DNA of 64,000 bases. Source: Oculina patagonica. Lineage: Eukaryota. Positions 1-64,000 of this stretch are shown here, in pieces. The notes beneath the pieces are model-generated. The model was not told where the DNA came from. It saw only the letters and a program-made list of their open reading frames with translations, and did no database searches. How positions within the stretch are numbered: the stretch's first letter is position 1; the number at the start of each line of letters is the position of its first letter. The translations under genes and the position numbers were made by a program. The DNA is taken from NCBI RefSeq assembly GCF_052425735.1, contig NC_135762.1:1116001-1180000 (forward strand). The letters are read 5' to 3'.

Positions 1-76
1 ATCTTAGTTTAGAATAGTCCTCAGGCACATAAATGAGTGGATCAACTGGGAACCACTCACGCGCTGTTCCCATCAT

Positions 77-152
77 GGCAATGTAGCTCAGATGGTAGAG
101 CAGTCCATGGACCTGTAACCCGAAGGTTGTGGGTTTGAATCCCACCCGTTCC
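77..152 (+). repeat. tRNA-like sequence (tRNA pseudogene or SINE head)
   Basis: A box TAGCTCAGATGG, D-stem GCTC/GAGC, B box GGTTTGAATCC and T-stem GTGGG/CCCAC are present. The acceptor and anticodon stems pair poorly, so it is not a functional tRNA. Confidence 0.55.
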
Positions 153-315
153 TTAACACTAAGAAGTACAACCCGCTCTCGTAAACCCTAGATCATTTAA
201 AAAAAATTTGGTTGCAGAAGATGTAATCCCCGCTTGAATACAGGCAGTCCTCTGGGGGTTAGAGCCGGTCGAATCCTGCGGGAAGTACTACTTGCTGGTA
301 GGAGACCCACCCTAC

Positions 316-3146
316 TCAACATTCAGAACTCATGAGGGTCTCATGAACAGTCCTGATTTGACTCGTATGGTACTCATGACCACTCATGATACCTACGTGC
401 AATATATGAAAAATAGGGAGTGGAACCAGACAAGTACATAATACCGAGTCCGTGCCGACTGTACCGTTCCTCGGGAGCGATGCAAGTAGACAAGCACCAA
501 GTGGAACGCGCGAAACCCTCCACCCAGCTTGGGATTACGTAAAGTTTTGTTTGGAATGATCTAGAAGTTTACGGGAAACGAGTTGTTACCTGAGTAACAG
601 AAATTATCCACGCATGCGCAGTCAACAACCAGTATCCCAACCTGGAAGATCAAAGACAATTCAATGAGGATTGATTGTTCATAAATTGATTCAAGTTGTT
701 TTGCTGTAAACAAATTGTTAATTATAAGGACACTTAACGTCAATTTACAACTTTTACCGACTGAAAGAAAATACAGGCCTTTTGGTAATTATACCAGAGA
801 AGAGTTCTAAACCATTAATATTTACCTCTATAAGGCGGGCATTTTTCACAGATCCTGTCTTATCTGTGACCACGCTTGAACTTTGTGACTGTATCCAATG
901 ACCTTCTGAAAAATAAGAAAAGTGTTTATTGTCCACCAAAAATTGCCGTCTACCAATAAGGAATGATGCAGTTCAGTAGCTGAAATGCTGACGATTCTGA
1001 GAACCACACGAGTAATTTTAAAAATGACGTCCTAAAACGGTAGAAAGATCGGGTTTTGGCTTACGCTTAAAATTCTAATAAGTGAACATTTTGAAATACA
1101 ATTGACTATAAAATTGAGCGAAATACTAAAAAGATTTACGGTTGCAGTTTCGAGTTTAAATACAAACGAAGGTGACAGAGTAATTCGCGGTCATTAGCGT
1201 TCAAAGTGTCAGTAAAGATCTTAAAAAATATAATCTATTTGGTGATATACTATTAAAGACAAGAGTTTTTAATTCAGCTCTTAAGTTACCTCTATATAAG
1301 GTGGGCATTCAGTTTTTCATTGCCTTTCCTGTCTTATCTGTGGCCACTACATACTTGAATTTGGTGACTGTATCCAAAGATCTTCAAAAAAAAAAAAATA
1401 ACAAAAATGTTTGTTGTCCTTTGAAGTTCAACTACCACTTAGGAATAGAGCAGTTCCGAGTAGCTGAAATACTGACGATCCTGAAAACTACACGAGTAAA
1501 TAACGCCCTGGCCTAAAAGAATAGGAAGAGCGCTGGGTTTTTACTTGTAGAGCCCTAGTTACTATTCTTAGATAAGTTTTACCAATGGTTTTGTCCTTTG
1601 AAGTAAACATTTTCAGATGTAGTCTTGTTCTTTGGCCTTAAATAAGGTTTGAAGTTACCTCTATAAGGCGGGCAATCAGTTTTTCATTGCCTTTCTTGTC
1701 TTCAGTCTGTAGCCACATACTTGAACTCAGTGGCTGTATCCAAAGAGTCAAAAGTTCTTCTAAAATAAAAAAAAAAAAATAACAAATGTATATTACCCAT
1801 CAAGTTTGACAGCTACCACTAAGGAATGGCACAGTTCAGTAGCTGAAACTCTGACGATTCTAAGAACCACACGAGTAAATGACGCCCTAAAGGGTAGAAA
1901 GAGAGGGTTTTTGCGGACGCTTTCAATTACTGCAGAACCCTAATTACATTTCTGAGATTAGCCGCTTTACCGAGTCATTGTGTTTAATTCTAATAAGAGA
2001 ATATTTCGAAATACAATTGATTATGTAAGAATGAGCGAATTACACTACGACGTTTTGGAGTTATCTTGACTCCATTATCAAGTAAAAAAGACAACGGTTG
2101 CAGTTTCGAGTTTAAATACAAAGAAAGGTGACAGAGAACAGAGTATCTAAAATGATAAGTGTTTCGCGGTCATTAGCGTTTCAAGTGTCAGTAAAAATGT
2201 TCAGAAATAGTCCCGTTTGTAAGTCTCAAATAAAATTTTAAATCTATTTGGGGATTTTATACGGCAAAAGTTCTATACGGCTCTTAAGTTACCTCTATAA
2301 GGCGGGCATTCAGTTTTTCATTGCCTTTCCTGTCTTAATATCTGTGGCCACATACTTGAACTTGGTGACTGTATCCAAAGATCTTCTGAAAAAATAAGAG
2401 AAATATCTATTATCCATCAAAATTGTTGACTACTAATTAGGAATGGTTCAGTTCAGTATGGCTGAAAAGCTGAAGCCGGATTCTGAGAACCACACGAGTA
2501 TATGACGCCCTAAAGAGTAGAAAGAGTGGGTTTTTGCTGGCGCTTTCAATTACTGTTGAGCCCCAATTACAATTCTGAGATTAGCTTGACCGTGTTACTG
2601 TGTAAAATTCTAATAAGAGAACATTTCCAAATACAATTGACTTTGTAAGAAAATAAGCGTAAATTCAGTACGACGTTTCGTAGTCATCTTGACTTCATTA
2701 TCAAGTAGAAAGATAACGGATGCAATTTCGAGTTTAAATACAAAGAAAGGTGATAGAGTATATAAGAATATTAAGTGAGTGTTTCTCGGTCATAAGCGTT
2801 TTAAGTGTCAGTAAAAATGTTCAGAAATTGTCTTGATTTTATAAGACAAGTTCTAAATTCGGCTCTTAAGTTACCTCTATAAGGCGGGCATTCAGTTTTT
2901 CATTGCCTTTCCTGTATTGTCTGTGGCCACATACTTGAACTTGGCCGGTGACTGCATCCAAAGAATCTTCAAAGATCTTTTGAAAAAAGATAAGAGATAT
3001 GTATATTGTCCTCCAAGGTTTGTCGGCTACCACTTAGGAATGGTTCAGTTCAGAAACTAAAATGCTGGCGGTTCTGAGAACCACATGGGCAAATTAAGCC
3101 GCCAAAGTAAAATTCTCTTACCTGCCAAGCAAGGTTTCGGTTTCAT
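316..3146 (-). CDS. Putative 4-exon small ORF (~77 aa) or spliced lncRNA, unknown function
   Basis: Candidate exons 3146-3122, 905-826, 641-590 and 392-316 all have GT-AG boundaries and compatible phases (1, 0, 1). They give MKPKPCLAEGHWIQSQSSSVVTDKTGSVKNARLIEVGILVVDCACVDNFCYSGIMSGHEY...SEC*. No recognisable domain. Confidence 0.3.
820..3090. repeat. Degenerate tandem array, 5 units of ~370-635 bp
   Basis: Anchor TTACCTCTATA recurs at ~822, 1286, 1655, 2289 and 2871, each followed by related ...GTGACTGTATCCAA and GAGAACCACACGAGTA blocks. Confidence 0.9.
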
Positions 3147-4006
3147 GGTAGTGAACAACTTTTAAGGAGGTTGTTCTGAAAGCGGAGTTCTTGCTCAAAG
3201 TCAGGAAAACTCGCTGTATCCTTTAAAAGCGGATTCGTTTTCCTGAAGTTGGCGGAAGATCGGCAAACGTAACGCGACTGAAGTAGATCTAACTTTGTCC
3301 AACGGTTTCAGTTGAAGCAAATTAAAAGACGGTTGCGAAATTTAAAATCGCAAGTGGGTTGAGGTGCGCATGAATGAATAAAATGGCCTAACTATAAATT
3401 GTGAATTCTAAGCAAACGTGCAAATTTCTCACGTGCAGCAAAACATTTATTTAATAATACGTTATTGCAAAATTCCCACATCGGCGTATGATTCCATACT
3501 ACTTATTTACATAACAGGTAGTTTTTTTCAAGTGCGGTTACACGGGACGAATTTTTATTCCCCAGGCGCTGGTTTCTCTGTATACTGGTATGCATTTTCA
3601 TCTTTTTGCAATAGAAATGCAGCGGCATCTGATAAGTAAATGAATTTTACGGTAAATGCATAAGTGAAACTATTTTTCTAGTTTCACAATTTTTTGACTG
3701 TGTTAACTAGTGAGAAAAAAACTAAGGGCTGATATTTTTAACAAAAACTCAATTTTGAAATACTTACAGACTGTTCAAAGGAAAGAAAAAGATCATTAAC
3801 GGGTATCGTTCTCATCAAAAAAAGATGTAATTTGATGAAGATCATCTGATCATGGAACGTATTTTGCTTCCCCGAATAACTAAAGAACCCACGCTTGCGG
3901 CTTGAGGTTTTCCTTCGGAATCACGAGACTGGGGGGGGGGGGGGGTGGGGAGTAGGGGGGTCAAAACCACCCACTTCCTGTGGACTTCCTGTACCTCTTA
4001 TGCTGA

Positions 4007-4164
4007 ATTTCTACTGACGCATATTTTTGTTTTACGTGCGTGAAAAAAAATTAGAGACAATGTATGAACGACTTGCGTAAACCTGTACGTACGTCGTTCA
4101 TACATTGTCTCTTAATTTTTTCACGCACGTTAACGCACGTAAAAAATTACGCGTCAGTGGAAAT
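4007..4164. mobile_element. Palindromic MITE-like element
   Basis: Inverted arms ATTTCTACTGACGC...AGAGACAATGTATGAACGAC / GTCGTTCATACATTGTCTCT...GCGTCAGTGGAAAT. Confidence 0.65.
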
Positions 4165-4687
4165 CCACCTTAACTCGTGCTTCGGTACGTTTTTCGCCCG
4201 CACACCGCCCCTTTCTGTAGCGGTTTTTTTTTTTCTTAAAAAATAAAACGAAATGTTACGAAATTTTTCAATTTCTCCTGGTTTCTGCCACCTAAGGTGT
4301 CCCGTTTCCCGCCCTCTCTTCTTCCCCCGCCCACCACCCCTTCTATCCCGTACTCCCACCCTCCTGCTCCCCCCCCCCCCACGTGAGAGAAATGACTTGA
4401 TGATTTTATCACAGTTAGAGACATTGAACGCAGCTGCAAGGGCAAAGATTGCGAAACCCTGTTCTCATGGTCTTTCTAAGGCCGCAGACAAGGGGAGGAA
4501 TGAGGGTCTTCTTTACCGTGTCCGCCATCTTGGATAGACCATCGCCGGTAGAGCCTTCCCTTGATAATTTGCGCTGCCTGGAAACAAGGGCGGAGAAGGG
4601 GCGGAGTACTATTACACCTGTCGACCCTCCTATCTCATCTCAGGCGTCTTCTATTTGGTCGTGGGCGGTGCGGTATTCCCGGACTAG

Positions 4688-4882
4688 TGGAAAACACAGG
4701 GCCGGAGTCCCAGGGTCTTGGGGTCTGGAAAACGTGGGGCCCCGGGGTCTGTGGATAACACGGGGTGTGGAAAATGCGGGGTGTGAAAAACACGGGGTGC
4801 GGAAAACACGGGGTCCTGGGGTCTGTAGAAACGCGGGGCCCCGGGTCTGTGGAGAACGCGGGGTCCCCACGGTCTGTGGAAA
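4688..4882. repeat. GC-rich short tandem repeat (GTGGAAAACACGGGGT / CGGGGTCT variants)
   Basis: About 8 degenerate copies are directly visible. They explain the overlapping ORFs at 4449-4961. Confidence 0.8.
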
Positions 4883-5281
4883 CAAACCAATGAAAACAAA
4901 CCTGGCAAATGCAGGATTTACTGTCTGTGGGTAGTGTGCACTTGTCACCATTATACCACAACTATTAACTAGTTTTTATTGTTTCATAATACTATTTTAA
5001 TTACAATTTTGTATTTCTCTGTTTTAAAAAACCTTGTTTTCTACAAAAGCTGCATGAGTATAATTAAAATTTTTTAACAAAGGGTACATTAGGCAACAAA
5101 ACCCTAAAATAATTTATCTCTTCTTTCATGACACCTAAAAGTACATCTTGCATAAAAGTTCAAGTGTGGCCTGCTTTTCGACACTCAAATGAGCGTAGAA
5201 GTTTTCGTAGAGGTGTACACCTATACATTGCATTCCGTTTATATTTTACTGCACTCCCTAGTTATTGCTCCTCCAGAACTT

Positions 5282-7526
5282 TTATCTCTGATGAATACCA
5301 CTTTCTGTTTGTTCTTCATCCATGGTGCATATCTTTGAGAGAATAATAGTCATTGGAGTGACATCTTCCTTAAACACCTCCACAGCATTAGCAAATTTGT
5401 TTTTAATGTTTCGCTTCCGAGTTGCTGCATGAAGAAGAATTACTGAAAAATAAAAGGCAAAAGTAAATTTAGTCATGGGGTAAGGGGGGACTTTTACTGC
5501 CATCTGGTCTCCTTTTCTTCAGTGAGATGTGGGTCTGGGTTGAAAAAGGGGCTCAGTAAGAACAGTGGCTAGTAATTGAGCCTAGAGTGAAAGCACTAAA
5601 AAAATCAATGGGGTCTGGACCACGCAATCTGGAGTTCAGCACACTAACCAAAGGCAACCATACCTTCCATAATAATAAGGAATAAATACCGGTAATTAAA
5701 CTGGCTGGTCATTTAAATCTCAGGTAAACCAAATAAAATTGCTAAATGAATCATTCACCATCAAGGGATGGTGAATGGTCTTAAAAAATGCGGGTCGTGC
5801 AAATTTTTTTGCCAAATTTCAGGGGCATTGTTGTCTCGAATTTTTCTTTGGCGCCTTCTCGAAGTCTCAATTTCTTTTGCAAGGGTAAAAAGGTCTAGGG
5901 CTTGCAGAAAAGATATCATTCTTGCTATCTTGCTATCTTAAGTCTCACTTTACCATTCTCAACCCTCTATCTGTACTGATATATAATTATACCTGCAAGT
6001 GGTACAGTCACTCCCCAGATGAATACAAGTATGGATCCCAGTGCATAAATAATAAGAACTGCCAAGGCAACCACAGCGACAGGTACCAGGTAGGGGTACT
6101 GTCCTTTCAGCTTTGCAATCCTTGGCTCTCGGCTTTGTGCAATGCCAAATAAGACAAACATACAGACAAGTGTGACAGCACCTATGATTAAATCCTTTGG
6201 ATATAGCGTCCTGAAGAGAAACATTGAACCAACATGAGTGTGAATATAAAGTGAAGTGAGGTTTTGCATTTTTTTCAAAATATAATATTTTGAAGACATG
6301 ATTCCAAAAGTTGGGAAAAAAAATTTGCCATCTTGAAAGTATTATGATCAGTCAATCCAAGCTTCCCCCCCCCCCTTGAAAGTATTATGATCAGTCAATC
6401 CAAGCTTCCCCCCCCCCCCCCCCGGCAACCCCCGGGTATTTGATCGCTACTGAGGCCCAGATAGTGATTTGATTTGACGGTTGAGGGGTGCAGTGTGTCA
6501 AACTATAAAACACTATCGAGCTTAAGTGCATGAAGTTAGTACTTGGTTACGTTATTGTAAATTAGTTTCAACATATTTTTTGCTACTAAAATGGCTGATT
6601 CCCTCTATAGCGCGTGCCTGCAGGGAATCACGGTAGTTGTATTCATCAAACCATGTGCGAGACTCAGCAATGTGCATCATTGCTGAGTCTCGCACATGGT
6701 TTGATGAATACAACTACCGTGATTCCCTGCAGGCGCGCGCTATAGAGGGAATCGGGTATTGGCTGACTTACATAAGTCATTAGTGTCGGTTTAGACCTAG
6801 TGTTAATGAGAAAACCTAACTCATAATTAACTTTCAGCCCCAACTAGTGGGGGCATTTTACTGTGCAACTGGCCCACATGGTGAGGTTTGCCAGGGGGGG
6901 GGGGGTGGTGCTTGTCTAGCTTGGAATTGACTGATACATTATCTTCCTTGCAAAAAAGGTGTTCAAAAGTGTGCAGCTAAAATACCATGTGATGCCCACT
7001 GGTCATGCAGTGTTGTGGTCAAGATTCATTTGAGAGTTACTTGCCATGTCTTCTCCCCCAAAAAACCTTTGGTGACAAGATTGTAAAATTTTACAGCCCT
7101 AGTCCGAACGTGACGTCACAACATGGTCAAAATTGGATTTCCATTTTCTCACTATTTTTTGCTTTAATTTAGCAGTTGCACCAGTTTTCAGCACCAAAAC
7201 AGTAACTATGACCGAAAAAACAACAAATTCGTGACTTGAAAAAAAAAATTTGCAGTCGTTTTATTACTATATTGAAGTCAAGTCTAAAATCATGAAGAAA
7301 ATGACAAATCACGTCGCTCAACTAACGACATAATTTTTTTGCAGCAAACTTACCCAACCACAATGAAAATAACGACTGCACTAAGAAAGTAGTTGGTCTG
7401 GTAATAAATGAGGTTGTTAATCATTCTGTTCTCCATCCTATCCCTATCTTGTAAGGTTGGAGCAGTGAACTGAGCATCTGTAACAAAGTCTTGAAGTGAG
7501 CGCAGAGGCGCCATTTCCACCGCCAT
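5282..7526 (-). CDS. ARL6IP5: PRA1 family protein (ARL6IP5/PRAF3- or PRAF2-like), 183 aa, 3 exons
   Basis: Exons 7526-7354, 6210-5993 and 5442-5282, all GT-AG with phases 2 and 1. PRA1 motifs APLRSLQDF, NRMINNLIYYQTNYF and LLHAATRKRNIKNK, plus hydrophobic hairpins. Probably co-orthologous to vertebrate PRAF2 and PRAF3. Confidence 0.93.
6386..6941. mobile_element. MITE (TIR ATGATCAGTCAATCCAAGC / GCTTGGAATTGACTGATACAT) hosting a nested hairpin element
   Basis: Terminal inverted repeats with poly-C and poly-G subterminal tracts. The left end is locally duplicated (6331-6420). Confidence 0.7.
6590..6760. mobile_element. ~170-bp near-perfect hairpin element, copy 1
   Basis: Two ~83-bp arms GATTCCCTCTATAGCGCG...CTCAGCAATG / CATTGCTGAG...CGCGCTATAGAGGGAATC with a 5-nt loop. 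A second copy lies at 22612-22778. Confidence 0.85.
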
Positions 7527-8525
7527 CTTGCTTCGTGTCACTGGAGAAGTCGCTGACAACCTGTTTACCATCGCGGGCTCAACTATTTTTTTTTCGCGAG
7601 GGTAACGCGCATAGAAGGGAAATAGGCAAAAAAGAAGGGGAAAACGCTGGAATACAATCTCGAACAAGAACCCCCATGTAGACGGGCCTAGAAGCGACAT
7701 TTTCTGTTGTTGTTGTTGTTCAACCCAAGCTGCGTTATATTGAAGCGTGACATCCGATGTACGATATACGAGACGAGTATTTACACCACTTTGAATTTAG
7801 AAATGTCTCCGGGCAGTTTCCTTTCCAATACTATAAATCATCATATATAATTTATCGCTTTTGTTTTTACTTTGCCCCGTTCTAGTTTACTTTGTGGTCT
7901 AAGTGGGGATTTCTAATCAAAATCCCTCTGTCCCATACCCCCTCCCCCATCTAGGCATTTCAAGTGGTTGAAGTGATGAAAGATGACTCGTGCTATTAAA
8001 AAAGCAAATAAGAATGCTAAACCTTGACTACCCTTCGTAGAAAAGAAAAACAAAAAGAAAAAAAAAACTTGCCTAAGAGACGGTCGTCAGCCACCAGCGG
8101 CCTGGGCACGTCTAATATTTCCTGTTTGTTTGGCGGGAACAACTTTTTTGAAAGCGCAGCTGAACATGCGGGTGATCTTAAGCCGCTATTTCAAGGAGAA
8201 CGGGGGTCTTTAACGAGAAAAACGTATCGACCCTCTCATAGACAGGAAAAATTGTCTAGTTCCCTAAAGTAACTTTAGTTTTGAGCAGAAACCCCCTCTC
8301 AAACCAGTTTCAGGGGCTTGTGGCTTGTACGGTAGAAAACAGCACTTAATTAACTTAATAAGATCAATAACTATACTCAATTTAACTGGCAAAAAAGAAT
8401 TTTATTAAAAACCAGTCTTATGACAAAAAATATGGTTTACGTACTTGGTACAGTGTATTAAAATTGTTTATAAAAAGGCTATCATTTCGTTCTCTCCATT
8501 TATCAGTAGGACAAATCAGGAATCG

Positions 8526-11387
8526 TTAAAATGGCTCCACATTCCCCACAGCAGGTATCAACTCGCAGTATATTTCTATTCCTCGCAGGAAAACTTTCTC
8601 GTTGAGGAATTCATTGTGATCATGAAGTAGGATTGGAGTGTTGTTCATTGGGAAAAAACCAATGGCGGGATAACCAAGCTATATAGAAAAAGAAAGAAAC
8701 AGAAAAAAAAATTAGCAGGTATACTAAACGAACTTACCGAGACATGAAACGCAAAAAGACAAAAACGCGCAAGAAAAAAATATACTAAGCGAAAACTGGA
8801 TACAAGAGGTCTCCCGCCTTGTCCCCAGTTTACCAGCACATTTTTTACCCGGGGAGGGCATATATATATGCGGAAACCGAGTTATGACGATCAATGGAGA
8901 CCCCCTTCCCAAAGGCTAAGCGCAAAGCAGCGTTTAACAGCATCCAATTGTATGACAGTCAGGATCACGAGAGGGACAGGAGCGACCACGGATCGGGGGC
9001 CTCTAGGAGGGAGGGGGGATAGTTCATGGTCCTTTGACCCCTAAAATATTGCACATTTTCTCTGCTTCCCGTTAATAAACTCAATTGCCCAATATCCTTT
9101 TCTCACGTGCAATAAAGGACCAGGTTCCCTTGTTCCCAAAAATCCTTGGGACGACCTCAGCAGAGGGGCGAGCACGAGGCAAGTTTACACGTCTAGGAAG
9201 ATGTCCCCTGTTTTATGAGTCAAATGAGTCTACGAGTAATGAGTCAATAAGTCAACGTCATTTTTACACAAAGTAGGTTATTATCTATTGAGCCTCGGTT
9301 TCCCTTTACAAGTAAGCTTATAGAAGCACTCTACTTTGCTTAGTTGCACTCCACTTTGCTTGCGGTAAAGGGTAACACTATTTTTAAATTAATAACTCTA
9401 ATTTAAGATTTGACTCATTGACTGATGACTCATTTGACTCATAAAAACGTTACTCTCGTCTACAAAGCGCACGAGGAAAACGCGAGCAAGTACTTCAAGA
9501 TGAAAGATGCCTACCTCACGTATATAACGACTATCCGTTCCTGCTGGGAAAATCTCTTTCTCTATTTTCATTTCCCTAAAATAATAGAAGACTTGTAATG
9601 AGAAGACAGTGGTGAAAAAAAAAAAAAACGAGGCAGAAAAGCAAAAGCGTAACCGCGAAGATTAATGTATAAGAACTCTGTAACATTAATTTGAGGCTTT
9701 TTCTACCATTTGCGTCCATCCTTGAAGCGTGACAAATTTAACACGTAGTTTTACTTTTATAACCTCGATGGTTTTGTCTGGTTACGTGTCACTTTTGACC
9801 AATGAAACGTTTGCAGTCAGGTCGCGAAATGGACAACGTTTTGGCGCCATACGATCATGTTTTCTTCAGGAGCTATCAATATTTTCAAGATTTGCCCACT
9901 GACTTCCATGAAAGTCTGCTCGGAAAATATCACTGCAAAAAGCCAAAGGGACCGTTACACTCGACATCCTACCGTGAATATATTTGAAATTGAATTAGAA
10001 ATTAATTTAACTTACATCTTTTTGCAAGTTGTACTGAAGGCTTTCCACCAAGGATCATCATCAGTGATCGGTGTTAACACGTGATTATCGCATTTCTGAA
10101 AACAAGAAATCAAAAATTAAAACAAATTAAAACTCGAGCGAAAGAATGACGACTGAGCCACTAGCTCAGTTAACAAATAACTAACCGAAGACACTAGCGT
10201 GGACATCAATTTGTCAAAAGTCACTTTCTGCAACTTGAGGAAATTTAAAGGGCAACTGCCTTTTATTTTCGCCATTTTTTGACGAGCTGATAAACATTCC
10301 CAGTTCATAGGAAAACCACCAATAATAGTTTAGTTTTACTTGACAAATGACAGGAACACATTAGGAAGTGAGGATGACAAACGATGGCGAGGATGGCACA
10401 GATTTCAACGTGGACAAACATAAAAATGTCAAGTGCTTCCCGCCTGGCTTTCATGTTCAGGGGTGGACGCATGGGGGAAGAACGGCTGATGACGAGAAAT
10501 AACAAGTAAAACAACAACAACAATGACAACAAACAACGTCAACGACGACAAGCAACAACAAAGTATGCTGTCAACAGTCCACTTCCTATAACCGTTACTT
10601 GCTTTTTTCGTCCATTACCGAGAACGGTCGAAAAAAGAGCCGAGAGCCCCGGTGCTTTAGTACACTAGTAATACTATACTACCTGCAAAAATTCATAAGA
10701 TACATCTTCTCCAGCCTCTTCACACCACTGCTTTACTTGATTCTCAAATTTCTGAAACAAGAGAAGAAAAATAAATAAGAAGAGTAGCAAGTTGCTTCCC
10801 TAAAGTTGCAATAAACTCCCTTTGGATGCTAATGCTGGTCCATTTGCAGGGCCCCACAATTTGACTCTGGTACCCATTTATACAAGGGTGGAGGGAGGCA
10901 CCGTGAGGATTGAGAATCCTACCCAAGAACACAAGATCCAGTGTCCAGTTCGCTATCCATTATGGCACCCCGCCCAATAAAAGATTATAACAGTGGTACT
11001 CATTAAAATTGAGTAAAGAAAAAAAAAAAAACATAAAAATGTCAATATTTACTCTACCTCAAGGTCCATTGTTGGTGCAATTCTTATGTCAAACACTAAA
11101 AGAAAGGATCATTCTATTACAAAAGAATGATAATTTCACACCAGTGTAACAAAAATGTTTTAAAAATGCTACAGCAAGCTCAAGGGCGTAGAAGTCAAAC
11201 CAGAGGGTTTTGAAGATGAATTAGGTCCACCGAAAGCATTTGTAGATGACAACAAAGACGAAGACTGAGATCCAACAACAACAACAACCCTGAGGGCCAG
11301 AGGACTTTTTTTTTTTTTTTTTGCAGGGAAGACACTATTTGTGAGCGGCGATCAAAGATCGCGGCTTCTTCTCTTTGTTCCGCCCAC

Positions 11388-11420
<33 letters not shown>

Positions 11421-14400
11421 GGAACCCAGGGTACATTGAACAGCGTGAGGGAATTGGAAAGCCACATTGATCACAAATCCATGCCGGCACGAGGAATCCT
11501 AACATGTACATTACACTCCGGCTTAGGAGTATCTTATTAAAGCATGATACCATTAAAGCATAAACTCCTGTACAAAAATAATTACCTGATGACATTTCTG
11601 ATGGTACTACATTAGCCTGGACACCACCCTTAAGAAAGAAATTTCAACAACAATAATTATTTGGTAAATTGACAGTTATTGACAAGGCTTCTTTTTGTAT
11701 TAGATTTCAATATAATATCCAGCATGCTCAGATTAGTATGAAAAACCAACCAACAAACAAAAAAATCCAACCATACAAAAGTGAAATTAATATGATGTTG
11801 TAAATAGGCAAGTCTAGATCTGTGACTGAATTGTTTTTCTTTTTACCTCAGCAACTGTCCAGTTAACTGTAGTGACATCTCCCAATCTCAGATCAGCATT
11901 TGAGTTCAACCTTGTCAAAGATTAAAATACCAAGGCTAAAGGATAAATAATCTATGCATAAAATATGTATTCTCTTGTAAACTGTATTAACTAAAGGTGA
12001 TCATTATCGGAGAAAAATGCCAATGAAAGTTTTTTTTTGTTGAACTGTTGGATCAGGTAATATTCCAGACTGTAATTGAGAACTATATTCTCTACCCCTC
12101 CAAAAGGAAAAAAAATATAGAAAAAAATATTGAAGCCCTTGACAAGAATTAGGTTGGAATTGTTGAACAGTACAACCTAAACAACTGATTTCTCAGACCT
12201 CTCGATAACTTGAATTAAAAGTATTATTTCCCTTGGATTTTGTTCACCCAGTCAAACACTGAAATTTTAACCTCTGATTTGTTGACCAATTTGCGTTTTC
12301 TATGGAAGTTTGGGAAAACAATGGGGTTTCTCTGTCTGTACTTGCACATGATCGATAGTCCTACCTCTTCTTTTGTTCATCCCTGAAAGCTGTAAATGAC
12401 TGAACAACTTTACACTGTAAAAGGAAACTTAAGTTAGTATAAAAGTCATGTATTTCATCTTTCTTTTAATTTTGAGTTGTTCTTTTTGATGTTTAAGTTG
12501 AAGGAAGCAGACACTGAATGTGAGAATGCAGGCCTTCCATGAAACACAGCCACAACAAGGTCAATTAGTTAGAAAAAGAAGAAAATGTTATTAGAAATGT
12601 ACTCACCATCTTTTCAGCAGCTGTACTCTCAATAAACCTGGAGCCATGACCAGGTTGGCCTTTGCAAGTAACCTTCACCCCTAAAAAAAAACAACCGATC
12701 ATGAGTCAGTTTCACAGGCTATGAGCTCTATTACACCAGGGCTGCAAATAACAGTCAGTCATCGGACATTGGTAGACCAAAATTTGTTCATGTCCCACGA
12801 AATCCCAAGTGTGGTTGGACATGACGTCCGGACAATTATTACTATTCTCTCGACCATTTTTCTTAGCAGTTTCTGTGTTACAACAACAAGCTCTTAAACA
12901 ACAAGCTCTTAAACAACAAGCTCTTATTATAGTCGAGAAAGTAGAGCTCGACCAGTGTCTCCACCGCCATATTGCAATCAAAAATCGCGACACATTTGCG
13001 GACAATGTTTTGATTATGAATCATTTTACGGCAACAATGAATAAAAATATGTCTGACTACAATTTTGTCTTGTCTGACCAAGATTGTGTCTTAGTACGAC
13101 ATATGTCCGTTCAAGTGAAAAAAATTATTTGCAGCCCTGTTACACTGTATGTAGAGGGGGAACAGGGGCATCTGAAACTGATGCCTCCCATGACTTTTAC
13201 TCCCACCTCTAGCCTCTTTCTGTAGCCATTCCCTCCTCTTTATCTCATATATATTGCGAGACTATAACAAAATACATGCATTCATAATACCCTGTTAAGT
13301 GCATGGCTTGATCGACTCAATGAAGAAGATTGTTTGAGTTCCAGAATGCTCAAGGCACTGACTAGAGGAAAAAGGTCATTAAAAATGCAAGAAAATATTG
13401 CTGTTTAAAGATAACTACTTACACCACACAGATCTCTCTCCATAAAATATTGTGAATGAATCTGTTGGGTTTGCAAGTCCTGGTGTAAAAGTTAATCAAT
13501 GAAGACACAAATCATTATCACTGTATCTTACAAGATTAGAAAATATTTACATACATGTACTGTTACAAAAAAATTGTTTGTAAATGCGATAATTATAAAA
13601 TTTTTAATAATTATACTTTTTGAGGGATGTAAACAATAGGTGGAAGGTGAAAAAAAAGCCACCTGAGGACTTGATTCTTCTGGCTTAAGTAAAGACTGTG
13701 TCTGGCTAGATCTTTCTTTTAATGAGACCCAAATTTTCACCTATTGGTGAAGGGGTGACAAAAAATTATAAGAAATTGGGGCCACACCTGGACCCCTCTT
13801 GGAAGACTAGCCCAGGACACAAGCGATGGAGAGCAGAAGTCATCAATGGCCTAGGCTCAATCCATAGATGGGCCTGACCGAGTGATGTAATTTACTTAAT
13901 TTATCCTCAAGCAAATGGGGCTTTTTTTGATCTCTAGCTTAAATGGCTATTGTATTGAGTTCACAAATTTGCATTATCTTTAATTTTTGTAGATTAACTT
14001 TTTTTGCACAGCTTCATTGTAAATAGGTCAGTACCCCACTTTATAAATTCTGTGCTTCTTACGAGTATATATTTTAAAGCTAAGATGTACAAGTCGTAAA
14101 AATGAATGAAAAAGTACAATTAGGTATACTAAAAACTAAATTAATTAAATATTTATTCTATAAAAATTAGAAAAAAAAAATACTGCATACCTTCATCCAA
14201 AGCAAAACCAAGGTTGAATGACTTAAAATCATCTGATTTCAGAAATTCTCTCATTCCATCTCCACCAATTTCTTCATCTATGTTATGAAAAACACAAAAA
14301 GGTCAACAAGAGAAAGTAATTCAAGATGCAGCCTTAAGTAGTTAAGGTTGCAGAAAACAATACATATTAAAGCAACATTTTGATACATGTGGCATATATT

Positions 14401-17400
14401 ATTATCAGCCAATGCCGGTGTCAAAGTTCCATACAAAATCTCATATTTTGCCACTGAGTATTCCTGTGACATTAGCCTGTTAAATTAGCAAGGTTACTTC
14501 CTGACAGCCCCCCCCCTCCCCTGCCCCATCTCCCAGACAGAGTAAGGATGTAAAAGAAACCCGTTTTTTCTGCTTGCCCTTTGGACCAGTTGGAACTATT
14601 CTGTGCTAGCCTTTAGGCCTTTCTCTGCCAGTATCCGTACTTCATCTGCCAAGTCCAAAAATATTACTTGCCTGATGGGCAAGTGATGACTAGCCAGACA
14701 GAAACTGAGCTATCAGACAGGATTTTCTTTGCACACCGCAGACAAGGGTTAAAATCCTACTTGCTACTTCAGTGTCCAGTAGCTGTCTCATAATATAAGA
14801 CAGACATAGACTGAGTGGAGTGCCCTGAAAGTTTTTAGAGAAAAACCAGTGCAGCACTAAAACATGCAGATACCTGGAACAAAAGTCATGTGAATTGTTC
14901 TGAGAAGGGTCACTCCCTGTGACCGCAGCTTTCTTATAGCCTCAATGTACCTAAAGGACAGTGCAAATAATGACAAAAAGAAACAACATTAGTTCCTGCA
15001 TGAGTACTATTGTATAGCAGAAGTATGTACATAATTAATATAAATTGAGAAGAAAATATATTAAATTATTCAAATATAGTATTCAAATATATTAAATGTA
15101 GCTGACATCCCAAGCTCAAACCCCTTTGTCGGATGTCACTGAGCCATGCACTAGTCGGTAAGTCTGAGTTTAGGCTAAAATAATTTTCTCACCAGCCATT
15201 TTCTAACCTGCAATCAGACTTATTATTTACAATTTTCTAGACATTATCTGATGGCCTCAAAAATATTGCTTTAATTTATTTAATAACAACCCTCCAAGTT
15301 TATTTTTTTCCTTAGTGGCCATTTGGCCACCAACTGTTCAAGTTTGGTTGCCAGTGAAAAATTTTAGTCACTAAATTAGGCTCACGCTATCAATCCTTTT
15401 TTTCAATTTTAGTCACCAGGCTGGCAACTTCAGTTCCAATTAAGTCACCAGTTCCAAAATTTTAGTCGCCATGGCGACTAAAATAGTCTTAACTTGGAGG
15501 GTTGAATAATTAAAGCTAAGAAAGGAAATTAAATACTTACTGTATACCGACACATTTCATATCCTGACAAAAAGGAAGGAAGAAACCAGGTTAAAAAGAT
15601 TATTACGTTTATTTATAGTAACACAGCAGCTCTGAAAGCCAAAAAATGTCCAAAGTATTGAATGATGATTGTTTGAAAAAATAGCAGGCTTGTTATGCAG
15701 GCCAATAATTTAATACCGTAAAATTCGGGTTACATAACCCCCCGCCTATAAGCCCCCCGGTTATAGGCCCATCTACCTGGAAACAAAAAAAAAATCTGAT
15801 TATAAGCCCTCCCAGATATAAGCCCCCCTCTGCCGGATGACAGTACTGAACAGGGCTAAATGTTGCTTTATTATGCGTTTTTAACTTAAAAACGTATTTT
15901 GATCAACACTCCCATGGCCCATTTCAGAATGTTTTTTTTATTCAGCTTATAAGCCCTCGCAGATATAAGCCCCTCCACTTATAAACCCACCCCAAAACCC
16001 TTATGAAGTTGTATAAGTCCAGGGCTAATAACCGGAATTTTACGGTATTCTTCATACTGGTAGGAAAATTATTTTGTGCTTGTATTCAAGCAGCATGTTG
16101 CAAAAAAATTTTTTAGAACCAATCTATATTTATGCTGGTTCTCCAAAAATAATAATAAAAAATGAGAAACTAATGCCAGGGAAAATATAAGCAAACAATT
16201 TCTTACTTGACTTCCACGGGCATAAATATCACCATTTTCTGTTTTGTGGGCAGAAAAAGGTTCATATGTCCAATGTTCCTATAATAATAATAATAATTTA
16301 AAACAAAAAAATTAACTAAAATGAGTCACATCATGATTCCAAGATTGGAAAAATTTAAATATACTAAGAGAATTGTCCAATGGCACTCATTAAAAAAATA
16401 TATAGAATTAAATTCTTAATCACTAGTAAAATCTAAAAATTAATGGCAGTTATTAACTTACTGAACCTGAGGTTTAAAGCACCTGTTGCCAGCTGTCTCC
16501 TATTTCCTAGCTTCTGGAAAAGGGAAAAGATCCTTTTTCCTGCCACAGATTGAAATAGGAAATGACTGCATGCAGGCTAAGCAGCTGGAAAGTGGCACTC
16601 GTGCGAGGGCCTGTTCTCCAGCACAATTTGCAGGGGGTTTGAACCCTGGTGTTTAATTTTAATATCAAAAGGTTTAATAATTATAATTTTATTCTCAACT
16701 AGAAAATAATAGAAAAACCTAATCTTTATGAATATATGTTTTATTTTACTTTGTGTGATAAAATACATGCATGCAAACTTGAAACTTACTGGAAAGACAG
16801 GAACTACATCTATGTGACTGTTTAACATAATGGACGGCAAACTAGGATCTCTTCCTTGCCATGTTATGACAACTGCTACAGTTTTACCAGCATCTCCCTG
16901 GTGTCAATGAAATTCAAAGTTGAAAATAAACAATTTGTTTATTTCAAAATAACACACAGGTAAGTGATTATAATCAGCTTAACCTTCCATGAGCAGACAG
17001 CCTTGGGATCAAGAGAAAAGTTATGACAATGAGGACATAACAAAATTGAATGTAGTTTCACTTTAATCAGCTAGCACAAGGGATTTGTTAACTATATTCA
17101 TTTAAGTGTGTTGTTCTTTGTGGAGGGGGATAGGGGGCAGGAGCCCAGGAGAAAAGGGGCAGGAGACAGGAGAATAGAGAGCGGGAAGTGTGATTTCTTA
17201 CTAAAGGTGGTGGAAACCGGGAGAAAACACATAAAATTTTGGAACATTTTATCATATTTTGCAATAGATATGGGACAAAGGTATGAGAGGCAGGAGGTGT
17301 CCCCCTGTCCCCCCTTCTTTGGAACTCTGGGTCAGGTTGTGGTTATGTGATGCTGCCGTTGTACATGTAAGCATCAAGAAACTGAAAATTAACTCATGAA

Positions 17401-17567
17401 AATTCTGCCTTTTTGGTATGCTTCCTATCTGACCATGTTACAACCTCTGCCTTACCCCTTGGACCCTTCCTATTAAACTCCTACAGCTATCTAATGCACC
17501 TATCAATGGTTTGCCCCAGGATGGGGGGGGGAGCTGGCAACCCCAGGGGAATTTGACATTGTTTGGA

Positions 17568-17600
<33 letters not shown>

Positions 17601-20445
17601 AGTGTATGTCAAATTTCACATATCTCCTCTTAAATTTCTAACCCTGCAGACCATTTTAGACGTCAAAATCCCTACCGTTGAAGAGCTTCACGATGTCAAA
17701 TTTTCGGTGGGTTGGCCACCCCCCCCCCCCAATCCTGGGCCAGAGCATTGATAGGTGCATAACCTATACCTGCCAACTCTCACGCCTTAGGCGTGAGTCT
17801 CACGCCTGCGAGTTGAAAACTTCGATCTCACGCCAACTCACGCTTACGAGCCAATTTCTCACGCCTAGTTGAAAAATGTGAGTTATTACAACCATAAATA
17901 GAACACTTTCCAAATATGTGAACTCAAACCAATGTGAGAAACGAAAACCCCATGTAAACTGAGTTAATGAAGATATTTTCCCCGAAATCTCAGAGTTTTG
18001 ACAAGAAAAGCATTGTGTGGTTCCAGAAAATATCCATACCCCCACCACGGAGGGTATTTCACGTAAGACCCCCCACCTCTCTGGAATTTCCGTTTTTGTT
18101 AAGAAAAATAAACCCCCCCCACCCCTCCGGAATTTCCAAAAGTATATTGCGTACCCCCCAGCCCCTCTGGAAAAAAAGATAAATTGTACAATGCTCTAAA
18201 TTTTAGGCCACCTCTCTTGTAAACAGTTACAGTGTATAACTGATCGATCGGAAGATATGTTAGAACGATACATACGTTACATGTACTGCTGAAGACAAAA
18301 TAAGAAATTTCCTCAAAAGTAAACAAACAAAATATCTGGTAGTCACTTGTCAAATTACCTTGTTGTATAACCATCCATCCCTTTTCATTCCAATCGCTTT
18401 AGAAAACCGCTATTAAAATGTATCAGAACACAGATTTGAAGTGTTGATATAAACCATAAACATTCACCGTAAACGTGATCGCAAAATCGCTAATGCTCGC
18501 TGAGAAAGCAAAATTTAACAGGAAAATTACAAACAAATAGCCAGAAATAACAAAACCATGTTAATCTCGAGTTTCTGACATCATTACACTATTTTCATCG
18601 CTAATAAACATGAAACTTTTCACAAACAAGGACGATTTTCCTTCGATCGAACGTGAAACAAGCAACCCTTGACACCAGGGTAGCCGGTCATAACGCCCCC
18701 AAGATAAAACGCCCCTGAGACATAACGCCCCCTTTAAGACATGACGCCCCCTATTGCGATTTATATATTCAGAGAAAGATCAGAGAAGAGAAGGATCCGA
18801 GGATGTAATAAAATCAATAAATGATATGAACTACTTTAGTTTATTGGCCTGTTTGCGTTGCAATTCATCCGTTAATGGCAATTGTGATTCTTCTGTTTTT
18901 TTTTACTCGATCGGTGTCGCTCGATCCATGTGAGCAACGAGTAGTAAGATGAATAACTATGTAAAGATACTTACCTTAATTTTTACGGTGCGATTCCATT
19001 GTTTAACTAGGTTACACTTAGTTCACTTAGTTTCTCACTCGGTTTTACAAGTACATGTACGAGGCAAGGATAAAAGCTAAGGTAATGAAAAGAGAAGAAA
19101 AAAAAGGAAAGAACAAGAACCTTGGATCGGTCGAACCCGCTCACTATAATCTCGTTTTTTTACGATCGAAAACTGAAAAATTACGTTCCTGCTATCGTTA
19201 TCATAAAATTACAAATAAAATTTGCTTTCTTACAATGGGGACATCATGTTTTATATGGGGCGTTATGTCTTAAGATAAGGGGGCGTTATGTCTTATAGGG
19301 GGCGTTATGTCTCGGGGGCGTTTTACCTTCGGGGCGTTATGACCGCAATTCGACACCAGTGCCTTTCGGTCAAACCACGTGACAAGTTTCGGGGGACTGG
19401 TAACAAGTAATGGCGGACGAACGAACATGGAGGATTTCAGTGAAATTATTTGCTTTCAGTGTGCTTTCAGGAGAAAGAAAACCCGTTTTAAATGTAAAGC
19501 GATTGTGAATCAAGAACCCAGAGTGCTATTTTTGCTATGTAAAACACTTGTAGAGTAGGTAAGAAACAATTTTTGAAACTAGTTTGCACTGCATCAAACT
19601 TGACCGTCTGGAAACATAATTCCACTGGCAACCCCCCCTCCTCTTCGGAATTTCCTGTGCCCTTGACCCCCCCACCCCTCTGGAATTTCCAATTTCCTCC
19701 GTGGTGGGGGTATGGATATTTTCTGGAACCACACATTGAGAATGTGGTCGTGTTTAGCAAACACGTTCTGGGACTGTGTTCGGGATATGTTCGGAACGTC
19801 TTCGGAATACTTCGGACATCTTCGGGAATGGTCGTGTCATCTCCGGAAATCCTAGCACTCTCAGGATAAAAATCTCACGCCTTTGACCCAGAAAAAGTTG
19901 GCAGGTATACATAACCCCCTTTTCTTCTGGGCCTCCATGCTTTATGGCCACCTCTAGCAATCTTCCACTGGTACTTGACAGGGTTTTCATGAATCTCACT
20001 GATTCTAATTCTGTGCACGTGTGCCTGGGAATTATCTCACTAACTGAGGGGGGAGGGACAGGATGGTAAATCTCCCTCCTCCCTACTTTTTGAGCCGATT
20101 TCTCCCTCCTCCCTATCCTGTTCCGCCCCCCTCCTAACTGTTTGCTGTTTAAATGTAAAATGTTAACTACAGTTCTACTTACTAACCTTAATACATTTAA
20201 ATGGAAGGTCGAGTTCTTTTGCAATCCTTTCAAGGAAAATGATAGCACTTTCTGAAATGGGAAATATAAGAATTTAATAAAATGTTATTTATTACACCCC
20301 GAAGGAAGACAACTCGCAGGTCTGTAGTTTAGACCAAGCTACACTTACCATAGTCCGGATTTGGCTGAACAGTTTTTATCCTCAAGTACTCTCTAAAAAC
20401 TGTAACGGAGGGGTCTTCTTCCACTTTCGCCCGCTTGGCCGCCAT
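8526..20445 (-). CDS. ACY1: Aminoacylase-1 (M20 metallo-amidohydrolase), 405 aa, 17 coding exons
   Basis: Exons 20445-20349, 20251-20187, 16897-16790, 16278-16207, 15563-15541, 14950-14874, 14277-14191, 13479-13423, 12680-12607, 12414-12365, 11910-11847, 11628-11586, 11095-11058, 10751-10683, 10095-10016, 9575-9515 and 8678-8526 sum to 1218 nt, all GT-AG and in frame. Motifs [64 protein letters not shown] on the - strand at 8401-8406. Confidence 0.97.
10795..10960 (-). mobile_element. tRNA-derived SINE fragment
   Basis: Reverse copy of the core CCTCCCTCCACCC...TATAAATGGGTACC shared with SINE copies at ~26355, 42132 and 60336. Confidence 0.6.
12737..13138. mobile_element. hAT-like MITE with an internal 15-bp tandem repeat
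   Basis: TIR CAGGGCTGCAAATAA / TTATTTGCAGCCCTG, flanking TTACAC on both sides, (ACAACAAGCTCTTAA)x3 inside. Confidence 0.7.
15714..16047. mobile_element. Tc1/mariner-type MITE
   Basis: Termini TACCGTAAAATTC / GAATTTTACGGTA, TA-flanked, with internal TATAAGCCC repeats. Confidence 0.75.
17765..19909. mobile_element. Three nested non-autonomous DNA transposons in ACY1 intron 2
   Basis: Outer TIR TATACCTGCCAAC / GTTGGCAGGTATA flanked by CATAACC; a related shorter copy lies at 62629-63032. Middle element 18014-19735 with TIR TGTGTGGTTCCAGAAAATATCCATACCCC. Inner element 18679-19351 with CATAACGCCCC repeats and 8-bp TSD GACACCAG. Confidence 0.85.
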
Positions 20446-20832
20446 CTTTGCAAAAAGTGACTCCCCTCCCCTCCCTACTGCCTCTGACCCCTGGCAGGCA
20501 AGTATTCACAAGCGATTTACAAGGGGGATACCCTTAAGAATACCGAACGGAAATATTAACCAAACGAATGGTTTTCCCTGTGACTTGCATCATAAAATTT
20601 CTAGTGATTTTTTTTATCGATATTATAATAATTAACAGACCTTTAAAATTTACAGACTATTTTTTCTACTAAAGATTATTGATTCCACCCCACCCTGGTT
20701 GGGTTCCATTTTATTTTCGCGCGCCATGCGCATTGCGCCTTATTGTGGAAGTGGGTTTCTTTCTTTTAATTGTTTTTATTTCAGTTTCATCTCTAATAAG
20801 CAGCCTTTCTTTGGAAGTACGTTATAGGACAG
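20438..20832. promoter_or_regulatory. Bidirectional promoter shared by ACY1 and the HDAC gene, including the likely non-coding HDAC exon 1 (donor after 20832)
   Basis: ACY1 ATG at 20445 sits in a YY1-type AAGATGGCGGC. E2F-like TTTTCGCGC, NRF1-like GCGCCATGCGCA and ETS GGAAGTG lie at 20714-20753. Donor CAG|GTGAGA at 20832/20833. Confidence 0.65.
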
Positions 20833-21610
20833 GTGAGATTTTATATCAGTTTTGGTTTTCTTATCGCAGTTATTGTAATCATTTACAGAAACGCAAGAAA
20901 ATTCGTTTCCGCTCATACTTCAGTGACCTCCGATCTGACCTGATCAAGTGAGCTGGAAATGCGGAGATTTTTCTACGAAAACATCGTAACAAACAGGGGA
21001 ATCTCTGTTTTGAACTGAAGATCCGTTAAAAACACTAAATATTTCAAGTAATCGAGGAAAATCAGATGCTTTGCTAGTTTGCCATGAAAAGCCTAGTTCA
21101 GTCACACCAGTGACATAACGGCAAGGTCACGCAAACTCAAAAAAACACCTCACGTTGATGTTTTATGTCCCCAGTGACCCAGTGCGAACAACACAACATA
21201 AGAACATAGCAGGAACGTTAAAACATAACCATAATGAAATAAGGGAAAAACTGATCTTTTTTTATGTCATGTCGCTAGTGTAAACCAGGGTAAATAAGCT
21301 TACTAGTTACATTCAGAGATGGCGGAGAGTTTTGAAACGTGGGGGGACTAAGACTGTCCCAAAAATACTTGGCAGGTTTTCATATTTGTAGCAACTTTTT
21401 ATTTTCTGACCGAAGATTTCTGAAGATTCTGTGATTGTTGTTCAAAGCCATACAAATGTTTCCGATCATTTTTTTAACTTTTCCGAAGATAAACAAAGTT
21501 TACCGAAGACTTCCAAGTAATTTTCTATAGCCCCCCCCCCTGCCCCACCGCCTATGACATTGTACTGCTGGTACATTCATATTTCTCCTCTACTTGTAAC
21601 TTACAGAATA

Positions 21611-24600
21611 ATGTCATCTGGGGATGAAGAAAATACTAATAGCTTGCAAAACTTGGTAAGTTTTTACATTATTTTGCAATACTGTTGTTACATGGCAGGG
21701 GTATTTTGCAGAATCCTGAACGCAGAATGCAGAATGATGCTCTAACTAGCAAATTAAAGCTAACCACAACCAATTAAAGCCAACCACAAGCAAACCAGGG
21801 TGAAGCTAACTGCAAGCAAACCGGGTTGAAGCTAACTGCAAGCAAACCGAAATGAAAGCTAACTGCGAGCAAACCAAAGTGAAAGCTAACCACCATCAAA
21901 CTGCCCGCTGACCATTATTCTGCGTTCTGTATTCTGCATTCTGCAAAATACCCCTGCTGGTCGTAACATTGTACTGTAAATAAAGGGGATCACCATTATC
22001 CTATGACTTGTTTGGAGCTCATTTTTCGGCAGACCCTTGAAGTTTTCACTACTGGTATATTGACAAGGGGATTGCTGGTGTTGAGACAGTTAAAAATTTA
22101 ATTATTTATTGCTGGTCATGTTGTTCTTATTCATTAAACTTTTAATTATTCCATCGTGCTGTTTTTTTAGCTGAGTCATCCCAACTGATTACCTGCATAC
22201 ATGTATTCAGTCGTAGTGTACCATTGGCGGATCTAGGGGAGGGGCCAGGGGGGTCTGGGCCCCACCTTATTTTTAGGGAAAACCAAAGCCAACAGTGCCG
22301 AGAAAAAAATATTAATTTCCAGAGCGGGCCCCACTCTTATTCCAGGTTCTGGATAATCGGGCCCCCACTTACCTGAAGGTCCGAATCCACCACTGTGTAC
22401 TGTTATGTACTTGTATATGCTTGCAAACCTAACACATTCTCTTAATTATTACTAGAACGTCAATGAATCCACAGACAAGTCAAAAAGGTAACATGTTGTT
22501 AAAATGTATTTAATAATGTTGTTATTCCTTACAGAACAATACAACTGTGAGGTGTTGTTAGTTTAATGTGTGAGCTACCAATCAAAACAAACAATGGCTC
22601 AAATTGGCATTAATAGCCGATTCCCTCTATAGCGCGCGCCTGCAGGGAATTACGGTAGTTGTATTCATCAAATCTTGCGCAAGACTCAGCAACGTGCATT
22701 GTTGTGAGTTGCTGAGATTTGATGAATACAACTTCCGTGATTCCCTGCAGGTGCGCGCTATAGAGGGAATCGGGTATTGGCTGGGGCACACTGCCCTGTA
22801 TTAGTTTAGCCTGTGCGACTTCTAGTGACTGCATGACAAAAGAACCCCCTTGTCTGTCCAGCACTGTAAGCTGATATTATGAATTGGACAAGAGTTTTGG
22901 TTAGCAGGTGATATTTAAAGGCAATGCAACCAATAAGCTTGGTGGAAGTTTTTGTGCAGACTTAACATACTGCACCAGACAGGAGTGACCCTAGTTTGCT
23001 AATAAAAATAATAGCATAAAACAAATCCAATCGTCTCTTCTATGCCAAAACCAAAGCAAAACTTAAATTAAAAAAAATTATAATTTCTTATTGTTATTTT
23101 TTGTTGTTACTTTTAGAACAGGAATTGTCTTTGATGAAAGGATGAAAAAACATTTCAATGTGTGGGACGTGTAAGTTGTTTGTAGATGCCTTCATGCATT
23201 ATGTATTTAGTGCTGCACATGTAATTTAACTTATAATCCACTTCATTCAAGAAAAGAAATTTATTCCATGAAATATACTTGTCACAAAGTCTCTTTTTCA
23301 CTAGAGACCTCAATGTCATCGGTATTACAGCATTTTAATTTGGTTCCTCAACAAACTACAGACTTTGCAGAATAATTATTTCCAAACCTCACATGCATTG
23401 TATAAAAAGTAATGGAAATACAAAAGTTGAAAGTTATTAGAAAACTAATCTTGATGCTATCCTTGATGCAAATTTTGATTTTTAGAACTCATCCCGAGGT
23501 CCCAGACAGAATTCAGCGGCCCTATGACAAACATAAGGAGTACGGCCTGCTAGAAAGGTGCCAGGCACTCCCAGTAAGCTAAGTCAAGAGCAAATTATTG
23601 TGTTCTACTCGACATATTTCTTTGCATGTTGGCTGACAGAAAATATAGTTTTGTTTCATTGGCAGTGGATGACAGGAAACTAGAGCCCCATTTAAAATGT
23701 AACTGCCATCTCACAAATAAATAATAATTAAGATTTAGGTATAAAAATTAGTAAAATTATAATTTTATTTTATGTGTGATGACACATAAAAATTATGAAA
23801 TGGCATTTCATAATTTTCTACTGTGATTTTGTATGAATGGATGTGAGCATTCACATTTTTTTTAGAAATTGACTGTCACATTTTTTTTGGAATTTGACTG
23901 TTTAGATAAAAATTGATAAATCTGTTGTGTTTTTTAGTCGCGGTTTGCTACAGATGAAGAGCTTCTCTGTCAACATAGGTATGTTTTTTAAAGACAGGCT
24001 TTTAATCAATGAAAGTTAGGGGGTGGCATAATTATTATCATGGTACCTTCAAGATTGTGAGACTGAGAGAGAGAAATTATATCTTTTCTGTGGGTCTGCT
24101 GAAAGTTTCTTAACCATGCAAAAATATTGAGTCTATGAGACCATGGATCACAAAAAAATTATGAGATGGCGAGATTCATAAAATTTAATTTATTAAGTTC
24201 TGTGAGCAGGGTGCAAAGCAATTCAATTTTCCAGCTTGTCCTTCGGGCAAGCTTTAACCAGGATGTACTAGCCCAAAGTCATTTTAACTAGCCCAAAAAA
24301 AAATCCTTATAAGCATGATTAATTTCCTTTAAAAATTTCCCTGAAAACTTTCACTTCCCCAATGGGCAAGAGAAGGATAAAATCCACTAGCCGGCCGCAC
24401 GGCCGCAAATTCCACTAGCCCCAGGCTATTGGACATGCAATTCTTTGCACGCTGACCAGTAAGACAATTTTTTGAAGGATTATTTGCCACTCCTTATATA
24501 GAATTGTTGACAAAAACATACTAGACCATTACCTTGAACCATGATTTTAATTGAAAAAATTACTTACTTATTGTTTAACTACTATGATTTAACCCTATTG

Positions 24601-27600
24601 AAAATTAATCTGACTCATTTTTGGAAATATCATCTTCAGTATATTTATTAACGAAGTCAACATTTTTTATTATTAGTTTTATGTTATTTTCAACATTGAA
24701 ACATCAAATGAGTACCAGCTCTTTCGACCACTCTTGCACAATTTGTGAAAAATAATTAGAACTTAATACTATCTCACTGCAAAGATAGTTCTAACATTGT
24801 TATGAACCCGATCTTTACAAGTTGTGAACACACAACGTTACCTTACAATGTTACAGCAAGGAACATGTTAACAAGATGAAATCCACTCAGACCATGACAA
24901 AAGAGGAACTTTATAACATAAGCGCATGTGATTATGATTCAGTCTACATGAGTGAGGTGAGAAGTGGCTGGTTCAATAGACAGCTTTAATTTGTTAACCA
25001 TTAGTGGTAATCTAATAGCCCTGTACCCAGAATAATAGAATAATAGCAGAGTGCCCAAAGGCTCTTACTGTCACTTGCATCTAAGCGTGAACACTCGCTG
25101 CCAAAACATGATTTAATAGGGTATCAAACGTTGCTTGATTCGACATCAAATGTTGAAGTTTAGCAGACCACAACGACAATTTTCGCGCTCAAAATGTGAC
25201 CAGAAGAAGTGACTGCGTGCCTGTGGCACCCAGGCTTTGCTAGAGCACATCTCTGTGTACTAGTTCAGCTTAACTAAATCTGAACTTCCTTAATCCCGTT
25301 TTAACATTCACATCTCTGGTAACATTTCTATGTATTGTCAGCCAACAACATCTGGTAGATATGAAGGCAACTCAAACAATGTCAAAAATTAATGAAAAAT
25401 TGCTCGCAAAAGGAAAAGCCGTGACATTTGAGCCTGATATGTACTATAGTCAGGTAAAATGCTAATTACTGATCTAGCTTTATTTTTCATTAATTATTTA
25501 AAATGCTGATGACTGTTCTTGCTTTTCATTAATTTTATTTTGCAAAGAACCATTTACTGATTAAAATTAATTCAAATTAATAATTAGTAACAAGACAACT
25601 GAACAATATTTTTGTGTAATAAAATTATTCTGTACAATGGATTTCGTTGGCAGAGTTAATTTACATTGCACATACAGATTTTGCAATAATTTCAACACAA
25701 TGTATGTTTAGAATTTTTGATACTGTTAATCTGAATTTTGTATGATGGGTAACATGCATGATTTTAGAACAACTTGAATGTATATTTTTCTCCCAAATGG
25801 AGTACAAGTGTTTAATATGGGAAGTGAAGGTTTCTTTATCTTGTTAACAGCATGCCTGTGAATGCGCTCGTCTTGCGTGTGGTTGTACATTGTCTGCAGT
25901 GGAAGCTGTTGTAACGAATAAGGTAACAGAAATCCGATTTGGTAAAATTTCAAATGCGATCTTTGGTTACAAATTTGATAAAAACAAGCTTTTGATTACC
26001 AGTCTAGTCTTTAACAAGTAATGACATTACTCGTTTAGGACTACAGATTGGTAGTTAAAAGATTGTTTTTATCAAAGTTTTAACCAGAGATCGTTTTTGA
26101 AATTTTACCAAATGTCTTACCCTGATTACTCATCTATTTTTAAAAGAAATGAGATAATTTGTCAGATTTTTTGTTTGCAAAATTTTTAACGAAGTCATGC
26201 TCAGTTACTGTTAAGATATACGGTATAAGTATTTGGTGATCCTTATCTGCTTTGTAAGGGCCTTTCATGATAAATAAGTCAAATGATAACATCATGGTCA
26301 AGAAGACTTGTCCAATTTAATGAAATCAATGCATTTCTGATTACACATTTGTGAGAGGCGCGGCAGCCTATTGGTTAGCTTAGCGCACTGGACTCTGGAT
26401 CAAGCGGTCCAGGTTTGATTCCTGGCCAGGGTCATTGTGTGCTCTGTTCTTGGGACACTCTACTGTCACAACGCCTCTTTCCACCCACAATGAGCGCCAA
26501 AAGTGTTGAGACAGTCGGCACTTTTTGAGTACCTTGGACAAATTTTACCCCTCACCCCTTCAATATAACCCCCTCGCCCCAAAACAATTGATGTTGTATT
26601 TGCTATCTGCAAGACTTGCCTCGTTTGAGTACAACATTGAAAAGGGGGGAGGGGGAGTGGTTCAGAAGCGGCAGCAGATTAAAGGTGAAAAAACGGGAAT
26701 TTTAAATTAGTATCAATTTCATCCAATTGTCTCAAGGACTTTTGACGCCCATTGCAGGTGTATAAATGGGTACTGGCGAATTTTGTGCTGGGGGTAACCC
26801 TGGGATGGACTCGCATCCCATATCCAGGGGGGGAGTAGAAATACTCCCATGAAAAAACCAGTAAAAGCTCCACTAGGGGCCACTAGGGCCACTAGCCTCG
26901 AATGCAGACATTATTTCAGTTCATCACCTGGGGGTGGGGGAATTTTTGGAATTTTATGGTATTGATTTAAGGCTAATTATGTATGTGCAAAGTAGAGATA
27001 GGTAATATGATAATTTATATACCAGTGCAATGTATTTAATGCAGTTTATTACATTCCCCTATTGTATTTTCTCAGGTCCAAAATGCAGTGGCTATTGTAA
27101 GGTATGGTATTCTGTTGCTGTCCAACATCTAAGAGTAATAAATTCATAAGCAACCATGTTGACTTGGATATGAGATGATAGAATGATAGAAAATGTCTGA
27201 CAGCATGGCAGCAAAACCAAGTGCTGTGATCTTCACTGGGCATTACTGATTACAGTATTATTAACAGTCATTGGTACAGTAATTGAACACATAACACTGT
27301 TACAATTAATGTTGTTGACCAAAGCTTCAAGTTGACATGGCGAGTCGAAAGGTAGTGTATGCGCTGCTGCACATGCTGAATACTAATGAGATATAACTGC
27401 AATATGGCAAACATATTTTTTAATGCGTTTTCTTTCTTCTTTCTCTATGGACATTTTTTTATCTTTTATTTTCATTTGTTAGACCACCTGGGCATCATGC
27501 TGATACTGAGTTTGCAATGGGTTACTGTTTTTTCAATAATGTGGCTGTTGCCGCAAGAATAGCTCAAAAGAAATGGAATGTTAAGAGGTAATCATGAACA

Positions 27601-29497
27601 AAAAAAAATTTTGAAACTACTGTCCTTTGTTTTACATTTCTATTTTGAATATGATTAATAATTGTTTAATATACTATTATGTGATAATAATTATTGTGTG
27701 ATCATTTAAGGGTGCTTATTGTGGACTGGGACATTCACCATGGCAACGGCACTCAACATCTCTTTGAATCTGATCCAAGGTGTGGCTGGTAGCTAAATAA
27801 ATCAAACATTTGCAAATTTGCGTAATTATGCACAGAATTACAGGTTAGCAGGTGGACCAATAAACCAACAACAGTCAAGATAAAAAATGTTTGATCTGAC
27901 TTTTTTACTTCTCACTTTGTCATGTTTCGTTCTTTTCTAGTGTTTTGTACTTCTCCATACATCGATATGACCACGCCCAGTTTTTCCCGTTCTCCACTTG
28001 TGCTAATTACGACGTAGTTGGAAGTGGACCAGGGAGAGGATTTACAGTAAATGTACCATGGAACAAGGTTATTGATAATGTGTTTTATTCTTCATAATTG
28101 CTTGGCAATAGGTGTTAATATGAATAATAACTATTAATATTATTTTTTTAAAGTCCCATGCTTGAAATTTTGATTAGAATTGCCTTTGATTGTTATTACA
28201 TTTTGTAATACTTGATTTAGTAGCAAATTGTCTTCAGTTTGTGATTTCCATTATTGTGATTATCTCTCTGTGTGAGAACATATTAAATATTGGTTAGAAG
28301 GTCTGAATGTTGCCCTTCTTTATTACGTAAACAGAAACACATGGGAGATGCAGATTACCTGGCCGTCTTCCATCATATTTTACTTCCTATCGCTTATGAG
28401 GTAAATTGTTTGTGTTTGAGTATCAAAGTGTACATCCTAAGCAAAATCTGTGCTATGTTAGCCAGAGTTAATAAGTGGCAATGGCGCCGCAAAGTAAGGA
28501 AACTGATCCATTGAATACTGGTAACAAGTACATTGGCTGACATGTGATTCAACAGTGATTAGCCTAGTATATGTTTTGTTAGATGTATAAAAATGTATGT
28601 TCAGTAGATGTTTGCAAGCAGGCTCACATTTGGCAATATGCATGAGTTGAGAAGCCATAACAACAGGTGAGTGATTGGCGAAGTTTGGAGTGGAAGCTGG
28701 AATACACTCAAGCATATATATTTTCAAGCCTTAGCCTGTTCACAGGGTACCCACCCTTTGCACCAGATACCTTANNNNNNNNNNNNNNNNNNNNNNNNNN
28801 NNNNNNNNNNNNNNNNNNNNNNNNNNNNNNNNNNNNNNNNNNNNNNNNNNNNNNNNNNNNNNNNNNNNNNNNNNNNNNNNNNNNNNNNNNNNNNNNNNNN
28901 NNNNNNNNNNNNCCTTCAAGGCACCATTAACATGTTTACTGAAGACTTAAGTCACTCTTCTCCTCTTTTATTTTTAGTTTGAGCCTGACCTTGTTCTGGT
29001 ATCAGCTGGGTTTGATTCTGCTCGAGGAGACCCTAAGGTAGAGCACTTGTTTTTTTAGTTTTTTGTCACTCCAAAACAATTTTTGCAACCTGGTGTTTTG
29101 CTTCACATCATCGTTATTCTTCTGTTATATGATATGGTTGGTTGGTCTTTAATAAGCTCTTATTGTTTTGAAAAAGCAAAACAAAGAACAATGACACTTG
29201 AAAATGTTTAGACTGAGATAGGCAGAGATTGTTTGTCTTTCAAATGTCTTTCAAAGTTGTTCTTCCGATTTCCCAGAGTTTTCTTGCGTCATATAAAGAA
29301 TCTTAAACTTAAGGTAGCTTTTCATTCGCAGGGACTTTGTGATGTGACTCCAGAAGGATACCATCACCTTACAAGAATGCTGATGAATTTAGCAAATGGC
29401 AGAGTAGTCATTGTTCTTGAGGTACTGCATCTACTACACTTAAACTTTTCAAAATTGGGGTTACAACTATTTAGAATTTTAAGCTCACTTCTCAAAC

Positions 29498-29534
<37 letters not shown>

Positions 29535-32218
29535 TAACCGTGAAGGAGGTTTTGATACCCGGTCTTAATTAGCATAGATATTTACGATTTTATTTCTCCG
29601 TTTACTCCGTTCGTTGTTTTTGCTTCGATTGAGAAGATATATCAAATACCCGAGACAGTGTTTCATCGGCTATCCAAACACCTCGAATTTTGTCAAAAAT
29701 ACTTCGCTGCGCGTCTTATTTTCAACTCTCTGCTTGGTGTTTGGATATCCCGATGAAACACTGCCTCTTTTGTTTGATATATTGCATCAAAATCAATCCT
29801 TCTTTGCCAGTTTTGGTTGAGGTGACCCCCCCCCCCCTCTAACCTGTGTATATCATCTGCCCATTACCCTCAGAAACAATAGGAGTAGACAGATGAGTAC
29901 AATTGATCACTTCTTCACCTCAGTCCAGTGCTTTCCTTTCCAAAAATATCAGTTACACTTAATTATGTTTTTCCCAGGGAGGCTACAATCTCAGTTCTGT
30001 CGCAGAATCCATGTGTGCCTGCACCTCTTCTCTTCTTGGAGATCCGTGTCCACGTCTGGATGGATCTATGACACCTTGTGACAGGTAACATGACGATACA
30101 GCTGCCTTCCATTACTTGCCGTTAAAAGTTGGGGCGAGCACATGGCGAGGGCCTGGGGCTTCATAGGATGAACTGAAGTTATATTGCTGAAATTAAGATT
30201 GTGATCAGCGAGAGAGAACCTGACCTTTTTAACCAACATATCAAACCTGCAATGGGATCGTCCGTGGAACTGACTCTATTAAAGTGGACTATGTCACGTA
30301 ATTTTAGGCAATTTCGGCACTGACCAGGTCGGTCATATATTAACTGAAATATCACAATAACGCCTTAAAACTGTAGAAGAAATCAAAAGAAACACAAAGG
30401 TCAAACAGGGGCATGGATGGGCAAAATTCGAGAAGATTAAAACGGATTGCGTCCAGGTTGTTTGAAAGTGTCATTTAAAATGCTTGAAAATCACCCTTGC
30501 TTGTTATATGGCTGTGATTTTGCCAATAAAAGACTTTTTCTCTGCCAATTTGAAGTTTAGAGCTCTTAATCAACGAAAATAAATAGAATTTCCTAAAATA
30601 CCGTGACCTAGCCCCTTTAACGTGACTATTTTCAAAACTGAAAGCTACTGAGCTGTACCTTAACGTAAAACTGTTAATTATACTGTACGCGGCTTTAACT
30701 TTACTCTAATACCTTGTTTTTTTTACACAATTTATAGTTGTTTTGAGACAATTGTGAACGTTATTGGTGAGCACAGCAAGTACTGGAAGTCGCTTAAGAT
30801 TGCAGGTTAGTTTAGCAATACGTGTGGTCGTTAGTGTAAGCTATAGGGCTGCAACGATACACCGGTGCACCGGTCAATCACGATATTATTTGTCAAGATA
30901 CGAATATCGGTATTTGAACGAAATATCGCAGTATCGTGAAACAATAAAATATTCTTAATTAAAATTCAGAAATTACTGTTTTTAATTACTTTTTACCCAT
31001 GTCAAAGCCCTCAATAGCGATTTATTAAAGTTAGGGACTAGGAAGTTCCATTCTGCATCACTTTCGATCACATATTCTTTAAAGATCGAACAAATTAGTG
31101 TCAACTGACACAGCCTTGTGTGTCCATAAGCAAAAAACATGCGGCTCTTGAAAATTTCACTTTGCAAGTAAGATTTCGCTGCTAATAAAGTGAAAAAAAT
31201 TGGGTTACCAAAAGAATTAAGTAAAATTATAGCATTTGTCAACTGTAAAATAATGTTGTATCGTATCGTGTATCGTATAGTGGCGCCTATATCGAGATAT
31301 GTATCGTATTATGAAAACATGTATCGTTGCAGCCCTAGTAAGCTAGAACTCGAGTAGGATAAACGTGTAACAGAAACATGTTCTGGGCTGACATTTTACT
31401 CACCGTGCGTATGTTTGTTTTGCAATTTACAGGTCACTGATCTACAACTTCGTGTGTATGTAAATGATTTTCTTTTTTTTTTTATTCAAGCCCTTCTTAG
31501 TGGAAATGTACAAGAAGTCGAGGATAAACCCAAAGAGGAGAAGAAAATTGAGTGAGTATCTTATCTGTGCTTTGCCTTGACAGGGAAGTGTCCTTTGCGT
31601 TTTGGATGATAAAATTTTGTAGTACAACTGAGAGGAAAAAGCGAAGAGTAGCAAAGAGTCACATGTTTAAGTTTTCAGCACCAGCATTTACTGATTTTTT
31701 TAAACATTTTTTGTGTCATGATAATTCCAACTGATTTTAAATGTGAATTGATCATTCGTTTCTTTGTGTTTTGTGTTTTAGATATCCAAAACTACCAGCA
31801 GACTTTACAGGTGTGAACAGTTTCCATGTTAAAACGTGTTAGCAAACAGGCTCTTCTATTTCCTTGGTTGTTTGTTATCTTTTTGCTAGTGAGGGTAGCC
31901 TGCGTAGCAGGCGTAAAAAGGGGGAGAGGGTTCGAAGGAGGATTGAGAGAATTCTCTCCTCCCCTTTTACGCCTGCTACGCATGCTACAGTCAGGGTAAA
32001 TGAAACGTTCGTTGAATCCGCGAGACGCACGGAATGCAGATGGTGTCAAAAGTGGGATTGACTTAGTCGGATAAAGAATGACGAAATTGGAACACTTTCA
32101 TGAAGCACCTTAACCCAGTAGAAAAATCGTGTTTTCTTTATTGTTAATCAAAACTTCTGCTGTATCCTAAACCTAACCGTCTTTTGTCTCTCTGTTTTTG
32201 ATTTCAGCCTTCTGTTGA
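21611..32218 (+). CDS. Class IIb histone deacetylase (HDAC6/10-like) with a single catalytic domain, ~416 aa, 19 coding exons
   Basis: Exons 21611-21655, 22456-22487, 23117-23170, 23486-23573, 23938-23978, 24857-24956, 25851-25922, 27076-27101, 27483-27587, 27711-27779, 27941-28067, 28335-28400, 28978-29037, 29332-29421, 29978-30084, 30738-30805, 31491-31551, 31782-31810 and 32208-32218, all GT-AG and in frame. Motifs [54 protein letters not shown]. The last three exons are less certain. Confidence 0.92.
21695..21957. mobile_element. MITE with internal ~25-bp tandem repeats
   Basis: TIR GCAGGGGTATTTTGCAGAAT / ATTCTGCAAAATACCCCTGC, internal (AAGCTAACTGCAAGCAAACC) repeats. Confidence 0.75.
22612..22778. 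mobile_element. ~170-bp hairpin element, copy 2
   Basis: Same arms as 6590-6760, with a diverged inner part. Confidence 0.85.
26355..26910 (+). mobile_element. tRNA-derived SINE interrupted by a small TIR element (~26489-26752)
   Basis: Head GAGGCGCGGC...GGTTTGATTCC, core CCACCCA|GGTGTATAAATGGGTACTGGC split by CAATGAGCGCCAAAAG...CTTTTGACGCCCATTG, and tail region CATCCCATATCCAGGGGGGAGTAG. Confidence 0.75.
28775..28912. other. Assembly gap (138 N) inside an HDAC intron
   Basis: Run of N. The flanking exons join in frame (PIAYE|FEPDL), so no coding exon is needed in the gap. Confidence 0.99.
30279..30620. mobile_element. TTAA-flanked MITE (Kolobok-like)
   Basis: Termini TTAAAGTGGACTATGTCACG / CGTGACCTAGCCCCTTTAA. 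Confidence 0.65.
30844..31337. mobile_element. hAT-type MITE
   Basis: TIR TAGGGCTGCAACGATAC / GTATCGTTGCAGCCCTA with a perfect 8-bp TSD GTAAGCTA. Confidence 0.9.
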
Positions 32219-32785
32219 ATGTCCTGTCAAGTGATTATTTGGATGCCGCATTCAAAAAACACCTCACTAGGCGTTTTGATCTCCTTCCTGGAAACCGGAT
32301 CAAGAAACCCTCAGCTCGCTTATTTAGCGGTTGTCAAGCTGAGATTGAAATAGAAAACAAAGAAACAAATAAACGAAAAACAAATAAAGAGACAAATAAG
32401 AAACCAAATAAACAAACAAAAGGCGTGAGCAAGTCCCAGGAGCAGTCGTCATCAGAAATTCTCTTCATTGCTTTCCATTCATTTCCATCATTATCTTTGG
32501 GGGAAACTGGGTTTTGGCCAATTACTTGATACACATGACTTGATACTGTTCTGACTTCTAAGAAAGAAAATATCTGAGCTAATGACCGTGTCAGGATCAG
32601 CCTGAAGCTTGAGATATCAGTACTCTTCACTGATTACCACACATTTCTTCCAATGTTCTTAGAATTTAGCGGTACATCAAGACATCCTTTATACGTTGTT
32701 GATTTTCTTTACTCTTGTTCTCTGTCTACTTGGTAATGTATTCGATTGTTTTTTTCTCGCCCCAGAGACTGGTATCAGCTCCGTT

Positions 32786-33137
32786 TTAAAGATGATTTCC
32801 AGTCCGTACTGCGCAATCTCGGCTGCAATGTTTATCGGAGCCCAACACGAAGGAATGTTTACAAGCAAAACTTAAAATTCCGCGACAAACTTACCTTTTT
32901 CTTCATTATTAACGCCAGATATCCTTGCAGAACAAAAAAAAAAAACGAGTAGAGGAACCTTGACGCTATTTCAAACCGACGTTTCAGCTCATCGGAAATT
33001 CTTGAAGTAAACCAACTGTAATGGCGGACTAAAAAACTTCATGTATGCTGTCACCGAAGTGTAACGTTTCAACGAATTCAAAAAAAAAACGAAAACAACC
33101 CCGAGTCTGCGCAGTACGGACTGGAAATCAGCTTTAA
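32786..33137. mobile_element. TTAA-flanked MITE (Kolobok-like)
   Basis: TIR TTAAAGATGATTTCCAGTCCGTACTGCGCA / TGCGCAGTACGGACTGGAAATCAGCTTTAA. Confidence 0.8.
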
Positions 33138-35137
33138 GTGTGAATCAATAACGTGAATGTGTTTTTTTTTTCTTTTTTTAATGACAGTAAAAACCTTCGT
33201 ATAAGAACTTAATTTTTCCAACTCAGCCTAAATAGGTTCTTACAGAAATGGTATTCAGTGGGATTTTAGGCTACCGTACTTAGGTTTTTAAATAGGTTCT
33301 TAATTTTATAGGCGCACTAGCGATCAGCACAGATAACTACTACATGGCATAATTATGTGATATGGAATATTCGCTGTATTAAATAATTATCTAGAATACA
33401 GTTTAGATGATAATCATACGGTAATTTTATCTTTCCAAAGTACTAGCTGGCATGTCTTTCATGCTGCAGTATGCATAAAATGCTGTGTTACATTCACGCG
33501 TGCCTTCATTTTTACCGAATGGTAATGAAGGTGTAGTGTTCTTTTCGTTGTTTTTCCCTCCTTTTTTTTTTTTTTTTTTTTAATTTTTTTTTTGGAAAAT
33601 TTTAAAAAATTTTTTTAAAAAATTGTAAAATAAGAACCTATCAGAAATTTTAGGCTTATTAGGTTCTTATGCAAACGGGGTTTTGAATGAAAATTTTAGC
33701 CAATTATAAACAGGTTTTTAAATTTAAGGGTTTTATACATTTTTTTTTTACTGTACAGCACACAAACACACAAAACCTACAATAACATAAAGTACAATTA
33801 CTTACCTTACTTTCGATACAGTTACATTACTCTACGATTATTTACATTCCTTGCGATACAATAACTTGTATTACATTAAAAGGGCGATGGCTAACACTGC
33901 TTATAGTACATTTATTTTCAATACATAACATTATCTACTCACCAATAATTATATACATTACAATATACGTTACTTTTTACATAACTCTTGCAAATATATT
34001 ACAGACTTAATATATATACATAATTGTTCAGTTTCTAGTTACCTACATAACAGTATTTTAATATTTAAATACATCAAAAGGAGTACAACTACGTAAATTT
34101 ATTTATGATCTCATAGAATTGCAATATTTCATATTAATAATTGCACAAACTGATTATTCTTGTACTCAGTCGTCAATATTTTAAATTGATTTGCATGGTG
34201 ATGTGTTGTATTTTATAATAGTGGAATAAAGTTTTCTTGTGGATCGTGTAGTTGATGATTTCTGGGTTTATAGATCACCTACAGGAAACGATTTTCTTCA
34301 CGTTTGGTCACTTACGCTGTCACGCTATTTTGGCGATTCTGATACGTAAGCGAAATCATGGTTTGAAATCATCAAACAATATAGAAATTACTACGAGAAA
34401 GCTGAAGAGAAAACAAATAAGCTGTCGAATTAGTTGTTGCACTTACAGAGATTCACCTGGCGCAATAAAAATATAGCGTGACTTAGCGAGGTATCATAAT
34501 TAATTCGCGCCTGTATCGCGTGACAAAGTGAGTCATTTGCTACTATAGCGTGACTTTACCAAGTTACCAGGAATTGATTCGTGCTTATTTATAAAAGTAT
34601 AGCGTGACAAAGCGAGTCAACAAGAATTGTTGCGTACTAATTCAACCAACTGAGCTGTGGAGCCATGCACTAAGAGCAAAGTTAATTGTGAGTTTATTAT
34701 CATGTTGCCATGAGAATGAAAGAATGAAAAAAGACTGAAGTGTCTGAGTGAATTATACAATGTACGAAATGAGATGTTGGATATTTGTCCACCAATTAAA
34801 GTGGTACTATAAACAGTTTGACGGGCGACGTGGGTCAAAGAGCTGAGGCCTAAGTAGTTTGTTGACGTTAATGGCAGTAAAAGATTTGTTTGCGATTTTG
34901 AGTGTGTTTGCATCAATGTTTTTTTTTCTTTAACACCCCACTATTACAATTTCACTTCTAAAATCAGAGCATTTCTAACACAGTTCATTTGAATTTACAA
35001 TCAACTCCATTAAAAATATATTTCTGTGTCAACTCGGCGATGCAAATTTATCGATTCATTTACATTAGTAACCGCAAAATATTTTGCATGCCTCTGCAAC
35101 CTTATTGTTCTTGAGCAGCAGGGAGTTAAGTAAATTA

Positions 35138-38100
35138 TGTAAAGATATTCCAAGTGTGCTGAAGCTAACTTTTATTCTATCTAACAGTGTATCTAAAGAG
35201 AGTGCAGATCAGTCCAAGCACACGTGTATGATTCTGTCCAGTCCTCACGCGCATGCGCAAAACCTGATATGTTTACATCTCCACCCTGAAAACTTTGCCG
35301 GGTGAAAGAAACTAACTTGGCCTATAAATTCGAACCTAAACAATACAAGTATTGTTCAAACTAAAACCCAACGTAACAAAGTTCTCAGACGGCTAAGCTG
35401 AGTTGTTCTGGTTAACAAAGTTTAAAGGTCTAGCCTTAATGGCTTCTTTACAGTTTGTACCATCCTTTCGATAAATCCATTGCTCTTTGGATACACTGGT
35501 GAGCTAGTAATGTGATTGATACCCCATTGGTCACAGAACGCTGCAAATTCCCTGCTGCTGTATTGAGGGCCATTGTCAGATACCAGGGTTTCTGGTATGC
35601 CGTGTTCTGCAAAGATTGATTTGAGGTGGTTGATTATTGCAGCAGATGTCGTGGAGCTCAACTTTCTAATTATGGGGTATTTGCTGTAATAGTCTGCGAC
35701 TATTAAGTATTCGGCACCTCGATAGTCGAACAGATCACATCCAAGCTTCTGCCATGGATAACTGGGTACATTGTGTGGATGCAATGCTTCTTTTGGTTGC
35801 TGTTTGGAAAACTGTGCGCATGTCGGACAGTTCTCTGTCATCTCTTTAATGTCTCTTGATATGCCTGGCCAAAACAGGCTTTCCCTTGCTCTCAGGAGAC
35901 ATTTCTCCGTTCCCATATGTCCTTGGTGTATGATTTGTAACATCTGTGGGCGTAGCTTACTGGGAATTACGAGTTTGTGTCCCTTAAGAATGAGGCCATT
36001 TTCAACACTCAGGTCCTCTCTGAAGTTCCAGAACTCTTTCAGGTCTTGTGGGCATTCATTTGGATATTCTGGCCATCCATGATGCACAACATCTTTTAAG
36101 TGACTGAGTACAACATCTTGATCAGTGCACTCTCGTATTTCATCTAGTTTGGCAGGGCTGGCTGGCAGTGTTCGAGATATCGTGTCCATTTCCACCACGG
36201 GGACTTCGTTGTCTGCTACAGGGGGCTCCATGTGGCTAATCCTGGAAAGGGCATCTGCTATCACGTTGTTTTTTTCTTGAATGTACCTGATCTCCACGTT
36301 GTATTTGGACATTTTAAGTAGGAGCCTCTGAAGACGCGGTGAAGCGCTTGATATGCTCTTCTTCCAGATACTTTCGAGTGGCTTGTGGTCGGTTTCAATG
36401 ACCACCTTCTTACCAAACACGTAATGGTTAAGCTTTTCAAGCGACCAACAGGCAGCAAGTAACTTTCGCTCTATGTTACTGTATCGAGACTCAGTTTCAG
36501 TTAACGATCGACTGGCATAGCATACTGGTTTTCCTTCTTGCATCAAGACACATCCAAGGCCTTTCAGACTCGCATCAGACTGGATAAGGTTTTCCTTTTC
36601 GGGGTCGTAATAGGCTAGGACTGGTACTTCAGTGATTGCTTGTTTGAGGTTCTGGAATGACCTTTGGTGTTCCGGTTGCCACAAGAATGGTACATCTTTT
36701 TTCATCAGCTGTCGCACAGGTTCTGACACTTGGGCTAAAATGGGTGAGAACCTATTCAGGTAGTTAATCATGCCCAAAAAGCACTGCAGCTCTGTAAGGT
36801 TCTTCGGGGAAGGCATGTCACGGATTGCTTGTAACTGGTCTAGCTCTTCTATGTAGGCTTGCTGTAGTTGTACTGGAACCTGCCTTGAGGCATGCTGTAC
36901 TGGGGGAACGTCAGGGTTAGTTTCGATATGGTATGGGGGTCCTGGGAAGCAGCCAATTCCTGTAAAGACATCCTGATATTCTTTCAACAGATAGTCTTTT
37001 GTCAGTGGAAAAGGGTGTTGCTTGCCTCTGATGTCAAATAGTTTAACAGTATGTACATTGGGCATTGGCTTTTCACTTTGCACAACATTTTGGGTAGTTG
37101 CATTTGTGCTGGCTGTGACTGGCCAGTTGAGCTTTAGGAGGTTTAGATCTTGTGCAGACATGTTACCAATTATGACAGGACCATCAACGTCAACAACTTC
37201 TGCTTGGATGACTCTGGGGTTGGGATTGTTAGGACCCTTCACATATATTTGGCAAGATCCAAGATTTGGGATCTCGGCTCCACCATAAGCAGTTAACTTC
37301 ACTGTAGGTTGTTGTAAGCTTAGTGTCTCAGGGCTTAGTTGCTGGTATAGGGACTTAGGTATAATGTTTGTTTCAGCCCCTGAGTCTATCTTACAAAGTG
37401 CATTCATTTGTTTTCCTTCTGGCTTCAATGCCAAGGAGACTTCTAGCAGAGCCTTCTCTCTACAGGATACAACATTTACATTCATGGCCAGAGGTGTTGC
37501 TTCAATTAGGCCCAGGAACACATAATCACCTAATGATTGGGTAGGCTCTGACTCAGCTAGGGCATTGTTATTACTAGTAGCTTCAATTTCATGCACATTC
37601 TTCTTTTTAAGTTTTGAAATGCATACCTTAGCAAGGTGTCCCACCTTTTGGCAGTAATGACATGTTGCATTTCTTGCTGGGCACTGTTCACGAGAGTGAG
37701 GACCCCAACCACAATTCCTGCAGAGTTGCGCTTTTCCTGACTTGTTGCCTTTTGGGTTTTGCTTTGATTCGCCGGCTACTGGATTCAGCTGGTCGCTTGG
37801 GAATTGGTTTCTCATCGTTGAGCTAACAGGGTGTACTGCTGACACTGGGTTCATTAGCTTAAGCTGCTTGTCTGCTGATTCGTCTGCTTTTGCCATTTCT
37901 CTAGCTTTGCTAAATGTTAGAGCATTTCCTTCTTTGAAACACTCCTTTCTGACATGGTCTGCATTCATGCCGAGTACAAGGAAGTCTCTCAAAAATCGAT
38001 CAGGATGATCCGATGGATAGTTTGCTTCTTTGACAAGGATTCTAAGCTTTGCAATAAATTCTTCCAACGATAGTGTACCTTGTCGAAGATTATGAAGTTC

Positions 38101-38661
38101 CCAAGCGGCGATCAACTCGCTTGAGTGGGGTTTCACGTAGTTTTCGAATTTATTCCAGTAGTTTTCGAGTTTCTTTTGTTCGTCTGCCGAGAGGCCCCAG
38201 CTGTTGAACAGCTCCAAGCCGTGCTCACCGGCCCAGTAAAGAAGGTGCTTACACTGGATTTCTTCGTCAATTTTGGCCATCGGCCCCGTAAAGAGTAGTT
38301 CACAGCGTTGTTTCCACATTTTGAAGCGTGAGTATAGGTTTTCATCCGTACTCCAGTCCATGGTTGGACCCTTGTCAATGAATGAGGCGCTGGCGGCCAT
38401 GTTGTCTTCTTGTCAGAATCAATCGTACGCGTGTCGTTCGGAAATCCTTCACTCTTCCACCTTCTCCAGTGTATCGAGCTAAATGGTATGTTTGGTTACT
38501 TCACAATCCCGCTTCTGACACCATGTAAAGATATTCCAAGTGTGCTGAAGCTAACTTTTATTCTATCTAACAGTGTATCTAAAGAGTGCAGATCAGTCCA
38601 AGCACACGTGTATGATTCTGTCCAGTCCTCACGCGCATGCGCAAAACCTGATATGTTTACA
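35138..38661 (-). mobile_element. Gypsy/Ty3 LTR retrotransposon, internally deleted (3.5 kb)
   Basis: LTRs TGT...ACA at 35138-35277 and 38524-38661, differing only by a 2-bp indel by eye. TSD AATTA. PBS TGGTGTCAGAAGCGGGATT (38523-38505) matches the 3' end of tRNA-Leu. PPT AGGGTGGAGA adjoins the 3' LTR. Confidence 0.97.
35422..38400 (-). CDS. Gypsy gag-pol fusion (992 aa) lacking the RT catalytic core and the integrase C-terminal region
   Basis: Gag zinc knuckle CHYCQKVGHLAKVC, protease IDSGA, RNase H SDASLKGLG...ETDHKPL, integrase HQGH...CPTC and D(LF)-D(NGPQ)-E(R). Domain order PR-RT-RH-IN is Gypsy. No YxDD motif. Confidence 0.95.
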   Translation of the reverse strand: MAASASFIDKGPTMDWSTDENLYSRFKMWKQRCELLFTGPMAKIDEEIQCKHLLYWAGEHGLELFNSWGLSADEQKKLENYWNKFENYVKPHSSELIAAWELHNLRQGTLSLEEFIAKLRILVKEANYPSDHPDRFLRDFLVLGMNADHVRKECFKEGNALTFSKAREMAKADESADKQLKLMNPVSAVHPVSSTMRNQFPSDQLNPVAGESKQNPKGNKSGKAQLCRNCGWGPHSREQCPARNATCHYCQKVGHLAKVCISKLKKKNVHEIEATSNNNALAESEPTQSLGDYVFLGLIEATPLAMNVNVVSCREKALLEVSLALKPEGKQMNALCKIDSGAETNIIPKSLYQQLSPETLSLQQPTVKLTAYGGAEIPNLGSCQIYVKGPNNPNPRVIQAEVVDVDGPVIIGNMSAQDLNLLKLNWPVTASTNATTQNVVQSEKPMPNVHTVKLFDIRGKQHPFPLTKDYLLKEYQDVFTGIGCFPGPPYHIETNPDVPPVQHASRQVPVQLQQAYIEELDQLQAIRDMPSPKNLTELQCFLGMINYLNRFSPILAQVSEPVRQLMKKDVPFLWQPEHQRSFQNLKQAITEVPVLAYYDPEKENLIQSDASLKGLGCVLMQEGKPVCYASRSLTETESRYSNIERKLLAACWSLEKLNHYVFGKKVVIETDHKPLESIWKKSISSASPRLQRLLLKMSKYNVEIRYIQEKNNVIADALSRISHMEPPVADNEVPVVEMDTISRTLPASPAKLDEIRECTDQDVVLSHLKDVVHHGWPEYPNECPQDLKEFWNFREDLSVENGLILKGHKLVIPSKLRPQMLQIIHQGHMGTEKCLLRARESLFWPGISRDIKEMTENCPTCAQFSKQQPKEALHPHNVPSYPWQKLGCDLFDYRGAEYLIVADYYSKYPIIRKLSSTTSAAIINHLKSIFAEHGIPETLVSDNGPQYSSREFAAFCDQWGINHITSSPVYPKSNGFIERMVQTVKKPLRLDL

Positions 38662-38867
38662 AATTAAACTTTGCGGCTTATAGCGTTTGATATTGCGTCT
38701 GTTGCATGGCGACTGTGTTTATCTTATAATAAACGAACCTATCCTTGCGTGTCCATAGACACAAGCTGCCCGTTACTCTACTCAGTGATACAAGCTGAAG
38801 TGTCTGAGTGAATCATACAATAGTACTGGAGAAACTATCTTTAATTTGAAGTTTGTTTGCCGCCAAT

Positions 38868-41296
38868 ATGTTGGGGAACGTCGAGTCACTTGATATGGAA
38901 AACCGTGATCCAATGGATATGAACTCCTTCTTAAAAGTAAGTCAATGTTTACTATTGTTTACTGCGTAAATCGTTTCATAGCCGTTTCATTTGTTTAAAG
39001 CGAAGATCAAGTTTACTTGTTTCCAACTGTAAAGTACTTTGTCAAACTAAGTTTTAGTGCTGAAGGTACTCTGCAACGGGAATACTGGGCTGAGTAAATA
39101 AGAACCGAGAGTTTTTAAAATTGTACTATCGCTCACGATATGGTCATGAAGTACAAGTTAGATCGGCACCGAACTATAATTAAACAATGCATCTAAGGAA
39201 ATTTTCAAGATTTTAAAAATCGAGAAAATTTGATGTGGCTCATTAAATAAAGAAATTTGCAACAAATTCCCCAAATGCGCAAAAGTTGGTGTCGCGAAAT
39301 ATCGCTCTTCCAATTAAGGTTGGGTTTATTTGATTAATTGGTGATTCAAAGATTTGATTTTTTAATCTCAGATCGCACAGATACTTTGCGCCCACAGAAA
39401 TAAAAAAATCGGAAAATGGATTTCATTTTACCATGACAACCCGTATCCACTGGTCGCGCCGAACATTTGAAAAGCTCGTATTAATTTTTCCTTCGACGGA
39501 TTCCTAGCCAAAATTACAGCGACGATTTCAGCGGTTAAGGGGTACAGCTTCCGTAAGGCACCCGGCGACTGTTCTGGAAAACACGAATTTAATTATCAGT
39601 TTACAACGAAATGTAACAACATCGATCAATAAGGAAGATGCTTATAAGCATCGCGCGATCAATGACCAAATACAAACGGAATTTAGACTGGTCGCAAGGC
39701 CAGGGAAATAAGAACGAAGCACGGCAAAATTATTTTTACATGTTTTGTTTGGCTTTGACCGTGTACAAAACAAAATAAGTTTTGACATGTGTCCAAGCAA
39801 CTAACCAACAGAAACGTTAGTCAAACTATGTGAGCGCAAACTGAACAAAACCGCGGACCTTCCATCAAAACTCCCGGCATCTTTAATTTGTTTAGTTGCT
39901 TTTATGAAGTTTGCCAGGCTTCATTACCATTTCTTCTATTAACTGTGCCTTAACTCTGAAGATTACGTTTGTCGATTTAGACAAACTCTTTTAGTTTCAC
40001 TACTGTCTATAAGACCAATGGCAGAAATCTATGGAAAATTGAAATCATGACTGTACGCATGGCTTCACAACACATCTTTTCAACCCTCCGCATAATTATG
40101 CTACGAGCGGTCCCTTGTTTTTCTTAGTCCATCGAGCGTGAAGCTAAACAAGAGCGCGAGTAGAAAAATGGACATGGGAAATCTGTCATTTTTCCACTCG
40201 TTTTTTTTTTTTCGTTTAATACTCCACGGACTAGAAAAAAAAAATAATAAAAAAGAGACTGCTAGTAGTTTCGGATCAATTTAGGTTTCTGGGAAACTGC
40301 TCACCTACCCCTCCCCAAACCTAACATTTTGCCCAAGGCGATAAGTAAGGGTTAATGTTAGGTTTGGGGAGGGGTAGGTTTCTTTCTCAGCAGTTTATTT
40401 GGCGCCAAATATATACTTCCTTTAAAAATGGCGCAAATGATCTATCATCACTATGACTGCTTTTTGAAGCACTTGGATGGTATCCAATGGTCAAATAATA
40501 TACGTTACCGCAGAATTCCGATAATAAATCCTACACCACGAAAAAGAGGACCGTATTTTATGTTGTTACAGTATGCTTAGAGACTTGGCAGCCAGTTGAG
40601 GTTCGAGTTTGTTTCGTTTTACATATCGTTATGTTTGGAGAGCTCTGCACGCGGTATTCTTGTACGCACCTAAAATTGGCCAAATGCAACATGTTATTGA
40701 TAAAAGCGTTTTATTTTTGCTACAATAAACCTTATATTTTAGACGAAAATAGTCAACAAAATCTTCACCCTATTTCAGGCCGCGCGTACCAAAAGCTTAT
40801 ATAAGGGAGTACCCCACCGGGGGTGGGGTCGGGGAGGGGTGGTGCGTCACCATGGTCTCCTCATGCAGTCCAGGCTAGGCTTGTCTCGATGTCCAAAATT
40901 TATTGAGAGAACTCAAACGCAACAAGACTGATAATATCATTTAATTTGTTCCTACAGGTTGAATTCACTGATGTGATAGCAGAACCCGAAGGAATTCATT
41001 CGCACGAATGCTTGTACGGCTGTACTTTTAAGACGTACAACTGTGCAAAGAACTGTTGCTATTTGTTCCTGTCCTTCCTGTGTGGGGGTCCCCTGGCGTT
41101 CTGTTTTGGCTGTTACTTTGCCTGCCTTGGATTTGAGTACATCTGGTGTGTTATGCCGTGCACTCGGGCCTGGCTGATTGAAGTCGAGTGTATCGGGAAG
41201 ATCTTTGGCTACTGCATCAAGGCTTTCTGTGATCCATGTTTTGAGTCGATCGGAAGAATGTTTTCTCAAATTCGAGTTAAGACTGAGACTGTGTAA
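38868..41296 (+). CDS. Caveolin (copy A), 135 aa, 2 exons
   Basis: Exons 38868-38936 (MLGNVESLDMENRDPMDMNSFLK) and 40958-41296. NRDP motif, signature FTDVIAEPEGIHS, hydrophobic hairpin, C-terminal CDPCFESIGRMFS. Not assignable to CAV1/2/3 by eye. Confidence 0.93.
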
Positions 41297-42131
41297 CTGT
41301 TAGCAACCATTGTTGCCAGTAGACTATTCATCTCTAGTCCTGTCTCCAGGAAGGAGAAATAAGACTGAAAAGCGAACTTAGTTGACATTTTTTTGTTACT
41401 TTTCATTTATTTATTCCGTAAACTTACGATAATTAGTATCACAAGGTTTGCAAAAGTAGCAAGAACGCATACATAACACAACTTTTAGGCTAGTTACTGT
41501 AAAAAGTTGTTGTAAATTAAAGCACTATTGGTGAATCTATGCATGCGTGATAACGTGGCTTGAAGTCCCACGATAATTACAAATAAAATAGATTTCCTTG
41601 ACTGGGAATAGTCTTTTATGCGAGCGCAGGAGTAATAACATAATTTCCGTCACTAACCTGCAAGGATTCAGGCGACATCAGGCTATGTCGGTTGTTTTCC
41701 ATTTCCAAAAAATATCGGAAATTTTGGTCGGGAATGTCTGTTTGGGAAGAATAAATTTCCCCCAAGAATATTCAATTCATTTGAACTGTCCGAGCACATG
41801 CAGTGACTGAATCACTCGCATCTTTTCTCGCGAGGAACCCTAAGTTTACGACGGAAATTAAATAAATTATGTGGAATTCCATTACCACACCATGTCTCCA
41901 ACAGTTTTACTCAATGCTGCAGTTGTTAATCTTGTTTCTCCCAGTTCCCGCCCATACACCCGGGTCTACACGGGAATTCTGCCTCGCGCTCTGTCTTTTT
42001 CCCCTTCTCCTAGACTGCCTCTGTCCTCTTTCAACTTTCAAATTGGCGGGATCAACATCCGAAATGGTAATAATTTCTGTTACTTTTTTGAATTGTTATT
42101 ATTTTGTAAAGCGCCTTAGCACTTTTGTTTG

Positions 42132-42552
42132 AGAGACGCGGTGGCCATAATGGTTTAATTAAGCGGTCCGTATCCATTGTGTTGTGTTCTTGGGACAAGA
42201 CACTTCTCTCTCATAGCACCCCTCTCCACCCAGGTCTATAAATTGGTACCGGCGAACTTATGCTGGAGGTTAACCGATGGACAAGCACCCCATCCAGGGG
42301 GAGTAGAAATACTCCTAGTCGCTTCATGTACAGAAACCGGGATGAGCTCCGGCCTGTATGGGCCACTACAATCAACTCCCGCCTTGCGGACACCTCGCTA
42401 TTACGGACACCCCGTTATTACGGACAGGAGTTCAAGCCGGTCCCGGCGAATAAGAAAATGCTGTAAATATCTCCCGTTACTAAGGACTTCCAATATTGCG
42501 GACACCAAATTGTGGTCCCGAAGGTGTCCGTTATAGTGAGAGCTGACTGTAT
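42132..42552 (+). mobile_element. tRNA-derived SINE followed by a mariner/pogo-type MITE (42367-42552)
   Basis: SINE core CCTCTCCACCCAGGTCTATAAATTGGTACCGGC. MITE termini TACAATCAACTC...CGGACACC / GGTGTCCG...GAGCTGACTGTA. Confidence 0.75.
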
Positions 42553-42786
42553 ATCCTTACAACTTTTGTAAAAGCGCTATATGAAATTTATTTATTTATG
42601 TAGTCAACAATTATATATATAGGAACGTCTGTTCTTTTGTTCACAATGACTGAGATGTCAAGCAGTAAAAGTAATAACCTACTTGACAAACAGTTCTTAA
42701 GAAACGCTTGGTTGCAGTCAAACTTCCGTTTACAAGTGCACTGGCGGACGAAGTTTGCAAGACTTACTGAAAACCTTCACGACAAT

Positions 42787-44482
42787 ATGTTGGAAAACAC
42801 AGCATCAGCAGAACCAGAAGCTCAACTTATCGTAGACAGAGGAAATCGTGATCCTACGAACATGAACTCTTTCTTGAAGGTATGGTTTACCGTTTGTATT
42901 CTTCACACTATTTAAGTGCGCACTGAGTCAAACGAAGTTATATTCCGAGTGCATTTCGCCAAGCTCTTATTTTAAGACTAATTTTGTCCATGCGGAGTAC
43001 TTTTTGCAAAAACGATAAATGTCATAAATTTGAAATCATGCGGTCCTTTCGTATTTAGTGTTATAAGACTTATAATATCAGTAAACATGACCTTCAGTAG
43101 ACAACACAACAGTTAAATTTTCTCCTGAGGTTATCATCCGTCATCCGATGATATTTGCTTATATATAAATAATTTGTACGTTTTTTGCTACACTTACTTA
43201 TCAAACTGAAAAGATCACAGAAAAACAATTTTCGTCCATAAGATGTCCATTACGATGCAAAAGAATGTTTCCAGATAACTTTTGATAACTATGGAACACA
43301 AAAGAGCTAATTATTATTCTGATTATTCATTCTTAATTCTACTCAAGAGGTGCCAGGGCGTCAGAGCTCTCTCTCTCTCTTAATTTCCACCCTGGGAGGT
43401 GCAATTTAAACTGTAAGCCGGCTACAGGGCTTAATGTTTGGTATTAGGAAACTGTTAGGAGACCAAATCTTTGGCATCAGTTTTGATTTTTGGTAACTGT
43501 TGACTGTTAATTGAGATTAACCTTTTACCGTTTTGGCGGTTGAAATATCTTTATCGTTTTTTGCTAGCTGATTGCTAGCAGCCATTTATTTCTGCTTTCA
43601 AATCGTGACTCAGCATGGCAAAGCACATTTCCACGTGCATGACTTTTGGGCAAACAATTATTTATCACTTTCTCAATATAGCTCTATATTCCTCTTTCAT
43701 GTTTTTCACAGCTTTATTATGCTTGCAGTATTATATTTAGGAAATCAAACTTCAGTTTGAATTATTTTCGACGCTTTCATAAAAAAGCTGAAAATAAACG
43801 ACTTGCATAGACATTATGCATACATCCGAAACGGAGTCTGGGCACGAAATTGATGATCGTTTCAGTTGCCTACTCGGGGATAGTAAGAGATTCCAACGGC
43901 TCTCGGGACGATAACCGGAGGGCTATTTAGGCCAACCGCAGTGTATTTAGGCTCATCTGAGTGTTTAGTATTTACTGCATGAACTTAGTGGTCCGTGGTA
44001 TAATTTGTCATGAGCTGTCTCACTATATGAACTAAGTGCAAAATAGTCAGTCTCGAATGTGCTCATTCAGTCGGGGACAAAAGGAAAACATTTTTCACGG
44101 TAGTAAAAGTTAATATGGCAACTACATCATTTGTTTCTCCTAGGTGGAATTCACTGATGTGATAGCAGAACCTGTTGGGTTTCATTCCAACGACGGTGTA
44201 TACAACTGTGCCTTACAAACGTACAACTGTACAAAGAACTGCTGCTATTTGTTCCTGTCCTTCCTGTGTGGGGGTCCCCTGGCGTTCTGTTTTGGCTGTT
44301 ACTTTGCCTGCCTTGGATTTGAGTACATCTGGTGTGTGATGCCGTGTACTCGGGCCTGGCTGATTGAAGTCGAGTGTATCGGGAAGATCTTTGGCTACTG
44401 CATCAAAAGTTTTTGCGATCCATGTTTTGAGTCGATCGGAAGGATGTTTTCTAAAATTCATGTCAAGACTGAAACCGTTTAA
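42787..44482 (+). CDS. Caveolin (copy B), 143 aa, 2 exons
   Basis: Exons 42787-42879 (...GNRDPTNMNSFLK) and 44144-44482 (VEFTDVIAEP...). Same phase-0 intron position as copy A. Confidence 0.93.
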
Positions 44483-45546
44483 ACCATACATAACAAAACT
44501 AACACTGAAATAATCTTTATTTTTTATTGTACTCTTCTTGCCTTTACAATATTCATATCAAGATATTTTGTTAGAAATAAATTAGAGTACTGGCTGCCTG
44601 GAATAACTATAGGGGCTAGCAGAGCCAGGCGGCCAGTTAAAATAACCTTCCTTTAAGCTTGATAGTTTGGTATCAGTGACGCAAGCGGTAGCTTTGTATC
44701 AACTCAAGAACAAGTAAAAATTATCTAAAATCTATCTAATTCGATTCTAAAACGAGTTTTTGCCCATTGTTTACACTCATGAACCGAGACCAGAATTCGT
44801 TGTTAAATAGGAAGTTCCTAAAAGACCGGACAGCTGTAATTGTAATTGTACCTGAAATAAAGCATCAAGAAGGCAAAGTTTGAAACGGTAACTGGGCGGT
44901 AATTGTCAAGGCGACGTTACTTTTTTCTCCCGTAGGGTGGTTGGCAAACAAGAGAGTCGCTACATAAGAGTAACCAGAGGGTGCTCTGCCTTACACATGT
45001 GCACTCGCCAGAGTACCCACAGGGTGCTTTTGCCTCACTGGTGTACCAAGAGGGTATTTTGTAAAACTCTTGCCAATTAAAATTCATTGCATTTTATAAA
45101 CAAGCCTTATAAGGAAGCCTAATTACCGAGATTCTTTAAAGCAATGGTGATTTTCGATGGATATTCACTGGTTAACAACAAAAATTGAGAAGCAGGCAAA
45201 TTTTACAACCACCAGCTACGTCATCACAGGCAATTTCGTTCCCAATCCTCTGAACTTTTTTTTGACCTCCTGGGCCACTTTAGAAAGCAAAAGACCGGGC
45301 ATCTCTTTCTTTCAGTCGAATTTTGTTTTGCCACTTTATAATAAAGGCACAGAAGGAGTCAACTTTCAGCAGACAGGTGCCAGCTTAGTTAATTAAAGTG
45401 AAATCGGCCACCTGTCATTAGTGCGAATTGTACTTCAGCTGCTTTTCCGAATAGACATCATTAGTACTTTGCCAACGGTCAACACTGCCTTGACTTTATG
45501 ATCTGTCAGACGTGAGAACTGCAAATATCCACATTGTGGTGCAAGA

Positions 45547-48500
45547 ATGAATTTTTCTTTGCTCTTTGTTTTCGTGTCATGGATTTCAACGATAATGCAT
45601 CCAACGCACGTGGCGGGTGAGTTCGAAAAATGCCTTCTACAGACCGTAAATCTGTGAAACTTTTAAATGCAAGGAATCTTACAACGCAGAGTAAAACCCG
45701 GTACTTCTATTTGTCGGATCTCTTTTTGTAGAAATGCTTGTACCAGACGTCACTGTACCGTGTAGGAAAACCAACTAAAATGCAGGGTTGGTACTACGAC
45801 AAAGGACACTTTAAATAGACTAATATTTTGATAAATCCTAAAATAGTGCTATTACAAGTCAAAGTATTTGGCTGTTAAAAGTATCCTCTGCCGCAGTATC
45901 AGCCTTGCATTTTAATTGCAAATTTGTGTTTTATATCTCTAAACATCTATGGTTTTTAGTAAGTATACCGCCTTCTTTTCGTTTCGAATCTCTATTACTA
46001 ACCATTACTACTGTTAACTCGCTTTACTAACCTTTGTCAACTATGCCAGTTTTAATAAAAACAAACGTTCACTGGCTAAAAATATTAAAAAAACGATGAG
46101 CTTTCGGCTGTCGCTCTACAGCCGTCGAAGGATGGAACGATAGAGCGACAGCCCAAAGCTCATTGTTTTTTTTTAAAATATTTTTAGCCAGTGAACGTTT
46201 GTTTTTATTATGTATAATCCTGGCTGCGCTTCAATCTTTATGCCAATTTTGCTTGTTCTTAGGCCTACTCTGGGATCCAAAATCGCCCAAAGTCGCCCAA
46301 AATCGCCTAAAGTCCCCCAAAGTCGCCTAAAGTCGTCCAAAGTCGCCTAAAGTCGCTCTAAGTATAGATATTTTCTGTAACAATGCTTTATGGTGTACCA
46401 GGATGATTCCCATGTACATGTATACAACAACTGTACTAAGGTCGGTCACCTAAAATTGCCTAAAGTCGCTCAAAATCGCCCAAAGTCGCCCAAAATCGCC
46501 TTAAATCGCCCAAAATCGCCCGTAATTTTGGACAAAATGAGCTAAAATTGCCTAAAGTCGCCTTAAGTCGCCCAAAGTTACGGCGACTTTGGGTCCCAGA
46601 GTAGGCCTGTTCTTACAATATGAAAATACTGTCAAGCAGAGAGTAAAAAACTCGCCAATTAGGGACTATATCGTCTTGTTACCCTCATACCGTGCCTTGA
46701 AATTAATTTTCCTTTGTATTATGTAGACCATGCTGAAAACTAATTTAAAAACATTTTTCTCACTCGAGTAAAATTATGAACAGGTTTAAGCCTGTGAATC
46801 GAAATTACGAAACATAGAGGAAGTTGTGATGAATATCTAGAGGAAAAAGTTCGGACAAAAATAAATCCATTGTCAGATTTATTTCAGTGGAATAACCTTA
46901 AGTTATCATTCTTCAGAAAAAGCTCTCATTTAGGGGAAATTTGTGTAAGAACGTAGTTTCATTGCTTTTTTATTTCGGTCTTTGAAATCTTTTTTTTTTT
47001 AATTTACGTAAGTTGCAATCGGAAAAAATGCGAACAATTATAAACAAAATATAATGCAAACACCGGCTGAACTTGAACATTATCAGATGCGGGGTATTGA
47101 AGAAAAAAGTAATTCACACATTCACCGTTGACTGTTTAAACATGAAGTAACTTATAAAGTCATATTGCAAAAGTTTATGATCTCTCGACCTTATAGCTAG
47201 TTATCTTTACCTTTATCCCCTCTTCTAACTATGACCCATAATCCATCACCCATAAATATTTCATACCACAAGGACAATAATGTATGAAAGGCTTAATCAG
47301 TCTTATTCAGGTCTCATATTTTTAAAGTCATTAGTATACAAGCTAAAAATATGGTAAAAAAAATAAAAAAATGAAAGAAGCGAAAAGATGGTACCAAAGG
47401 TTTGGTGTTAGAAGCTTGAAAAGTGAGCTTTTTTTCTTGTTATATTCGACGATTGCGCATTACGCGAAGGAAATTTATGCAAAATCATTTGTTGGTGAAA
47501 TTAACAAAGCAAAATGGTCGAGTTTCTCCAAGCCCGCAGTTTGAATTTCGGAACAGGGGGCTGGGGAATAATTTATTTTAATTCAATGTTAGTCAGAATT
47601 ATGCTAACAAGAACAGAATATGACAACAGGACAGAAAAAGACTGGCAAAAATGAAACACACACACGCCCACTGTCTTTGGAAAATAGGCAAGTTGTTTTT
47701 CAGCTGTTTACGCTCGATGGTTGACTGACAATTTCACGCGAGATTGGCCAGGCCAGGCAGCTTCATATCAGAATTTCTTGTGTAACATTTAAGACTGCCT
47801 CTGGCATTATCATCTTGAAAAATGTAGATCTTTCATTCCTTATAATTCTTAATATCTAATTTCAGGTCGAAAACGTGAACTATACTTCCTAAGCTCCTAC
47901 TTCTTTGCTGATCGACGATTGTTGAAGCACAGGATCGAAACGGAGCATGTGAAGGACTTGGATTTTTGTGCATTTCTCTGCTACCAACATGACGACTGTG
48001 TCAGTTTTAACATTAAAAAAGATACAGATAGTGCAACAGGACAACAAGAATGCGAGCTGAATAATTCTACTCACATAGAACATGATGGAGACCTGACAAA
48101 TGACAACGCTTATCTTTATCGCGGCGCAAAGGTGATAAAAACTTATACAGTTTGTTGAACTTTTTGCCCTCAGTGAGTTATCTATTTAACAATTTTTTTA
48201 CAAGTTTGATTACGAATCATCGGCTTTTCATAGTTTTTTAACAATACGCTGCCAAGGCCGACAGATTTTTTTCAAACTTAAACATGATCGTAACACTCAA
48301 CTTGACTCTATCCGTGCAAAACGTTTCAGATAGAACAATGCGTTCCTAATTTTTCCGTACCTCTAATTACATTCAAAATATTTTACTACGTTCTTCGCGC
48401 TCTATTATAAAATCATATTCATAAATAGCCATCGCACTTGAAATTGACACTGAACTTGAAAATGCTGTCATGAAGACAGTGAAACGTTGTTCTATATTTA

Positions 48501-51500
48501 TATCGCTAGTTTTTATTTTTAAATGATCACTGCTTAAGCTGACAATGTAAAGTATTTCCTTCTTTCCTATTTTCTTTTTTAAGAACGCCTGTGGAAAGAA
48601 CCCTCCCTGCCGCAACAACGCAAAATGTCAGTCGGGATTTACAGACAAGGGATACCGCTGTTTGTGCATTGCGGGTTTTGAGGGCGCACATTGCGAGAAA
48701 GGTAAGCGTGGCGTGTAGTTGTTTATAACGCATTGTGTAGTTATTTAGTGACTGAACTAACAAAAGATCAGAGTAAGCTCAAAGACTCAAAGGACTGTAT
48801 AGAATGCAATATGGCCAATCAATTGGCAGCATGATAATCATTTTCCAGGGTAATTACGCTTTAAAATAAGTCAAATAAGTTCAACTTTCAGTCTGAAACG
48901 CTGTTTCATGTGTAGCCATAACGCAACGCTTGGTACATTTTCACTTTTAAGCCAGATAGTTTTTTCTTATTTTTTTTTGAAAACAAATCCCGTTAGTTTC
49001 ATTTTCAATATCACTTTATTGTATGCAGTAGACAGCAAAACCGTTAAAACTCCTAAGATCTACCAAAACGATTAGTGGGAGGCGCGGTGGCCCAATGGTT
49101 AGCACGCTAGCTTGCCTCCGTATCCAGGGCCGGGTTGTGTTCGAAAGACGATTAACGCTAACCCAGGATTAAAAGATGATCAAGATTTTAATTTATCTTG
49201 TTTTAAAGGGTTTTCCAAAGCTAATATTTTGTTAAGTTTGAGATTGGTCCATGTCAAAACTGTGGGACAGAGAATATATATTAACAGAAAACCTCAACAA
49301 AATTATATAAAATTAAAATCGAATTTCACGCTAATCCTGGATTTTAGCTTAATCGTGCTTTGAACAACCGGGCCCAGAACTGAGTCCGAGTTTGAGCCCT
49401 GTCCAGTGGGCCACATCGGAGTATTAAGTGGCAGTTTCTCTTAAAGCGGTCCATCGCATTTCGGGTCGGCAAAAAAGTTTTCCCTCAAACTTTGCCCAGT
49501 GAACTATCTTAGGTTGTAAGTAAATGCAACGACTTTAGTTTTTGGAAATACGTTAAAATATATTTTTAGAGCTCTCGACAGTGAAGGCTGCAAAAGGCCT
49601 AATTTTGAGCTTGGCCAGAACAAGAAATTTCATAAGTCGACTTTGCCGCTCAAAAACAACTAAACGCACCAAATTATTATTATTATTCCTAAGTTAAGTG
49701 GTCCTTCAAAGGTTGGAAGCGCATGTTAATTTTGATACATTTTGATTTACGGGTCCGTGAAAATTTAAATATCAGCAACCGTTAGATCGCTTTCTGTAAA
49801 CATGCAAAAGTATGGTGTCTTCGCAGGCCAGACTCGTTCCCAGTCCCTACTTATTTGTTTCTAAAGGCGATAAAAAACTGAGGCGGACTAAGGCAAGGGT
49901 TGCGGGGCAGGCTCCCTTGATGCAATGCGTTCTAGTCAAAACCGCCAAGGGAGCGACTGGGAACGAGTCTGTTCGCAGGCCTTTATTTCACGAGTCCATC
50001 TTCCTTTGCCACAGGGACTTCGAACATTTTGTGTTTATGCGAGTATTTCATACACATTATGCAAATGAGCTTACTTACTCGCATAAACACGAAATTTTCG
50101 AAGTCCCTGTCGCAAAGGAAGATAAAAAGTGCAAGGTATTTTTATATTTCTATGCTTCCTAACATCTGATTAGTAGGATTCAGTTGGAATTTAGAATGGT
50201 CTGGTCTGGACTCGTGAAATAAAGGCCTGCGAAGACACCATACTTTTGCATGTTTACAGAAAGCGATCTAACGGTTGCTGATATTTAAATTTTCACGGAC
50301 CCGTAAATCAAAATGTATCAAAATTAACATGCGCTTCCAACCTTTGAAGGACCACTTAACTTAGGAATAATAATAATAATTTGGTGCGTTTAGTTGTTTT
50401 TGAGCGGCAAGCTCGTCAACTTATGAAATTTCTCGTTCTGGCCAAGCTCAAAATTAGGCCTTTTGCAGCCTTCACTGTCGAGAGCTCTAAAAATATATTC
50501 TAACGTATTTCCAAAAACTAAAGTCGTTGCATATACTTACAACCTAAGATAGTTCACTGGGCAAAGTTTGAGGGAAAACTTTTTTGCCGACCCGAAATGC
50601 GATGGACCGCTTTAAGAGAAACTGCCACTTAAATTTTAGGGAGATAACCCTGCGAAGGACTCGCGTCCCATCCAGGAAGGAGTATTTACTCCTAGTCGTC
50701 TTAATGTTACGGAAACAGAAGATAGGCTCCGACTTGTTGGGCCAGTAGCCTCGAACAAAAACTTTAGCTTTATCTCTTTTTGACCAGATATCGATGAATG
50801 CACAAATGGATACCATGACTGTCACTTGAATGCAAACTGTGTTAACACCGATGGATCGTTTAGCTGTGCTTGTAAAGAGGGTTTCAATGGAGATGGACGC
50901 TTGTGTTCAGGTATAAATTACTTGAAAATTTAACTTATTTTCGTCGAAGAAACAAAGAAAATTTATAGAACTGACTCATAAAATTCATCTTAAAGAGTTA
51001 ATACAGTGCGTTGAAGCAACAATAAATAGGGAACGAATTGGCCATGTGCTCTTCCGTTTAATGTATTTTGCCCCCTTTAGTTTCATTTTCCAATAACTCT
51101 CAACAGTAGATCGGGTTTTATTTTAATTGTTGTCTTGTACTTTTTGACCAGATATCGATGAATGCACAAACGGAGACCATGACTGTCACTTAAATGCAAA
51201 CTGTGTTAACACCGCTGGATCGTTTAGCTGCACTTGTAAGGAGGGTTACGCTGGAGATGGACGCTTGTGTTCAGGTATAAATTACTTGAGAATTTTAGCT
51301 AATCTTGACTCAAGAAATAATAAAAAGAATAGAATAGTTTGCTGTAAAAAATACATTAACTTAAATAGGCAAAACATACTCAGAATAGTAATAACATAGA
51401 CACTTTATATTGAAGAGTTACCCTGCGTCATGAAGCAAGATAAGGGAATGATCGAATAATCATGCGATCACCCAGTTTCGAATAATTACCACCCGCTTTG

Positions 51501-53013
51501 AGGCTTCGTAAGTCTACATTTTTCCGTATAATGGCTCGGCATACTGGAAACGTATTCTTTTATACAGCTGTTTCGAGAAATGGTTCGGAAAAAAGCACAT
51601 ACCGTATTTTCTCAAATAAACGCCCCGGCGTTTATTTCAAACTTGGCGTCATGAACCCGGCGTTTATTTGAAGCCGGCGTTTAATCGGGGCCAGGCGTTT
51701 ATTAAAGGACTGCAATTTTCAGCCAATTTTTCAGACTGATTTATTGTTACCGATCTTCGAGACCAAGGGGCAGTTTGTCAAGGCAGGACGATTTTTCTCT
51801 TCCTTCAGCCCCAAAAAAGAGGAAAAAAGTGTCCCTGGGTATCCAAAGGTGATTATTTCCCAAAGGTGCACTATTACGGATTGGATAGTTTATGTTGCAA
51901 TCGAGATTTGTGACAAACAGAATATATTTACTTGTTAGCTTGACCTCAAATAAACGCCGGGACCTCGAACAAACGCCCCCGGCGTTTATTTAAAAACTAG
52001 CAAATTTGACCCGGCGTTTATACGAGGCCGGCCTTTAATCGGGGTCCGGCGTTTAATCGAGAAAATACGGTAAGTGCACGCGGCAAAACCGAAAGGTAGT
52101 ATGGGTAGAAGAAGAGAGCTACTGCAAGTGTTGAATACTAACGAGATATAATTATAATGACTTGACAAATGCGAATTTGCACGTTTTCTTTCTGTTCAGA
52201 CATGTGGGAACAAGGTACTTTCAGCCACGCTGAACTTTAGAAGAATTTCAAAATTTGAATACATGCGACAGTAAAAGTAAAGCTACAGAAAAAGGCCTCA
52301 GGAGAGGAAAAACAAAATCTTCATGTGCAAAAATACAAACTTGTACATTTCCTCTAGGCCATGGCCAATATGCAGAATTACAGTGAATACCCAGACCACC
52401 TTTCGGTCTTTTCGCGTGCACTTTTGTTTTTTCTGACAACCTTTTTCGAAAAAAACTGTATTTAAGTTTGACAAGAGAAACACGCAAGATCAAGCACTGG
52501 TATAATGATGATGACGATGATTTATTACGGTATTAATTTATTTCAGAAAATTGGAAAAAGATCAGTGATGCTCCAGTGTGCTTTGGAGCTCGAGGTGACA
52601 CATATGGGGCTTTTAACATCAAAGAAACCGGGTTCATCTACACCTTCAAACTCGTTCACAAGAGCGGTTACTTGAGTTGTGACGGAAATTTCCCAGCATC
52701 CTACTGGGGATGTGACGTCGATATTTTTGGAGAATACAAGCTACTTACCGTCATCACGTTCGCGAACAGGAATGAGCTTTTGCTCGCGGATTACTCGAGA
52801 AATGAGGAATATTGTGGATTCAAATATTATTCATATCAGATTGCTGGAATTGGTGTCAACTCCCCAGAACTTCTGTTCAACAAACTTTCCACTCCGCTTT
52901 CAGTGTCTGTTGGCCAGGAGTTTCAAATCTGGTATGGACAAGACTTGACAGATTGCTCAGAGGACAATAACAGCGGGACGACCTGTGCTGATGTCTATGC
53001 GTGGTACGCTTGA
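45547..53013 (+). CDS. Secreted PAN/apple-like + EGF + 2x Ca-binding EGF + unnamed C-terminal domain protein, 388 aa, 6 exons
   Basis: Exons 45547-45616 (signal peptide [14 protein letters not shown]...), 47866-48131 (CAFLC...CVSFN...CELN), 48584-48701 (EGF), 50788-50910 and 51152-51274 (DIDEC...CVNTxGSFSC), 52547-53013 (VCFGARGD...WYGQDL...CADVYAWYA*). 1167 nt, in frame. The first exon is the least certain. Confidence 0.88.
46052..46210. repeat. Inverted repeat resembling head-to-head Penelope-like element ends
   Basis: Arms TAATAAAAACAAACGTTCACTGGCTAAAAATATT...GAGCTTTCGGCTGTCGCTCTA with the mirror copy. The stem-GAAAGCTC signature resembles Penelope termini. Confidence 0.6.
46262..46607. 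mobile_element. MITE with 10-bp AAAGTCGCC(C/T) tandem repeats
   Basis: TIR GGCCTACTCTGGGA / TCCCAGAGTAGGCC with 8-bp TSD TGTTCTTA. Confidence 0.88.
49078..50775 (+). mobile_element. SINE carrying two inserts (MITE ~49126-49377 and foldback 49424-50632)
   Basis: Head GGAGGCGCGGTGGCCCAATGGTTAGC, B-box remnant at ~49388, and a 3' half (TAACCCTGCGAAGGACT...CCCATCCAGG...CTTTAGCTTT) that resumes at 50633. Confidence 0.8.
49424..50632. mobile_element. 1.2-kb foldback element with ~400-bp near-identical inverted arms, TTAA-bounded
   Basis: 49424-49828 is the reverse complement of ~50225-50632 with few mismatches. Inner palindrome ~49998-50122. Nested MITE 49829-49971 with 9-bp TSD TTCGCAGGC. Confidence 0.93.
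51600..52072. mobile_element. Tc1/mariner-type MITE
   Basis: Termini TACCGTATTTTCTC / GAGAAAATACGGTA with AAACGCC / GGCGTTTA subterminal repeats. A related element lies at ~57840-58305. Confidence 0.8.
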
Positions 53014-53614
53014 CAAGGGCATACACAACGCACCTTATACTGATCCTGAATTATTCACAGTGTGAAGATGTAGACATGCTTAAAGGAAGCGTGTCGTATT
53101 TTTTTCAGTTTCAATTCATTTGTCCTTAAAGATTTTCCGCGAACTCTCACAGCTCCCACAGTATGGAAGCCAAAACAAATCACTCTTGTACTACGACTGT
53201 CTTTATACTTCGGTTTATCAATTCGGATAAAATCAAAGGACATGTGAGCGTATATGTCTTATTAGACAATTAACTGATCGCTGTACATACCTGCTGACCA
53301 AAATACTGAGCAAGACTTGTAAAAAATATAAGCGTACACACTTTTTCCCACATCCTGACTTTCCACCATTTTTGAATTCCTCGCGAATAAGACTCCAGGT
53401 TGACACGTTATGGAGTAGAAATATTGTGAGATATTTGTACGAGTTTCAGAGTACCGTAAAGTATTGGAAACAAGAGCACCCCCCCAGAAAAAGCCTCCCA
53501 ATTCGACCCAAATATCAGAGGCAAAAATCCTTTCGGACATACGCCCACCCGATTAGGAGCCCATGGGCTTGCTTTAAATTATAGCTTTTAATACCTTAGC
53601 TATGCCTTTTTGAT

Positions 53615-54558
53615 TTAAAGGCCTGGCCAAACGGAGACGCAAGTGGACGCAAGTTTTGCTGCTTACTTCAAATACTGAATTGCAGCGCGCGCACTTGCAT
53701 TTAAAAGGCTTTTTGACAACTTGCGTGCACTTGTGAGTCCGTTTGGCCACCCAACGCAAGTTTGTACGCAAGTTCAACTTGCGACTACTTGCGTCCACTT
53801 GCGTTACCGTTTGGCCAGGGCTTAAGAGCCCTTTTGTATAGCTTGTTTTGTAAGTTACTTTGTTAAGGCCTGGCCAAACGGAGATGCAAGTGGACGCAAG
53901 TTTTTAACTTGCGTTTACTTGCGTCTCCGTTTGGCCAGGACTTGCGTGCACTTACGTTGACTTGCGATGACTTGCGTTCACTTTGGTCGAGATCAAATTT
54001 GCACGCTAGTGAACGCAAGTTATTCACCGTTTGGCCAGCCAATGCAAGTTTTGCTGCTTGCTTCAAATACTGAATACTTGCGTGCACTTGCGAGTCTGTT
54101 TGGCCACCCAACGTAAGTTTGAACGCAAGTTCAACTTGCGACTACTTGCGTTGCCGTTTGGCCAGGGCTTTAGAGAATACTCAGAGCGACTTTCAGTCCT
54201 GACCAAACGGCAATGCAAGTAAACGCAAGTTAAAAACTTGCGTCTACTTACGTCTCCGTTTGGCCACGACTTGTGCGCACTTACGTTGACTTGCGTTCAC
54301 TTTGGTCGAGATCATATTTGCACAGTTAAGTAAACGCAAGTTTTTCACCGTTTGGCGACCCAACGCAAGTCGATGCATTTTTTGCAGTTTACTTCAAATA
54401 CTAAATTGCACCTCGTAGCATTTTTAACGACTTTTTGCAAACTTGCGTACACTTGCGACTAAACTTGCGTGTCCGTTTGGCCACCCAACGCAAGTCTGTA
54501 CGAAAGTTCAACTTGCGACAACTTGCGTTCACTTGCGTTACCGTTTGGCCAGGGCTTT
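53615..54558. repeat. Three adjacent copies of a small TIR element (GGCCTGGCCAAACGG...CCGTTTGGCCAGGGCTT) rich in ACTTGCGT / ACGCAAGT
   Basis: Copies at ~53615-53825, 53863-54171 and 54196-54558, separated by short spacers. Confidence 0.85.
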
Positions 54559-54724
54559 ATTAGAACGTTTTACCATGTGGTATTCTTGTATGTACCACAC
54601 ATTTCAGTCGGCCACGGTCTCATGTCTTAATACGCAAATGGTTTTGCAACTCAAATTTCCACCGAAAATAACTCTCCTCTCCCCCCGTAAAAAAGGTTCC
54701 CGTTCCCCGAAAATAAGCCATCCA

Positions 54725-55895
54725 TGTCCAATATACACGACCTGATACGGATCGTAAAAACCATTAGACGAATCGTACGGTTGGTACGGTTCGTACGAGT
54801 CGTGAAACAATAGTTTACGAGTCGTACAGTTGGTGAAGTGCATATGATTAGTGGGACATAGTGTGTCCTAACAGTGCTACGAATCGTACGAGTCGTACGG
54901 TTCGTACGAGTCGTTAAACAATAGTTTACGAGTCGTACAGTTGGTGAAGTGCATATGATTAGCGAGACATAATGGGTCCGAACAGTGCTACGAATCGTAC
55001 GAGTCGTACGGTTCGTACGAGTCGTGAAATAATAGTTTACGAGTCGTACAGTTGGTAAAGTGCATATGATTAGCGAGACTTGGTGGGTCCGAACAGTGCT
55101 ACGAATCGTACGAGTCGTACGGTTCGTACGAGTCGTGAAACAATAGTTTACGACTCGAGCAGTTTGCTAACTGCATAGCATTAGTGATAAAGCGTGATAC
55201 TGTAATCAAAACACACCAAGCAAAATGTATATTTCTCGTTCTGTAAGAGTCACGTCCCCAACACGGTAAACACACGTCCCCAACACGGTAAACACAATGT
55301 ATATTTCTCGTTCTAAAAACGTGCAAACCCAAACACGCTTTAGAAAATGTCCCAAACACGCTAAACGCAGTGTATTCTTCGTTCTATAATAAGTGTGCTA
55401 GCGATACTCGCTAAACACAACACGGTAAACACAATGTATATTCTTCGTTCTAAAAGCGTTTGATGGCCCAAACACGCTAAATGCAATGTATTCTTCGCTC
55501 TATAAAAAGTGTGCTAAAGAAACTCGCTAAACACAACACGGTAAACACAATGTATATTTCTCGTTCTAAAAACGTGCAAACCCAAACACACTTTCTTCGT
55601 TCTATAAAAAGTGTGCTAGCGAAACTCGCTAAACATAACACGGTAAACACAATGTATATTTCTCGTTCTTAAAACGTGCAAACCCAAACACGCTTTAGAA
55701 AATGTCCCAAATACGCTAAACGCAGTGTATTCTTCGTTCTATAAAAAGTGTGCTAGCGAAACTCGCTAAACACAACACGGTAAACACAATGTATATTCTT
55801 CGTTCTAAAAGCGTTTGATGGCCCAAACACGCTAACGAACCGTACAATTGGAGTGATGATTTTTACGATCCGTATCAGGTCGTGTATATTGGACA
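54725..55895. mobile_element. Non-autonomous TIR element filled with two tandem arrays
   Basis: ~36-bp TIR TGTCCAATATACACGACCTGATACGGATCGTAAAAA with an inverse copy ending at 55895. 111-bp units (anchors 54771, 54882, 54993, 55104), then ACACGGTAAACACAATGTAT-type units at ~55220-55835. Confidence 0.88.
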
Positions 55896-56191
55896 ACCCT
55901 CAAAATAAGCCCCCCTAAAAGGGACGTAGAGCAAATAATACCAAAGGATTGGGCTGGAATTATAATTGTTCTCTATCTAGCTAGAAAGCAGAGTTGTATA
56001 CCAATAACATATGCACTGCACATGTGTTATTCATCTCCAAGCGCCAATATCATTATCGGTCGAAATATTGGCTTATTAAAAGTTACCTTTTCCTTGCATT
56101 TTTAATTGAATTTAAGCGCAGATAACATCATGCTATCGGGGGAGGGGGGGGGGGGGGGGGCTGGGGGGTGCAAAGCATTAATCTATTTGAG

Positions 56192-56773
56192 TACAGTCAA
56201 CTCTCTCTTAACGGACACCTTTATAAAACGGACACCTCCATAAGACGGACACCTGGTGATGGTCCCTGCCGTTTTTCAGTCATTTTACTGTAACCAAACT
56301 CACTATAAGACGGACACCTCTCTAAGACGGACTACGGACACTTTGAAATCATTAACGGACACTTTAGAAGTGTTTTTTATCATGTTTTATTAGTGAAAAT
56401 ACTTACAAACTTCGTATTGACTCAAAGAAAAGTTGGTCAGTGCCCTAAGGATACGTGTATGCCAAGCTAACTAACCACAAACAATGACGCTTTATCGGAT
56501 TACTTCTCTGCTTACGTGTATGGACACTTAAAAGAGGTCGTTTTCTACTTAGAAGCTCTCAATTTTTCGTTTTAACAACCAAAAGCGGTCCTTTTTATTA
56601 TTTTAGTCTTATTGCAGTTGGCAAAGTTTTGTTGCATTGTGCAACGGTTTAGCTTTATTATCTCAGAATTACTGGTGTCATATTACCTCGACTCTCTACA
56701 GAGCGGACACCTCTCTAAGACGGACAGCTACGGCCGGTCCCGAAGGTGTCCGTCTTAGATAGAGTTGACTGTA
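56192..56773. mobile_element. pogo/mariner-type MITE
   Basis: Termini TACAGTCAACTCTCTCTTAACGGACACC / GGTGTCCGTCTTAGATAGAGTTGACTGTA. A second copy lies at 58956-59645. Confidence 0.88.
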
Positions 56774-57293
56774 TTCAGCGTTACAAACACCCGCTAGTAT
56801 GATGTTTATTTCAAAGGTACAGAAAACATGATTTCGTGCGAATTTCGTCGGCGTTCGTGGAAGAGATTCACAAGATTCTATAACTCTGGAGCAGTACGTT
56901 TGAGCTGTCTCCAAATATCAGACGATTTGAAACACTACAAGACTTTTCCACCATGTGGGCATATTTTTGGGATTTTTGCCCATTTTTACGGACATTCACT
57001 CTTAGACCGATTACTTAGTTTATTTGCATCTTTTTGAAATACTGTAATGGGAAAAAATATTCTAAAAGCCACACATGTACGCATTGCAAGCCTATGCCAA
57101 TGCTTTTGACACGCAACGGTCACGTGCGCGTGATCATGTGCTTCATCACGTGCGTTCGCAGGTTCTTATTGGTAGAAATCTTTGAGCGGCAAACAACTTC
57201 TTCTGAGCCAGCGAGAAAGGGAAAACGTGCGCACGAGAATTTATTTGCTTGCCGAGTATCTGGAAGATAGACGTGATAGGATTTAACCTTAAA

Positions 57294-60200
57294 ATGTTTA
57301 GAATTATCATGTTTTATTTCACAGCTGCTGGATTAGCTGGGTTACTATCCAACTGTAAAGGTGAGAAAGTGTTTCTGTGAATCCCTAGTATCTACTGGAA
57401 TAGCCACGCTCTTCGCCCATGCAAAAATTCCACGATCGAAAGATTTCTGCCTACAGAAAGTTAGCAGGACAATCGTTCGCATTCATATCGCGATTGTCAT
57501 GCCTCACAAGCCCGATCGCACGAATATATATCGTAACCTTTTATAATTATACTGCTGCGAGACCGTTCATTATCTATCTTCAATGTATGTTTTGCAATTG
57601 AAGCTGTTACCGGTTATTTCAGTCAGTATAATAAATAACATGTCGACTGAATCAACAATGAAACATTCAAGTTTGAGCGTAATTGCGAGTTCAAGATAAG
57701 AAAGGTCGATAGTATGAGCCGATTACTTAGTATATATTTGATTCATCGACCAACATTACTTGGTGGACAAAGAATTATCATGATGCAGCCATACAATGTA
57801 CATAAAAACAAAATGTACAATAATCTTTGATTATATAAATGCCGTAAATGATCCAAAAAACGCCCACTCTCAAATAAACGCCTCGTATCTAATTAACGCC
57901 TCCCCTGAGATGTAAACAAAAGTGTAAACGCAAGTAATAGACACCTTCTTTGAAGAATCACCTCAAAAACCAAGGAAATGCTCCAGAGGGAAAAATCATG
58001 CAATATAGTTAGTTTCTTGCTTGACTCAGACATCAAAGAGGCCAATAATGCCAACATGATTGACCTCGATGATGATGAAAACATCGTTATCGAACTATGA
58101 ATAGATTAGTCTGCAACTCATCTACTGTGTCTTGTATCATACTCCGCGAGCAAACTCCGCATCCTATTTGTTTTGTTGACGTTGTTACAGTTAAAGTTAA
58201 ATAAACGCCTCTTTCTCTAATAAACGCCTCATATCTATTTAATGCCTCCCCTAGGACCCCTAAAATTTAATAGACACCCCGGGCGTTTATTAGATCATTT
58301 ACAGTACTGTTCCAAGTCTCATCTTGATTTTTGCTGCTTCTTTTGTTTCAGGTCAAGTAACAAATCCAGATGGAAGGCAGAACCAAAGTGATTGCACATA
58401 TTTCTTTTATGGAAGCAACATTATTATAAAGAATAGAATGGCGGTAAACAGAGAAACCTGCCTGTACCTTGACAGCGAAGAGCTTCGTGTCTACAACAAG
58501 AGTACCAGAATGGGTGCTCGCCTAGCAACCTGCCCTACATTTGGGCAAGGAGAACAAAGTGGTGTTGTAAATGAGGAGTTTAGAAAAAAATTTGACCTAA
58601 AATATTTCTCTTTTGAATGTTCTTTGAGCAACTCAAGCAACCACCATGGCCACCGTGATGTACACTCAGAACTAATTGGCGATAAAACAGCAATGAAGCA
58701 ATTGCCGTTTGATGAGTGTATATTCATAATATTGTGTAGCGACAGCCATGGCTCAACATTTAGATATTCTGCTGCCTGCCCCATTGTTAATGAAACAAGA
58801 GGTAAGTCCTAAATCTGTTTAACAATTATTCACCGAGGTGGAGGTGAATAGTGGTGAGGTAAATATCCACCACATTCACTGACACTGAGGTGGATAATTT
58901 TTTTAGTATTATTCCACACAAGTTGAATAACTAGAGGTGAATAATTTTTTTAGTATACAGTCATCTCTCTCTTAACGGACATCTCTATATGACGGACACC
59001 CCTATAAGACGGACACCTGGTGATGGTCCTTGCCGTTTTTCAGTCATTTTACTGCAACCAAACTCCCTATAAAAAGGACACGTCTCTAAGACGGACAACG
59101 GACATTTTGAAATAATTAATGGATACTTTCAGAGAACTTTGTATCGACCTAAAGCAACGTTAGTCTGATATCAAGCTTTTAACCCAAAACAATTACGCTT
59201 TAACAGATTACTTCTCTGCTTACGTGTTCGGACACTAAAGAGGTCGTTTTCTACTTACAGTATTACAGCTTGTAGAAGCTCTCAATTTTTGCTTTAACAA
59301 GCAAATAGGCCATTTCCGAGTTACCCTTTGCCTCTGTTTCAAAACGAGTCTACGTGCAAAACCATTCAGATGAAAATAAGTTTGATTTGCATGAAAATGG
59401 ACATGAAGGTTGAACTCATTTGCATTTGAATGGTTTGGCATGTAAACTCGTTTTGAAATGGAGGCAAAGGGTAACTCGGAAACGGCCTGTATGGTCCTTC
59501 TATTATTTTAGTTTTGTTAAGGTTTGTTGTATTGTGCAAAGAAATACTGGTGTCATGTTACCTCGACTCTCTACAAGGCAGACACTTCTCAAAGATGGAC
59601 AGCTGTAGCCGGTCCTGAAGGTGTCTGTTGAGAGAGTTTACTGTATACCACACAAGTTGAATAACTAGCACACTAAAACATCACTTTCGGTAAACAAAAT
59701 GATGTGCGAAGGCAGTTTGTTTCTCTTTAGCTGCTCAGAGGTGAATAGTTCTTTGCTAATCACCTCTGAGTTAACCAATCAGCGCACGTGAAAAGCACTA
59801 TTGGTATATACTAATTTAGGATATTGTAAATTCTAGTTATAATAATGTAAATATATAATAAAGATGGTAATTTTTAAGCTCAGTGATAATTCCCGTTGGG
59901 GACTCAGAATTTTTCTCTGTCTTATCCCATGTCATCATTATTTATCACCGAGCTAAAAATTTACTCCACACTTGATGATTTTGACATTGCTGATCCTAGC
60001 AGGATGCGTGGCACATATAAACCTAGTAAATGGCCCAGCTCACCATGAGTCTCTCGTAGCTCAGTTGGCATTAAAGCACCCAACCGGTATCTGGGAGGCC
60101 ATTGGTTCCATTTTTGTCGGGGACTCAGATTTTTTCTTTGTCCCATGCTCGTGTCATTGTTGACTTGATAATAATGTATCATCGATCGTTGAATTCATTT

Positions 60201-60691
60201 TTTTTTTTCGCAAAGTTTTCTTAATATGCTTTGAAGGAAAATTTTATAATGCTTTTATTATATGAAATACTTTCTGGATGGTCATTAGTTCATTAGTTTG
60301 ATCACTATTATACATGTATGTGTCTCACCCTCAAGAGGCGCAGTGGCGTAATGGTTAGCGCGCTCGACTCCGAGTTGAACAGCCCCGGTCAGCATTGCGA
60401 GCCCTGGCCAGCATTGCTTTGTGTTCTTGGGCAAGACATTTTAATCTCACCGTGCCTCTCTCCATCCTGCTGTATAAATTGGTACCGGCAAATTTACTGC
60501 TCGGGGTAACCCTGCGATGGACTAGCATCCCATCCAGGGGAAGTAGAAATACTTCCAGTTGCTTAATGCTACAGAAACCGGTATAAGCTCTGGCAGTTAG
60601 GGTATATGCCACCTGGCTCGAACACAGACTTTAATTACCTTAACCATATGTGTTACCCTCAGGAAATACAAAAAGTAATTTCCTAGCTTAA
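57294..60691 (+). CDS. Putative secreted Cys-containing protein of unknown family (~181 aa, 3 exons)
   Basis: Exon 57294-57360 (signal-like MFRIIMFYFTAAGLAGLLSNCK, phase 1) and a 450-nt open exon 58352-58801 (phase 1/1, strong splice sites). Tentative last exon 60663-60691, with AATAAA near 60892. Confidence 0.6.
58956..59645. mobile_element. Second copy of the 56192 MITE, carrying a nested MITE (~59304-59490)
   Basis: Colinear with 56192-56773. The insert has TIR ATAGGCCATTTCCGAGTTAC / GTAACTCGGAAACGGCCTGT. Confidence 0.8.
60336..60645 (+). mobile_element. Near full-length tRNA-derived SINE
   Basis: A-box head GAGGCGCAGTGGCGTAATGGTTAGCGCGCTCGACTCC, core TGTGTTCTTGGGCAAGACA...TATAAATTGGTACCGGC, tail CAGACTTTAATTACCTT. 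Confidence 0.85.
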
Positions 60692-62628
60692 AGGGGTCCC
60701 TCTTATTTCTGGTTATCATTTGGAAACCAAATTACCTACTAATGATAACATTTTTGTACAACTTTGTTCTGTTGAAGAGTTCTTCAAGAGTTTTAAATCA
60801 TGGCCATATTTGACAAGTCACTTGACTGGAATAGAAACAACCCTAAAACTGAAAGGGCATATAGATCTGAAAATTAAAATCAGAACCAATTAATAAAGAA
60901 CTTCCATGAGCTTAATGCTTCATAATTTCACATTATTATGCTATTATAAACACATCTATTTTCAGACATTCCATTCTTTTATGTAAATGGAAATAAATTC
61001 CATATGTAGGATTATAAAGAAGGCTATGTTATGTGAAAAATCGGAACTCTACCTTTTCCCCCAAGTTTAGAGATGTTAAATTCTAATGTGTGGTTTTGGA
61101 CTCAGGCACTAGTTACGTGTGTAATATCGATTTCTTTTTAACACTATTGTTCTCCCCACCAAAAATTCAATGCTAAGCATTACCAAATGCTCCAATGGCT
61201 TGCTGCCAAAAACCATCCTAAGCAAATTAATTCTTAGCAACTGTTCTAGATCTGTAGTTAAGAAGGACCTCCCTTAAATGTGACATGTAAATTGTGCAGT
61301 TATAAAAATTGTACTGCCTATATATATATTCAGGCACAGCTCTACGTGTTTTACAAACAAGGATATATTTCATTTCTTCAATTACATGGATTTAAAGGAT
61401 CCTAGTCAACCCTGATGCTTTGCGTGTATCAAGAACCATCCGCCATTTTAAATGCCATCTAATTTCGAGTGATTTCAATTGTGGCCGACAATCCAAGCAC
61501 ATCCTTGCGTACGTAGTGTATTTGCATCTTAAACTACCATCAAAGTCTTAAGTAGTTATCTGTGCTTCATTTCGAGCATTTATTTTATTGGTTTCTTTAA
61601 ATTTGTCGTTAAAATATTCATTTGTAAGTGGGATGTCTAATGGCATCTCGCGTTCCAAAGCGTGGTAGGCCGAAACCATCGGACAAACAAAGAGAATCGA
61701 TCCTTCTGTGGCTATCAACATTCGATCTCTGCAATCAAAGCAAGACAGTCTTGCCATCAAAGGGCTTACCTGTAGTTATAGCCAGTTTCCAGAAATACAA
61801 CACTTGATTTATTCTTGCTAGCCGATTTATAATTCCACATTAATTTGCATATGCTTGAGCACTCAAGCGCGGTATTTCAAGAAGGACAAGCAGCAGATTT
61901 AGCCGTTCTCTTTCGACTCCACGTATTCTCGCAGGAACAAATCTTACAAAGGAAAAAGGAACTCGGATACTCTATAACATAAAGAAAAATTTTGAATAGT
62001 AATCTAAGACAATTTAACAAGACGCATATCTGCGTGAACTTGGGCTTCTTTCCTGGCGTATCCAGCTGTAAACGCCAGAAAGACGACATGATGAAATTTT
62101 CGTGGTCTTTTGTACGATTGTTTCACAGCTCTAGCATAGTACAAGCAAGTATATTCTAAGCATTGTATATATTATTCCTACAGTCTAAATATTGTAGTCT
62201 GCGTTTTACACTCACTGTTTAAGTAATAAATTTAGCTACTAAGAAATGTTTGAACAGTAAAATCCGAACTTTCAACCATATTTGATTGCATTCAGGTCTA
62301 TCTATCTGGTCAACAGGATTTCTTAAAAGATAGTTCAAGTACTGCAGATCAAAATGAAACAGATCACCCCAGTCGCGAGTCGAAACATATCTATTAAATA
62401 ACTATACAGTTTGAAAACAAGTTCATTCTTGATACAAAAATTATGAATGAAAAATTTACTTTGGAGTAGGCATTCGCAATCTCTTCAGTAAAAATGCATG
62501 TATTCAAGTTTCTATAAAATTTACTACGATGTTATTGTATTGCTTCAATTGAACACGCTTTGCCGATTTGCATATATTAGTTCTCGTCTGGTTAATAGCG
62601 ACCCCATGATAAATACAGGTTGTTTTAC

Positions 62629-63032
62629 TAGACCTGCCAACTCTCACGCATTATGCGTGAGTCTCACGCCTGCAGATCCAAAATATCGATCTCACGCATA
62701 CAGCCCAGTTTCTCACGCTTGACTGACAAATTTAGATTTCTTACTCTTAAAACCCATTAAATGTGCATTCAATTCAATTTTGCTGAAACATAACTCAGAA
62801 AATGAGCATTGTTATTCGTGTTTGAGTCAATTTTTGCAATTTCACAGACTTCAGCAACGTTGGAAGATCGTCAAAACTTCTTCGGAAATATCCGGAAATT
62901 GTCGGAACATCTTCGGAACTCTTCGGAAATCTCCGGAAATAGTCGGAACATCTTCGGAAACGTTCGGAAATAGTCGGAAAATGTGGAGAAGGTTATCTCA
63001 CGCCTTTGACTTAGAAAAAGTTGGCAGGTATA
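62629..63032. mobile_element. hAT-like MITE, same family as 17765-19909
   Basis: Termini ACCTGCCAACTCTCACGC / GAAAAAGTTGGCAGGTATA with TCGGAA repeats. Confidence 0.8.
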
Positions 63033-64000
63033 TTTTACATGCATCCAAAGTACTTCTAAAATGTATTTTTCAGTTTAAAATCAACAAAATAGAGTATCAC
63101 TGTTATTGTCTGTGAGGTTTCTGCTGGAAGCGAAATCTTAATAGGATGTTTCATTGTTTTGATTATCCCTGGTTTAATTATTCAGTTGCAAGACTTATTG
63201 TATGCGATTTAAGTCACTTTTGATACAACTTTCTAACCTTTCTTCTCTTGTTGCTCAGACGTTTTAGAGTTCGTACCGGTATTATACCCCGGAGATTCTA
63301 CTTGGTTCACGATCTAAAAATCCAAAATACGATGACACTTCTGACGATTAAGATTTGATAGTTCATCTGGTATAACAGGATTCTCGATCTATAGGTTCAC
63401 TCATAAATTGTTTTCCCGTAAGGCTTGAGGACCGACCTGTTCTGAGAATGCTCAACATCTTCTAGAGTGGGTCTACTGCGAACGACGGGTTCATTTGTTT
63501 GTGATTTCAGCACTCTAGAAATCAAGGAATCCGCGATAACTTTCAACGACGACAGCATCTTGTGCAGACTGGGACTTGACACATGCGCCTTAGTGCCCCG
63601 ACGGCGATTTGTGACTGAACGCAAAAAACGAAGGACAATTTTAACCTTGGGCTCCCAGCTTTGGGATACGCCCAAGTAATTATTGCATTGCTTAGCACTC
63701 GATCGGAGTCCGCCGAAGAGGCAAATATTGAAGCGATCGCTTCTCTGCTCTCATTTTGCCCTGCGCGTCTGTCAATGGACAAACCATAAATATCTGTGCT
63801 TCAAGATGGCCCCAGAGAACTAGATTCTTGGATATCTATTAGGCTGTCACCATCTTCAATGTTCATTCCTTACATTCTGAGGGATCTTTTTAAGTTGATT
63901 CCAATAAAAACTTTCGCGTGTTGTCAAATTTCGTCGCAGTCTGTTGACCTTTTACCCGTGTCACATGTAATATGAAACGAGGCTCCCCGCAGTTGCCCAA

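Follow-up and report, generated by a model that had tools for sequence, protein, structure and literature searches.

The role of CD1, HDAC6's first catalytic domain, has long been obscure; a 2026 preprint assigns to it the deacetylation of free acetyl-lysine (bioRxiv 10.64898/2026.05.22.727066). In zebrafish and human, a gatekeeper Lys gives CD1 a preference for acetyl-lysine with a free alpha-carboxylate (PMC5454378), and mutation of this gatekeeper alters the specificity of zebrafish CD1 (PMC5454378; bioRxiv 10.64898/2026.05.22.727066). Free acetyl-lysine (AcK) is hydrolysed by HDAC6 CD1 with a kcat/Km of ~1900 per M per s, an activity removed by the K330E substitution, and N-alpha-acetyl-lysine, the kind of substrate handled by aminoacylase-1 (ACY1), is hydrolysed poorly (bioRxiv 10.64898/2026.05.22.727066). 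Hydrolysis of free or C-terminal N-epsilon-acetyl-lysine has been demonstrated for human and zebrafish CD1 only (bioRxiv 10.64898/2026.05.22.727066). As to gene arrangement, co-expression is over-represented among conserved 5'-5' pairs, functional examples of which include HADHA-HADHB (PMC3514665).

We report here on a 64,000-nucleotide stretch of the genome of the coral Oculina patagonica (hereafter the window), in which an ACY1 gene lies head-to-head with the gene of a class IIb histone deacetylase (HDAC). The initial annotation of the window had proposed that the two enzymes form a co-regulated pair for the salvage of acetylated amino acids.

Results

An intact ACY1 gene on the minus strand

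Splice-aware assembly of the minus-strand gene gave 17 exons encoding an intact protein of 405 aa, with no stops and with canonical splice sites (Table 1). An ACY1-type N-terminus directly follows the reverse-strand ATG. The intron at 20252-20348 (joint 20349/20251) is confirmed by RNA contigs of the three runs X1, X8 and X12, and an X8 contig (depth 195) stops at 20444. With no RNA cover at 20500-20699 in X8 or X12, the 5'UTR upstream of the coding start in exon 1 appears very short.

The PDB matches of this gene are to ACY1 only: human ACY1 is hit through 1q7l_B by the last exon (E 7e-17) and through 1q7l_A by exon 3 (E 2e-7), where the LNSH.DVVPVF metal site falls within the match. The motifs QDMKC, DEEIGG, ALDEG and LLHDHNE are all found in the 405-aa model; by analogy with human ACY1, the His, Asp, Glu-Glu, Glu and His of the ACY1 motifs are presumably the metal and catalytic residues. 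The last exon matches PF01546 weakly, and the M20 catalytic and dimerisation domains (PF01546, PF07687) are both recognised on the colinear ortholog of Trichoplax. From these similarities the gene, present as one copy in the O. patagonica genome, is predicted to encode aminoacylase-1, of peptidase family M20A.

Table 1. Coordinates of the ACY1-HDAC locus, numbered from the first letter of the window
Feature	Position	Strand	Basis or remark
ACY1 coding region	8526..20445	-	splice-aware assembly, PDB matches, motifs
ACY1 exon 1	20349..20445	-	start codon 20443-20445; RNA joint
Putative YY1-type core, exact AAGATGGCGGC, over the ACY1 ATG	20438..20448	-	consensus match
Candidate shared divergent promoter region and HDAC 5'UTR exon	20446..20832	.	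387 bp
CpG motif cluster, E2F-like TTTCGCGC and NRF1-like GCGCCATGCGC	20715..20740	+	pattern scan, consensus matches only
Non-coding HDAC exon 1, 3' end	20813..20832	+	spliced RNA contigs
Single-domain class IIb HDAC coding region (predicted class)	21611..32218	+	model equals deposited protein, RNA junctions of exons 1-8, Pfam
Exons with PPGHH tandem His (H157, H158) and DWDIHHGNG (Zn ligands D195, H197)	27483..27779	+	invariant in all groups compared
Assembly gap (N), intronic	28775..28912	.	within intron 28401-28977
Exon with Zn ligand D288 (GFD) and gatekeeper K295	28978..29037	+	K295 codon AAG 29035-29037
Catalytic Tyr exon (EGGY, Y328)	29978..30084	+	

A single-domain HDAC on the plus strand

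The HDAC model comprises 20 exons, 19 of them coding, with GT..AG at all introns; it runs on the plus strand from the ATG at 21611 to a stop ending at 32218. Its product is 100% identical over 416 aa to the deposited ACROYT_G017728 (P0153), a hypothetical protein of O. patagonica. The junctions of exons 1-8 are confirmed in RNA contigs, the boundary of exon 4 (23117) being set by an RNA joint. The first donor (...ACAG/GTGAGA, final exon base 20832) is joined to 21607 (GT..AG) in contigs of X1 and X12, where 26 and 20 letters upstream of the donor, respectively, are transcribed; the minimum length of exon 1 is thus 20-26 nt. Individual exons match Pfam Hist_deacetyl (PF00850). The identities that the initial annotation had given to the two genes therefore stand, on spliced models and on PDB and Pfam matches.

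The assembly gap is flanked by exons 28335-28400 and 28978-29037; across it, residues 275/276 align ungapped with CD1 and CD2 of zebrafish HDAC6 and with five orthologs. These contiguous alignments rule out a hidden exon, so that no HDAC coding sequence was lost in the gap.

All catalytic residues are present (H157, H158, D195, H197, D288 and Y328). The gatekeeper Lys announced earlier is found at K295, within GDPKG; it is invariant in 9/9 anthozoan and placozoan orthologs, and the same position is Leu in 16/16 CD2 domains. Y167 occupies the position of the bulk residue Y225 of human CD1. The single-domain character of the protein was borne out too: PF00850 forms a single cluster, with no second Hist_deacetyl domain, on the contig stretch examined, orthologs measure 373-432 aa, and of the 4 genomic matches to ZnF-UBP (PF02148), 0 lie on the HDAC contig and 0 near any HDAC locus. 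The coral HDAC is the sole class IIb domain in the genome, a CD2-type domain being absent. By its sequence, the protein is assigned to class IIb (HDAC6/HDAC10 group); lacking two tandem catalytic domains and a ZnF-UBP, it is not HDAC6 proper.

Placement of the coral HDAC within class IIb

The best PDB matches of the coral HDAC are HDAC6 and HDAC10, far above class IIa. Bit scores are 445 for CD2, 418 for zebrafish HDAC10 and 394-408 for CD1, and identity to one two-domain protein is 56% for CD2 versus 51% for CD1. N200 (in HHGNG) and F226 are the states of CD2 and of the class IIa outgroup, in contrast to the Gln (HHGQG) and the Trp (after RY(D/E)xxxF) found in 16/16 CD1 domains each, and in HDAC10; the gatekeeper flanks are also CD2-like. 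Overall the domain resembles CD2 most and cannot be called a plain CD1. The N-terminal LQNL aligns with the leader that precedes CD1 in full-length zebrafish HDAC6. In a ML tree with a partial class IIa outgroup on a long branch, the coral HDAC clade joins CD1+HDAC10 (97/98), and by the AU test a split before the CD1/CD2 duplication, outside all bilaterian domains, stays admissible (p 0.248). A column-by-column count of CD1 versus CD2 signatures gave just 4 discriminating columns, too few to decide, and a protein atlas search returned generic HDAC clusters only.

NCBI labels the Acropora ortholog "polyamine deacetylase HDAC10-like". HDAC10, the polyamine deacetylase, has one active class IIb domain, as has the coral protein, but this identity is ruled out by the gatekeeper Lys, where HDAC10 has its specificity-defining Glu, and by size: the coral protein has 416 aa and no C-terminal pseudo-deacetylase domain, versus ~670 aa for HDAC10.

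As the lone class IIb enzyme, the coral HDAC may chiefly deacetylate proteins. It would then act on tubulin- or cortactin-type substrates, like HDAC6 CD2, its Lys gatekeeper would not confine it to free-carboxylate substrates and the salvage reading of the HDAC would be wrong. The absence of any other class IIb domain, the closeness to CD2 in score, identity, residues 200 and 226 and gatekeeper flanks, and the LQNL resembling the leader ahead of CD1 in full-length HDAC6 are all in line with such a role. The invariance of the gatekeeper Lys in the clade, at a position where CD2 has Leu, and the presence of Y167 speak against it, and so does zebrafish CD1, in which the Lys confers the carboxylate specificity and its mutation shifts it (PMC5454378; bioRxiv 10.64898/2026.05.22.727066). 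We regard a main role in protein deacetylation as rather unlikely; it would be compatible with either of the explanations of the gene pair considered below, i.e. promoter sharing or neutral survival.

The intergenic spacer and expression of the two genes

The distance from the ACY1 ATG (20445) to the end of HDAC exon 1 (20832) is 387 bp, in agreement with the less than 400 bp first estimated. RNA cover puts both transcription starts within this span, so that less than 1 kb separates the divergent starts; a raw poly-A run, X23, contributed 3 reads only. One contig of X1, an independent run, covers 20349-20832, reaching from the first ACY1 exon to the first HDAC exon, which rules out an assembly artefact.

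GC content of the spacer is 38.5%, with neither a CpG island nor a TATA box in its 387 bp. The small motif cluster described between the genes is real: five of the 11 CpGs of the spacer are concentrated at 20718-20737, just upstream of HDAC exon 1, within the E2F-like TTTCGCGC and NRF1-like GCGCCATGCGC cluster. At the other end, the YY1-type core AAGATGGCGGC occurs once in the 64 kb window (0.01 expected). No strict E2F, NRF1 or YY1 motif of the coral spacer recurs in that of Trichoplax. Expression of the two genes is seen in 3/3 runs, which come from three studies; the ACY1:HDAC junction depth ratios are ~0.8, 3.7 and 12, a ~15-fold spread over three runs for which contig depth is a poor measure.

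The pair in other animals

Synteny was surveyed in 7 lineages, outward from the HDAC orthologs and with absence judged within 10 kb; Acropora, Montipora and Actinia were outside this survey. In the placozoan Trichoplax, the ACY1 ortholog lies head-to-head with the HDAC ortholog, 5'-5' as in the coral; all exons are colinear and the first coding intron is common. The adjacency is thus not confined to one species, a situation that the initial annotation had named as a refutation of its proposal, and a chance adjacency peculiar to O. patagonica is ruled out. The pair is present in 2/7 of the lineages sampled and missing in 5/7, i.e. ACY1 is not next to HDAC within 10 kb in Nematostella, Actinostola, Xenia, Lottia and Mytilus. 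Conservation of the divergent arrangement, as initially envisaged, hence holds for the placozoan and fails for two sea anemones, an octocoral and two molluscs. Human ACY1 is not known to adjoin HDAC6 or HDAC10. Kept in Trichoplax and absent in five other lineages, the pair is ancient and often broken; its absence within 10 kb in these five makes adjacency dispensable.

The pair could also be an accidental ancestral adjacency, by chance still unbroken in two slowly rearranging lineages. Its loss in most of the lineages sampled fits this explanation, as does Actinostola, where PRA1 still adjoins HDAC and ACY1 is gone, pointing to ordinary piecemeal rearrangement. Cnidarians and placozoans diverged more than half a billion years ago, however, and the orientation has been preserved over this time in loci that have only ACY1 and HDAC in common, the flanking genes all differing. 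Survival by neutrality alone appears very improbable.

A shared promoter by itself could explain retention of the pair: two housekeeping genes, metabolically unconnected, would be held together since a break in a short divergent promoter harms both. The short coral spacer with its housekeeping-type motifs is consistent with this, and many conserved 5'-5' pairs have no functional relation (PMC3514665). Moreover, the HDAC is head-to-head with an ataxin-10-like gene in Xenia, a CLC channel in Nematostella and a cyclin in Lottia, so that divergent placement seems typical of this HDAC whatever its neighbour. But the partner kept in two phyla is, as it happens, the enzyme for the complementary N-alpha-acetyl substrates, and the pair persists in Trichoplax although the spacer there has expanded to 2.6 kb. 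We hold promoter sharing as the only bond to be possible, if somewhat doubtful; the Trichoplax arrangement hints at a joint recycling of acetylated amino acids by both enzymes.

Discussion

That ACY1 and the HDAC form a salvage pair is biochemically plausible, since CD1, with the same Lys, cleaves free N-epsilon-acetyl-lysine and cleaves N-alpha-acetyl-lysine poorly. ACY1 and the stand-alone class IIb deacetylase are transcribed divergently from a spacer of less than 400 bp; its consensus matches are of the YY1 type over the ACY1 start and, ahead of the leader exon of the HDAC, of the E2F/NRF1-like type in the CpG cluster. The HDAC, catalytically complete as judged by its residues, has at its active-site rim the Lys to which HDAC6 CD1 of zebrafish and human owes its preference for acetyl-lysine with a free alpha-carboxylate. 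Together, the two enzymes may salvage acetate along with lysine and other amino acids when acetylated proteins are degraded. We give a probability of about 40% to this reading, i.e. that the expressed and ancient divergent pair is a cytosolic module of acetyl-amino-acid recovery. Several observations weigh against it: the adjacency is dispensable; the 2.6-kb Trichoplax spacer, with a 191-bp x 6 tandem array inside it, lacks the tightness of a shared promoter; the ACY1:HDAC depth ratios vary between runs; the HDAC has neither the Gln nor the Trp of CD1 and HDAC10 and scores higher against CD2; and, as the lone class IIb enzyme, it may chiefly act on proteins. The gene structures, 5' splicing, residues, family placement and Trichoplax synteny are observed here, and we infer the substrates, the shared regulation and a selection for joint function beyond promoter sharing, in a functional reading that was chosen after the pair had been seen. 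Our literature search found no paper tying ACY1 to HDAC6 via synteny or metabolite genetics.

In corals, sea anemones, octocorals and placozoans the free-standing Lys-gatekeeper domain is the sole class IIb enzyme. The coral HDAC is thus a natural single-domain enzyme on which the role of CD1 can be tested without a confounding CD2. Taken together, the activity assigned to CD1, this Lys-gated domain and its pairing with an N-alpha-acyl amino acid hydrolase in two phyla speak independently, on evolutionary grounds, for a metabolic role. If the coupling is true, it defines an ancient module of acetyl-amino-acid recycling; if false, the locus is still a clean case of a divergent promoter pair kept across phyla. 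A further step, which we consider unlikely, would be that the ancestral animal class IIb deacetylase was a stand-alone, Lys-gated enzyme of amino-acid salvage, an N-epsilon-acetyl-lysine deacylase, whose linkage and co-regulation with ACY1 predated the split of cnidarians, placozoans and bilaterians; HDAC6 CD1 would descend from it and the protein-deacetylase roles of HDAC6 would rest on CD2. ACY1-HDAC would then belong to the small set of metabolic gene pairs whose conservation spans animal phyla.

Compared with vertebrate HDAC6 CD1 (gatekeeper K330 in zebrafish, K353 in human), the coral HDAC has in common the class IIb fold, the catalytic residues, the gatekeeper Lys, the Tyr equivalent to Y225 of human CD1 and the LQNL leader; it differs in standing alone, with 416 aa and neither CD2 nor ZnF-UBP, and in its Asn and Phe. 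Coral ACY1 is, like human ACY1 (PDB 1Q7L), a M20 enzyme with a dimerisation domain, 405 aa long, whose metal and catalytic motifs are kept, and the proteins show no difference of note. As an arrangement, the coral pair resembles HSPD1-HSPE1 and HADHA-HADHB, which combine a short spacer, a 5'-5' orientation across phyla and products of one pathway (PMC3514665): the likeness lies in orientation and spacer. These two pairs, however, are near-universal and their co-expression has been measured, whereas ACY1-HDAC is patchy, being found in the coral and in Trichoplax among the seven lineages.

Structure of the ACY1 and HDAC genes

The GC content ranges from 34 to 45% across the window, which is animal DNA. 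Contigs from three probable RNA runs (three studies) were mapped on positions 19900-25899. The reverse-strand ATG of ACY1, which opens an aminoacylase-1-type N-terminus, and the first HDAC donor (ACAG/GTGAGA) are 387 bp apart, in agreement with the distance of less than 400 bp given by the initial annotation. This donor is joined to a downstream exon in RNA; it is therefore a real, used site, which ends a non-coding leader exon.

The 5' part of the HDAC model is supported by RNA and the remainder was extended by homology and canonical splice sites. The gene has 19 coding exons and its 416-aa translation is identical over the full length to P0153 (hypothetical protein ACROYT_G017728 of Oculina patagonica). 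One intron contains an assembly gap. When aligned with CD1 and CD2 of zebrafish HDAC6 and with five orthologs, the residues flanking this intron (AYE/FEPD) show no gap between them, thus no coding sequence is hidden in the N run. In X1, one of the RNA runs, a minor alternative joint (depth 6 vs 43 for the main joint) would correspond to an optional extra exon or to a retained segment of HDAC intron 7. Two micro-exons encode the HDAC tail (P.DFTAFC), which ends with a Cys. This tail is kept in scleractinian orthologs (DFTAFC, DFTALC, DFIATC, DFTAYC) and is absent in the anemone, octocoral and Trichoplax proteins.

For ACY1 a splice-aware assembly gave 17 exons encoding 405 aa, with neither stop nor frameshift; the first junction, predicted by the assembly script alone, is identical to the RNA joint. 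Exon 3 matches PDB 1q7l_A, and human ACY1 is the sole PDB match of the last exon (1q7l_B, E 7e-17). ACY1 is single-copy in the genome.

Features of the ACY1-HDAC region (window positions, or L002 for the Trichoplax locus and L006 for the Actinostola locus)
Feature	Position	Strand	Remark
PRA1-family gene	about 5312-7520	-	just 3' of ACY1
ACY1 intron	20252-20348	-	RNA contigs, 3/3 runs
ACY1 start codon	20443-20445	-
Segment without RNA cover	20500-20699		two cleaner runs
CpG cluster	20718-20737		5 of the 11 spacer CpGs
HDAC first donor	after 20832	+
HDAC RNA joints, part 1	20832->21607, 21655->22456, 22487->23117, 23170->23486	+	RNA contigs, GT..AG
HDAC RNA joints, part 2	23573->23938, 23978->24857, 24956->25851	+	RNA contigs, GT..AG
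HDAC start codon	21611	+
Alternative joint	25453->25851 (window 25083-25453)		X1
Assembly gap (N run)	28775-28912		intron between exons 28335-28400 and 28978-29037
HDAC micro-exons	31782-31810, 32208-32218	+
HDAC stop codon	32216-32218	+
High-depth repeats	19900-20100, 22500-22900, 24900-25300		intronic or flanking
Gypsy-type retroelement	35422-38400	-	992-aa open frame
Caveolin exon	40946-41296	+	PF01146, E 1.5e-34
Trichoplax ACY1	L002:2857-7423	-	396 aa, M20 + M20_dimer
Trichoplax spacer array	L002:about 8145-9291		191 bp x 6, 95% matches
Trichoplax HDAC	L002:from 10001	+
Trichoplax 22-aa exon	L002:12549-12611		KHMGDADY segment
Actinostola PRA1 ortholog	L006:29045-31335	+	7 kb 3' of HDAC

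The spacer between the two genes

With 38.5% GC the spacer is AT-rich, and it does not form a CpG island. The small motif cluster noticed in the initial annotation is present, nearly half of the CpGs of the spacer being grouped in TTTCGCGC followed by GCGCCATGCGC. An exact AAGATGGCGGC overlaps the ACY1 ATG and is the sole copy in 64 kb (0.01 expected). Given the segment devoid of RNA cover in the two cleaner runs, the ACY1 leader is short and HDAC exon 1 begins after about 20700. In the independent X1 sample the first exons of ACY1 and HDAC are contiguous and the entire spacer is covered, but cover also extends over introns; X1 is therefore uninformative on start sites.

RNA-contig depth rises up to about 440 over repeats that are intronic or flank the genes; this depth probably comes from transposon copies transcribed elsewhere in the genome, and the repeats belong to neither gene. 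The window also holds a Gypsy-type frame with RNase H and integrase domains, in which no reverse-transcriptase domain match was found, and an exon encoding a nearly complete caveolin domain.

Position of the HDAC within class IIb

The genome has six Hist_deacetyl loci, one of them inside the window, and four ZnF-UBP matches, none on this contig. A search of 1.8 billion representatives with one HDAC exon, and then a full-length one, gave orthologs with one domain and 373-432 aa in Montipora, Acropora, Orbicella, Nematostella, Actinia, Actinostola, Xenia and Trichoplax. The gatekeeper Lys previously ascribed to this HDAC is indeed carried (K295 of P0153), and the motif GDPKG occurs in every one-domain ortholog found. 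Against solved structures the scores are 445 bits for zebrafish CD2, 418 for HDAC10 and 394-408 for CD1; the N-terminal LQNLNV aligns with the leader preceding CD1 in full-length zebrafish HDAC6.

Residues at diagnostic sites (P0153 numbering)
Site	Single-domain clade	CD1	CD2	HDAC10	Class IIa outgroup
Catalytic His-His, Asp/His/Asp, Tyr	present	present	present, Tyr 15/16	present	present
Gatekeeper K295	Lys 9/9	Lys 8/16, Glu 8/16	Leu 16/16	Glu 7/7	site not covered
Y167	Tyr 8/9 (as Y225 in human CD1)	Tyr 11, Phe 5	Phe 16/16	Phe 7/7	Phe
N200	Asn 9/9	Gln 16/16	Asn 16/16	Gln 7/7	Asn
F226	Phe 5, Tyr 3, Trp 1	Trp 16/16	Phe 12, Tyr 4	Trp 7/7	Phe

In the ML tree, rooted with one partial class IIa sequence from this genome, the single-domain clade joins CD1+HDAC10 with 97/98 support; by the AU test a position outside all bilaterian domains is not rejected (p 0.25). 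On the residues, the tree and the AU test together, the HDAC appears to be a stand-alone, Lys-gated class IIb domain that branches at the base of the CD1/HDAC10 lineage or below it. An identity as HDAC6 or HDAC10 was rejected on residues and architecture.

The CD1 gatekeeper itself varies: it is Lys in vertebrate-type HDAC6 and Mytilus, and Glu in insects, most sampled molluscs and hagfish (GCPEG or MDPEG). Glu is also the residue of the polyamine deacetylase HDAC10, which points to a possible preference for cationic substrates in many protostome HDAC6 CD1 domains.

Conservation of the divergent pair

The loci of HDAC orthologs from Trichoplax, Xenia, Nematostella, Lottia, Actinostola and Mytilus were compared with the coral locus. 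Conservation of the divergent arrangement, the test set by the initial annotation, holds in Trichoplax but, within 10 kb, in none of the five others. In translated comparison the Trichoplax M20 gene proves to be ACY1, each exon having its counterpart in the coral gene. The HDACs correspond in the same way, down to the intron placed after LQNL; beyond this pair, the two loci have no gene in common. The Trichoplax spacer measures 2.6 kb, of which 1.15 kb, nearly half, is a tandem array. A 22-aa exon, present in the Trichoplax DNA and conserved, is missing from the deposited model TRIADDRAFT_56890 through an omission in annotation and not through a real deletion.

The head-to-head partner of HDAC is an ataxin-10-like gene in Xenia, a CLC channel in Nematostella and a cyclin in Lottia. 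In Actinostola and Mytilus the 10 kb upstream of HDAC are empty of genes, with no detectable ACY1 exon. PRA1, the neighbor of coral ACY1, is still near HDAC in Actinostola; thus the PRA1-ACY1-HDAC neighborhood is partly kept in Hexacorallia, ACY1 having been removed from it and HDAC inverted in Actinostola. It is very unlikely that the same 5'-5' pair arose independently in two phyla, and the simplest reading is that of an ancestral pair broken repeatedly.

A possible joint function

ACY1 hydrolyses N-alpha-acyl amino acids. The conserved CD1 Lys (zebrafish K330, human K353) makes this domain specific for acetyl-lysine that is C-terminal and has its carboxylate free, and Glu at this site makes HDAC10 a polyamine deacetylase (PMC5454378). 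CD1 hydrolyses free N-epsilon-acetyl-lysine, an activity that K330E abolishes, and N-alpha-acetyl-lysine is a poor CD1 substrate (10.64898/2026.05.22.727066, a preprint in which ACY1 is not mentioned). Combined with that of ACY1, the putative CD1-type specificity of the coral HDAC would let the two enzymes act on complementary acetylated amino acids, as initially proposed. For the coral HDAC such an activity would follow from one residue, in surroundings that are for the rest CD2-like or ancestral, and the sole class IIb enzyme of the coral may instead be mainly a protein deacetylase, which we judge rather unlikely, separately from how the pair is read.

We give a probability of about 0.4 to ACY1 and HDAC being an acetyl-amino-acid salvage pair with a joint function. 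The complementary substrates argue for it, as does the fact that this is the sole pair retained across two phyla, in unchanged orientation. The pair is nevertheless lost in 5 of the 7 sampled lineages, and the adjacency may have survived neutrally, an explanation that we find improbable. Likewise, the compact coral spacer speaks for joint function and the loose Trichoplax spacer against it. Conserved 5'-5' pairs are moreover often unrelated in function: a promoter-sharing constraint could keep the two genes together without metabolic coupling, which is possible though doubtful. All runs examined show expression of both genes, but the ACY1:HDAC junction-depth ratios are 0.8, 3.7 and 12 in three samples, depth being a poor measure. 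The salvage reading was also picked post hoc, from a scan of very many windows.

In the literature searched we found neither a report of the ACY1-HDAC linkage nor a discussion of the single-domain, Lys-gated class IIb architecture. ACY1 and HDAC each belong to a known family and are annotated as such. The variant lies in the architecture: in anthozoans and placozoans, class IIb is represented solely by a Lys-gated enzyme with a single domain.

Follow-up and report, generated by a model that had tools for sequence, protein, structure and literature searches.

The ACROYT_G017728 locus of the coral Oculina patagonica encodes a complete single-domain zinc deacetylase of class IIb. The enzyme, which carries a CD1-type Lys gatekeeper and an NES-like leader, probably deacetylates lysines in the cytosol and not polyamines. 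As far as the assembled sequence goes, the coral seems to have no other deacetylase gene of class IIb (the HDAC6/10 family). The protein consists of a short leucine-rich NES-like leader, one deacetylase domain with intact catalytic residues and a short charged tail.

As drug targets, HDAC6 and HDAC10 have drawn much research. Which substrates they accept depends on a single gatekeeper residue, which is Lys in the first catalytic domain of HDAC6 (CD1), Leu in the second (CD2) and Glu in HDAC10. CD2 is the domain that deacetylates tubulin, cortactin and HSP90, CD1 is the domain specific for C-terminal acetyl-lysine, and vertebrate HDAC10 is an N8-acetylspermidine deacetylase. With a Lys gatekeeper on a CD2-like scaffold, this small and easily expressed protein would be a testbed for the gatekeeper outside the two-domain context. 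It also raises a question of coral cell biology: without a canonical HDAC6, what removes acetyl groups from tubulin and other proteins of the cytosol?

Gene structure and domain content

The gene has 19 exons on the + strand, with the coding sequence at 21611-32218 of the 64-kb window (the whole stretch of DNA analysed) and a 416-aa product (Table 1). The ATG start lies at 21611 and the TGA stop at 32216-32218. Every exon is open and all 19 have AG/GT borders. The translated exons are identical to the 416-aa Oculina patagonica hypothetical protein ACROYT_G017728 (P0153), and the gene coordinates of the first-pass annotation are exact.

Table 1. Exons of the ACROYT_G017728 locus and the assembly gap inside it, in window positions
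Feature	Position	Strand	Content	Borders and RNA joints
Exon 1	21611..21655	+	Start codon and leucine-rich, NES-like N-terminal leader; exact match to P0153 residues 1-15	21654>22455, 3 runs
Exon 2	22456..22487	+		RNA joints on both sides
Exon 3	23117..23170	+	Catalytic domain begins	23170>23486, 4 runs
Exon 4	23486..23573	+	L1 loop THPEVP, without HDAC10-type two-residue insert	
Exon 5	23938..23978	+		23976>24855, 4 runs
Exon 6a	24857..24956	+	100 nt; helix and L2 loop including YDSVYMSE	23976>24855 and 24954>25849, 4 runs
Exon 6b	25342..25453	+	112 nt; tandem paralogue of exon 6a	Enters and exits in the phases of 6a; AG/GT borders
Exon 7	25851..25922	+		25920>27074
Exon 8	27076..27101	+	26-nt micro-exon, VQNAVAIV	RNA joint, 4 runs
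Exon 9	27483..27587	+	RPPGHHA (catalytic H157, H158) and MGYCFF (Y167)	
Exon 10	27711..27779	+	DWDIHHG, Zn ligands D195 and H197	
Exon 11	27941..28067	+		
Exon 12	28335..28400	+		Last codon whole
Assembly gap (N run)	28775..28912	none		Within the phase-0 intron of exons 12/13
Exon 13	28978..29037	+	Zn ligand D288, gatekeeper K295	
Exon 14	29332..29421	+		
Exon 15	29978..30084	+	GGYNL, catalytic Y328	
Exon 16	30738..30805	+	Domain end	Followed by a phase-1 intron
Exon 17	31491..31551	+	Charged tail; low structure-model confidence here	
Exon 18	31782..31810	+	YPKLPADFT-	
Exon 19	32208..32218	+	-AFC and TGA; conserved C-terminal Cys tail of stony corals	

Pfam assigns a single Hist_deacetyl domain (PF00850) to residues 46-343, with an E value of 3.5e-100 and a score of 335.6 bits against a cut-off of 27.9; the match spans positions 1-297 of the 298 in the profile. 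Another 29 residues follow the domain and complete the protein. A profile HMM search of all open frames on both strands, with filters off, returns one HDAC exon set only in the window; the 12 open frames with E < 1e-4 are the known exons, and the 26-nt exon 8 is matched weakly (E 0.4). In the 529-Mb assembly, a draft with gaps, an exon-by-exon search with PF00850, a two-domain HDAC6 and the coral protein itself as queries finds no second class IIb domain elsewhere. The matches are the present locus, a haplotig (C1477, below), a class IIa gene on contig C7 and distant class I/IV-like loci. The absence of a second domain from the assembly is strong evidence, short of proof, and a hidden second domain is rejected, as the profile searches of window and assembly return none.

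The zinc finger of HDAC6 is likewise missing from the gene. zf-UBP (PF02148) is absent from the protein and from the contig that carries the locus (C5). An HDAC6-type ZnF-UBP exon stands alone on another contig, at C10:7295544-7295762, and matches HDAC6 ZnF structures with E 4e-24 vs 1e-10 for USP49. A search from 30 kb upstream to 20 kb downstream of this exon turned up no decayed catalytic domain, and tblastn finds neither the C-terminal part of the finger nor its upstream exons. Among cnidarian proteins, a word-based search for an HDAC6-type ZnF-UBP is uninformative, as its 14 candidates include no cnidarian one. A pseudo-deacetylase domain is not detected in the coral protein by the same profile that detects one in several HDAC10 proteins. 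A canonical HDAC6 has two tandem catalytic domains and a C-terminal ZnF-UBP, and the coral protein has neither. The first-pass annotation had read a single deacetylase domain, with no second domain or ZnF-UBP exons near the gene, and Pfam, the both-strand window search, the assembly search and the lack of zf-UBP on the contig all bear this out. Splicing to a second catalytic domain is seen neither in the RNA of exons 1-8 nor in the transcript of a related coral, and the assembly search offers no such domain.

The assembly gap does not disturb the coding sequence. The exons on either side of it break between codons, exon 12 closing at 28400 with E275 and exon 13 opening at 28978 with F276, so the gap lies in a phase-0 intron; its true length therefore has no effect on the frame, and no coding sequence is missing. 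Residues 275 and 276 are adjacent in every orthologue, and the position and phase of this intron are common to Xenia, Trichoplax, Nematostella and both mussel HDAC6 domains. In mussel CD1, the gatekeeper exon alternates between a Glu and a Lys version. In the coral, no second gatekeeper exon is visible in the sequenced stretches of the intron that precedes exon 13, the 138-N gap being the unread part; the same intron is 84 nt long in Xenia and ~180 nt in Nematostella, with little room for an extra exon.

Splicing of exons 1-8 is confirmed by spliced RNA contigs (assembled contigs) from 4 studies. A 1892-nt transcript contig of a related coral carries a complete 400-aa orthologue with its stop codon and ~600 nt of 3' UTR; it encodes one domain and then ends. 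The tail F-[TI]-A-x-C closes 5 stony-coral orthologues, and the caveolin downstream of the gene is in synteny in Oculina patagonica and Orbicella. A divergent second copy of the 5' half of the gene sits on the small unplaced contig C1477 and is 92-97% identical over 19738-27441, introns included; by this measure it is haplotig-like and not a distinct paralogue. The gap and the C1477 copy are the two features that would fit a truncated, decaying or mis-assembled piece of a two-domain HDAC6. Such an origin is extremely improbable: 19/19 exons have an open frame and canonical splice sites, RNA shows expression and splicing of the gene, the same length and C-terminus recur in several genera, including transcript-derived contigs such as that of the related coral, the catalytic residues are invariant, the caveolin synteny with Orbicella holds, and the C1477 copy is haplotig-like.

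The one-domain protein is not peculiar to Oculina patagonica. Anthozoa and Trichoplax have it in common, and databases already list it as a gene model. Orthologues from stony corals, anemones, the soft coral Xenia and Trichoplax are 373-432 aa long, have one domain and all read GDPKG. Among those annotated are the 'HDAC6-like' proteins of Montipora foliosa and Orbicella faveolata, 'HDAC10-like' and 'HDAC6-like' isoforms of Acropora millepora, 'HDAC6' of Nematostella (429 aa), and the proteins of Actinia, Xenia and Trichoplax (TRIADDRAFT_56890). These cnidarian and placozoan gene models are of the same kind as the Oculina protein; their names are automatic and inconsistent, and 'HDAC6-like' or 'HDAC10-like' is not to be taken as function. 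We found no publication describing cnidarian class IIb HDACs. An annelid paper labels invertebrate genes 'hdac6/10'.

A second exon for the L2 loop

New here is a second tandem copy, at 25342-25453, of the exon for the substrate-contact L2 loop. The main transcript uses exon 6a. Exons 6a and 6b have the same phases and canonical splice sites, and neither length (100 and 112 nt) is a multiple of 3, so inclusion of both shifts the frame. Nematostella has a pair of 97 and 109 nt, with a homologous exon and the same phases, and exon 6b is conserved from there to corals; it is absent in Xenia and Trichoplax. Its dN/dS is ~0.2. The genomic copy in Orbicella is 83.5% identical, while the introns do not align, and the exon is used in Orbicella faveolata isoform X1 (P0173), the only protein with a 6b-type exon that the database search gave. 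In 4 RNA runs (assembled contigs), no spliced joint of exon 6b is among the joints listed; the RNA contigs over it look unspliced, at a background depth of 5-11. Exon 6b is a candidate mutually exclusive exon that would remodel the L2 loop, probably in a minor isoform with a longer and more acidic substrate-contact loop.

Active site, fold and predicted substrates

The active site combines features of the two HDAC6 domains. The motifs THPEVP in the L1 loop, MGYCFF, AQFFPF, FDSARGDPK/G (split by an intron at the stroke) and LEGGYN are all present. The L1 loop, WDVT--HPEVP, has the same length as in HDAC6 and lacks the two-residue PECE/PACE insert. The catalytic set H157, H158, D195, H197, D288 and Y328 falls in invariant columns of a 41-sequence alignment. 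The gatekeeper is K295 (GDP-K-G), and Lys is found here in 9/9 cnidarian and placozoan sequences. Among the sequences sampled, this position is Leu in all CD2, bacterial and class IIa sequences and Glu in HDAC10; in CD1 it is mostly Lys or Glu, with Leu or Val in a few invertebrate CD1s and Gln in one. The gatekeeper Lys corresponds to K330 of zebrafish CD1 and K353 of human CD1, and in human CD1 the narrow specificity depends on F105 together with K353 and Y225 (PMC5454378). At the position of F105 the coral has His46, as zebrafish CD1 has H82, and at that of Y225 it has Y167. S115, in exon 6a, is the counterpart of S568 in human HDAC6 CD2, a residue that contacts the acetyl-lysine and is equivalent to D94 and D101 (PMC5454378). 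The first-pass annotation had quoted GDPKG, GYC, HPEVP and FFP, the missing HDAC10 insert and intact catalytic and Zn-binding residues, and each is found as described. Its term CD1/CD2 mosaic is accurate: the protein resembles CD1 in the Lys gatekeeper and the GYC Tyr, and CD2 in HPEVP, FFP and overall identity.

The AF2 model has a pLDDT of 89.7. It superposes on zebrafish HDAC6 CD2 with an rmsd of 0.9 (54% identity) and on CD1 with an rmsd of 0.7 (49% identity), the TM scores being 0.96-0.98, and we are confident that the modelled fold is HDAC6-like. The leader NSLQNLNV aligns with NELQNLDV, the leader that precedes CD1 in zebrafish HDAC6, and similar motifs occur in other HDAC6 proteins. 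On this alignment the coral leader is homologous to the HDAC6 pre-CD1 leader, and it is NES-like in sequence (L-x3-L-x-N-L-x-V).

The rim of the active site would pair two traits of human CD1, the Lys gatekeeper and the GYC Tyr, with an L1 loop that is open and contains His, as in CD2 and zebrafish CD1. Such a mixed rim is predicted to favour substrates with a negative charge beside the acetyl-lysine, such as a C-terminal acetyl-lysine, in an active site expected to be less constricted than that of human CD1. The polyamine determinants of HDAC10 are its Glu gatekeeper (E274 in zebrafish, E272 in human) and the inserted P(E,A)CE 3-10 helix, eta-A2 (PMC5454378). Because it has neither the Glu nor the inserted helix, the coral enzyme is predicted to be a poor N8-acetylspermidine deacetylase. 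The substrate preference so predicted rests on analogy at 3 or 4 residues. The Lys gatekeeper of HDAC6 CD1 disfavours internal acetyl-lysines such as tubulin K40. With His at the human F105 position, the coral Lys gatekeeper may matter less, and the coral domain, apparently the only one of class IIb in the genome, may need to accept internal acetyl-lysines, tubulin K40 among them.

Relationship to HDAC6 and HDAC10

The coral protein belongs to a class IIb clade (97/93), which leaves out bacterial homologues and the class IIa gene of the same coral. Within it, vertebrate HDAC10 groups with vertebrate HDAC6 CD1 (96/85), and the CD1+HDAC10 clade (100/98) excludes the coral clade. The coral domain is 53-55% identical to HDAC6 CD2, 46-49% to CD1 and 49% to HDAC10.

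It could be supposed that the gene is the cnidarian HDAC10 orthologue, a polyamine deacetylase without the pseudo-domain. NCBI names an Acropora millepora isoform 'polyamine deacetylase HDAC10-like', the two proteins share a single active domain, FDSA-x-GDP-x-G and VQN, and the best non-cnidarian matches of similar length are vertebrate HDAC10 at ~50% identity. However, this ranking is an artefact of the search, since HDAC10 comes top because the length filter left out full-length HDAC6. A tree constrained to hold the coral clade and HDAC10 together is 57 lnL units worse and is rejected by the AU test (p 0.0155), HDAC10 nests with vertebrate CD1 instead, and the coral protein has Lys and not Glu as gatekeeper, no PECE/PACE insert and no pseudo-deacetylase domain. 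With the tree, the AU test and the lack of the HDAC10 determinants all against it, we reject HDAC10 orthology as very unlikely. The locus is neither an ordinary HDAC10 nor a pseudogene, and the earlier suggestion that it is probably not a polyamine deacetylase gains support from the Lys gatekeeper, the absent L1 insert and the AU rejection.

The place of the coral clade relative to the two HDAC6 domains differs between trees. The ML tree puts it on the CD2 side with weak support (51/92), and a quick tree makes it sister to CD1+HDAC10. AU tests reject neither the CD2 grouping (p 0.44), nor the sister position (p 0.26), nor a position outside all bilaterian CD1, CD2 and HDAC10 (p 0.145). The coral gene has all 15 domain introns. 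Mussel CD2 has 15/15 at the same position and phase and mussel CD1 has 11-12/15, and the phase-1 intron after exon 16 is common to Trichoplax, Nematostella and mussel CD2. These intron positions are inherited from a common ancestor and leave the CD1, CD2 and pre-duplication placements undistinguished, as does the fold comparison. The first-pass description, 'ancestral-like or lineage-specific stand-alone class IIb', stands for the stand-alone class IIb enzyme (97/93), while between ancestral-like and reduced the AU tests (p 0.145-0.44) do not decide. The distinct specificity that it proposed is predicted from the active-site residues.

The coral gene may retain the ancestral state, a leader and one unduplicated class IIb domain, with two later steps, a tandem duplication into CD1 and CD2 and a fusion to ZnF-UBP, placed in the bilaterian stem. 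The two-domain proteins of known source are all bilaterian, the tree with bilaterian CD1, CD2 and HDAC10 as one clade stands (p-AU 0.145), and the HDAC6-type ZnF-UBP is a separate locus in the coral. The mosaic features and the full set of 15 introns, against 15 in mussel CD2 and 11-12 in CD1, are also in keeping with it. We give this origin serious weight, at somewhat less than even chances. The ML tree leans, weakly, to the CD2 side, and P0181 joins one domain with ZnF-UBP. The gatekeeper of the outgroups is Leu, so that a Lys ancestor needs a reversal in CD2, or Lys arose in parallel. Sampling outside Bilateria is thin, with no sponge, ctenophore or medusozoan.

The other course is secondary reduction, in which the ancestor of Cnidaria and Bilateria had CD1-CD2-ZnF-UBP, and the cnidarian and placozoan line kept one domain and lost the rest, the ZnF-UBP living on as another gene or inside one. 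The orphan HDAC6-type exon on C10 would fit such a history, although no decayed catalytic domain accompanies it in the 30 kb upstream and 20 kb downstream. If CD1 was kept, the charged gatekeeper and GYC shared with CD1 only and the homologous pre-CD1 leader are explained, and the sister position to CD1+HDAC10 (p 0.26), as in the quick tree, agrees. If CD2 was kept, the CD2 grouping (p 0.44), the identity of 53-55% and the 15/15 introns, with the phase-1 intron at the domain end, speak for it. These CD1-like and CD2-like signals conflict, however, and Cnidaria and Placozoa must either have a single loss in common or have undergone it separately. Reduction is a credible history that falls a little short of probable.

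A wider proposal builds on the ancestral state: Cnidaria and Placozoa would keep a pre-duplication class IIb domain that already had the Lys gatekeeper, and hexacorals would vary substrates by an ancient pair of mutually exclusive L2-loop exons. If this were true, the coral protein would be a natural stand-alone 'CD1-like' enzyme and a key outgroup for the rise of the HDAC6 and HDAC10 specificities. We consider this rather unlikely. Its companion part, that in vertebrates each of the two gatekeeper states became fixed in a gene of its own (HDAC6 CD1 and HDAC10), is doubtful to the same degree. The coral gene offers an outgroup for dating the CD1/CD2 duplication.

Compared with the known enzymes, the coral protein shares with HDAC10 the class IIb membership, one active domain, ~49% identity and the FDSA-x-GDP-x-G context, but it lacks the Glu gatekeeper, the PECE/PACE 3-10 helix insert and the pseudo-deacetylase domain, and orthology is rejected by the AU test. 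With HDAC6 CD1 it shares the Lys gatekeeper, the GYC Tyr (human Y225), the N-terminal place behind a homologous leucine-rich leader and a fold within an rmsd of 0.7. It differs from CD1 in an identity of only 46-49%, in His vs human F105 and FFP vs FWP, and in lying outside the CD1+HDAC10 clade (100/98), though a sister position is not rejected (p 0.26). HDAC6 CD2 is the closest in sequence, with the highest identity (53-55%; phmmer 445 bits to zebrafish CD2), the HPEVP L1 loop, FFP, the L2-loop Ser, LEGGYN and 15/15 mussel introns in common. Against this, the coral has a Lys gatekeeper whereas every CD2 sampled has Leu, and GYC in place of GFC, and its domain has no domain before it and no ZnF-UBP after it.

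Gene model and single catalytic domain

Visual reading of the + strand from 21.6 to 32.2 kb of the window, which spans G000:C5:1116001-1180000, followed by exact mapping of the database protein P0153, defined the gene. Its translation is a 100% match to this 416-aa protein of the stony coral Oculina patagonica ('hypothetical protein ACROYT_G017728'), and the start and end proposed in the first-pass annotation agree exactly with the ATG and TGA of the 19-exon model. At the assembly gap, exon 12 ends with the whole codon of E275 (28400) and exon 13 begins with that of F276 (28978), so the N run falls within a phase-0 intron, where its real length has no effect on the frame. Residues 275 and 276 are adjacent in all orthologues, and an intron of the same position and phase occurs in Xenia, Trichoplax, Nematostella and both mussel HDAC6 domains.

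Features of the coral class IIb gene and of the separate zinc-finger exon (window positions unless a contig is named)
Feature	Position	Strand	Description
Coral gene	start codon 21611; TGA stop 32216-32218	+	19 exons, all introns GT..AG
Exon 6a	24857-24956	+	100 nt
Exon 6b	25342-25453	+	112 nt, ~390 nt downstream of 6a, AG/GT borders
N run	28775-28912		inside phase-0 intron, exon 12/exon 13
HDAC6-type ZnF-UBP exon	C10:7295544-7295762 (L028:545-763)		lone internal exon, top zf-UBP match in assembly

P0153 contains a single Hist_deacetyl domain (residues 46-343, E 3.5e-100) and no other Pfam match. The catalytic set H157, H158, D195, H197, D288 and Y328 occupies invariant columns in an alignment of 41 class IIb domains, which bears out the earlier reading of intact catalytic and zinc-binding residues; the motifs listed there are all found, including GDPKG (split by an intron before the last G) and LEGGYN. 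The AlphaFold model has a mean pLDDT of 89.7, with the core above 95, and the predicted fold superposes equally well on zebrafish HDAC6 CD1 (rmsd 0.7, 49% identity) and CD2 (rmsd 0.9, 54% identity).

A domain profile HMM, run with all filters off over every open frame on both strands of the 64-kb window, recovered the known exons (12 open frames at E <1e-4, the 26-nt exon 8 weakly) and no second deacetylase domain on either strand. Across the 529-Mb assembly, queries with PF00850, a two-domain mosquito HDAC6 and P0153 matched the coral gene locus, the unplaced contig C1477, a class IIa gene on contig C7 and more distant loci, and no second class IIb domain was found elsewhere. The first-pass claim of one deacetylase domain thus holds in Pfam, window and assembly searches, and the coral apparently has no other class IIb enzyme. 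C1477 (10.7 kb; L118, G000:C1477:1-10000) duplicates the gene's 5' half and looks haplotig-like, because its 92-97% identity to window 19738-27441 extends through the introns. The class IIa (HDAC4-like) gene, at G000:C7:11099536-11107294, shows the hallmarks CSCG...HPEHPGR and GHSPALGGY and has a catalytic Tyr (LEGGYS) where vertebrate class IIa enzymes carry His.

ZnF-UBP exons, also reported missing, were not found here either: zf-UBP has no match on C5, the contig of the gene. The lone exon on C10 is far closer to HDAC6 finger structures (E 4e-24) than to any USP finger (USP49, 1e-10), and the surrounding 50 kb contain no deacetylase remnant. A crayfish HDAC6-like model (P0001, Procambarus clarkii, 2025 aa) has four deacetylase domains, the third degenerate, plus a ZnF-UBP.

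Assembled RNA contigs from four runs of four studies join exons 1-8 by GT..AG joints as modelled. RNA contig L112 (1892 nt, run ERR9592229) holds the complete, intron-free coding sequence of the 400-aa orthologue P0154 of a related coral; a stop codon and ~600 nt come after it, so the transcript of that coral ends after one domain. A caveolin gene lies downstream of the orthologue in Orbicella, matching the window. Five stony-coral orthologues share the C-terminal tail F-[TI]-A-x-C. This terminal Cys tail (window 32208-32215) differs from a standard CaaX box; Xenia ends in ...DDAC, and anemones and Trichoplax have no such ending. Over three intronic stretches (22500-22900, 24900-25300 and 26500-26900), contig depth rises into the hundreds or thousands in each of the four RNA runs and variant contigs are numerous; these stretches are most likely expressed high-copy repeats.

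Orthologues and phylogenetic position

One-domain orthologues of 373-432 aa, automatically named either 'HDAC6-like' or 'HDAC10-like', occur in stony corals (Acropora-like, Montipora, Orbicella), anemones (Nematostella, Actinia), the octocoral Xenia and Trichoplax. GDPKG is present in all nine full-length cnidarian and Trichoplax sequences, and GYC in all eight cnidarian ones, with GFC in Trichoplax. No description of this group was found in the literature searched. A maximum-likelihood tree of 60 domains (LG+C20), with bacterial homologues and the class IIa gene of the coral as outgroups, recovers class IIb (branch supports 97/93), the cnidarian and Trichoplax clade (98/92), and a clade of all CD1 and vertebrate HDAC10 (100/98), outside which the coral clade falls. 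Within the CD1 clade, vertebrate HDAC10 falls together with the HDAC6 CD1 domains of vertebrates (96/85). This topology suggests an origin of HDAC10 from CD1 in the vertebrate stem lineage, in which case invertebrate 'HDAC10' names would be misnomers. The domain-level phylogeny proposed in the first-pass annotation also rejects the coral gene as an ordinary HDAC10 orthologue; a tree constrained to unite the coral clade with HDAC10 is worse by 57 lnL (p-AU 0.0155).

Three other placements survive the AU test. The coral clade groups with CD2 in the ML tree (p 0.44), with support of just 51/92, and a position as sister to CD1+HDAC10 is also not rejected (p 0.26); under either, the gene may be the survivor of a former two-domain gene. 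A position outside all bilaterian domains is likewise not rejected (p 0.145), and the gene may instead predate the CD1/CD2 duplication.

Duplicated exon of the L2 loop

Exons 6a and 6b are tandem paralogous exons for the L2 substrate-contact loop, with equal entry and exit phases. Both lengths are 3n+1, so joint inclusion would shift the frame, and as read from the genome the pair carries the usual signature of mutually exclusive exons. S115 of exon 6a aligns with human HDAC6 S568, HDAC8 D101 and zebrafish HDAC10 D94, the acetyl-lysine-binding position (PMC5454378). Exon 6b is longer by one residue in the substrate-contact segment and by four overall, loses this Ser and encodes a more acidic loop.

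Sequence comparison gives evidence for maintenance of exon 6b by selection. In Orbicella faveolata, isoform X1 (P0173) has the 6b version and isoform X2 has 6a; the genomic 6b is 83.5% identical and the surrounding intron cannot be aligned. Its dN/dS is ~0.2, from few sites. An in-frame 6-nt indel in 6b separates the window from the C1477 haplotig and from three RNA runs; the C1477 exon lacks the insertion and has a D>G change. Nematostella has a matching pair of 97 and 109 nt with equal phases and canonical splice sites, and Xenia and Trichoplax, where the introns are just 84 and 98 nt, have no second 6-type exon, which dates the duplication to the hexacoral stem or earlier. Among the joints listed for the four RNA runs none leads into 6b, and contigs over 6b run on into the upstream intron at background depth. 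Besides Orbicella X1, no database protein has a 6b-type exon. These two findings speak against 6b being used routinely. In Orbicella faveolata MZGG01000679.1 (L113) the first six exons of the orthologue, 6a and 6b included, occur twice, ~6 kb apart (4274-7251 and 10278-13256), which reflects a genuine tandem duplication or an error of the assembly.

Expected specificity and comparison with HDAC6 and HDAC10

Public annotation already contains the gene model, and it belongs to a very well-known family. What is new here is its characterisation: a class IIb domain that stands alone and is conserved, joins a CD1 gatekeeper to a CD2-like scaffold, is distinct from HDAC10 and comes with a duplicated L2-loop exon of ancient origin.

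In HDAC6 CD1, the gatekeeper Lys (K330 in zebrafish, K353 in human) sets specificity for C-terminal acetyl-lysine, and F105 and Y225 give human CD1 added steric bulk (Hai et al. 2017, PMC5454378). N8-acetylspermidine deacetylation by HDAC10 needs a Glu gatekeeper and an inserted P(E,A)CE 3-10 helix, and E274L turns HDAC10 into a lysine deacetylase (PMC5454378). The coral protein has K295 and Y167, with His46 at the F105 position, and unlike HDAC10 it lacks the Glu gatekeeper, the helix insert and the pseudo-domain. From these residues and absences it would be expected to act as a cytosolic lysine deacetylase favouring anionic or C-terminal acetyl-lysine and to have little activity on polyamines. 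With no other class IIb domain found in the genome, the protein may have to serve HDAC6-type substrates as well, although this is in tension with the Lys gatekeeper.

The charged gatekeeper is common to the coral protein and most CD1s (mostly Lys or Glu; a few invertebrate CD1s have Leu, Val or Gln), whereas every CD2, the bacterial outgroups and class IIa have Leu. Mussel HDAC6 CD1 (Mytilus edulis locus L117; P0033, P0281-P0294) has two tandem 20-aa gatekeeper exons, ...AIGCPE (Glu) and ...SIGDYK (Lys). In M. edulis, M. trossulus and M. galloprovincialis, the annotated isoforms have one or the other, a few M. edulis models have both, and the single M. californianus isoform seen has the Glu exon; splicing there would switch the residue separating HDAC10-type from CD1-type specificity. 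The Tyr of GYC is also CD1-like, and the coral N-terminal leader aligns with the zebrafish pre-CD1 leader (...EEEMSNELQNLDV); in other HDAC6 proteins, comparable leucine-rich motifs stand before CD1 and not before CD2. Each of the 15 coral domain introns, the phase-1 intron at the domain end included, matches an intron of Mytilus edulis HDAC6 CD2 in position and phase, and 11-12 of them are kept in its CD1; being ancestral characters, they do not settle where the coral gene belongs. The HPExP L1 loop and FFP are CD2-like or ancestral, and overall identity is higher to CD2 (53%) than to HDAC10 (49%) or CD1 (46%).
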